A DNA stretch of 46,079 nt from Prorocentrum cordatum (lineage: Eukaryota): the NCBI GenBank assembly GCA_963575745.1, contig CAUYUJ010000192.1:620001-666079 (forward strand), given 5' to 3'. The notes under the pieces are model-generated. The model was not told the DNA's origin and did not search any database. It was given only the letters and a program-made list of their open reading frames with translations. Position numbers and translations under genes: made by a program. Of the stretch, positions 1 to 46,079 are shown in pieces (within the stretch, counting starts at the first letter, position 1; every line of letters begins with the position of its first letter).

Positions 1-639
1 CAGGAGACCTGGCCGTTGAGGCACTTCCTCGAGCCGCCTTCCGCTGCTTGACGCTCGACCGACGGAGGCGGAGGCGATGGATCGACCTGCAGCAGCGAGG
101 GCGCCCCGAAGCTTGCGACCCCCGGGACTTCCTGGAGCACCTCCAGCACCCGCGGCGGCCGAAACCTATTTTGCTGCCAGGGAGGCGCCGCTCACTTCCA
201 CCCGGGCGCCGCTGTCCGCTTCGCCGACCTGGAACTGCGCAAGAGAGCGCGCGTCGTCACAGCAGGCGCAGGGACACTTCGACATCTGCAGGCTGACGGT
301 CATGGTGGTCATCCTGGCGCATCGACCGCACGCGCGCGTTCTTCTCGCCGGTCGAATGGACGCCCATCCTCCGCATTTCCTAAGCGCCCTTCAGATCGTC
401 AATCCAGGCGCTCATGTCCACGATGCCCCTTGGGCCTGAGTGCCGCCCGACACGTGGAACTAGACACCACCGCGGCCTCCCCGATCGGGTGATCGAGTGT
501 GTCGCGGCGGAAACCGTGGCGCCCCCTGACTGCGCCCTACTGGATACTGGCGGGGTGCCCGCGCACGCCTCGGTCCGAGGAGCTGGACACCAACGCGGCG
601 CACTACCCCACCGGGGGGGAAGCCGCGCCCCTGCTCGCC

Positions 640-1520
640 TCAGCCCAGCCAGACGCCAGGGCGCAATCGTGCACGTCGCGCTGCATGCCGTGGTACTGCC
701 TGACCTTGTAGAACCAGGCGCCGAAGGGGGCGCTGGACCACGTCAAGGCGGACATCGTGGTACTACTGCACAGAACGGGAACCCAGGCAGCGTCCGACCA
801 CGCCCAGGCGGGCACTGTGGCAATGCTCGACACATCCGCGCCAGCCACCAGCAAAGTGACCGCGCATGTTGCGCTGGACACCGTGGTGCCGCTTGACCCC
901 GTAGAACAAGATACCGACGGGTGCTCGGCCACGCCAGGCGGTCACCGTGGTAGCCCTAGTCTCCGACCACGCTGAGGTGGGCACCGCGGCACTCGCCCGA
1001 CTCCATCAGATACCCGCGAAGTCCTCGAACGCTTCGAGCTGGACACCGCGGCCGGGGTCGACACCGTTCTGCCGGACCCAAACGGGGTCCTCGTCCACGT
1101 CGAGGCGACGTCGTAGTCTGCGTAGAACTAAGCGCCCACGTGATGCTCGACCACATCGAGGCGGGGACTGCGGTACTGCTCGATTCCGCCGAACCAGATA
1201 CAAGATTGGCGCTCGAGCACGTCATGCTGCACGTCGTGGTCCTGATCGGGTCTGAAGCGCGGGGCACCGACGGAGTGCACGACCGCACCGAAGCGCGCGC
1301 CGTGGCATTGCTCGACGGTGGCGAGCTGGAGACCGATACAATGTTCGTTCACGCCGATTGGGGTTTCGTGGAACTGCTCGACTCCACCGTGCCCGATGAT
1401 TGCGCGGAGATCGAACAAGCAATGCTGGACCCCTTGGCACTGCTTAAATTCGTGGAGCACGGCGCGGTCGGAGTGCTCGACTACGCCGAAGGGGACACCG
1501 TGGCGTCAGCGTGGTACTGG
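640..1520. repeat. Degenerate ~33-bp minisatellite (reads LDHAEAGTVVL-like on +)
   Basis: Recurrent ctcgaccac-gaggcgggcac-gtggtactg variants; 11-aa periodicity in ORFs 757-975 and 1140-1712. Confidence 0.6.
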
Positions 1521-1599
1521 ACACCAACGCAGTGTGCGTCCACGCCGAAGTGCACACCGAGGCAGCCCAACGCTGCACCGACACTCCTGTCCAGAGCCG

Positions 1600-2150
1600 C
1601 GGGGCCCGACTCAGCTGCGACAGCGCGAAGGCCACGCACCCGACCAGCGCAGAGACCGATCTGGTCACACTCCCGTAGTTACGCGCCGCCCCAACGACAC
1701 GCTGAGACCTGAAAGCGACACGCTTGAATGTCACACGTCTGCTGGATACGGCGCTGCAGCTCCAGATGCCCTCGGCTCGCGGCGGGGTCCGACTCGGCTG
1801 CGCCGGCGCGAGGGCCGCACACATGACGAGCGCAGAGACCGAACTGCTCGCATTCCCGTGGTTATACGCTGCCCCAGCAACACGCTCAGATCATGTAGCA
1901 ACACGCTTGATTGTCGTACGCCTGCTGGATGCTGCGCTGCAGCTCCAGATGCCGTCGGCTCGCGGCGGGGCCCGACTCGGCTGCGCCAGCGCGAAGGCCA
2001 CGCACACGACCAGCGCAGAGACCGAACTGGTCGCACTCCCGTGGCTGAACGCCGCCCCAGCGACACGCTCAGATGTTGAAGCGACACGCTCGATTGAAGT
2101 ACGCTTGCAGGACACGGCGTTGCAGCTCCAGTGGCCCTCGGCCCGGCGAG
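1600..2150. repeat. 183-bp tandem repeat, 3 copies
   Basis: ccgactc(a/g)gctgcg at ~1606, ~1789 and ~1972; 61-aa repeat visible in ORF 1724-2212. Confidence 0.9.
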
Positions 2151-2527
2151 CCAGAACCCCCGCCCTCGCAGGCGTCAGGCCGTGGCTCAGCAAGCCTGAA
2201 AGCGACACCTGAGCCCAGGGGTATGCGCATCCGCTCGCGAGCGGGACCCGACGCCCGCGCAGGCGGACCCGGGAATTCGGGTCTCAGGCGCATGCACTCC
2301 CTCGCCCCAGGCGCATGGCACCCTGCCCGCGCGGTGGCGGCGGCTCTGAGTGAGGGGGGCTTGGGGGGGCTAGCCTCCCCTACAGCAGTGCCGCCGTAAC
2401 GAAGAGGGAGTGTTGCGCCAGCAGCCGTTTTGGGCCAAATTTGATCCCAGACAGGAGCCGTCGAGCTCCCTTAAACGTTTCCTGCCACCTGCCATACTCC
2501 CGTGCAACTTGGTAAACCAAAGAGCAC

Positions 2528-3267
2528 ATCCATCATCGTCGTCGTCATCGTCATCGTCATCGTCATAATCATCAGCATCAGCATCACCATCAACATCGAT
2601 ATAAGCATCAGCATCAACATCATCATGGTCCCCCAACCCTTCTCCTCCCTCCTCGATGCTCCTCCTCCTCCTCCTCCTGCTCCTACACTTCCTCCTCCTC
2701 CTCCTCCTCCTCCATCTCCTCCTCAGCCTTCCGTGATTATCCTCCACCTCCTCCTCCTCCTCCTCCTCCTCCTCCTCCTCCATCTCCTCCTCAGCCTTCC
2801 GTGATTATCCTCCACCTCCTCCTCCTCCTCCTCCTCCTCCTCCTCCTCCTCCTACTCCGTTCCCGCCTCCCTCATCGATCCGCCTCCTCCTCCGATCTTC
2901 GTCCTCCTCGTCCCTCGATCTTCCTCCCTCGATCCTCCTCCTCGTCCCCCTCCTCCTTGCATCCTCCTCCTCCTCTCCTCCTCCTCCTCCTCCTCCTCCT
3001 CCTCCCTCCTCTCCTCCCCTCCAGCCCCCAAGCGCCCTTCGGCGCTCCCAGGCGATCCCAAGCCTCCTCCTCCGACTCGTCCTCCTCGTCCTCCTCGTCC
3101 TCCTCCTCCCCTCCTCCTTCTCCTCCTCCTCCTCCTCCTCCTCCTCCTCCTCCACCCCCTCCTCCCCCTCCTCCTCCTCCTCCTCCTCCTCCTCCTCCTC
3201 CTCCTCACTCGATCCTCGTCCTCCTCCTCCTCCCTCGATCCTCCTCCTCGTTCTCCCCCTCGATCCT
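2528..3267. repeat. (ATC/GTC)n followed by (CCT)n microsatellite tract
   Basis: Seen directly; includes a duplicated cagccttccgtgattatcctccacc spacer. Confidence 0.95.
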
Positions 3268-3626
3268 CAGACGGGAGAGGGCTCCACAATTCGCGCACGT
3301 CACGGACACCGACGCCGCTGCACAGGCAGCGAATGCCGCCGAACGCAATGTTCACTGGTGCTGCGCCTGAAACTGAATGAACTGTGTGGCGCACGAAGAT
3401 GGATGGAACGGACATGAAAATAACCAACTACGACTACGCACAGTGGATTGGAACGCGCATCCCACTCGCTTACCCGATGCTGATGAGCCAGATGCCCAAA
3501 AGCACCCAGAAGGATGCTCTGCACGAGTCGATCGACAACACCGCACGTATACAAGTCCTGATTGACACGCATAGCAACAACGAATCGAAGGAAACGTTAT
3601 CGTTATCGAAGCGTTCCCCCACAAAC

Positions 3627-3668
3627 CTCAGGGGTGGTCACGCCCTTCTCCATCATCTCAGATGTCAC
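3627..3668 (-). CDS. Exon 10: VTSEMMEKGVTTPE
   Basis: gaaccag|GTG ACA TCT GAG ATG ATG GAG AAG GGC GTG ACC ACC CCT GAG|gtttg; phase 0/0. Confidence 0.85.
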
Positions 3669-5183
3669 CTGGTTCGGCATGGGCAAACAAAGAAATACGT
3701 TCCGTCTACATTGCATCCCTCTAGCAACGACCATGACATAAGTTGAATATGGTTGGCTCTGAACATCCGACAGCGTACATAATGAATCTTGCTGATTGTG
3801 CGACGCCGTGCGCAATTTCCATGCTGCACACTCCTAGACACGTGCCAACGTGCAGTGTGGCAAACACCCTGAACGTAAGCCTGGTGCACAGCCATGCATC
3901 AGTCCGCTCTCTGCGAAGGAACGGCGTCCAAGCAAGCTGGAGGCGAGCTCAGACAGTATGAGGCTGGGTAGAGGCAAGCCAAAGTCGGGCGGAAAGCAAA
4001 CTGAACGCAAGCGCGAAGCATTCGGCGGGCCAGGAGCTGAGACCCCCAGGCCCCCCGCCTGACCCCGCCAGGGCCCAAGTGGGCCCCAACGTGGCCCCAA
4101 TGGCCTTCCGCCCGGGCTCGAGCCTCCGTCAGCCACTTCACAGCTTCCTTGCCTGTTGACCGCCAGCCTGTGCGGATCATCTCGGGAAAACAACAGCTGT
4201 TTGGGCTGCTCGCCGTTGCGCTGTGAGACATACCATTTTGGTCAGAAGTTTGTCCCACCTTGGCAACTGCGCGTCCCCGTACGCAACGTGCACACGTCAT
4301 GACAGCGTGCCTTCGCACGTCCGCGCGCAAATGCATGCACTCATGCGTACGGCGTGGCGTGCGTACCCGCGCGACTGCTTCTGCTGCGAGCAGTACGCGC
4401 CAAATGCACATGAGGCATACATGGAAACATGCGTGCGCCCAGTCATGAGTGACTGAAATCTTGACTTATGCATACGCGCTACACTTGCGATTTCCCAGTA
4501 GCGTCTTGGATCGAGCACACACACACACACACGCATGTGCCGATCAAGATACTATGTGCACATACACGTACACGTCGGTCGGAAGGAGCAGGTAGAAGCA
4601 TGAAGTAGGAAGGCGGATATAGTGGATTGGGTCCAGGTCCTCCCAGAGAACAACAAAACACAGCAAAAGCATGCCGATTCTTGAAGTAGGAAGGCGCTTG
4701 AAGTAGATTGGGATCTGGAAATCCAAAAATACCTACTTTCAACGACCGGCGTGTAATATTCTGCACGCATGTGCAGATCATTATATGCACGCGCACGCCT
4801 GCGCGTACACGCAGCGTGCACAAATCAAACTACTTGTTGCCCGTTGCCTGGGCCGCCCCTCCCCCTCCCGTACCGTCCTGACTCGCGCCTGGCGCCCTCT
4901 GGGATTAGCCAGGGGGACCCCCATTCCCACATGGCGACTGCGGCGCAAATTTGCTGACCCTGTCTGCGAGGCGGGGATTTCTCCATATCCACCGCCTGGG
5001 AACCGACGTCCTGGTGCCCCAGCGGGCGGCGGATGTGGATATATGTCGGCCCCCGGGGGCCCGAACATGTCCATATCCACCGCCTGCCGAGGCTCCAAAA
5101 ACTGAACCTCCAGGGCGGTGGTCATGCATAAATCCCCGCCTCGGACTGCCGGCGTGTGGAAGACGCTGTTCTGTTCGACTCGA

Positions 5184-5214
<31 letters not shown>

Positions 5215-8200
5215 GCCGCCGCCGCCGCCGCGTTCAACCCCACTCTTCCCTGGGACCACCGCCGCTCCCCAGCCTTCACACCGGGCCCTCTTCCTCCGCA
5301 CGCGGGCCAGCCAGAGCGAAACCGGAGCGAAACTGGAGCCACGTCGCTGCCGGGTTCGGGGAGGGTCCAAGGAGGGCCAGGGAAAGGTCCCCGGGGGGGA
5401 TCCGCGGGGGACGTGCTGCGGGGGTCCTATATGGGGGGGGATCACAGGTCAGAATGCCCTCCTCCCCCAAGGACAGCCCAAGAGGCCCCCGAGACCGTCC
5501 AAGAGGGCCCCGAATCGGCCAACAATCGGTCCAAGACGCCCAAGATGGCCTCTTGACAGCCCAAGCTGCTTCCAAGACGCTCGAAGGGGCCTCCAAGAGC
5601 ACGCCAAGAGAGCCCCAACAGGCCAAGTTAAATGATTCCCTTCAGGGTTTTGAGAGATTCTGGCGTTCTCGCCTTTTCGGCTTCCAGACGCCCCAAGACG
5701 GCCCAAGATGCCACCAAGATCGGCACAAGAGGCCTCCAAGAGGTTTCCAAGACGGCCCTAAAATGACCCAAGAGGGCCCCAAGACGGCCCAAGAGGCCCC
5801 CAAAACGGCTCAAAGAAGGCGCCCACACGGGAGCCCGAACGAACAGTTCGAGCCCTCGGCCCCGAAAGCTCCCAGGAGGCCCCGAGAGGCCCCCAAGAGG
5901 CCCCCACGAGGCCTGAAGAGGCCCCCCGGAAGCCCGAAGGGACCCCCAAGAGGCTCCCACGAGGCCACCAGGATGCTCCACAAATGCTCCCAAACTGTCC
6001 TCCCAGAGGCCTACGATCGCGCTCCGAAGAGGCCCCACGAAGTATCCCTGAGGACTCTGCCCCACGTCAGCGCGTCGTCGCCGCCGACGCCACCGTCGTG
6101 GTCGTCGTCTCCCTTCAGGGGTGGCGGCACTGGCCGTAAGGTCTTCCCAATCGCAATGATACCGCTCTCCCCTCCCCTCCAGGCAACGCCTGTCAGCACC
6201 AGAGGATGCACAGAAACCTACTCGTCTAGGGAACTGTGCGCAAAACACCGCACAAGGTTCAGAGTGAGGACATTGAACATGATAGCTGAACAAAGGAGGA
6301 CGCCACCCAATCCCCAGGGCATGTGCCTGTCACATTCTCGGACTCTAGGCACCCTGTTCATGCTACGAGCCGTCGCGCGCCTGCAGATTGCGGCGAGGCC
6401 GTGCATATTGCCCTGGCTCGTGGATTGTGCCCACACCCAAGCCCCACCAAATCGCAACAGACGTACTCATGGGCATGTGAGGAAAGGGCTGCAACAACAA
6501 GAAGCAACATAAGTGGCACCTTCAGAATCTGCTGTGCGGGCTCGTCAGTGAAGAATACCTTCGCGCTGAGATCTAAACACACCAAAGCACAGCACGAGCG
6601 CTCTGGCCCAAGCATATGCCTTTGTCTCGCACGAGGTATGATGTCGGACCTTACAGGCAACTTTAGCGGCTGCGATCGTACGTCAGAGAGCTCCTCCGTG
6701 CCAGCCTCGCAGCTCACCGCCGCGTGAGGGCAGCAGGCAAGGACAGCTCTACAGCTGCGAAGGGGCCACCCCGACGGAAGGAGCGAGGATCAGTGCTCCT
6801 GGTGCGTGGCGCGGGACGACCTACCCATCAGAGCACCTCGGCGAGCGCAGTTAAGACTCCGCGCAACCCCCAGTCAGGGGGCCACTCATGGGAGGTCTTC
6901 GTCAGCACGAGCAAGGGCTATGAAACCCGATTCGGGGCACACTGAGCCGGGATTGGGCCGGATTACGCCTGGGGTTCGTCCAGACTGAGCACGAGCAACT
7001 GAGCCAGATCAACCAGGAGTACAAGCCAGATCAAGCGGGACGACGTTGGACGGTTTTCCCTGGGGCCGTAGGCGACCCGAGGAGGGGGAGGGCAAGGAGG
7101 AAAGGAGGTGGAGGAGGAGGAGGAGGAGGAGGAGGAGGAGGAGGAGGACGACGAGGACGAGGAGGAGTAGGAGGAGGAGGAGTAGGGAGGAGGAGGAGGG
7201 GAGGAGGAGGGGGGGGAGGGGGAGAGGAGGGGGGGGGAGGAGGACGAGGAGGAGGAGGAGGAGGAGGAGGAGGAGGAGGAGGAGGACGGGTCGCCGAAGC
7301 CCTTCGGAGAAACTCTCCAAACGACGCCGGATCGGGCCAGCTTTCGGCCAGGGATCCACCACCACCGATTCTGCCTTTCACCTCCCAGGAGCTGCACCCC
7401 GGCCCCAGCGCAGAGGCCGCCCCTGTCGCGGCGCGGCGGCGCAGGCACGTGGCGGAGACCGCGCCGCAGGCTGGGCAGCCACGGCGGGCGAGGAGGAGGA
7501 GGATAGATAGGGGGCTCGATAGGGGGGGGGAGGGAGGAGGAGGAGGAGGAGGAGGAGGAGAGGAGGAGGAGGAGGAGGAGGAGGAGGAGGAGGAGGAGGG
7601 GGAGGAGGAGGAGGAGGAGGAGGGGGAAGGAGGAGGGGGAGGGGAGGAGAGGGGGAGGGGGAGGTGGAGGAGGAGGAGGAGGAGGAGGAGGAGGAGGAGG
7701 AGGAGGAGGAGGAGGAGGAGGAGGAGAAGGAGGAGGAGGCGGAGGAGGAGGGGAGGAGGAGGGGGAGGTGGGGGAGGGGGGGGTGAGGAGGAGGGGAGGA
7801 GGAGGAGGAGGAGGAGGAGGAGGAGGAGCAGGAGGAGGAGGAGGAGGAGGAGGGGAGGAGGAGGGGGAGGGGGAGGAAGAGGGGGAGGGGGGGAGGAGGA
7901 GGAGGAGGAGGAGGAGGAGGAGGAGGAGGAGGAGGAGGAGGAGGAGAGGAGGAGGAGGAGGAGGAGGAGGAGGGGGGAGGAGGTGGGGGAGGGGGGAGGG
8001 TGAGGAGGAGGGGAGGAGGAGGAGGAGGAGGGGAGGAGGAGGAGGAGGAGGAGGAGGAGGAGGGAGGAGGAGGAGGAGGAGGGGCTGGAGGAGGAGGAGG
8101 AGGAGGAGGAGGAGGAGGAGGAGGAGGAGGAGGAAGAGGAGGCCTCTCGACGGCTTCTTGGGGCCCTGGGGACCGAGCCGGGTCGCGGAACAGCCGCCCC

Positions 8201-11200
8201 TCCGCGCCTTGCTCGCCCGACATCGGGCACCGCGCCCCGCGAGGCTGCGGGCGGGCGGGTTCTCGTCGCACCCTCACGCCCCCGCGCCTCCGCGCGCCCT
8301 GTAGCAGGGCAGGCGCTCGTCGGGTGTTGTTAGAAGTGCCCCTGGCCCGAGGTGCCCCCAGCTTTTCGCTCCATGTTGGAGCCCCAGTGGCCCTCTGGGC
8401 CTCGTGATGGGGTGCTCTGGAGGCCGGCTGGGCCACCCCGAGAATCCTGGGGGCACCTCGAGCCAGGGGTACTTCTAGCAGCACCCGACTCTTCGCGCCC
8501 CCGCGGCAGGAGGGCCCAGAAGCGGATCGAGGAATCGGATGGGCGACGGAACGGACTCGGTTCGGCGGGGCTCGGCAGCCGAGCGGGGAGAGGAGCCGCA
8601 TCGGCGGAGATCGGCAGGCTACTAATAGGCCTCCAATCGATGGGAGATCGGAATCCGAGCCGGCATCCAAAGCCGAATCGAGTCGGAATCGGCGGCCATC
8701 GGGATCGGAACGGATCGAATCGGAGGAATCGGAACGAGCCCTGCCACGGGGTGACCCTGGTCATTCTTTTCATTCCAGCTCCTGCCCCCTCGCGGAAGCC
8801 CGGGGGGAGGAGGAGAGGCAGACGGACCGTCGGACCTGCCTCGCTTCTGACCGCCCGCGCGCCCGAGCAGAAACCGGAATGGACGTGAGGCTGCCCGTGG
8901 GGTGGCCCGCAACAGCCGGGCGGCTTGGCGAGGAGGCGCGGGGCATGCCGTGGTTCTGCCTGGAAGCGAAAGCGGGGTATGGCAGGTTCGTGTCGCGACG
9001 ATCTCTGCGTTGACTTCGGTCGGGCGTGTCCTCCTACAGGCGGATTTGGAACGGAAGATCAACAACAAGTCAACAAGTACTCCAAAACTGCGCAGGGACA
9101 GTTCAAAAGCGTCGTCCCCTGACTATCTTTGGACTGCTTTTGAATACTCCTCCTGGAGGGGGGCAGGCCCGACTGAGGCGTTGACTTCTGACGCCGCGTG
9201 GATCGCTCCACCTCTGCACGATCGGCGCCTCTTGGGGCGGGCGATCCGGGGCCACCCGCGGCGTTTGCCGCCTTGCAGCAGAAAGCCCCCGCGGCGGGGC
9301 CGCTGCCACGTCGGAGCGGCACGAGCCTCCCGTGGGCACCTCACCCCGTGGGAGGAGCACCTCACCAGCCTGACCTCTCGGCCCTTGCTCTGGAGGTAGG
9401 CAAGGGGTAATTGGCAGCGAGGGGTGTGGTGCTAATTCTATGTCAGGGGGAATGCGGCGATGTGATTGATCGCAGATAGAATCGCCGTTTCCACGATTGG
9501 CACCATACCCCTTTATTTAAGGGATGAAAAAACGACCCTACCCTGGGTTACAAGTGCGTGGTCTGTAAACCTCCTGGGACCCCCCAAAGCCTAGAGCCGC
9601 CAGGGCGCGGCACATCACGCAGGGTTTACCCTGTCAGCCCACAGGAGTTTCAGCGCACAGCGCCTCGTAAACCAAGGTAGGGGCGTTTTTCATGCCCTCG
9701 ATTTATGCCACACCCCCTTCCAACCTCTCGTCCCTGACGGCAAATTCACGTCCTGCGGTGGTTCCTGACACCGCGGGGACCGTTCCACCTTGAACGATCT
9801 GCCGTTTCCGAAGCGTCAGAACATTCAACACCGACCGATTCTGGGCCGCCGGCGGCCAACGTTGATCGGCGGCGAGCCTGGGGGGAACTGAGAAGGAGAA
9901 GGCCTTCTCAGAAGGTTCGGAAGTACCCCGGCATTATGAGAAGTCTGAGCACTCCCCGAAGGCAAAAAAAAATCTCAGAAGGCGCGAGGGCGTCCGAGAA
10001 GTCCAGCCACCTTCTGAGAAGCCTTCTCCTTTTCATGTTTCCCCCCTCGCTCGCAGGCGAGTTGAACGCCAGCGTTGGGTCGGGCATCTCCCCCTGCAGG
10101 GGGACTTTGGACAACACACAAAAAAGAGACAAACAAATATTCAGACATAGCCAAACAGAGTGGAACAACAAAAAAAAGCGTCCCCTGACTGTGTGTTTAC
10201 TGCTCTTGAAGACTCCTCCTGTAGAGGGACAGGCCAGATGTAACGCCAGCGGCGGGGTCGCCGCGGGTCGGCACGAAGCGGACCGCTGCCGCACACGGGG
10301 CGCAGCCGAGCTGCCCAGAGCGGGCTGCGGCAGCGCGCAGAGCGCGGAGGACGGCGCTGCGGGGGGCGCTTCGCGGAGGGCGATGGGGGGGGCGAGGGGC
10401 TCGTTTCCCGCCGCCACCACCAGAAGTAGGAGGGGGAGGCGGTCCTCCTCCTCCTCCTCCTCCTCCTCCTCCTCCTCCTCCTGATACGAGAACCCCCACT
10501 CCTCCTCCTCCTCCTCCTCCTCCTCCTCCTCCTCCTCCTTCCTCCTCCCTCCTCCTCCTCCACCTCCTCCCTCTCCTCTCCTCCTTCCTCCTCCTCTCCT
10601 CCTCCTCCGCCTCCCCTCCTCCTCGTCCTTCTCTTGGTCCTCCTCCTCCTCCTCCTCCCCCTCCTCCTCGTCCTTCTCTTGGTCCTCCTCCTCCTCCTCC
10701 TCCTCCTCCTCCTCCTCCTCCTCCTTCCCCCCTCCAACCTGGAAGGCAGGCCCAGCAGGGGGGCGCCCTAGCAGCGAGGCGCCCCGACGCGAGAACTGGC
10801 CCCACCAGGGCGGCGAGCGAGGGGGGGGTAGGACAGGACTCGGCCCTGCGCGTGTGGGGGGTGATACGGTAATGGGACGCACAGAGACATACTAATGCTA
10901 TATGTCCTCCTTGGAGGCGCGCGTCCGACCCGAGCATATAGTATACCCATCTTGTAGTACATCGTTTCCCGAGCGGTGTGGCCAGAAAGCGCACGCCGCG
11001 ACGCATATACTACAAGATTTCTCGGTGCGCGCATCGCCCCTGGGGGGGCGACGCACATACAGTATAAGTATGTTGGGGTGATGCCGATAAAGGGAAACAA
11101 TTACTGAACACTCCCCCTCCCCCCAAACTCAATGTTGGCACGCGCGGGGGAGACCGCGGTCGAAGTGCACCTCATCGGACCCGCCGCCAACCTTGAACAT

Positions 11201-14200
11201 TGGGGGGAGGGAGGCGTCGACGGATGAATGTGGCATGTGTTCGCTAATTTGTTCCGAAGCCTGTATGCACTCGTGCAAACTGCTACCTCCAGCGAGTGCA
11301 TCACTACTAATACGAGGGGGGGAAGCGAGGGGGAGGAGGCCTCCTCCGAAGGCCGCGGGACTTCTCAGAGGCACCACGGCCTTCTGAGAAGTGAATGCTG
11401 TCTTGGGGGAGGGATCCGACAACTTCTCAGAAGGCCGGGGGATCTCCGAGCCTTCTGAGAAGGCCCGCCCCTTCTCACTCCACCCCGGGCTCGTCGCCGA
11501 TCACTGGTTCGGGCAGAGCCTCCGCAGACGAGCGGTCGCATACCATCGCCGTGCGGTACCGCCCGCAGGGGACCGCTCGCGAGCCCTGCCCCTGCCCCCC
11601 ACGACTTCTGAGGGGGGGAGAGGGGGGAGGTCCACGTCGCTCGGGAGCTCCCGAATTCAGTGAGCCCCCCCCCCCTCCCCCTCAGAAATATCGTGGGGGG
11701 TTAGGGGCAGGGCTCGCAGAATGCCCCCCGCAGCCCCGAAGGGCGCACGTCTGGCGGCCGCCCCGCCGCAACACTAGAGGAAAGAGAACTATGCACATAC
11801 ACCGATTCTGGCCAGGACCATCCTGAGCCCAGGATCGGTGCATACGCCCTCTTTCCTTGGCCAGGAAGGTATATGCACCGATCCTGGGTCAAGGATGGGC
11901 GTTGTCAGGATCGGTGCATGTGCATAGTTCCCTTCGCCCGAAACACGCGCGCACGCACGCCGGGCGGCCGCGGCCCCCCGCGCGCAGCCTCTCGGGCCAG
12001 AGGCGGCGCCCGTGCGCGCGCGGACGGGCCCGCCGACGCGCTGCGCCGGGCAGCGCGCGGCCCGCCGCCGCGGTGCTGGGCGCAGGTCGCACGACACCTG
12101 CTCTGCAAGTCGGGCGCGTCCCCCCACAGGGGGAATTTTCGACGAACAAAAAAAAATACCCCCAAAAATGCTCCAGAAGGGTCAAAAAATACCACAACAA
12201 AAATCCCCAGACTATTTTTGTTGGACTACTTTTGCATATTCCCCCTGCAGAGGGACGGGCCCGACTGAACACTTGCTGTTTTCAACCCGCGCCGCCTCGG
12301 GCACGGCACTGACCCGGAGCGGGTCCCCCAAAAAAGCTCAGCAGCTCCCTGCCGTGCTGCCGCCCTGGCACGGCGGTGAAACTCCGCGCGGGCGGCTGGA
12401 TCCGTTGACCGTTCGAGCAGCAAGCGCACCAAGCCACGGTGCGCTGGAGAGAGACCGCCTTCCGACTGCTACAACGGCTGCTGGAACAGATCCGTGAGGG
12501 GACAACTTGCAGGTGACAACCAACTGCCCTCTGTCCGCGAAACTCTAGGAACTGAGCATTGTCGCTTTGGGGTCTGAGCCTAAAGCGAACTACGCAGCCC
12601 GCTGTATCCACCTGTCTGGTGGTAAGAGGCGGACGATGAGGAGCTACCTACAGGGGAGACTATGGAGGAGGAGGAGGAGGAGGAGGAGGAGGAGGAGGAG
12701 GAGGAGGACAGGGGAAGGGGAAGCGTAGGAGAACGACAGGGAGGAAGGGGGGCCGACCTAGAGATGAGGCTTTGGAGAAAGCTGACTACCAGCTGGCTGC
12801 GCACTCCGATCTACCAACCAGCAATTGGCGGTAAGCGAGGGGGGGAAGTGAGAAGGAGAAGGACCTCTCAGAAGGCTGCAGGGCTTCTCAGAAACCGTCG
12901 CGCCTGCTGAGAAGTTTGTTGTCTTCGGGAAGGCTTGGACAACTTCTCGGAAGGCCGGGAGACTTCCGAACCCTCTGAGACGGTCTTCTCCTTTTCACTT
13001 CCCCCCCTCGCTGGCCGCCGAAACAAAAAAGCAGCGGGCGAGAGGACGTTCCCCAGGCCGTCCACCGCGACGGCGCGGACCTCAACCTGGCATCGCCGGA
13101 GAGGGGACAACTTATGGGCAACAGCGCCGGAACGAGGCATCAGGAATACGGTGGCATCCGTGCATCAAAAAGTAAGTACAGGCAAACATCGGGGGTTGCT
13201 AGAGGTGCCCCTGGCCTCAGGTGCCCCCAGCTTTTCGTTCGACATGGAAGCCCCTGGGTCCTCGGGGCCTCGTGAAGGGTGCTCTGGAGGCCGTTCAGAC
13301 CTCCTCGGGAGTCCTGGGGGCACCTTGGGCCAGGGGCACTTCTAGCAACACCCGAAAAAAAGGCAGCCACCAGATCAGGGAAACCGAAGAGGAATAGGCC
13401 GACGACATCCGACACCAGAGACGTCGTCGGAAGCCAGTTGGACCCGAATGGTGAGCGTCGGATCCGAAGGGTCCGCCGATGATCGTCTGCATCGGCCATG
13501 GCCGGCACAGGTCCACAAAAGCAAGGTCCCCACCAAGAAAATACGACATGTAAGATGTGGCCATGACCTGTCTGGCAGACTGGTCAATAACGCGCGGGTA
13601 TTATGTGATGTGTGCTGCGTTGAAGTGGTACTCATGACGAATGGCATTCAACTATAAAGATCATGGCGCTTGATCGAAACTGTACTGAGCAAACTCACAT
13701 CGCGGCCTTACGCGGTCGTTTGCGAGAGTCCCTTGCTCGTCGCGCTGCGTGGAACTGCATCGCGTACGCTCGACCTTGAACGGAAATAGCTCACGTGAAC
13801 GACCAAGCAAGTGGACAGCTTGTGTCACGTAACTCACGCCACATGGCCCCTGATGAAAGCACGACACGGAAGAAGGTTGACACCGGTATGAGTGTGGGAG
13901 TACGCTGCTCTTGATTACCAAATAGCCTCCAATATAATGTTCCCAAACTCGTTCGTGGCATGTAGAATGAAGCATCGCACTATCCATGGTGGTCTGCGTT
14001 AAGTTGGCAGCATCCACCCGACTGTTCAAGATAAGACATCAACACATGAACCGATTGAATTCACGTCTCGACTACGCGTTAGTGTATTTTCTTGTGGTGG
14101 TAACACAAGAGTATGAATCGCGTGATGTGTACAGGTATGGGTAGGACGATGTGTACAATATTCTAGACATGTCCTCGTGGACAAAGTACAGCCTGCAAAG

Positions 14201-17200
14201 AAATGCGCGTGCCACAAGCGGAACTGCAAGCACCGTTCCCCGCGTATGCGCTATGCGAAGTATTTCGCACGAGCCATAAACCATGTCAGCCACGCCATCT
14301 ACCCCCGCTTCCCCGCGGCTCGTCCTCCTCAGTGTCTGCCCACATTCATAACTGGCAATATGCGGAGATTGCGAAACAGTCCAGACGTGCTAGTGCGAGA
14401 TGTGCCCCTGACAGCGAAGAGATGGAAAATGAAGCATTGCCAGGACGGAGGGGCGTTCTCTGCGACGGTCTGCATCGGACTCACCTCCCCAACTCCGCGC
14501 GCGACAAAGCTGCAACTCGTACTATCTTGTGCGCGAATGTGAAGTCCTCTCTGGCCGACGCCCAGCCCTCAACCCAAGCCCACGGGAGCCAGAAAGATTT
14601 ACCGATACCGCCACTGTCTGGACCTCTCCCAACATTCATTGTAATCGGGATTTCGAGGCGAGTCTGGCCGTAGCGACAGGCCCTCTCAAGAGGCCCAAAG
14701 GTCAAAATGACGGGAACGGGCAGCGGATCGATATGCTCTGTTCCGCCGAACCCCCAACTGACATTCTCGCCAACCCCTGGATCGCGTAGCCCCGGGCACC
14801 TTGAACAAACGCACTCGCCCTGGGCCAGCCTGCACCACTCCTGGGGGCAAGTTCTGGGACGCCTTCGTGGAAAGGATGACGACGGATTGAGCCCGATGAC
14901 TGGGCTGCTGGCCTGCCTTCAACCTGATGGGCCCCAGATAAAACTAGAATTAGGTCGGGCATGTCCTCCTGCAGGCGGATTCTGGAAGGACAAATGAACA
15001 ATAGTCAAAAAGTAACATCGAATAGTCCAAACATCGTCCCCAAACTGTAGAGGGACGTGCCCGACTTAAACCTAGAATCAGCCAGGTTAAGCGAGGCTCG
15101 GCCAAATCAGGTTGACGGACGACACCTATGCTTGTTCATTCGGTAGGCAGGTTCCGTACTACTCCAACATGCTTCCTCCATCGCTCTTTCTTCGGAAAAT
15201 GTGTTTGCCCTACCTCACTCAACGAGCTCTGCACGCAAACGTCTGAAAATGCATAGATCCCGTCAGGATTGATCGAGCTTCAATGACAAATTAAGATGTC
15301 AGTGGGGATCGATCGATTCTGGCGGATGATGGTCTGAAGATCTATTAAGACTACTCCGTCACTGATACAGCCAGACAGCTTGCGCAATGCCTTGCTAAAC
15401 GATGGCAGGATTGACAGCTGTACATGCAGCAAGCGCGCTCACATCATTGCACATCGGGTAGCGGCCTCTGTGTTTTGGCACCGCGGACAACCGTCGGCGG
15501 TTGCTCTTCCTTAGGCTCTAGACCCCTTTGCCCGCCGAAAACTGCAACCGACACAGCAAACTCAACGGGCTTAACATTGCAACAAACATAGACTCGCCAG
15601 TCGTCCGCCCACCTAAAATTCACAGCGAGGTATCCACACCCAACAGCCTCGAACTGCCACCCACATGTACTCACCCACCCACCTACACTGTCACCCAAAC
15701 GTCGTCGCCCACCCGTCCCAAAATTGCAACCAAGATGGCCTCGCCAACCCGACTCAAACTGAAAACCGAATCCGCCGTCCTCCGCTTGCCTGGGGTGCGA
15801 AGGCGTGTGAAATGATCGGCTGTCCCCCTCCCCCTTTCCCCCTCCCCCAGGGTCCAACATCTTGTTAAAGGAGGGGGGGGGGATCTGGGCTCCCTGGCGC
15901 ACCCCTGGAGACTCTGAACCTTCCAAGTCTGCCTTCTGTGGCCTCAAAGACGTTCCAAGACGGCCTGGACTTCCGAACGAATGGCACAAGATGCCGACGA
16001 TGGCTCCAAGACGCCCCAAGACGCCTTCGAAACGCCCCGAGAGGCCCAAGAGCCTTCCCAAGAGGGCCTCGAGAAGCACAAATCAATGAGTTCCCTTAGA
16101 TGTGTATTGTTTCTGCGGTGATCGTCTTCACGAACATCCGACACTCCAAGACGGCCCAAGGGGCCCCATACATCGCCTCAAAACTGCCCAAAAGCCAAGA
16201 GGGTTTCCAAAATGGACCAAATATGGACCCAAGACGGCCAAAGATCGCCCCAAGAAGGCCCAGAGAGAGGCCAAGAGGGAGAACACGAATCAAAAATCCT
16301 ATTTTTCCACCCCAAGAGGCCCCCCCGAAGGCCCCAAGCAGCCCCCAAGCGGCCCAAAAGAGGCTCCCAGTAAGTCCCAAGAGGCCTAAAAGACACCCCA
16401 AAACAGCCTCCAAGAGGCTCCACCAAGCCCCCCAAATAGCTCCCAAGACGCCCATGACTCCAAAAAAAAACCCAAAACCCCACAACGCCTCAACAGTGGA
16501 CTCCCCGCCTCTTCAGGGGGTTGGAAGAATGACGCAAACCTCTTGAATACCCTCCCCCATCCGTCACAACATTGCCACCGACGAATCCCAACGAACCCGG
16601 CAGCAACTGCAACCGAATTATCCACAGTCTCCCGCCTAAAACTGGAACCTTGACGTATCCATCCAAGCGCCCGAGAACTGCAACCCCACAAGATCCTCAC
16701 ATGCCGCGGAGATCACTGTCATCTGACTGCCCCGGCGAGTTTGGCCAATCAATCCGCAATATCCTGTTCCTCTTCGAACATATCCGGCACGCGCATGCAA
16801 ATCATGTGCACCGGCTCCCCCCGTGGCGACCGTGAGGGCATCGCTGCTTCTGTGCAGGGTGTAGCTCACCAACTTGTTCAGGCTGGGGTCTGCGACGAAG
16901 AGCTTCCCCCTTCGGCAGAGAATTCAATCGACGGCGTCGGCTGCGTCGCATTGATGACAGCTTTGGATCATACATCATCCTCGGTGCCTGAGGCGTCGTC
17001 ACCTCTATCTCCGCCCATGTAGCGTTCCGCCTGCACACAACCTCATTGATTCGCTGCTAGGGAACGAACAATGACATAAAACTCGGAGATCCGTACGGAT
17101 TTCTCGGATCTGCGCCAGACCCCCCTCACCGGCGCGCGGAGCGCGCCAGGGGCGGCGCCGGAGGCGCCGCCAAGGGGGGCCCAGCGCCGATCCGAGAAAT

Positions 17201-20200
17201 CCGCGCGGACCTCCGAGTCTACGACGACCCTATCTTCTTCCACGACGACCCTGGCTCGCGCTTCTGACTTCTCCGCGGTTCGAAGATCTTCATTGTTCAA
17301 GCACGGCGGCGAACTGCCGCCTTGCAAGGACACGCTGGCCGAGCTCACGTGTGTGCAGGCTCGCTCGCTCTCGTGAGCAGGCACACGCGCGACACTGGAG
17401 ATACAGTCGGGGCGTTGGCCGAATGAACCCCAAATCAGGAGCGAGGTTCCTTCTTCACAAAAGCTAAGCTTCGATGTCCCATGGAAAACCTTCGGGAAAC
17501 CTGAGGCAAGTTGCACAACAATCAGGGAGCACCGAGCCCGTCCCCAACGAAGACGGTTCCTTCTTCAGCGCTCCGACTGTAGCCCTAGACCAGAGACCAC
17601 CTCACATGCGCTCGAATGTTCGACAATCGTTCCAAAACAAACTCTTAGTTTAACTCTCAGGACCAAAATGCCGGCTACCCGTGAACTTCGAAGCTCAATT
17701 TGACAATGCCCGGGGTAGACGTCTCCGCTCAACGGCTACGTATACCTTAGTCGGACAGCACACTACAGGTATATGCGTGGCGGTCCCCGGTCTGCCCGAT
17801 ATCACTGCTGCCGTGCTTCGCGGTGAATGCAGCCTCGTATCTTGTGCAAGGCAATCAGACGATCCTAGACAAAGCCGTTCAGGTCAAGAAAATCATGCAA
17901 GCGCATATCGCAGACGACTCCGTGATGAGAAGTAAGCTGTCGCGCCCGCTCAGCCACGCTGCGCTGAGCAGCTGGCAAGAGCATATCAACAAGCTGCCTG
18001 TACGAGTCCACTGCTATGCCCTGCGGGTACTTGAGGTTGGTGTCTATCAGCGTCCTCATTGCCTGCCCGAAGGGCCACTTCACATGTATACATCTAGGAA
18101 GGAACGTCATCCACCGCCGCTTTACTGTAGAATATTCCCCCCCCTCTTCCTCCGGAGCCCGGGGTTCCCCCCCTCCCCTCTTCGAAAATTCTCCTTCTGC
18201 TGGACCCCCCTCCTCTTCCCCCCCCTTCCCCCGGCAACCCCTCCCTTAACCCCTCCCCCCCCCCTCCAGAAACCCAGGGGGGTCACTACCTGTTCGACCC
18301 CCCCCCTCCAGAAAACCACAGGGTGGTCACGACCAGTTCGAACCCCTCCCCCCTCACCGCCGGCAAACGACTCCCAGGTCCCCACCACCGTCCGCACCAC
18401 ATCCCCCACCGTTGTCCCCAGCACCTCTGTCCCCACCACCACTGCCCCCACAGTTCCCACCACTGTCCCCACTGTCCCCACTTTCCCCACCACCAATGTC
18501 CCACTGTCCCCACTGTTGTCCCACTGTCCACTGTCCCCGCCGCTGTCCCACTGAGCTGTCCCATTGTCCCACCACTGTCCCCACCAGTAGCCCCACCACT
18601 GTCGCACTGTCCCCACTGTCCCCACCACTGTTCCCACCACGGTCCCCCTCTCCCCACTTTCCCCACGGTCCCCACCAATGTCCCACTGTCCCCGCTGTCC
18701 CCGCTGTCCCACTGTCCTACTGTCCCCGCCGCTGTCCCACTGAGCTGTCCCATTGTTCCCACCACTGTCCCCAATGTCCCCACCAATGTCCCCACTGTAC
18801 CCCTGTCCCATTGTCCCACCACCGTCCTTACCACCGCCCTCACCACTGTCCCCACCACCACCATCCCCACCACTGTCCCACTGTCCCACTGTCCCCACCG
18901 TCCCCACCACTGTCCCACTGTCCCCACACCACTGCCCCCACCACCACCGTCCCCACCACTGTCCCACTGTCCCCACTTCTGTTCCAGTGTCCCCACTGTT
19001 CCCCCCATCGTCCCCGCTGTCCCCACCAGTGCCCCCACCAGTGTTTCACTGTCCCCACTGTCCCCGCCATTGTCCCACCACGGTCCAACTCTCCCCGGTG
19101 TCCCCACTGTCCCCACCACCGTCCCATTGTCCCCACTGTTCCCACCGCCGCTGTCCCACTGTGCTGTCGCACTGTCCCCAAGGTCCCCACCACTGTCCCC
19201 TTGTCCCCACTGTCCCCACCACTCTCCCCACTGTACCACTGTCCCACAACCGTCCTCACCACCGCCTTCACCACTGTCCCCACCACTGCCGTCCCCACCA
19301 ATGCTCCACTGTCCCCACCACTGTCCCGCTGTCCCCTCGCCGCTGTCCCCACCACCACCGTCCCCACCATTGCCCCACTGTCCCCACCATTGTCCCATTG
19401 TCCCCACACCACTGTCCCCACCACCACCACCGTCCCCACCACTGTCCCACTGTCCCCACTTCTGTTCCAGTGTCCCACCAGTTCCCCCCACTGTCCAAAG
19501 GAGCGGAGGCGTTTGCCCGCGGAGAGGGGGGGGGGGAGGGGGGGTTCGAACCCGTAGTGACCCCCCCAAATTTTCGAAGGGGGGGGGACGGGTTGGGAAC
19601 CCCCAGTTACCCCCCCCCGGTTTTCCGCCAGCAGCGGTAGAACACGCTCTGTCACAGATAAATATGCAGAAGTACACACAAAGAAAAATACAATGCTGAT
19701 GCACCAGACGCGCCATGCACAGGCGATGCCCATATTGGCAATTGTTGGGGGCTGACTGCTCGGGCCGGTCCCAGCTTCGGTCTGCCTCGCGCTTCCCTCG
19801 CTGCTTGACGCATGCTCGCCCGCTGCCCCCCTCACGACGGCCCACCCAGGATGCGTTTCTGGATGAGCTGGCGGAGAGAAGCGACGCGTCAACAAGTGTG
19901 CTCAGGATCCACGACAGCACCTCACTCCAACACCAAGGACTGGGGCACGGTCGAGTCTGATCGGAGAGGGCACGCGGAAAGGGCGTAAAAACCTCCTAGG
20001 GGCACGCTCCCCCAGGAATGCAAAGGTCAAATAGAGCGCGAACGCACAATACACGAGGCTATTATTGATGCGGACGGATCGGCATACTAAAGTTCATACC
20101 GAAGCTCTTGGGGGCGCATGTTCTACTTCGGCAAGCTTCCGCCAGCGGAGGCAACCTTGTTTTAGTTCCACAACCTTCCGCTGGCCCCCCGCCGCCTTCA

Positions 20201-23200
20201 GCCGAGAAAGCGATGGCTGAGAGGGCAGGGAAAAAAAAAACAAATACTTGAACTTGGAATTAACAATAAAAACTGAGAAAACTGAGAAATACTTGAACAA
20301 ACATGAATACTGAGAAAACGCGCACTTTGTCCACTGAACTTGGAATCGCGCTAGTGCCAGATCGAACCGTCCCGGTTCACCGAGCCGCACGGGAAGAGTG
20401 CTGGGGAGAGAAAAGGCAAGCATTAAATGGCGCTTGTCCCCCATACTCCTTCTCCTCCTCCTCCTCTTCCTCCTCCTCCTCTTTAAAAAGGCAAGCATTA
20501 AAAGGCAAGCATTAAAAGGCAAGCAGTAAGGGGAGTGTCGACGGAACAAAAATGCTCCCAAGGGGTCAAACAATCATCAAACAAATCCCCGTATTATTTT
20601 CGAGATATTTTTGAAATACTCCTCCGGTAGAGGGACGGGCCCGACTCAAGGCAAGCGTCGCTCGAGAGGCCCGCCGACCAGGCCCGCCCGCGGGAGCCCA
20701 GCAGCCCGCGACGAGAGCGCCGGCACCCTAGAGGCCTCCTAGATGGGGTCGGAGTAGATGGGGTCGGAGGATCGCGCCGCGTCGCCGATACATCGGCAAT
20801 GCATCGGCGATGCATCGGGGATGCAATGGCGATGCATCGGCGACGTTGGCGATGCATCGTCGACGCCGGCGCGGAGAAAATCGGGCTCCGCATCGAGCCG
20901 CATCGGCGATGCATCGGCGGTGTGGCGCGATCCTCCGACCCCATCTACTCCGACCCCATCTGGGAGGCTTAGACACCCGGAGCCTTCCTGCAAAAAAAAA
21001 CCGTGGACGGCCGGGCCGCGGCAGGCCGGGGGCGGCCGGGGCCGAGGGCTCATGGAGACTCTCGGCCTCCCGGCCCGGGCCAGACCTGCCAAAGCAGGCC
21101 GCAAGTGAGGGGGCCCAGGCGAGCGCGCGTCGAAAGGAGCCCCCCCCCCCCAAGAGAGAAGCCGGGAGTGGCACGGCGCCCGCACGGCCGCGGCCCCGCC
21201 GCGGGGCCCTCCGAAGCGAGAGGGGGCCCCGGGGACAGCGGCCTCGCGGAGGCAGGCAAGCACAGGTGCTCTCAGGGGGCTCCGCTCCTCTGGGCAGCTT
21301 GGCGCCGGTGGTGTCGGCTTCCCGTGATCCCGGAGTCGGGAAGCCAGCAGCCGGCACCAAAGCGCTGCTGGAAGAGAAGTTGGGGAGGAGGAGGAGGAGG
21401 AGGAGGAGGGGGAGGAGGAGAAGGAGGAGGAGGAGGAGGAGTAGGAGGAGGAGGAGGAGGAGGAGGAGGACCCCCTCCCCCTCCTACTTATGGTGGTGGT
21501 GATGGAAAACAAGCCCATCACCGTTGGCGCCGCTTTGACGAGCGGGGCCCTTCAGAGCCCCCGAGGGCCCTCTATAGAGCCCGAGGGCCTGCCTAAGGGC
21601 CGCCGAGCGTCGCAGGCTCCAATTGGAGCCCGAAGTCCGAATAGTCAGACTCGAAGGGCTCGCAGGGCTGAGCGAAAGCGACTGGAACATGCCTCCTCCT
21701 CCTCCTCCTCCTCCCTCTCCTTTCCTCCTCCTCCTCCTCCTCCTCCTCCTCCTCCTCCTCTCCTCCTCCTCCTCCCCGTCCTCCAACTCCTCCTCCTCCT
21801 CCTCCTCCTCCTCCTCCTCCTCCTCCGCCTGGAACATGTCCCTGTCCCTAAGCTGGGCATCGCCTCGTCACGATGCCAATCTTAGGGATTCAGCCCCTTA
21901 TAGTTTTCCAGGGCGCACCCCTGAGATGGTCATCGCCTTTGAGCGTGTCAATCTTGGGGCTTGGGATAAGTTCGAGGCTGGCGAATGTCGAATGAACCCA
22001 TGCAGGTTTCCTGTCGACTTGTCTGGGAGGGTGAAGGGGAACTGGGACACACAAATAAATACACACAAATAAAAATATCCTCCATATTTTCCATATGTTC
22101 AGTGTTTTTGTCTTCCCCCCCACTTCCCATATTTTCCCATATTTTCTGGGGAATCGCCGATTAAGTGTGTCTGTGTGTTTTTCCCCTCCTGAGAGGGGGG
22201 GGGCCGTCACTCGGAGCGCTACCTGAGGAACGCGGGGGGCGCCTCTGGCCTCGGCGAGCCTCGGCCACTGCTAGGTTTGAGTCGGGTCTGTCCTCCTACA
22301 GGGGGAATTTGGAAGAAAAATCATTACTCCAGATTTCGTAATAGAGGGGGGTCTCATTTCGGGGGGGGTCTCTTCCAAGCTATCTTGGGGGGCCTGGGGG
22401 GGTCTGGGGACGACGTTTTGGAGGGTTCTCCCACAGGGGGGGGTCTGAAATGGCTTGTCTTGGAGGGTCCAGACCCCCTCCCTTTTATTACGAAATCTGG
22501 AGTATCCAGGCGAAGGACCCACCCATATGAAGTTGTGGGTGCCGCAATTGTGAATATCTTCTTCGGTGAAGCTCCCTATATGGGGCCACGAAGCGCTGCG
22601 CTGGGCGGGGGGGGGGAACGCATGCGGGCGGTAGCACTGGGGCCGTCGGTGAAGCTCCCTATGAGGCCACGCAGCGCGGCACTGGGTGAGTGAAAATACC
22701 AAATTAGGCGTGTGGGGGACGCACGCGGGCGGTCCCACTGGGGGGTTCGGTGGAACTCCCTATGGGGCCACGAAGCGCTGCACTGGGTGTGTGAACATGC
22801 CGAATCTAGTGTGGGGGACGCATGCGGGCGGTCCCACTGGGGGGTTCGGTGGGGCTCCCTATGGGGCCACGAAACGCGGTATTGGGTGGGTGAAAATGCC
22901 AAATTTGGTGTGGGGGACGCACGCGGGCGGTCCCAGTGGAGGGTTCGGTGGAGCTCCCTATGGGGCCACGGAGCGCTGTACTGGGTGGGTGGCAATGCCA
23001 AATCGGGCGCGGTGGACGCATGCGGACGGTCCCACTGGGGGTTTCGGTGGGGCCCCGTTATGTGGCAACGAAGCGCTGTACTGGGTGGGTGACAATGCCA
23101 AGTTGGGCGTGGGGGACGCATGCGGGCGGTCCCACTGGGGGCTTCGGTGGAGTTCCCTGTGGGGCCATGAAACTTTGTACTGGGTACGGGAAAATGCGCA

Positions 23201-26200
23201 TGTGGGCGGTGCCGCTGGGGGCTTCGGTGGAGCTCCCTATGGGGCAACGAAACGCTGCACTGGATTTGTGAAAATGCAAAATTTAGTGTGGGGGACGCAT
23301 GCGGGCGGGCCCACAGGGGGCTTCGGTGGGGCTCCCTATGGGGTCACGAAGCGCTGTACCGGGTGGGTGAAAATGCCAAATTGAGCGTGGGGGACGCATG
23401 CGGGCGGTCCCACGGGGGGGCTCGGTGGAGCTCCCTATGGGGCCACGAAGCGCTGCACTGGGTATTTGAAAATGCCGAAATGGGTGTGGGGGACGCATGC
23501 GGGCGGTCCCACTGGGGGCTTCGGTGGGGCTCCCTACTGAGCCACGAAACGCTGTACTGAGTGTGTGTGAAAATGCCGAATTGGGTGTGGGGGACGCATG
23601 CGGGCGGTCCCACTGGGGGCTTCGGTGGAGCTCCCTATGGGGTCACGAAGCGCTGTGCCGGATGGGTGAAAATGTAAAATTGATTGTGGGGGGCGCATGC
23701 GGGCGGTCCCACGGGGGGGTCGGTGGAGCCACGAAACGCTGTACTGGGTATGCGAAAATGCCGAATTGGGCGTGGGGGACGCACGCGAGCGGTCCCACTG
23801 GGGGCTTCGGTGGAGCTCCCTGTGGGGCCACGAAGCGCTGCACTGGGTGTGTGAGCATGCAGAATTTAGCGTGGGGGACGCATGCGGGCGGTCCCACTGG
23901 GGGCTTCGGTGGGGCTCCCTATGGGGCCACGAAACGCGGTATTGGGTGGGTGAAAATACCAAATTTGGTGTGGGGGACGCACGCGGGCGGTCCCAATGGA
24001 GGCTTCGGTGGAGCTCCCTATGGGGCCACGGAGCGCTGTACTGGGTGGGTGAAACGCATGGAAGGAGGAGGGAAGGGAGGAAAGGGAGGAGGAGGAGGAG
24101 GAGGAGACGAAGAGGAGAAGTGGAAAGGAACGCGGGAACCGACTCTTCAAAACGAGGACCCAACACCACAGGATGGTTGGGGAACAAACAGATCATACTT
24201 ATCCCAGTGCGACCCCACCTAGGAAATGGAGCCCCTAAGAAAGCATCCTTAGTAGCAAACGTAAAGCTAAGCTAAATCTAAGCTGAAGCTCAGCTAAAGC
24301 TAAGCTAAAGCTAAGCTAACGCTAAGCTAAAGCTAAGCTAAAGCTAAGCTAAAGCTAAGCTAAAGCTCAGCTAAAGCTAAGCGAAATCTAAGCTAAAGCT
24401 AAACTAAAGCTCAGCTAAAGCTAAGCTAAAGCTAAGCTGAAGCTAAGCTGAAACTAAGCTAAAGCTAAGCTGAAGCTAAGCTAACGCTAAGCTAAAGGTA
24501 AGCTGAAGCTAAGCTAAAGCTAAGCTAAATCTAAGCTAAAGCTAAGCTGACACTAAGCTGAAGCTAAGCTGAAGCTAAGCTGAAGCTAAGCTGAAGCTAA
24601 GCTAAAGCTAAGCTAAAGCTAAGCTAAAGCTAAGCTAAAGTTAAGCTAAAGCTAAGCTAAAGCTAAGCTAAAGCTAAGCTGAAGCTAAGCTAAAGCTAAA
24701 GCTAAAGCTCCCAGGGGACTGGGGGAACCGCTCCCAGGGGACTGGGGGAACCGCCCGCGGCGGGTTGCACTGCCCGGCCCCTTTAAGCTATAGAGTAAGA
24801 ACCCTGCTAGGCAGAGCCTAGGTAGGGAAAAATACCCCAATTGGTCAAACATATTCAAAAAATAGTCCCCAGCATATGTTTTACTATCTTTGAGTATTCC
24901 TCCTGTAGAGGGGCACGCCCGACTGAATACTAGGTTAACGACTTAGATTTAGGGAACGGCCTTAGACCCAGAGCCCCCTCCTGGCCCCAGAGTTGTCCTG
25001 ATAGCAGCGTCTTGACTGTATTGGGCCAGTGCTGCCCAACCATGCGAAAGGAGGGAAGCCGTAGGGTGGCCTTGGAGCAATATCATGTGGAAGCAGTCAG
25101 TGGGGCATCAGAGGAGGGCAAGACTGTTCGATCCCTGTTGTCAATATCATTGTTGCCTCATGTGATGCCAAGGGCCTCATACAGTGCACTGCTGACAACG
25201 ACTAGCGGGCCCTGGAAAAGCTCCGATGAGGTACACGAAAGTCCTGCACAAGTGTCCGACCCGATGGCTGCCAAGCTACGAACTGAACTCATCAAGGGGG
25301 GCGAACAACAGAGGGCGTGGCCCTTCGGACCTACCTCCCTTCCCCAATTGCTCTAGTCACTGCCGCTGACATCCAAACTCCGTCACTTCCCCCGCTCTTC
25401 AACTGCAAATCCGTTCAAGGCTGGACCGCCGTCACGTGCCACGACCGAGGCGCTCCAGCCTGTACCAACTGGAGGCCACTGGAACAATCACTGCTGCGCC
25501 CTGCAGAGTCTCAATTCCATCCCTCCACCCAAGGATCTATCAAACAACAACTGCTCTTGGGCTGAAGGGGCCAGCTTCCGTGTTGATGCCTCTAGCAGGC
25601 ACGGTGGATACTCCTAAGCCCTAAGTCAACGTATAGAAATTCACGCGCCAGATGGCACAAATTCTCATGGTGTCGTTTGAGACTGCGGCGGCCTGCTCAC
25701 CAGCCAGACAACTGACCCGCGGATGAGCATCCTTTACTGGATACCATTACCTCCGGAGTGGCCTTGGCCGCAATGGCCGCCTTACCCACCTAGGTGGGGA
25801 CATACGCCTGGTCATTCAGATCTCGCGGGGTCCATCCCCACCTAGGAGGGTGGGCTGGTGGGACTGACATGCCATGGCCCAGCGGGATGGGGATTGGTCA
25901 GACGATGCTGAACTGATGACCCTGCTGACCTTCACCAGACATGGATTCGGGGCCGAACCATCACGATTCACGGTGCCAAGGCACAAACCTTCGACTCACA
26001 GCTTCGTCGCGCCCAATGGACCCGTGATGGGGCTACAGCACGGCTACCTCGCGGCAACAAGCCCGCGGTCTCCACACTGCCCCCCGCAAATGTCGATCAC
26101 TGCTGCGCCATGCCTACGCAGTGCCTCGTAATCACACATGTGCATGTGTGATGGCCCTGGTGACGGCTGCCAAAGCCCAACAGTTGCAGATCGTGGTCGA

Positions 26201-29200
26201 GGGAACCGTGGAGTGGGGCCATCACTTGGGGGCTTAAGCTGTTGGTCTAGTTTGACATCAGGGCGGCCAAACACTAGCCTTTTTATAACTTACGCCGAGG
26301 GCTAAGAGCACACCACCACAAAAGAGAACTACAACAATCAGCGCTCGGCCCTGCTCTCGAATTCGCCCCCACGTGACGCCAGGGACCACCATTCTGCAAA
26401 ATGTACTGAGCAACTGTACGTCAATACATCAACACATGTCTTCGTCAAACGGGTTCGCAGACCTCCATCGCATCAAAACCAAGAGACATAACCGAGGTAC
26501 ATATTTCTCAGCAAGTCCTGAAGTATGGATGGGACTCTGGTTCGCGGTATCATTGATGCATGTTTCCCGAAGTTTTTAGATTTCAAGCCTGCCACTTCGG
26601 CACCCTCGTGCTCCTCCTCGCGTGTTGCTCCTCCCCATCATCGTGTTCCTGGTGCTCTTGCAACCCAACTTCATCGGCCTCCCCTTTCCTCTTGTCATCC
26701 TCATCCTGCTGCTGAAGCTCAACCCTTTCTGAACAGTCTCCTTTTTCTCGTCTCCCTTTCCCGACATCATACTCAGCATCGTCCCCCCTCCTCGGACAGA
26801 AACCTCATCTTCCTTCCTATTTGCCCATCCTCCAAACATCTCATTAGTTGAGTCCTCAGCATAATCTTCTTGCTCCTCCTCATCCTGCTCCTCCTCCTCC
26901 TCCTCCGCCTCCGCCGCCTCCTCCTCCGCCTCCTACTCCTACTCCTCCTCTTCCTCCTGCTCCTCTTCCTCATCGTCCTCCTCCTCCTCCACCTCTCCCT
27001 CTTCCCTCTTCGCTGCGCTCCCTTCCTCCTCTCGGGGCAGACGCCGCGGGGAGGGCAAGGGGAGGCTGACGCATCAGCTGCAGGTCGATGGTTGTCCCAG
27101 TGGCCCCCAGTGCCGGAAGCTGCAGAACATCAAGGAACGCGGCATAAGCATAAACATTCGAAGGTCCGCGCAGATTCCTGGGATCGGCGCTGGACCCCCC
27201 ATCCCTGGCGCGCGGAGCGCGCCAGGGGCGGCACCGGAAGCGCCGCTGGGGGGGCGCCCAGCGCAGATCCGAGAAATCCGCACGGAGCTCCGACAGCTTG
27301 CAGTCGGACCTGGGACAAAAAAGAACATCCTTCAAGAACATGGGACCTTCCGCCAGCCAAAACACGCAAAATGTCCAAGGGTACCCTTCCCCAGGATGCA
27401 CGACGACATCCGACAAACACGAAGAGCACGAGGGTACCCTCCCCGAGTCGACCTCGACCTTAGACCTCGGTCCGCCGCACACGCAGCGGGCGCCTTGAGC
27501 TGCTCGGCGGAGGGTCCCCGGCGGCCCCGAAGCCCAGGCACCCACAAGATCCTGCGCGCTGACCTGGGTCGATGCACACCTCGTTTTCTTCGATCCGCCC
27601 ACGCTGCAGACCGGGACCTATAATTACCGTGGGCAGGCTGTCGGCGTTCCGCGGGTGCGCGGCGCGTGAGGCCGCAACCGGGATCGGCCTGCACAGTGTT
27701 TTGGGGTTTTCGCTCCACAGGGGCCAACCTAAACAGTGTTGTTCGTTTTCGTTTTGCTTTCGTTTTCCCTCGATGGCCATGTTGCAAAGCGAAAACGAAC
27801 CGAGAGCGGCCCACGAGATCGCCGAAACCCCGCTCAGGTCAGCCCCTGGGCCGCAAAGAGCGCAAGGGTGAAACTGAGAGCGAGGTGCGAGGCGGGGAAG
27901 CGGTGCTTCGGGGATCTGCTGACCCGGGCCAACCCAAACCCGGGCCAGTCGGGCTCTGCAGGACCCCGCAGGATCCTCCGGAATCCGGCAAGATCCTGCG
28001 CGCTGACCTGGATCGATGCACCCCTGAGGGAGAACGATAGGGGGAACTGGCACATGGGGGGTCCGACGCCGAGGCGCGTGGACACAATTCTAACTGCAAT
28101 GGCGGCAGACAGCGGACTGCCAAGCCACCCCGTCTCTCAGATCTGCTGGTCCAAGAGCAGCACGTCGTTGTACTTGACCAGTCCATTCGTCGGCCTGGAA
28201 TCGGCGATACACCGCCAGTAGATTAGCGATAGGCCCCCGATCGCGAACCCGCACGTTCCGGAGCAGCGGTTGAGGCTCTCGGGCCCCTTCTGGCGATCGG
28301 TGGGCGGCCGGGGGCCGAGGCGTCCCCCCCCTGCGCCTGCACCCACCCGTCGTTGGCGCAGGATCCTGCAGGATCCGGCGCTCTGGCCGACCCCCGCTTG
28401 CACTGGCCCCGTCTCCAGGCTCCCTTTAGCTCGGGCCTGTCCCCCTATAGAGGCCGCTTCGCGAGGCAAACTGACACACTGCCAAAAACTATACCTCAAA
28501 TATATTTCAAAAAGGTATATTTCAAAAAGGGTATATTTCAAAAAGGTATATTTCAAATGTATTTCAAAAAGATATATTTCAAAAAGTATATAACTATACT
28601 TCAAATATATTTCAAAAAGGGTATGGAAAAGTCGAGGACTACTCCCCAGTTCACGCTTCGACCGTTTTTGAATACTCCTCCATGTGGGGCGCCGTGCCCG
28701 GCCAGCCGGGGCGCGCCTGCTTGCCGCTGGCCGGGGCGCCGTCGCTGGCGAGCTTCACGTAGGCCACCTGGCGGGCCGGCGTCCCCTCGGCTGCCCCCGT
28801 CGCGCTCCCGCTGCGGCCGGCTCCTCCTCCCCCTGGCGGCGCGCAGAGGGGGGTAGGGGGAGGGGGAAGGCTTCTTAGAAGCACCCCTGCTTCTCAGGAG
28901 GTGCGGGCCTTCTCTGCAGTTGAGAGGCCGGCGCCTTCTAAGAAGCAGCATCCTTCTAAGAAGCCTTCCGCCCTCCCCCTACCCCCTTCTGCTCGCCGCC
29001 AATCCCCCACTTTTCCGAGCCCGGCGTTGTCGCTCCACTTCGGGCCCGGGGACCGTCACAAATCGATCAGGCTCGAAGACTGGCGCAGAAAGGGGGGGTC
29101 TGGAGGTCCAGTCTTGAGTTTTTGTGAGGGTGCGGGGATGAAAAAAAAGCACGGCTGCCCACCCACCATGCCTAGACCAACTATGCCTATGCAGCAATCT

Positions 29201-32200
29201 GAACACGCTCTTCTGAACCCCGATCGAAGAACGTGGTCGACGAGAATCTGGGAAAATGTGTAAGATCTTGCGGACAAACGTCGGATCTCAGGGTCTGGGG
29301 GGGGGGCAGGGCGGGAGGCAGGGGACGGAGGAGCGAAAGGAGGAGGGGCCAGAGAAGGGGAGGGGCATCTGGCAGAGGGCGGGGGGAGAAGGGAGGAGGT
29401 GGGGGCCCAGAGAATATACACCACCACCACCACCACCACGTCGATCCCTCCTCCCTCCTCTGTCCAGCGAGAGGGGGGGGGGGGAGGGAGGGAGGTGGTG
29501 GTGGTGGTGTATGTTGTTGGCCCCCCAGGAGGGGCAGGAGAAGGGATGGCACGGGTGATGTTTGGCGTCCGGAGGTCCGACGCTCGCTGCGAGGCAGCTG
29601 CGACGTCCAGAGCCCTGAGCCCGTCTTCCTCTGCGGCACCCCTCGAGCCATACAGGGCAGGTTTTAATACATAGGATTTTTAATCATATAGGAGTTGTAT
29701 TACATGATCAATGTATGAAAAATTTAGGCACGAACTCATCTATGTTTTTAATACTAAATCCTGCATTTCTAATACATGATCCACACGCGGAGCGTGTATT
29801 AGAAACGGCACTGTATCAAGATCGGTGAGGGCACCGGAGTCCGAAGCTGGACAGACTGGCCCGCTGCGAAGCGATTCCGACGCCAGGGTCTCAGGGTAGG
29901 GGCAGGGAGGGGGTAGGGAGAGGGGGGAGAGAGGGAGGGAGAGGAGGGGGGAAGAGGGGGGGAAGGGGGGAGAGCCAGCTGGGTGCGCCAGCGTCACATC
30001 TGACGTCCACCCCCTCCCTCCCATCCCTTATCATGGCGTAGATCTCCCATCTTTCCGCACAATCGAACGTCGAGCAGGTCAATGATCACAAGATGGTACG
30101 CGATGGATGGAAACGCATGGCGTAGAAGAGCCCGGCAGAGCATAGCATGTCATAGCATGACGTGGTATTGCGTAGTGAAGCATTGCATCACAAAGCATAG
30201 CAACGCAAAGCATGGCATCGCACAGCGGTGCATAACTCAACATCGGCTTGCATGCCGTGGCATGGCACCGGATGGCTTGGAGGGTAAATAGCCCGTCTGC
30301 GAGAGGACAGAGCCTCTCCGGAATGCCGGCGCCATGCCCTCCGCAACCGTGCCTGCCCGATGTGGGGAGAACGGAAGCGCGGCCATGAGGCCAGCACCGG
30401 CGGAAATGAGACCAGCGCTGCAGCGGGAGCACGATGTCCAAGGGCCGGAGCGCGGGAGCGAGGCCGGGACCAAAACCAACAGGAAGGAGGCCACCGCCGC
30501 AGCGGGACCCCGATCTGGCGCAGATCGCGCGCCCTGGTCGGCCGATTCTCGGCCGACGGCGGCGCTTCGTAGCCTCGACCGCCCGCGCCGGGGGCGCCGC
30601 CGCGTCCACGCGGCGCGAGCCTGCCGCAGGCATCCCACTTCTGGCACACAGAGCGGCTGAAAAGTACGAGAGAGCGGCGCCCCTGCACAGCACCACGCCT
30701 GGGCTCCGCAGAAAGGCCCCGCACCGACGTGGTGGGGTGCACAGTCTTTGGGCTCCCCAGGGGCCGTCAAGAACTGTGCTCCCTGCCACTCCTGGGTTGA
30801 GGGCCGACAAGGCCTCGGGAGACGCCACCGCGGCACGGTGCACGCAGATCGCCCGCGGATCAGAGACAGGGGTCTCGCGCCAGGAGTCACAGCGACACTG
30901 CAGTTCTGGGGGGTCCTCCACTCCTCCTGCTCTCGAGGCAGCTCCTCCCCGTCGCACCACCCGACGTCCGCGCAGGCCAGGCCGGGCGCTTCGCCGGGTA
31001 CGGATCCTGAGGCTCAAGATCTGCAGCAGCTGCCAGGGTGGAGGCCGGTTCCTCTTCAGATCTGGTGTTCGCCGCAGCGCCGCGCACACTTGTCTGACAA
31101 TCGCTTCCAGGATGAAGGATTGCAAAAAAACCTGAACGAAGGATTGCAAAAAAACCCTTTGAACGAAGGATTGCAAAAAAAACCTTCGCAATCCTTTGCA
31201 ATCCTTCGTTTTTGTTGCAATCCTTTGCAATCCTTCGTTTTTTTGCAATCCTTCGGACGGTGCCTTCTCAAAGTGTGGCTCTCGCCTCCGCGCCGCGGGC
31301 ATGCATGCGGCCCAGTGCACCAACACGATTCGGTGCACATCCATCCGACCCAACCCTCAACATCTGAAGGGGATCTGGAACACACAAATAAATACACACA
31401 AATGAAAATATCCCCAATATGTTCCCATATTTTCTGGGTTTCTGTCTTCCCCCCCACTGCCCATAGTTTCGCATATTTTCCTGGTACTCCACGTTTAATT
31501 GTGTCTGTGTTTTTCTCCTCCTGAAACATCATATACAAGACGCCTGACAGAGCACGAGCGCGGGGGGAGGGGAGAGGGGGGAACCCCACCGAGGCGCGCC
31601 TTCTGAGCCCAGTCCGCACGCGCGCCCGAGTTAGGAAACAGTCTGCTCACCTGCCCCACTCCTTGTCCACCTGATCCAATTCCTCTTGGCCCCGACCGAG
31701 GGCGGAGGGAATTCGCGAGCGCCCACCTGCCCTCCCCCTCAACCAGGAGACACCCGCGCCGTCGACCCCACCCAAAGCCTGGACAGGCGAAAAAGTCTGC
31801 TCACATCCGCACGCATCGGCCCTCACCATCCTATTCGGCGCACATCTGCACGACCCACCACTTACAGCCCGATCCCAGAACTACGCTCGGTGCGCATACA
31901 TCCGACCCAACACCAGCCTGTGCCAACCAAGCCATTCGGTGTGCATCCGTACGACACAAACTTCACCACCCCAGATGAGATCCAACCTCGCCCAACCCTC
32001 ACAATCCCATGCGAGAAATGTCGGCCTCCGTGCCACTGGGCACGGAGCGGGCTTGTCCTCAGGCCCTCTGCCAAACCTCTGGGGCCTCCGTCCTGAAACC
32101 TGATGGATGTTTGAGAAGCCCGGACCCCACATCTCGAAGTTTGGATGGGTCTCCTTCGCGCCGCGTGGGCTCCGGGAAGTGCTCCCGCATGATTTTTCTC

Positions 32201-35200
32201 CAGGCGGGCTCAGCGGCCCCCGCGAGCCCTGCGGAGTTCTGCAAACCCCAGCAGGAAGTCGGACTTCAAATAATGTCTGCACCCAGGCCCCCCCAGAGGA
32301 GGTGCCCGGTACCTCAGCCCGCAGGGGTAGGGTCCACAAATGGTCGCAGACTGTGAGTCGTGGCGTGAGGGGACGTCTGGCGCATGCAAGAAGCAAGTCC
32401 TGGAGGAAATGGCGCCCTGGGAAAGCTTCTCCGTTCTGGGGCCCCTGGGTCCACCACGAGCCCCAGGACCGTCAAAAAACTGCTCGGGACGGAGAACTGG
32501 TCATGAGACCCACCGAGGGCATCTTTCCTTCGTGGCGAGAGGACCGAGGATCGAGGACCGAGAATTAGTCACCGTCGTCGTCGAAAGAACGACGAGAATC
32601 AAGGTTCTGGTGCGTCTTTGTGCCTCCTTCGCCTCCTGCGGGGGGGCGTCAGGGGACTTCCCGAGGCCTACGAAGGCACTCTGGACCTCCAAAAACGTCG
32701 AGAGGCAGTCCGATACCAGTAAGGGTTCGAGGCGGGGTGCGGTCCTCACCGGCCCAGGCTTGAGCCCCGCCCCCGCTGATGTTGCATCCCCGTCTCCCCG
32801 AAACCGCCCAGAGCACTAACGCCATCGTGCTATTTTAGAAGGCAACTCCTGGGAGGTCCTCGGCAGAACGGTTCAGGGCTAGTGAGGCTGATTTATCGGC
32901 CAGTGTGAGCCAGGTTTGCACAGGTGAGGCCCAAAATTGACCCAGGATGAAGCCCAGGACCGAGCGGGAGTCGACGGCATCAATCGGGAGTTAGCCGGAT
33001 TGGGCCAGATTTTGACCACGGATATGCCAGCGGACTAAAACCTCCCAGGAATGCTGGACTAAACCTCACAGGAATGCTGCAACCCAGAACAACAGAACAA
33101 ACGCCACAAACATAGACTTTTGGCGCTCCGCGCGGATCTCTTGGATCTGCGCTGGACGCCCCTCCCTCGCGCGGAGCGCGCCAGGGGCGGCGCCAGAAGC
33201 GCCGCCGGTGGGGGCCCAGCGCGGATCCAAGGAATCCGCGCGGAGCGCCAAAAGTTTGTGTCCGTGGCGTTTGTTGATCTCCTGTTGTTCTGGGTTGCAG
33301 CATTCCTGGGAAGTTTCATCCTCGAAGCACAAGTAACGGGCAACGCAGTTTTTCCCCCTCGGAGCAAGCAGCGGGCGACGGGTTGCAGACTTCCTGGGAG
33401 GTCTGCGTCGAACTCCTTCCCCTCGAGAGCAGGGACGGGCGGGCTCTGCCGGCCGCGGCGAGCCCCGGGCCACGAGCGACAGAGACTTGCCCCAGGCCAA
33501 GAGGAATCCCGGGAGCGGCCAAGGAGCTGGGGCCCACACCCGGGATCCCGAGCGAGCGAGCGCTCTTTCGTTCGGCGTTTCGACATCGGGCGGAAGGGGA
33601 GGGGGGGAGGGGGGAGGTCGGGCTCCGAACCTCTGCTCAGTGCGACAGTTTGCGGCAGTGCGGCCTCTGGGGGAGGAGCCCCACCTGCTCGAAACAGGCG
33701 CCACAAACGGCCACGATCTACTCCATGGGAGGGGAGGAGGAGGAGGAGGAGGAGGAGGAGGAGGAGGAGGAGGAGGACGAGGCGGAGGAGGAGGAGGAGG
33801 AGGAGGCGGAGGAGGAGGAAGGGGGGGGTGCTGTCGGCCACGTCGGTCGGAGAGACATGGCCGCTAGCATTCGAGCATTCGAGGAGGGGGGGGTGCGAGG
33901 GCCCGCGCCGAACGGCAAAACAATGAATACAAAACGCCCACCGAGGGGTTCTGTCCTCCCGCTGCATCGCACGGGCGACTGTAGCACTCGGGAGCGCGGG
34001 CGGGAATACCCAAAACTCCCGTCGACGCCACAGATTCCGGTCGGGCATGCCCCTTTACAGGAGGAGTACTCACAAAATGATCAAGAATAATAGGGTGACG
34101 ATGTTTCTACAATTTAGTTGATTATGTTTGAACATATCTTGACCATACTTTAATTGTTCGTCCATGATCCGACTGTAGGAGGACACGCCCGACATAATCC
34201 TGGGTACCGAAGGACGCCCAGAAAATGAGCCCAAGCATATACAAAGAAACAAACACCCTCGAGGGGCATCGCCACACCTCGAACCTTCCTGGCCTCCACT
34301 AGCCGACGCCTGCAACTAGAACGGAAGACGAAGACGAATGAAATGGCCGAAACGGGGCCCGCCTTCCCGCTGGCAGGCGAGGAGGCGATGAGGTACCTGC
34401 AAAGCTCATGGCATCTGAAAAGAACCCGCGGCAACCGCTCCCACGCCAGTGCATCTCTGTCGCTGCCGTCGCTGCGTCAGCACTCGGTACTATTGTGCCT
34501 GCCTCATAAATAAGACCGCCCTCTGCACACCGGTACCAAGCAAAATATGGCAGCATGGCTTATCCTGGATCTGCCCTCTGAATGCAGGCGAGAAAATGTG
34601 GTTGAATTCGCTATTCGCGCAAATACTGGGTCCTGGATGCCATGCTGAACGCCTTGGCCTACCGTTGAATCTCGCAGCGCAGAGTTGTTGTTATCCTGCT
34701 TCGAACCCAACGAGTTCCTCCACCACGAATCCTGCTTTGAACCGCAAGGAGCGGTAACTACGAGGACAGGCCTTCCAATACTGCGGCGAATGGCACAGAC
34801 AGCCAGCACTACTGGAAGACAACTCGATATCAATAAACAGACTCGGAAAAAAAACTACCCTACCAACCCTTCGGGCACAGGTGGTATAACGAGCTCCTCC
34901 TGCTCCTCTTCCTTTCCCTCCTCCTCTTCCTCCTCCTCCTCCTCCTCCTCCTCCTCCTTTCTCCCTCTTCCAAGACCCCTTCTCCCCCGCTTCGGATAAA
35001 GGCTGGGGAAACCAAAAGGCACCGAAACACCTGTCCCGGGGTGCGGGCTGACCAGGATTTCGAGGCGGACCCAGCGGTGGCGACGAGGGCCTCCAGGAGG
35101 GCCCAAACAAACGAGAACTACGGGGAAAAAATGTACTAGCAGTATCGGTACCGTTTTCCTCACCTCGGGAAAAGGGCAACCCGCCCCCTCGCAGGGCCGA

Positions 35201-37515
35201 AACCGCCCCCGCCCCTGCAGCAGCGAAGGCGGCGCGGCGCGGGGCGCTTGTGGTTGCCGGAGGCTTGTGCTCCTCACCGACGCCGCGGTGCGCGCGCGTC
35301 GCGGAGGGGGGCGGGGGAGGAAGGGGAGGAGGCTGGGAGGGTCCCTACGTGATGTGAAAAACGCTGGGGGGGGGTCCTGTTCCTGGGCTTCTCCTGCTTG
35401 GGGACTATTGTTCGCGCCGTTTTCGGTTCGGCTCCGAGTCGCACTGCGGCTCGTTTCCCCTTCCTTTTTCCCCAATCAGAGCTTGCCTCTGTAGGGGTCC
35501 TAGCGGATTCATATGGGCAGGTTAGGTTTGCCGCCGATTTTCGCCGCACGCCTGGGTGCCCGGGTGCCCGGGGGAGCCGTGGTGCCGGGTGCCCGGGTGC
35601 CCGGGTGCCCGCGGGCCGCGGGCGTGCCCGGGGGTGCCCGGGTGCACGCCCGGTAGCCCTATAGCCTTATAACACTAGAGCCTTACAATCGGACTTGATT
35701 GGAGAGGACACGCGAGAGGACACAAGACCCTTCCGAGAGCCACGTTGCCACAGAAATGCAGGGGGCATGGGTCGCAAGACACAGGACACGAGGGTGCCCT
35801 TGATCTGGCAGGGTCGACCTACTAATCCGGTCCGTCTGTATTAGGCAGATCAATCACGAGCGGCGAACATACCCGTATCTGCGCCCCTGCGGTCTGGACT
35901 CTGGGGGCGCAATCCTGCAAATACGCCGCCGCACGGGTACGCTCCACGCGGGGCATCCGCGAAAGAACGTAGCAGGGTCGCCGCCCAGGTGAGGGGCAAC
36001 GATAGGGGGGGACTGGCATAGGGGGGGGGTGCATCGACCTGGAATCGGCGACACATCGCCGAGACATCGGCGATAGGCCCCCGATAGTGAATGCGCACCT
36101 TCCTGGGCGGGTTGGTATCATCAGACCCCTGTCGGCGATCAGTGGGCGATTGGGGGTCGATGCATCCCCCCCTTGTGCCTATCCCCCCTATCGCTGCCCC
36201 TGACCAAGGGCCCCGCCCGCGAGGCCGCAGATGCGGGTATGTCCGATTACCCCTCAGCAACACGCAGGAGTGACCCTCGGCAAGGAGTGACCCATGGCCA
36301 TCGCTCGGACGTCCATTCCCTTTTTTTTGGTTTCGTGCGTGGTTTTTTCGCCACATGGTCAAGGATGCTCCTCGATGGCCCTCGCCGAAGGAAAAATGCA
36401 CGCGTCCGAGCGATGCCAAGGCAAGGAGTGGCCTGGCCTCTGGTGCACGACTCCCGGCGGGCCGCGGGGAGGCCGGACCCGAGCGCGCAGGACGCCGCCA
36501 TCGCAGCGCGCTCGGTCATCGGGGAACCCTTTGTGTGCCCGCACCGAGGAGCACAAATATTTGTGGTTTCTGTATTTAGTTGATTTGTTTTTTGATTTTT
36601 TGTTTTTTTAGTTGGTCTTAATTGAATAGAAACATATTAATGTGATGTGAATAAGCCAATAACAAGCTCAATGTATAAAGTGTTTGACGTTTCGATTGTA
36701 TGTTCAATCTTCAAGAAAGTTTTCAACGCAACATTCTATGATTCGACAATCACGATATGTCAGACCGACATCGGACTGCATGTGGGTTACCTCCTTTTAA
36801 ACAAGAAAAATAAATGTTCGCATTTAACTGCTGAAACAACACAAAGCAATCAACTGCTTGCAGTGAAAGGTCACTCTCTTATGAAGGGGCCCTGGGACAC
36901 ACACATAAATACACACTAATAAAATGATTCCCTATATGTTCCTATATTTTTGGAGTTTTTTGTCTTCCCGCCCAATTCCCATATTTCCCCGTATGTTCCT
37001 GGGACTCGACGATTAATTGTGTCTGTGTGTTTCTTTCCCTCCTGATCTTAACCCGTCGGTCAGAAGAAGTGGGCAGGAACTGACTACCTACCAGACCACC
37101 CCAACCCAACCCGAAGGCCCGAATTCGACCCGAATTTCGGGTTGGGGGGGGTACGGATACCATGTGTTTTTTCGACGTTCCCCGACCCCCCCCCACTGGA
37201 AATCGATGATAAATTTGGGCCTTCGGGTTGGGTTGGGGTGGTTTGGTGGGTGGTGAGGAACGGGTTGGGCCTGGAAGGCTTTGGAAGCAGATCGGCCTTC
37301 CGCCCGCCCCCTGAAGAGGAAGGACAGGAAACAAAAACACCCGACGATCGAAGTAGGAAGCACCTGAAGCAGACTGGGACTTGGGCGTGCAACAAAACCT
37401 ACGGGTACCACGGGCACGTGTGGCCGAATCCCTCCCAACTCAAGGGACGTCCTTGGCCGACCAGCGCTGCCGCCACGGCCACGACGAAGCCGTGGAGGCG
37501 GCGGCCGCCGGCCAT
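3627..37515 (-). CDS. Spliced gene (at least 10 exons, 3'-incomplete) encoding a predicted secreted NHL-repeat / SMP-30-gluconolactonase-like beta-propeller protein; join(37462-37515,35053-35090,34363-34396,28717-28767,17998-18062,16831-16909,14455-14484,13048-13086,6520-6558,3627-3668)
   Basis: Ten exons, each internal one bounded by AG|G and a GT or GC donor, join with matching phases into a stop-free 157-aa frame. It has an N-terminal hydrophobic signal and consecutive propeller-blade motifs (LKYPQGIAVD..GKLFVAD; AVAVDGLGNVFFTDE..ILKV). Assembled by eye, with no transcript evidence; no further exon found in 1-3626. Confidence 0.88.
4571..4753. mobile_element. MITE with TA target duplication (Tc1/mariner-type)
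   Basis: ta|cacgtcggtcg...aggta and tacct...cgaccggcgtg|ta inverted termini. Confidence 0.7.
5131..6151 (+). mobile_element. Non-autonomous CCAAGA-rich element bounded by AAT, with 3' GC motif and small hairpin
   Basis: Starts aatccccgcc; core of ccaagacggcc/ccaagaggcc repeats; ends cttcaggggtggcgg..ggccgtaaggtc..ccaat. Related to 15769-16548 and to minus-strand copies at ~39300-39520 and ~41800-44270. Confidence 0.6.
6520..6558 (-). CDS. Exon 9: VFFTDEPAQQILK
   Basis: gcgaag|GTA TTC TTC ACT GAC GAG...CTG AAG|gtgcc; directly continues the D-G-x-G-N-V-F-F-T-D NHL motif. Confidence 0.92.
7081..8140. repeat. (GGA)n polypurine tracts (7081-7290, 7490-8140)
   Basis: Seen directly. Similar GGA/CCT tracts at 10443-10735, 12663-12710, 21383-21470, 21690-21830, 26870-27000, 33728-33825, 39925-40160 and 44828-45160. 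Confidence 0.95.
8320..8488. mobile_element. MITE, ~40-bp TIR (TCGGGTGTTG family)
   Basis: tcgggtgttgttagaagtgcccctggcccgaggtgccccca / tgggggcacctcgagccaggggtacttctagcagcacccga; second copy at 13189-13355. Confidence 0.85.
9016..9176. mobile_element. MITE, GTCGGGC family, ~10-bp TSD (Mutator-like)
   Basis: TIR tcggtcgggcgtgtcctcctacagg / cctggaggggggcaggcccgactga; flanks tgcgttgact / ggcgttgact. Confidence 0.85.
9868..10054. mobile_element. MITE, TTCTCAGAAG palindromic family
   Basis: ggcggcgagc..ggggggaa..gaaggagaaggccttctcagaagg / ccttctgagaagccttctccttttc..cccccctcgc; copies at 11313-11498, 12827-13019, 28835-29000 and degenerate at ~45515-45620. Confidence 0.8.
10076..10242. mobile_element. 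MITE, GTCGGGC family
   Basis: Same TIRs; flanks acgccagcgt / acgccagcgg. Confidence 0.85.
11112..11213. mobile_element. Short MITE
   Basis: ccctcccccaaactcaatgttgg / ccaaccttgaacattggggggaggg imperfect inverted termini. Confidence 0.6.
11313..11498. mobile_element. MITE, TTCTCAGAAG family
   Basis: Shares the cttctcagag/ccttctgagaag repeats and gacaacttctc core with 12827-13019. Confidence 0.7.
11579..11718. mobile_element. MITE with ~40-bp TIR
   Basis: gcgagccctgcccctgcccccacgacttctgagggg / cccctcagaaatatcgtggggggttaggggcagggctcgc. Confidence 0.75.
11780..11935. mobile_element. Foldback (near whole-length palindrome) element
   Basis: gaactatgcacatacaccgat..cccaggatcggtgcata mirrored by tatgcaccgatcctggg..atcggtgcatgtgcatagttc. 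Confidence 0.8.
12106..12268. mobile_element. MITE, GTCGGGC family
   Basis: Same TIRs; degraded TSD (acacctgctc / acacttgctg). Confidence 0.8.
12827..13019. mobile_element. MITE, TTCTCAGAAG family
   Basis: TIR ggcggtaagcgagggggggaagtgagaaggagaag / cttctccttttcacttccccccctcgctggccgcc. Confidence 0.85.
13048..13086 (-). CDS. Exon 8: VEVRAVAVDGLGN
   Basis: atgccag|GTT GAG GTC CGC GCC GTC GCG GTG GAC GGC CTG GGG AAC|gtcct. Confidence 0.92.
13189..13355. mobile_element. MITE, second copy of the TCGGGTGTTG family
   Basis: Same TIRs and internal cagcttttcg..gggcctcgtga..gctctggaggcc core as 8320-8488. Confidence 0.85.
14455..14484 (-). CDS. Exon 7: VSPMQTVAEN
   Basis: ggggag|GTG AGT CCG ATG CAG ACC GTC GCA GAG AAC|gcccc (GC donor); 30 nt, phase 0/0; supplies the linker between blades. 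Confidence 0.82.
14951..15068. mobile_element. MITE, GTCGGGC family (internally deleted)
   Basis: taggtcgggc / gcccgactta; flanks aaactagaat / aacctagaat. Confidence 0.85.
15769..16548 (+). mobile_element. CCAAGA-rich AAT-bounded element inserted in an (aactgcaacc) repeat region
   Basis: gaat|ccgccgtcc...cttcagggggtt..gacgcaaacctcttgaat; the host repeat lies on both sides (15530-15768, 16550-16690). Confidence 0.65.
16831..16909 (-). CDS. Exon 6: (R)GKLFVADPSLNKLVSYTLHRSSDALT
   Basis: ccgaag|G GGG AAG CTC TTC GTC GCA GAC...CTC ACG|gtcgc; the phase matches exon 5; G-x-L-F-V-A-D blade motif. Only partly covered by the ORF track. Confidence 0.92.
17079..17220. mobile_element. MITE, GCGCGGAGCGCGCCAGGGGCGGC-core family
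   Basis: TIR actcggagatccg..gatttctcggatc / gatccgagaaatccgcgcggacctccgagt; related copies at ~27120-27295 and 33069-33308. Confidence 0.8.
17998..18062 (-). CDS. Exon 5: AMRTLIDTNLKYPQGIAVDSY+AG
   Basis: gggcag|GCA ATG...TAC AG|gcagc (GC donor, phase 2); NHL-like motif L-x-x-P-x-G-I-A-V-D. Confidence 0.92.
18123..19639. mobile_element. TIR/foldback element carrying a 1.1-kb (ACTGTCCCC/ACC) minisatellite
   Basis: Arms share ggttccc, cttcgaaaatt, ggtcactac, gttcgaaccc and ggcaaacg in inverted orientation; satellite at 18378-19497. Confidence 0.7.
20733..20969. mobile_element. MITE with ~45-bp near-perfect TIR and 4-bp TSD (TAGA)
   Basis: taga|ggcctcctagatggggtcggagtagatggggtcggaggatcgcgcc ... 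ggcgcgatcctccgaccccatctactccgaccccatctgggaggct|taga; internal gcatcggcgat repeats. Confidence 0.88.
22032..22192. mobile_element. MITE, TGAAGGGG family, 5-bp TSD (GAGGG)
   Basis: gaggg|tgaagggga..acacacaaataaatacacac..cccctcctga|gaggg; copies at 31365-31524 and 36882-37045. Confidence 0.85.
22327..22502. mobile_element. Stowaway-like MITE (CTCC...GGAG, TA TSD)
   Basis: ta|ctccagatttcgtaataga ... ttttattacgaaatctggag|ta. Confidence 0.85.
22565..24055. repeat. 99-bp tandem satellite, ~15 copies
   Basis: ggtccca at 22731, 22830, 22929...; unit ggtggagctccctatggggccacgaagcgctgtactgggt..gggggacgcatgcgggcggtcccactgggggcttc. Confidence 0.95.
24262..24708. repeat. 11-bp (AAGCTAAGCTA)n satellite, ~40 copies
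   Basis: Seen directly; followed by a 23-bp duplication ctcccaggggactgggggaaccg. Confidence 0.95.
25020..25330 (+). pseudogene. Possible highly decayed Ty1/copia RNase H remnant
   Basis: Frameshifted fragments AIS..VEA.QW..LFDP and IIVASCDAKGL/YSAL resemble the copia RNase H (T/C)DAKxLYD motif; weak. Confidence 0.3.
28427..28705. mobile_element. GTCGGGC-family MITE carrying a (TATATTTCAAAAAG)n minisatellite
   Basis: Degenerate TIRs; AT-rich repeat at ~28490-28625; ends 11 bp from the exon 4 donor; no TSD seen. Confidence 0.6.
28717..28767 (-). CDS. Exon 4: VAYVKLASDGAPASGKQ
   Basis: cgccag|GTG GCC TAC...AAG CAG|gcgcg (GC donor); every codon ends in G or C. Confidence 0.85.
28835..29000. 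mobile_element. MITE, TTCTCAGAAG family
   Basis: ~48-bp TIR ggcggcgcgcagagggggg..gcttcttagaag / cttctaagaagcc..ttctgctcgccgcc. Confidence 0.85.
29653..29813. mobile_element. AT-rich Tc1/mariner-type MITE (CAG...CTG, TA TSD)
   Basis: ta|cagggcaggttttaatacat ... gtgtattagaaacggcactg|ta. Confidence 0.75.
29883..30036. mobile_element. Purine-rich short element ending tgacgtcc..cccctccctcccatcccttatcatgg
   Basis: Second copy at ~38135-38257 with a near-identical right end. Confidence 0.65.
30095..30266. repeat. Degenerate (GCATA/GCATG)n pentamer repeat
   Basis: Seen directly. Confidence 0.7.
31113..31255. mobile_element. Foldback element of inverted (gaaggattgcaaaaaa) repeats
   Basis: 3 direct copies followed by 4 inverted (t)gcaatcctt copies. 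Confidence 0.75.
31365..31524. mobile_element. MITE, TGAAGGGG family
   Basis: Flanked by aacatc / aacatc; same core. Confidence 0.85.
33069..33308. mobile_element. Long-TIR version of the same family
   Basis: caggaatgctgcaacccagaacaacag..ttttggcgctccgcgcggat / atccgcgcggagcgccaaaa..ctgttgttctgggttgcagcattcctg (~80-bp arms). Confidence 0.85.
34037..34196. mobile_element. GTCGGGC-family MITE, reverse orientation
   Basis: gtcgggcatgcccctttacaggaggagtactc ... ctgtaggaggacacgcccgac; no TSD seen. A further right-end-only copy lies at ~20530-20648. Confidence 0.75.
34363..34396 (-). CDS. Exon 3: (W)YLIASSPASGK
   Basis: tttgcag|G TAC CTC ATC GCC TCC TCG CCT GCC AGC GGG AAG|gcggg (GC donor). Confidence 0.82.
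35053..35090 (-). CDS. Exon 2: ALVATAGSASKS+TG
   Basis: ctggag|GCC...TCC TG|gtcag; the phase-2 end is completed by the G of exon 3 (TGG=W); finishes the signal peptide (A-T-A-G cleavage-like). Confidence 0.7.
35864..36245. mobile_element. MITE with nested TIR pairs
   Basis: Outer cgaacatacccgtatctgcg / cgcagatgcgggtatgtccg; inner aggggcaacgataggggg..gtgcatcgacc / ggtcgatgcatccccc..cctatcgctgcccct. Confidence 0.75.
36882..37045. mobile_element. MITE, TGAAGGGG family
   Basis: Flanked by tctta / tctta; same core. Confidence 0.85.
37085..37255. mobile_element. MITE with long TIR
   Basis: accaccccaacccaacccgaaggcccgaatt / aatttgggccttcgggttgggttggggtggt. Confidence 0.8.
37462..37515 (-). CDS. 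Exon 1: MAGGRRLHGFVVAVAAAL (start codon, signal peptide n/h region)
   Basis: agaATGGCC start, GC3-rich codons, basic then hydrophobic residues; donor CTG|gtcggc, phase 0. Alternative GC donors nearby are possible. Confidence 0.7.
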
Positions 37516-37581
37516 TCTCACTGCGGCGGCGGCGCGGAGCGGCGCGGCAGCAGAGACGTGGCGCGGCCGGCCCGGGCCCGG

Positions 37582-37599
37582 CTTTACCAAGAAGGCCGC
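37582..37599 (-). promoter_or_regulatory. Degenerate dinoflagellate spliced-leader-like motif / candidate trans-splice acceptor
   Basis: Minus strand gcggccttcttggtaaag versus the DinoSL 3' part gtagccattttggctcaag; ends in AG 66 nt upstream of the ATG. Confidence 0.4.
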
Positions 37600-38335
37600 A
37601 AGTGCCACATAACCAGATGCTCATGTTCGTTATGATGACAAGGACGCAAGAAGGGGGGAGGGAGGGAGGGAGGGAGGGCGGGAGGAGGGATGAGGAGAGA
37701 GAGAGGAGGAGGAGGGGGGGAGGAGTGGAGGGCGAGAAGGTCGGGGGAGGAGGGAGGAAAGCTGGAGGGGGAATGAGGAGGGAGGCGGAGGACGAGGAAG
37801 GAGGGGGGAGGGGGGAGGGGAGGGGGGAGGGGGGAGGGGGGAGAGAGGAGAGGGGAGGGGGAAGAGGGAAGAGGAGAAAGGGGGGAGGTGAAGATGGAAA
37901 ACGAAAGGGGAGGAAAGGAAGGAGAAAGAAGAAGAAGGGAGGCCGGAAAGCAAAAGCAGTACCAACCGACACACTGGTCGGACGACCCGACCCCATCATC
38001 GTGCTGCTGTTGAGGAAGAGACCCAGCTTGTGGCACACAACAAATGCGCAACACGCCCAATTCCGAATACGCCGCGCGTGTCTTTGATAATCCGGAACCC
38101 TACGCCGCGCGTGTCTTTGATAATCTGGAGCCCTTCCAGGGGGGAGGAGGGGGCGGGAGGGACGAGGGGGAGGGGACGAAAGGGAAGGGGGGAAGACAAG
38201 CTAGGTGCGCTCGCGTCATATCTGACGTCCTACCCCTCCCTCCCATCCCTTACCATGGCGCTGATTTTCTCTATCCGCGGACGCGTGTCGTAGCGGACCT
38301 GTGGCTCCGCGCGCGCGTGCGTAGTGGGTGGTGGT

Positions 38336-38500
38336 GCACGTGCGTGCGTGCGTGCGTGCGTGTGTGCGTGGTTGTGCGTGGTGGTGGTGGTGGTGGTGGT
38401 GGTGGTGGTGGTGGTGGTGGTGGTGGTGGTGGTGGTGGTGGTGGTGGTGCTGATGGTGGTGGTGGTGGTGGTGGTGGTGGTGGTGGTGGTGGTGGTGGTG
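38336..38500. repeat. (GTGC)n plus (GGT)n microsatellites
   Basis: Seen directly. Confidence 0.95.
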
Positions 38501-40249
38501 CGGCGCGGTGGTGGCGGGCGGATGGGCGCGCGAGAAAGAGGCCCGCGCTGGGGCGAGAACGCCATCCTGAACGACTGAGGCCAAACACCGATCCGAAAAT
38601 GAGGCCCACGCTACAGCGGGAGCACGATTCGGAACGATTCGGGAGCAGAAAGCCGGCGCCTCAGCGAGAACATCATTATAAAAAAAAAAAAAAAACGCAG
38701 GCGAAAACCCGTTTCCCGGGAATCCTGTGTGTAAAAAACAATACGCGGGGGGCGCTCGGCCCGAAAATGACGCTGGCGCCTCAGCGAGAGTCGTTTCCCG
38801 GGATTTCCCGGGAATCCTGTGTGTAAAAAACAGTACGCGGAGAATGCGCAGCCATCACCCGGACGCCATCAGGGCAAGAGGGAGAGTATATTCATATTGA
38901 GTAATTGTAGAGGGAAGACGAAGGGTGAGGAGGAGAAGAGAGGGGGAGGATGGGGAAGAGGGGGAGGAGGGGGAGGAGGGGGAGGAAGGGAGGAGGGGGG
39001 GCGGGACGAGGGGGAGGAGGGGACGAGAGGGAGGACGAAAGTTCAAGGGTTGAAGGGGGGGGCAGGGGGGAGGGGGGAGGGGAGAGGGGGAACGGGGAGA
39101 GGAGCGGAGGCTGGCGGGGAGGAGGAACAAAAAGGAGCGAGGAGGGAGGCGAAAGCAGATGGGGAGGGGCGAGTTGTTGTCTGACTCCGTCAGGCCTGTG
39201 CGGAGCTGCATACCACAAGGGAGCCAGGAAAGCGCTCTGCAGGCGACAACCGCACGCGGGCGTGCTCGCGCAGGGACAGCGGCCTCCACCGCTGTTTCCA
39301 TGCTGAAACTCCCAGAGGGGGGCTGAAACTCAATGACTTTTGCCTCTTGGGACTCTCTTGGGAGGCCTCCTGGAGGCCTCTTGGGGCGTATTGGAGGCTG
39401 CGTGGGCCGCCTGGAGGCTATCCCGGGCGTCGAGGAGCGATCTTCTGGCGTCTCGGGGGGCTCTCTCGGACCACCTCGATGGCTTCCTGGGGGTCTCTCA
39501 GCTGCTCTTGGGGCTATCGGGGAAGCCCCGAAGGGCGGCGCGCCCGGGAGCCACACCCTCTCCGAGGGGGGACCTTGCCAGGGACCTGCCGGCAGCACTG
39601 CTCTTCTCCCGGGGACCCGGGCGGGGCGCGCCCCGCACGCGCGCGCGAACTGTGTCTGGGACAGGCGTGCAGCTTACCTGCTGCCGGAGATCTTGGCACT
39701 CATCTGGCCCGTGGGGCCGGGGAATTTGAGGGACGGGGGCTTTCATCGGGTATAGCCAAGACCCCAGGTAAGGGGGGCCCGGTTCGTGGCAGGGCCCTGG
39801 AGCCCGTGGATTGGCCAGAATCGCTAAACCAGGTCAGCCGCAGCCGGTGTGTTTTCTCGGGCGACGGCAGTTCCAGCTAGTGGAACGGGGCGGGGGGGCG
39901 GGGCGTCGTCCCCCCAGCGCACAAAGGAGGAGGAGGAGGAGGAGGAGGAGGAGGATGAGGAGGAGGAGGAGGCGGAAGAGGAGAAGGAGGAGGAACGGAG
40001 GAAGTAGGGCGAGGAGGAGGAGGAGGGAGGAGAAACAGGAGGAGGAGAGCAGGAGGAGGAGGAGAAGCAGAGGAGGAGGTGGAAAAGGAGGAGGAGGAGG
40101 AGGAGGAAGAGGAGGAGGAGGAGGAGGAGGAGGAGGAGGAGGAGGAGGAGGAGGAGGAGTGGTGGCGCGACCACGGCCGGGTCTACCCAGCGTCGGCTCG
40201 TGAACCACCACCCTTTGTCGGAGACCTCTTGCTGCAGGCGACCCTCGTA

Positions 40250-41070
40250 GGTCGGAGCTCGACCGGCCCGCTTCGGAGAGCTTAAATGGACTCCCAGAGG
40301 GCCCAAGACAATCCCCGACAAGGCCCCGAACAGAACCATACCAAAGGCCTCTGGTATGGTTCTGTTCGGGCTTGTTTCGGAAGCTCTTCCGGCCACTCTG
40401 AACCCTTCTCGGAGCCCTCTTCAGATCCATCGAGCCCGCTTCGGAGCGCTGAAATGGGGCCCACGAAAGCTTAAGAAAACACCCGAGAAGGTCTCGCACA
40501 GAACAACACAAAAGGCCTCTGGTGGGTTCTGTTGGGGCCCCTTTTCGGGGGCCTTCTCGGACATTCTGGAGCTTTTTGGAGCCCTGTTCGGACCCACCAG
40601 GCCCGCCTCGCAGAGCTCACACGGGCTTGCCGAGGGCCAAAGAGAATCCCTGGAAAGGCCCCGAACAGCACCATGCCCAAGGCCTGTGGCGCAATTCTGT
40701 TGGGAATCGTTTCGGGGGACCTCTTCGACCACTCTGAAGCCTTCTTCGAGAGCTGTAAGGATGCGCCGAGACCCCTGCGGAAAGCTCACCTGGGGCCCAA
40801 GAGGGTCCAAAAAGAATCCCCGACAAGGCTCCGGACGGAATCCCGGAGGCCTCTGGCATGACTCTGTTCCGGCTCCTCTAAGGGGCCCTCTCGGACATTC
40901 TGGTGCCCTCCTGAAGCTCTCTTCGGACCGACCAAGCCCGTTTCGAAGAGCTCGAACGCACTCTAGCACGGCCCGAGGGAGTTCCCGAAAAGGCCCCGAA
41001 CAGAACCAGACCACTGCCCTCTGGTCTGATTCTGTTCGGGCTCGTTTCGGGGGCTCTCTTGGACCATGCC
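40250..41070. repeat. ~168-bp tandem repeat, 5 copies, each with a central hairpin
   Basis: aaggccccgaacagaacca-type motif at ~40321, 40489, 40656, 40826 and 40991. Confidence 0.8.
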
Positions 41071-42769
41071 AACACCTCCATGGAGCCGTCTGCGCAAGCG
41101 CTTCGCGACCGCGCCGTAGGCTGCAAAAGCGATGCCACAGAGCTCCTCGGAAACCCGCAGAGGAGCCCTAAACTACACACGACGGTTCCACACCACAGCC
41201 CTTTCGCACGATGCCCCCCCCATCCCCTTCAGAAACCATCTACCTCAGGGGCGCGCGGGGAGAGGATGCCCCTCCAAGAAGGGCAGAGAGGTTTTGGGAG
41301 AGATTCGGGACACCTCCCCAGCCTATCTGCGGCCAAAAGGGCTGGTAATATTCGCGCGAAAAGACAGCAGCAAACGGGCGGCGCGGCATCGGCGACGAGC
41401 AAAGCAGCCCAGCAGACTTGCACAAGAAGCTGCTGTCGGCCAGCCCTTCTGCCACGTCGTCCTCCTTCACGCCTTTCTTAAACATACTTCTGCTGTTCTT
41501 CCCAGGGTCCCACCAATTTCGACAACCTTGCATCGAGCATTTGGAGACGCATTGGAGTACAGCGCACGGGGTGCCCCGAATCGTGAATTCTTTATTGGGC
41601 GCGTCGTTGCCCACGTCCCGCACTCGCAACTGTTAATCACATGTGTTCAGATTATGGGTGTCGTTTTTATTTTTCACAACATGTGGGACTGCAGTTTCTG
41701 CGCTTGTCTGCGACAGCGCCCCGAAGGACTTGAGCGCGCTCGTCGTGCGGTTCTAGCTATCGAGGGCGCCTACGACGAATCACTGCCGCCCCCTGCCTTT
41801 TCGCCATCTTCGCAATCTTGGAGGCATCTTGGAGGCAACCTTGGCCGTCTTGGAGGCCACCGTGAGCGTCTTGGAACAATTTTCGTGGACGACGCGACCG
41901 TTCCTGGGCCTCGGCCGCCCTTCCAGGATCCCGGCTGGCTGGGCCGGAACCCCAGCGGAAAGGTTTGCGGGCGCACGACCGAAACGGAGCTGCACGGCAT
42001 CCAGCACGCCATCGCCTCTGTGATGCGTGGACAGAGGGCCGCGAACCTTCTGACCTTCAGCCTATCCGGCCACCGCGCCTGGAGGTGAGGCCGTGGCTTC
42101 TTTTCCGAATTTTGGGGCGTCCTGCGGGACGTTTCGAAGCCTCTTGCGGCCTCGTCGGCGCCCCTGAGAGCCGCCTGGGGAGGGCGGGGGGGTTCTGGGG
42201 CGAGAAATATGATTCCTCAGTTTGTTGTCTCGTGCGGACTTCTTCGGCTCCCTTTCGGGGCCTCTCCGGCCGTCTTCGGCAGCTCATGCGCCGTTTTGGG
42301 GCCCTCTTCGCCCCCCTTGGGGCGGCCATCGGGGTCTCCAGTGCCTCTCGGGCGCTCTGAAGCATGTCGGGCCTTCCATGTCCGAGTCCGAGCCTCCTGC
42401 AGCCTTGCTTGGAGCCATGTTGACCTCTCTGGTGTTCGAGCGGATTCTTCGACAAGCTGTGCGAGCTGCGAACAGAATTGCGCCTTTGGAGACGTCTTCT
42501 GAGAATCTGTCATCACCTTTGACATTAGACTGTCACACGTGCAGGAGGTCGCAAAGCGACAGAAGCTCGCGTGGCTCTGATGTCTTCGGGGTGACACACT
42601 TGGAGCGGAAGATGAAGACGGAGCGCACAGCGACGGGAAGGAAGACCAATGGACCACCACCACCACCACCACCGCCACCACCACCACCAGTGGCTCGTGG
42701 GCCGTCTTGGGGCTCTCTTGGGGGCCTCCTGGGCCATCGTGGTGCTGCCTGGGAGACCCTTGGGGCGGC

Positions 42770-44250
42770 CTGGGAGACGTTGTGGGCCGTCTTGGAGCGT
42801 GGGAAGCTCGGCCAGGGCAGACTGGCGAAAACCTTGAAAAACTAAAAGGAAGTCACTGATTGCGGCTTGTCGGAGCTGTCTATGGATTTCCCGTCGGGCG
42901 CACTCGGTGCCTCTGGGGAGTCTCTTGGCCCGTCTTGGGGCTACCTTGAGCGTCTCGGGACGTTCTTGGGGGTCTCTCGGAGCGTCCTCGAGGCCCCCCG
43001 AGCATTCTGCCAGCCATCCGGGGCGCTTTTGGGTCAGTGTTACCGGACTCGGAAGCCTGGGGGCCGCCGGAGGGGCGTCCTGGTGGCTGTCGTAGGGCTC
43101 TCTGGAAGCGTCTTGGGCGCCTCTTGGGCCGTCTTGGGACCGTCTTGGGGGCCTCCTGGGCCGTCGTAGAGCTGCCTGGGAGATCATTGGGGCGGCCTGG
43201 ATGACGTCGTGGGCGTTTTGGAGCGTCGGAAGCTCGACAAGGGGAAACTGCCGAAAACAAGCAAAAACCTAAGGAAAATCAATGTTTTTGGGTTGTCTGG
43301 GCTGTCTCTGGGGTCCTCTTCGGGCGCACGTCGTGCTTCTGGGGAGCCTCTTGGCCCGTCTTGGGGCTACCTTGAGCGTCTCGGAACGTTCTGGGGGGTC
43401 TCTCGGAGCGTCCTGGAGGCCTCCCGGGCACTCTGGCAGCCATCCAGAACGCTCTTGGGGCACTCTTGGGCAGATACGGAGGCCCGGAGGCAGCCAAAGA
43501 AGCGTCCCCGGAAGGGCCCACGAAAGCCTGGGAGACGTCGTGGGCCGTCTTGGAGCGTAGGAAAGTCGAAAAGGGGAAACTGCCGAAAACAGCCAAAGAA
43601 AACCCAAGGAAAATCAATGTTTTGGGGTTGTCGGGGCTGTCTCTGGGGTCCTCTTCGGGCGCACGTCGTGCTTCTGGGGAGCCTCTTGGCCCGTCTTGGG
43701 GCTACCTTGAGCGTCTCGGAGCGTTCTGGGGGGTCTCTCGGAGCGTCCTGGAGGCCTCCCGGGAACTCTGGCAGCCATCCGGCGAGCTCTTGGGGCACTC
43801 TTGGGCGGACTCGGAGGCCCGGGACCCGCTGGAGGGGCGGACTCAGAGGCCCGGGGGCAGCCAGAGGGGCCTCCCGGGAGGGGGCCACGGATAACCTGGG
43901 AGACGTCGTGGGCCGTCTTGGAGCGTCGGGAGCTCGAAAAGGGGAAACTGCCGAAAACAGGCAAAGAAAACCCAAGGAGAATCAAGGTTTTTGGTTGTCG
44001 GGGCCGTCTCTGGGGTCCTCTTCGGGCGCACGTCGTGCTTCTGGGGAGCCTCTTGGCCCGTCTTGGGGCTACCGTGAGCGTGTCGGAGCGCTCTGGGGGG
44101 TCTCTCGGAGCGTCCTGGAGGCCTCCTGGGCACTCTGGCAGCCATCCGGCGAGCTCTTGGGACACTCTTGGGCGGACTCGGAGGCCCGGGACCCGCTGGA
44201 GGGGCGGACTCGGAGGCCCGGGGGCAGCCAGAGGGGCCTCCCGGGAGGGG
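42770..44250. repeat. ~330-370-bp tandem repeat (3 close copies plus 1 diverged) in a CCAAGA-family element, followed by (AT)n at 44308-44364
   Basis: gacgt(c/t)gtggg..ttggagcgt at ~42774, 43203, 43534 and 43902; near-identical blocks ggggagcctcttggcccgtcttggggctacc. Confidence 0.88.
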
Positions 44251-44311
44251 GACACGCCCTATATACAATGAGGTTCCGGCCCGGGGCCCGGGGCCCGGGA
44301 TCTCCCAGATA

Positions 44312-44364
<53 letters not shown>

Positions 44365-46079
44365 GCGTGTATATAGTGTCCCTTCTGCAAACTGATCGGT
44401 CGCCCCCCCGTGCCCAACCCGAGGAGCGCCCTGGCCAGAGTCTCGAGGCGAGCGCGGCCGCGGCGACGCAACTAAATAGAGAGAAGACGTGTCGCCACAG
44501 GGGCACCGCTCCCCGAGCCTCGGTCCTCGAAGACGTGGGTCCAGCGCCGACCCAAGGAAAACGCGAAGATCTCCGAAAGTGTATGTGTATGTCGTCCCTT
44601 TCTCCTTCTAGATCCCCCAAAAAGACCCTGGCGTCTGACGATCTGACGCTTTTCAGCGCGCAGCCCCAGGGGTCCCTCGACCTTTTCCCCGGTTGCAAGC
44701 TTTTCGCCCCAGATCAGTTTCTGATGGACACAACGGGCCGAACTCACGGACCCAAGGAGCCGAACGAACTCACGGAAACACGCCCGGATTGGATTAAGAG
44801 GTCTGAGAAGGAGGCACCAAAAGATACAGAGGAGGAGGAGGAGGAGGAGGAGGAGGAGGAGGAGGAGGAGGAGAAGGAGGAAGAGGAGGAGGAGAGGAGG
44901 AGGAGAAGGAGGAGAGGCGGGAGGAGGAGGAGGAGGAGGAGGAGGGGGAGGAGGAGGAGGAGGAGGAGAAGGACGGGGAGGAGACGGGCTCGGAGTCGGA
45001 GACGGAGCCCGAGGAGGCGGAGGCGGAGACGGAGGGCGAGGCGGAGGCGGAGACGGAGGAGGGGGGACGGAGAGGGAGCCGGAGGCGGAGGCGGCGACGG
45101 AGGAGGCGGACACGGAGGAGGAGGAGGTGGAGGAGGAGGAGGAGACGGAGACGGAGAAGATCAGGAGCGGAGGCGCAGGCGGGCAACCACATCGAGGACG
45201 CACGCTGGGAGATGTCTTGCACATGCCAGTAACTGTCGGCACACACCGGAACCGGCTGCGTGCTGGCTGCGGTAGATGCGACGTCGTGGGGAGGCCAGAT
45301 CGGCCATGACCACAACCAAGGTGCTCATGCCGAGGTCGGTGGGTTCTCCCCAGAAGGGCCATTCCGAAAGATCCACTTCGCTGTGGTCGTCGTTGTGCCT
45401 GGAGGGGAGGAGTAGAAGGCGGAGGCGGAAACAGAGACGGAAAAGGAGGGGAGGAGTAGAAGGCGGAGGCGGAAACAGAGACGGAAAAGGAGGGGGGGCG
45501 GAGGCGGAGGATGATTGGCGACGCGCCCGAGAGGGAAGCAGAAGTCGCAGGCCTCATCGGAAGGCGGGGGCGCTTCTCAGAAGGCCCAACACCTTCTCAC
45601 AAGCCCTCCCTGGATGCCAAAGTAGGTTATATCTGGTCCGACCCATGGCAGATTCAAAAAAAAAAACTCAACCCCAAAACGTTGCGATCTCTTGGGGACG
45701 TACGTTCTACTTCCCTTTTTACACCACTACCCCCTAAGCGGTCAAAGGAAGTTTCAGGGCGGGCTTCGGCTTCTATCTATGGCATGCACAGTCTAAAAAC
45801 TTGATCGGATGTCCTGCAGCGAGGGCGTGTGGAGAGGCAAGGTACCGGAATCTACCCCGCCACGCACGCGCCCCCACCTCTGTGGGACTGGCTCTGTGAG
45901 CAGCACCTGAGGCCACAGCCTCTAAATGAGCACCGAGGCCGCCCCGCTTCGGCTGGCTCGGCCGGCCTCCGCGCGCCTTCTGCCTGCTTCCGCCAGCGGA
46001 GCCGCCCTGGCTTTGCTTCCGCCACCTCCCGCCGAAGAGGAGGTGCCAACCCCTTCGATCCTCGAAGGCGAGCCCATTT

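What the first reader, a model, noticed from the sequence alone, without database searches (positions are those of the whole stretch)
3627..37515. Hidden 34-kb micro-exon gene for a secreted NHL/SMP-30-like beta-propeller
Seen: ten 30-79 nt exons with AG|G acceptors and GT/GC donors join in phase into 157 stop-free aa; only 1.4% of the span is coding and no single ORF in the track reveals it. Established: LxxPxGIAVD..GxLFVAD and AVAVDxxGNVFFTDE are blade motifs of NHL / SMP-30-gluconolactonase six-bladed propellers. Inference: an uncharacterised secreted dinoflagellate propeller (possibly extracellular hydrolase, lectin-like or extrusome/theca protein); the remaining blades should lie left of position 1.
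Basis: partly seen in the sequence, partly recalled or inferred. Interest (0 to 1): 0.8.

Follow-up and report, generated by a model that had tools for sequence, protein, structure and literature searches.

The report
Split dinoflagellate gene for secreted propeller
The ten tiny exons are real and spliced exactly as proposed, and they encode the first half of a secreted six-bladed propeller protein found throughout dinoflagellates, so this is an ordinary but correctly spotted gene.

Summary
Observation confirmed. On the minus strand, ten micro-exons of 25-79 nt between 37515 and 3627 join in phase into 156 stop-free residues. That is 468 nt, or 1.38% of the span. All 9 internal acceptors are AG|G. 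Donors are 4 GT, 5 GC and 1 GA.

The joined peptide is identical at 156 of 156 residues, without a gap, to residues 7-162 of two public 326/334-aa proteins, P0145 and P0146. Both were predicted from intron-less contigs of about 1.1 kb. A related 1228-nt intron-less contig, L123, matches all ten exons in order. It shows 17 synonymous against 4 non-synonymous codon differences outside the signal peptide.

The product belongs to a family of about 320-aa proteins whose named members are all dinoflagellates. A signal-peptide-like N-terminus occurs in 100 of 107 members. The family has two invariant cysteines and a confidently predicted six-bladed propeller (pLDDT 93.5). The fold is closest to YWTD and NHL propellers and a little further from SMP-30-type lactonases.

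The window holds codons 5-162 of 326. The C-terminal half lies left of position 1, and a short 5' exon probably lies right of the window. The intron sizes are in line with published averages for a GC-rich dinoflagellate genome. Function is untested. This is a new member of a known kind, of low to moderate interest.

The parts
37452..37520 (-). Exon 1 as held in the window. In-frame ATG at 37515. Encodes (V)R-MAGGRRLHGFVVAVAAALVGQ(G), the signal-peptide region. Inferred acceptor cag|TGAGA at 37522-37521. Donor GA at 37451.
   Evidence: Sequence read. 3' boundary fixed by 156/156 identity to P0145. 5' boundary inferred: P0145/P0146 read MAADVR and VSSRPRGA upstream, where the window reads AAAAVR and unrelated sequence.
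35248..35272 (-). Exon 2, 25 nt, entered with one base carried over. Acceptor gag|G, donor GC. Encodes (G)AQASGNH(K).
   Evidence: blastn of L123, local alignment, joined translation identical to P0145.
34363..34396 (-). Exon 3, 34 nt. Acceptor cag|G, donor GC. Encodes (K)YLIASSPASGK.
28717..28767 (-). Exon 4, 51 nt. Acceptor cag|G, donor GC. Encodes VAYVKLASDGAPASGKQ.
17998..18062 (-). Exon 5, 65 nt. Acceptor cag|G, donor GC. Encodes AMRTLIDTNLKYPQGIAVDSY(R), an inner strand of a blade.
   Evidence: Its 30-aa context matches blades of Pizza, PknD and LRP propellers in the PDB.
16831..16909 (-). Exon 6, 79 nt. Acceptor aag|G, donor GT. Encodes (R)GKLFVADPSLNKLVSYTLHRSSDALT.
   Evidence: Among 1165 in-phase AG sites downstream of exon 5, this acceptor ranks first for blade-profile score.
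14455..14484 (-). Exon 7, 30 nt. Acceptor gag|G, donor GC. Encodes VSPMQTVAEN.
   Evidence: Listed among candidate exons. Matched by L123 at 96.9%..
13048..13086 (-). Exon 8, 39 nt. Acceptor cag|G, donor GT. Encodes VEVRAVAVDGLGN.
6520..6558 (-). Exon 9, 39 nt. Acceptor aag|G, donor GT. Encodes VFFTDEPAQQILK.
   Evidence: Ranks first of 863 in-phase AG sites downstream of exon 8.
3627..3668 (-). Exon 10, 42 nt. Acceptor cag|G, donor GT. Encodes VTSEMMEKGVTTPE. This is the last exon in the window.
1..3626 (-). First 3.6 kb of the intron that follows exon 10. No further exon was found here.
   Evidence: tblastn and blastn-short with the C-terminal half and 3' part of L123 gave only chance-level hits (best E 1.1 and 0.36).
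37521..46079 (-). Probably the last 8.6 kb of a 5' intron. The exon encoding MAAD plus the first base of the next codon, and the 5' UTR, were not found in the window. This is an inference.
   Evidence: Degenerate patterns for GAMAAD(V) and MAAD(V) gave 0 matches on either strand. The 80 longest ORFs of the window have no significant Pfam family.

Best explanation
The window lies inside one large dinoflagellate nuclear gene on the minus strand.

Shown:
- Ten micro-exons, separated by introns of 0.85-10.7 kb, are spliced at AG|G acceptors and GT/GC/GA donors.
- They form codons 5-162 of a 326-codon mRNA.
- The identical protein is encoded by short intron-less public contigs.

Predicted: the product is a roughly 300-residue six-bladed beta-propeller of the NHL/YWTD/SGL superfamily.

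Inferred: it is made with a cleavable N-terminal signal peptide (MAGGRRLHGFVVAVAAALVGQGAQA|S). Blade 1 starts about five residues after the predicted cleavage site, which leaves no room for a plastid transit peptide. There is no C-terminal membrane anchor or KDEL-type signal. It is therefore most likely a soluble protein of the secretory pathway or the cell exterior. Two invariant cysteines on the inner strands of neighbouring blades probably form a disulfide.

My best guess, also inferred, is that it acts as a ligand-binding module through the top face around the central channel rather than as a metal-dependent lactonase. Invariant R120 and R262 and near-invariant Q72 (L123 numbering) occupy the P-x-G positions on that face.
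For: Splicing and expression:
- L123, a 1228-nt intron-less contig, matches ten window segments in colinear order at 86-98% nt identity.
- The refined junctions give a gapless codon-for-codon alignment, 434/468 nt and 143/156 aa.
- The joined peptide is 156/156 identical to P0145 and P0146. P0145 comes from JGI and Logan contigs of at most 1163 nt, P0146 from a JGI contig of 1084 nt.

Selection: 17 synonymous against 4 non-synonymous codon differences from codon 31 onward.

Family: 242 proteins at E<=0.001, of which 120 were listed at 41-94% identity to L123. Named members are Polarella glacialis, Symbiodinium natans, S. pilosum, S. sp. CCMP2592, S. sp. Y106, Effrenium voratum, Biecheleria cincta, Yihiella yeosuensis and Kryptoperidinium foliaceum.

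Signal peptide: 100 of 107 members starting with M have a 10-residue window of hydropathy >=1.8 before the conserved mature start. Typical ends are AQA|FGE and ALA|FGE.

Cysteines: two columns are Cys in 121 of 121 members.

Fold:
- AlphaFold2 pLDDT 93.5, pTM 0.90, with a helix at residues 9-23 followed by 27 strands.
- VIA-align: LRP4 Z 30.2 (rmsd 2.2, 247 aligned), nidogen 30.1, PknD 24.5, TRIM71 24.9; gluconolactonase 3dr2 22.4, Drp35 21.5.
- The family profile against PDB sequences: Pizza 1e-34, LRP4 3.7e-31, PknD 1.9e-21, with no lactonase among the best 60 of 97.

Gene structure: published P. cordatum averages are intron 4709 bp, gene 24.5 kb, donors GT 24.7 / GC 51.4 / GA 23.8%, and AGG acceptors 79.7% (PMC10666404, passages and Table 2 seen).
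Against: - No RNA-seq run could be laid on the window. Expression of this exact locus therefore rests on identity to proteins from intron-less contigs. An identical paralogue or a retro-copy could be their source.
- P0145 and P0146 differ from the window just upstream of exon 1. I explain this by a 5' exon outside the window, but a paralogue would explain it too.
- The signal peptide was judged by hydropathy and the -3/-1 rule only. No SignalP-type predictor was available.
- The disulfide and the binding face are inferred from the alignment and the secondary structure, because model coordinates could not be inspected.
- 63 of 121 members match Pfam SGL and 58 of 121 match Arylesterase at E<=0.001, and two sources label relatives as lactonases. 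An enzymatic role is not excluded.
- The organism of the window is not identified.
Confidence: 0.85

Rival explanations
1. Same gene and same fold, but the product is an enzyme: a secreted metal-dependent lactonase, arylesterase or lyase of the SMP-30/gluconolactonase/paraoxonase type that hydrolyses an extracellular lactone or ester.
For: - Pfam SGL is matched by 63 of 121 family members and Arylesterase by 58 of 121 at E<=0.001.
- JGI labels some members 'sugar lactone lactonase YvrE', and UniRef labels the Polarella and S. natans members 'SMP-30/Gluconolactonase/LRE-like region domain-containing protein'. These are automatic names.
- Lactonases appear as structural neighbours: 3dr2 Z 22.4, Drp35 21.5, RPA3624 21.5.
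Against: - SGL scores for the gene's own product are below Pfam's cut-off (22.2 and 23.5 bits against 26.3).
- YWTD and NHL binding propellers score higher, both by structure (Z 24-30) and by profile. No lactonase is among the best 60 of 97 PDB hits.
- The invariant and near-invariant residues are mostly the structural P-x-G...D and YVAD-type blade residues. Among the residues conserved in at least 90% of members, the only Glu is E135 of the TDE motif in the third blade. The blade-1 metal-ligand Glu that I recall for SMP-30-type enzymes is therefore not evident. That residue is recalled from memory and was not tested by alignment to a solved lactonase.
Confidence: 0.25
2. The window copy is a silent or decaying paralogue. 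The identical transcript-like contigs come from another, nearly identical copy elsewhere in a highly duplicated genome.
For: - Dinoflagellate genomes hold many near-identical gene copies (PMC10666404, passages seen).
- The 90% cluster around P0020 holds 11 variants, of which the 10 compared are 88-100% identical to the window peptide.
- P0145 and P0146 diverge from the window immediately 5' of exon 1.
Against: - All ten exons are intact, in phase and 156/156 identical to the expressed protein.
- All nine internal acceptors and all ten donors are canonical for dinoflagellates.
- The 5' divergence starts exactly at an AG dinucleotide, as expected for a splice acceptor.
Confidence: 0.07
3. Chance: the exons are motif look-alikes picked by eye from GC-rich non-coding DNA.
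For: - With a generic NHL blade profile, single exons score no better than noise. Control sequences reach 20.2 bits against 20.9 for exon 8.
- My own spliced aligner chained junk exons to similar scores.
- Decoy pieces such as AEEGTVFVGDG (17570-17538) and PRGIVDMSAWIDD (about 435-390) exist.
Against: Ten segments in the right order and phase reproduce 156 consecutive residues of an independently assembled protein without one mismatch. They match a second, diverged cDNA-like contig with a synonymous-biased substitution pattern.
Confidence: 0.01

Closest known systems
Uncharacterised dinoflagellate proteins auto-named 'SMP-30/Gluconolactonase/LRE-like region domain-containing protein' (Polarella glacialis CAE8625446.1, Symbiodinium natans CAE7381719.1) and unnamed (meta)transcriptome ORFs such as P0145
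   Same: - Same length class (about 310-350 aa) and the same N-terminal signal-like presequence.
- Same mature start (K/R)[YF]LI.S.P and same invariant residues, including the two cysteines.
- 50-65% identity over the window's 156 residues for most members. P0145 and P0146 are 100% identical.
   Different: Nothing of substance: the window gene is a member. What this work adds is the genomic exon-intron structure of the first half of the gene.
NHL-repeat six-bladed propellers (Pfam PF01436), e.g. the extracellular sensor domain of M. tuberculosis PknD (1rwi), the Pizza designer proteins derived from it, and TRIM71, TRIM2 and Brat
   Same: - Blade motif P-x-G-[IV]-A-V-D...G-x-[LIV]-[FY]-V-[AT]-D with a period of about 42-48 residues.
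- Pfam NHL above cut-off.
- PDB profile hits: Pizza 1e-34, PknD 1.9e-21.
- VIA Z 24-25.
   Different: - Only 1-2 blades reach the NHL model individually.
- Blades 4 and 6 are divergent (KCYGLC..., no YVAD).
- It is a stand-alone secreted protein without a kinase, TRIM or filamin partner domain.
YWTD (LDL-receptor class B) propellers of LRP4, LRP6, LDLR, ApoER2 and nidogen
   Same: - Best structural matches: Z 26-30, rmsd 2.2-2.8 over about 247-252 residues.
- Both are extracellular.
- FYTDE, VFFTDE and FVYWVNK strands resemble YWTD.
- The L123 protein reaches the Ldl_recept_b cut-off narrowly (22 bits against 21).
   Different: - P0145 itself is below cut-off (17.4 bits against 21), and only 18 of 121 members match at E<=0.001.
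- There is no flanking EGF module. That YWTD propellers are followed by EGF in animal receptors is recalled knowledge.
- Sequence identity is 12-19%.
SMP-30/gluconolactonase/LRE-like (SGL, PF08450) and arylesterase/paraoxonase enzymes
   Same: - Six-bladed propeller of similar size.
- Partial Pfam matches in about half of the family.
- Z 20-22 to solved lactonases and PON1.
   Different: - Below the SGL cut-off for this gene's product.
- Lower structural and profile similarity than to NHL and YWTD propellers.
- A conserved metal-ligand set is not evident among the invariant residues. This was not tested by direct alignment.

Membership tests
Dinoflagellate ~320-aa secreted propeller family (P0020-P0139; Polarella and Symbiodinium 'SGL-like' proteins) | Full-length colinear similarity to family members | tested here: met
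   The window peptide aligns over residues 1-156 without a gap to P0145 and P0146 (100%), to P0021 (90%), and to more than 20 others at 50-65%. Only the N-terminal half of the protein is in the window.
Dinoflagellate ~320-aa secreted propeller family (P0020-P0139; Polarella and Symbiodinium 'SGL-like' proteins) | N-terminal hydrophobic presequence followed by the mature start (K/R)[YF]LI.S.P | tested here: met
   The window encodes MAGGRRLHGFVVAVAAALVGQGAQA-SGNHKYLIASSP. 100 of 107 members have such a presequence.
NHL repeat (Pfam PF01436) | Whole-protein score at or above the curated cut-off (20 bits) | tested here: met
   P0145 scores 30.0 bits and the L123 protein 30.1 bits. 86 of 121 family members match at E<=0.001. 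The window's exons alone gave no NHL hit.
NHL repeat (Pfam PF01436) | Six-bladed propeller built of about 40-50-residue blades | tested here: met
   The AlphaFold2 model has pLDDT 93.5 and 27 strands after the signal helix. Z 24-25 to Lin41, TRIM71, PknD and TRIM2 NHL domains.
SMP-30/Gluconolactonase/LRE-like (Pfam PF08450) | Whole-protein score at or above the curated cut-off (26.3 bits) | tested here: not met
   P0145 scores 22.2 bits and the L123 protein 23.5 bits. 63 of 121 members match at E<=0.001, but that threshold is not the curated cut-off.
SMP-30/Gluconolactonase/LRE-like (Pfam PF08450) | Conserved divalent-metal ligands in the central channel (Glu, Asn, Asn, Asp in SMP-30; recalled, not from a call) | not tested
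   No residue-level alignment to a solved lactonase was made, and model coordinates could not be inspected. Among the residues listed as conserved in at least 90% of members, the only Glu is E135.
YWTD / LDL-receptor class B repeat (Pfam PF00058) | Whole-protein score at or above the curated cut-off (21 bits) | tested here: inconclusive
   The L123 protein scores 22.0 bits (met) and P0145 17.4 bits (not met). 18 of 121 members match at E<=0.001. These are the best structural neighbours, at Z 26-30.
Dinoflagellate spliceosomal gene structure | AG|G acceptors and mixed GT/GC/GA donors | tested here: met
   9 of 9 internal acceptors are AG|G. Donors are 4 GT, 5 GC and 1 GA. Published figures are 80-97% AGG and GT 24-37, GC 44-58, GA 17-24% in five of the six dinoflagellate species tabulated (PMC10666404 Table 2).

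The most novel reading that the evidence does not exclude
The family is not a lactonase at all. It is a dinoflagellate-wide, secreted, disulfide-locked NHL/YWTD-type binding module: a soluble receptor- or lectin-like protein whose arginine-rich top face recognises an extracellular ligand, for example a cell-surface or thecal glycan, a bacterial product or a partner-cell cue. If so, the automatic 'SMP-30/gluconolactonase' and 'YvrE lactonase' labels in public databases are wrong for the whole family.

A second, structural point: the gene exceeds the 46-kb window at both ends, and its exons average 47 nt. That is far below the published 240-nt mean for P. cordatum, so gene finders that work without transcript support could miss or truncate such genes.
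Probability: 0.3. Interest if true: 0.45.

Novelty: new member of a known kind. Interest (0 to 1): 0.25.

Why it matters

For biology the gain is modest:
- It gives the exon-intron structure of one member of a conserved but uncharacterised dinoflagellate family of secreted propellers.
- It shows that the family is closer to NHL and YWTD binding propellers than to the lactonases it is automatically named after.
- It illustrates how extreme micro-exon and long-intron architecture can be in a GC-rich dinoflagellate genome.

No long-standing question becomes testable through it.

Tried and rejected
1. RNA evidence. The look-up of sequencing runs on 8101-18100 listed no RNA holder, so read laying could not be used.

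2. No whole genome is held for the window, and there were no earlier notes.

3. Word-index protein search with a 41-aa context of exon 5 found no candidate. P0145, found later, contains that peptide, so this blank came from the tool's sensitivity for short queries.

4. Pfam on the six exon-bearing ORFs gave only a weak Ldl_recept_b hit for exon 5 (E 0.099). A PDB search with a 33-aa read-through of exon 6 gave nothing.

5. I fetched 122 bacterial and archaeal loci containing PQGIAVD and built generic blade profiles. With these:
- Single exons were at noise level.
- No upstream exon stood out.
- My home-made spliced aligner either chained junk or stopped at exon 5.

6. From those profiles I first inferred that exon 6 runs 94 nt to a GC donor ('longGG' model). 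That was wrong in its last 15 nt. The cDNA-like contig shows a GT donor at 16830, followed by the 30-nt exon 7. My first exon 5 donor (GT at 18003) was also wrong; the real donor is GC at 17997.

7. A search of 1.84 billion representatives with the 31-aa piece found 17 giant NHL+fn3 repeat proteins from metagenome contigs. They are distant relatives only, at 37-50% identity over one blade.

8. Candidate further blade pieces are not part of the transcript: 25639 (FLYVDLGLRSI), 17570-17538, and about 435-390.

9. The 80 longest ORFs have no significant Pfam family.

10. Intron-terminal inverted repeats (introner signature) were not above chance: best 8 nt, against up to 10 nt in 200 control pairs.

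11. My regex count of signal-peptide-like ORF starts missed exon 1 itself, so I discarded it.

12. No DinoSL remnant was seen at the 5' end of L123. The spliced-leader sequence is recalled, and the contig is probably 5'-truncated.

13. Literature searches found no paper on this family (listings only).

Full report
**Where the gene is.** The window is GC-rich (0.52-0.66 in 2-kb steps). Reading the flanks showed AG|G acceptors and in-phase joins. No whole genome is held for the window. No RNA run was listed, and there were no earlier notes.

**First attempts without a transcript.** Single exons are too short for family searches.
- Pfam on six exon-bearing ORFs gave only Ldl_recept_b, E 0.099, for exon 5.
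- A 30-aa context of exon 5 matched the repeated blades of Pizza, PknD, LRP4 and LRP2 propellers in the PDB.
- I fetched 122 prokaryotic loci encoding PQGIAVD and built blade profiles.
- Conditional tests were supportive but not overwhelming. Among 1165 in-phase AG sites downstream of exon 5, the exon 6 acceptor ranked first (15.6 bits; best of 9393 control sites 12.7). Among 863 sites downstream of exon 8, exon 9 ranked first (11.6 bits; control best 10.4).
- Single-exon scores were otherwise at noise level. My own spliced aligner chained junk.
- I wrongly inferred a 94-nt exon 6 with a GC donor.
- A search of 1.84 billion representatives with that 31-aa piece found 17 proteins. The 12 scanned with Pfam were 463-3246 aa, and 10 of them matched NHL, several together with fn3. 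Their conserved ...L.K[IL][IV]SY... motif showed that coding continues past the GTGAGC I had first taken as the donor.

**The decisive result.** A degenerate pattern for FVADPSLNKLVSY found one record in the metagenome collection, L123 (1228 nt, 64% GC).
- blastn of L123 against the window gives ten colinear minus-strand matches at 86-98% identity: 37521-37450, 35275-35247, 34396-34359, 28769-28714, 18064-17997, 16911-16829, 14485-14454, 13086-13046, 6562-6518 and 3670-3625. L123 is therefore an intron-less, cDNA-like copy of a close relative.
- Refining the junctions at AG/GY sites gives exons of 64, 25, 34, 51, 65, 79, 30, 39, 39 and 42 nt. That is 468 nt, or 156 aa.
- Introns are 2179, 851, 5595, 10654, 1088, 2346, 1368, 6489 and 2851 nt.
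- 9 of 9 internal acceptors are AG|G. Donors are GA, GC, GC, GC, GC, GT, GC, GT, GT, GT.
- The CDS aligns codon for codon to L123: 434/468 nt and 143/156 aa.
- Codon differences are 17 synonymous and 13 non-synonymous overall, and 17 against 4 from codon 31 on. GC3 is 0.85. This is the signature of purifying selection on a real coding sequence.

**Identity to a public protein.** Searching with the L123 protein found 242 relatives, of which 120 were listed.
- The members of its 90% cluster include P0145 (326 aa; JGI and Logan; longest contig 1163 nt) and P0146 (334 aa; contig 1084 nt).
- Both are 156/156 identical and gapless to the joined window peptide.
- A locus that spreads these residues over 34 kb cannot yield a 1.1-kb contig unless the template was spliced RNA or a retro-copy. 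Every junction is therefore confirmed at residue level.

**Ends of the gene.**
- At the 5' end, P0145 starts MAADVR-MAGG and P0146 reads VSSRPRGAMAADVR. The window reads ...PLRAAAAVR-MAGG.
- The divergence begins at an AG dinucleotide (37522-37521).
- Patterns for MAAD(V) found nothing on either strand.
- I infer a 5' exon beyond the right end of the window, with exon 1 starting at 37520. On this reading the whole 46-kb window lies inside one gene, and about 1% of it is exon.

**What the protein is.**
- Pfam: NHL at 30 bits (cut-off 20), SGL at 22-23.5 (cut-off 26.3), Ldl_recept_b at 17-22 (cut-off 21).
- Across 121 aligned members at E<=0.001: NHL 86, SGL 63, Arylesterase 58, Ldl_recept_b 18.
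- The alignment has 15 invariant columns, including two cysteines. Most are the blade motifs P-x-G-x-A-x-D and [FY]V[AT]D.
- 100 of 107 members that start with M carry a hydrophobic presequence ending in AxA-like residues just before the conserved mature start.
- AlphaFold2 with this alignment gives pLDDT 93.5 and pTM 0.90: a helix at residues 9-23, then 27 strands.
- Foldseek puts Pizza6 and LRP, LDLR and nidogen propellers on top.
- VIA-align gives LRP4 Z 30.2, nidogen 30.1, ApoER2 29.2, Lin41 25.1, TRIM71 24.9 and PknD 24.5. Enzymes are lower: gluconolactonase 22.4, PAL 21.6, Drp35 21.5, PON1 19.8.
- The family profile hits Pizza (1e-34), LRP4 (3.7e-31) and PknD (1.9e-21). No lactonase is among the best 60 of 97 PDB sequences.

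**Who has it.** All named relatives are dinoflagellates: Polarella glacialis, Symbiodinium natans, S. pilosum, S. sp. CCMP2592, S. sp. Y106, Effrenium voratum, Biecheleria cincta, Yihiella yeosuensis and Kryptoperidinium foliaceum. The species of the window was not determined. Its GC content, long introns and donor mix resemble the figures published for Prorocentrum cordatum. Those are genome GC 59.7%, mean intron 4709 bp, mean gene 24.5 kb, mean exon 240 bp, and GT/GC/GA 24.7/51.4/23.8% (PMC10666404; passages and Table 2 seen). The exons here, with a mean of 47 nt, are much shorter than that mean.

**How it most likely works.**
- Shown: the gene is split, spliced and conserved.
- Predicted with high confidence: a six-bladed propeller.
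- Inferred: co-translational entry into the ER through a cleavable signal peptide (AQA|S); no room for a plastid transit peptide, because blade 1 starts about five residues later; no anchor or retention signal at the C-terminus (...YQPAESA); a disulfide between the invariant cysteines on the inner strands of neighbouring blades; and action as a soluble extracellular or lumenal protein.
- Binding module or hydrolase remains open. I favour binding, at roughly 60:25, because sequence and structure are nearer to NHL and YWTD modules and no conserved metal-ligand set is evident. No residue-level test against a lactonase was made.

**Verdict.** The finding is a correctly deduced but ordinary dinoflagellate gene for a member of a known, uncharacterised family. 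Its product is already present in public collections.

Noticed in passing
window 18256-19480; 22613-24054; 24262-24709; 43195-44256; 7533-8142; 2638-3261: The introns are packed with tandem repeats:
- About 1 kb of degenerate (CCACTGTCC)n units just upstream of exon 5.
- About 15 copies of a 99-nt unit.
- 40 copies of the 11-nt unit TAAAGCTAAGC.
- 335/367-nt repeats.
- Long (GGA)n and (CCT)n tracts.
They create many long spurious ORFs.
   Followed up: partly
window 17570-17538 and about 435-390, minus strand: Two blade-like decoys with usable splice sites: AEEGTVFVGDG, inside the intron between exons 5 and 6, and PRGIVDMSAWIDDLKG. Neither is in the transcript-like contigs. They show how easily micro-exon look-alikes arise in this DNA.
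   Followed up: yes
P0001-P0007 (found with window 16816-16908, minus strand): A group of giant unnamed proteins (784-5597 aa) from metagenome contigs of up to 2 Mb. They carry dozens of about 45-residue repeats with consensus RDEITTGLS.PRAIAFSGGRAYVADS.L.KIISYPVGADGELGA, interspersed with fn3 domains. These are the nearest non-dinoflagellate relatives of the exon 6 peptide, at 44-47% identity.
   Followed up: partly
P0020, P0021, P0140-P0149, L123: The 90% cluster around the gene's product holds variants that are 88-100% identical to the window peptide. Synonymous changes predominate against L123. They may be paralogues in one genome or sister strains or species; this was not resolved.
   Followed up: partly
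window 37521-37530, minus strand: The 5' end of exon 1 appears to use a CAG|T acceptor, the only non-AGG acceptor of the gene. The exon that supplies the first ATG (MAAD...) is not in the window.
   Followed up: partly
all nine introns between 37451 and 3669: No terminal inverted repeats of the 'introner element' kind reported for P. cordatum introns. The best exact match between the first and last 80 nt was 8 nt, against up to 10 nt in 200 random pairs.
   Followed up: yes
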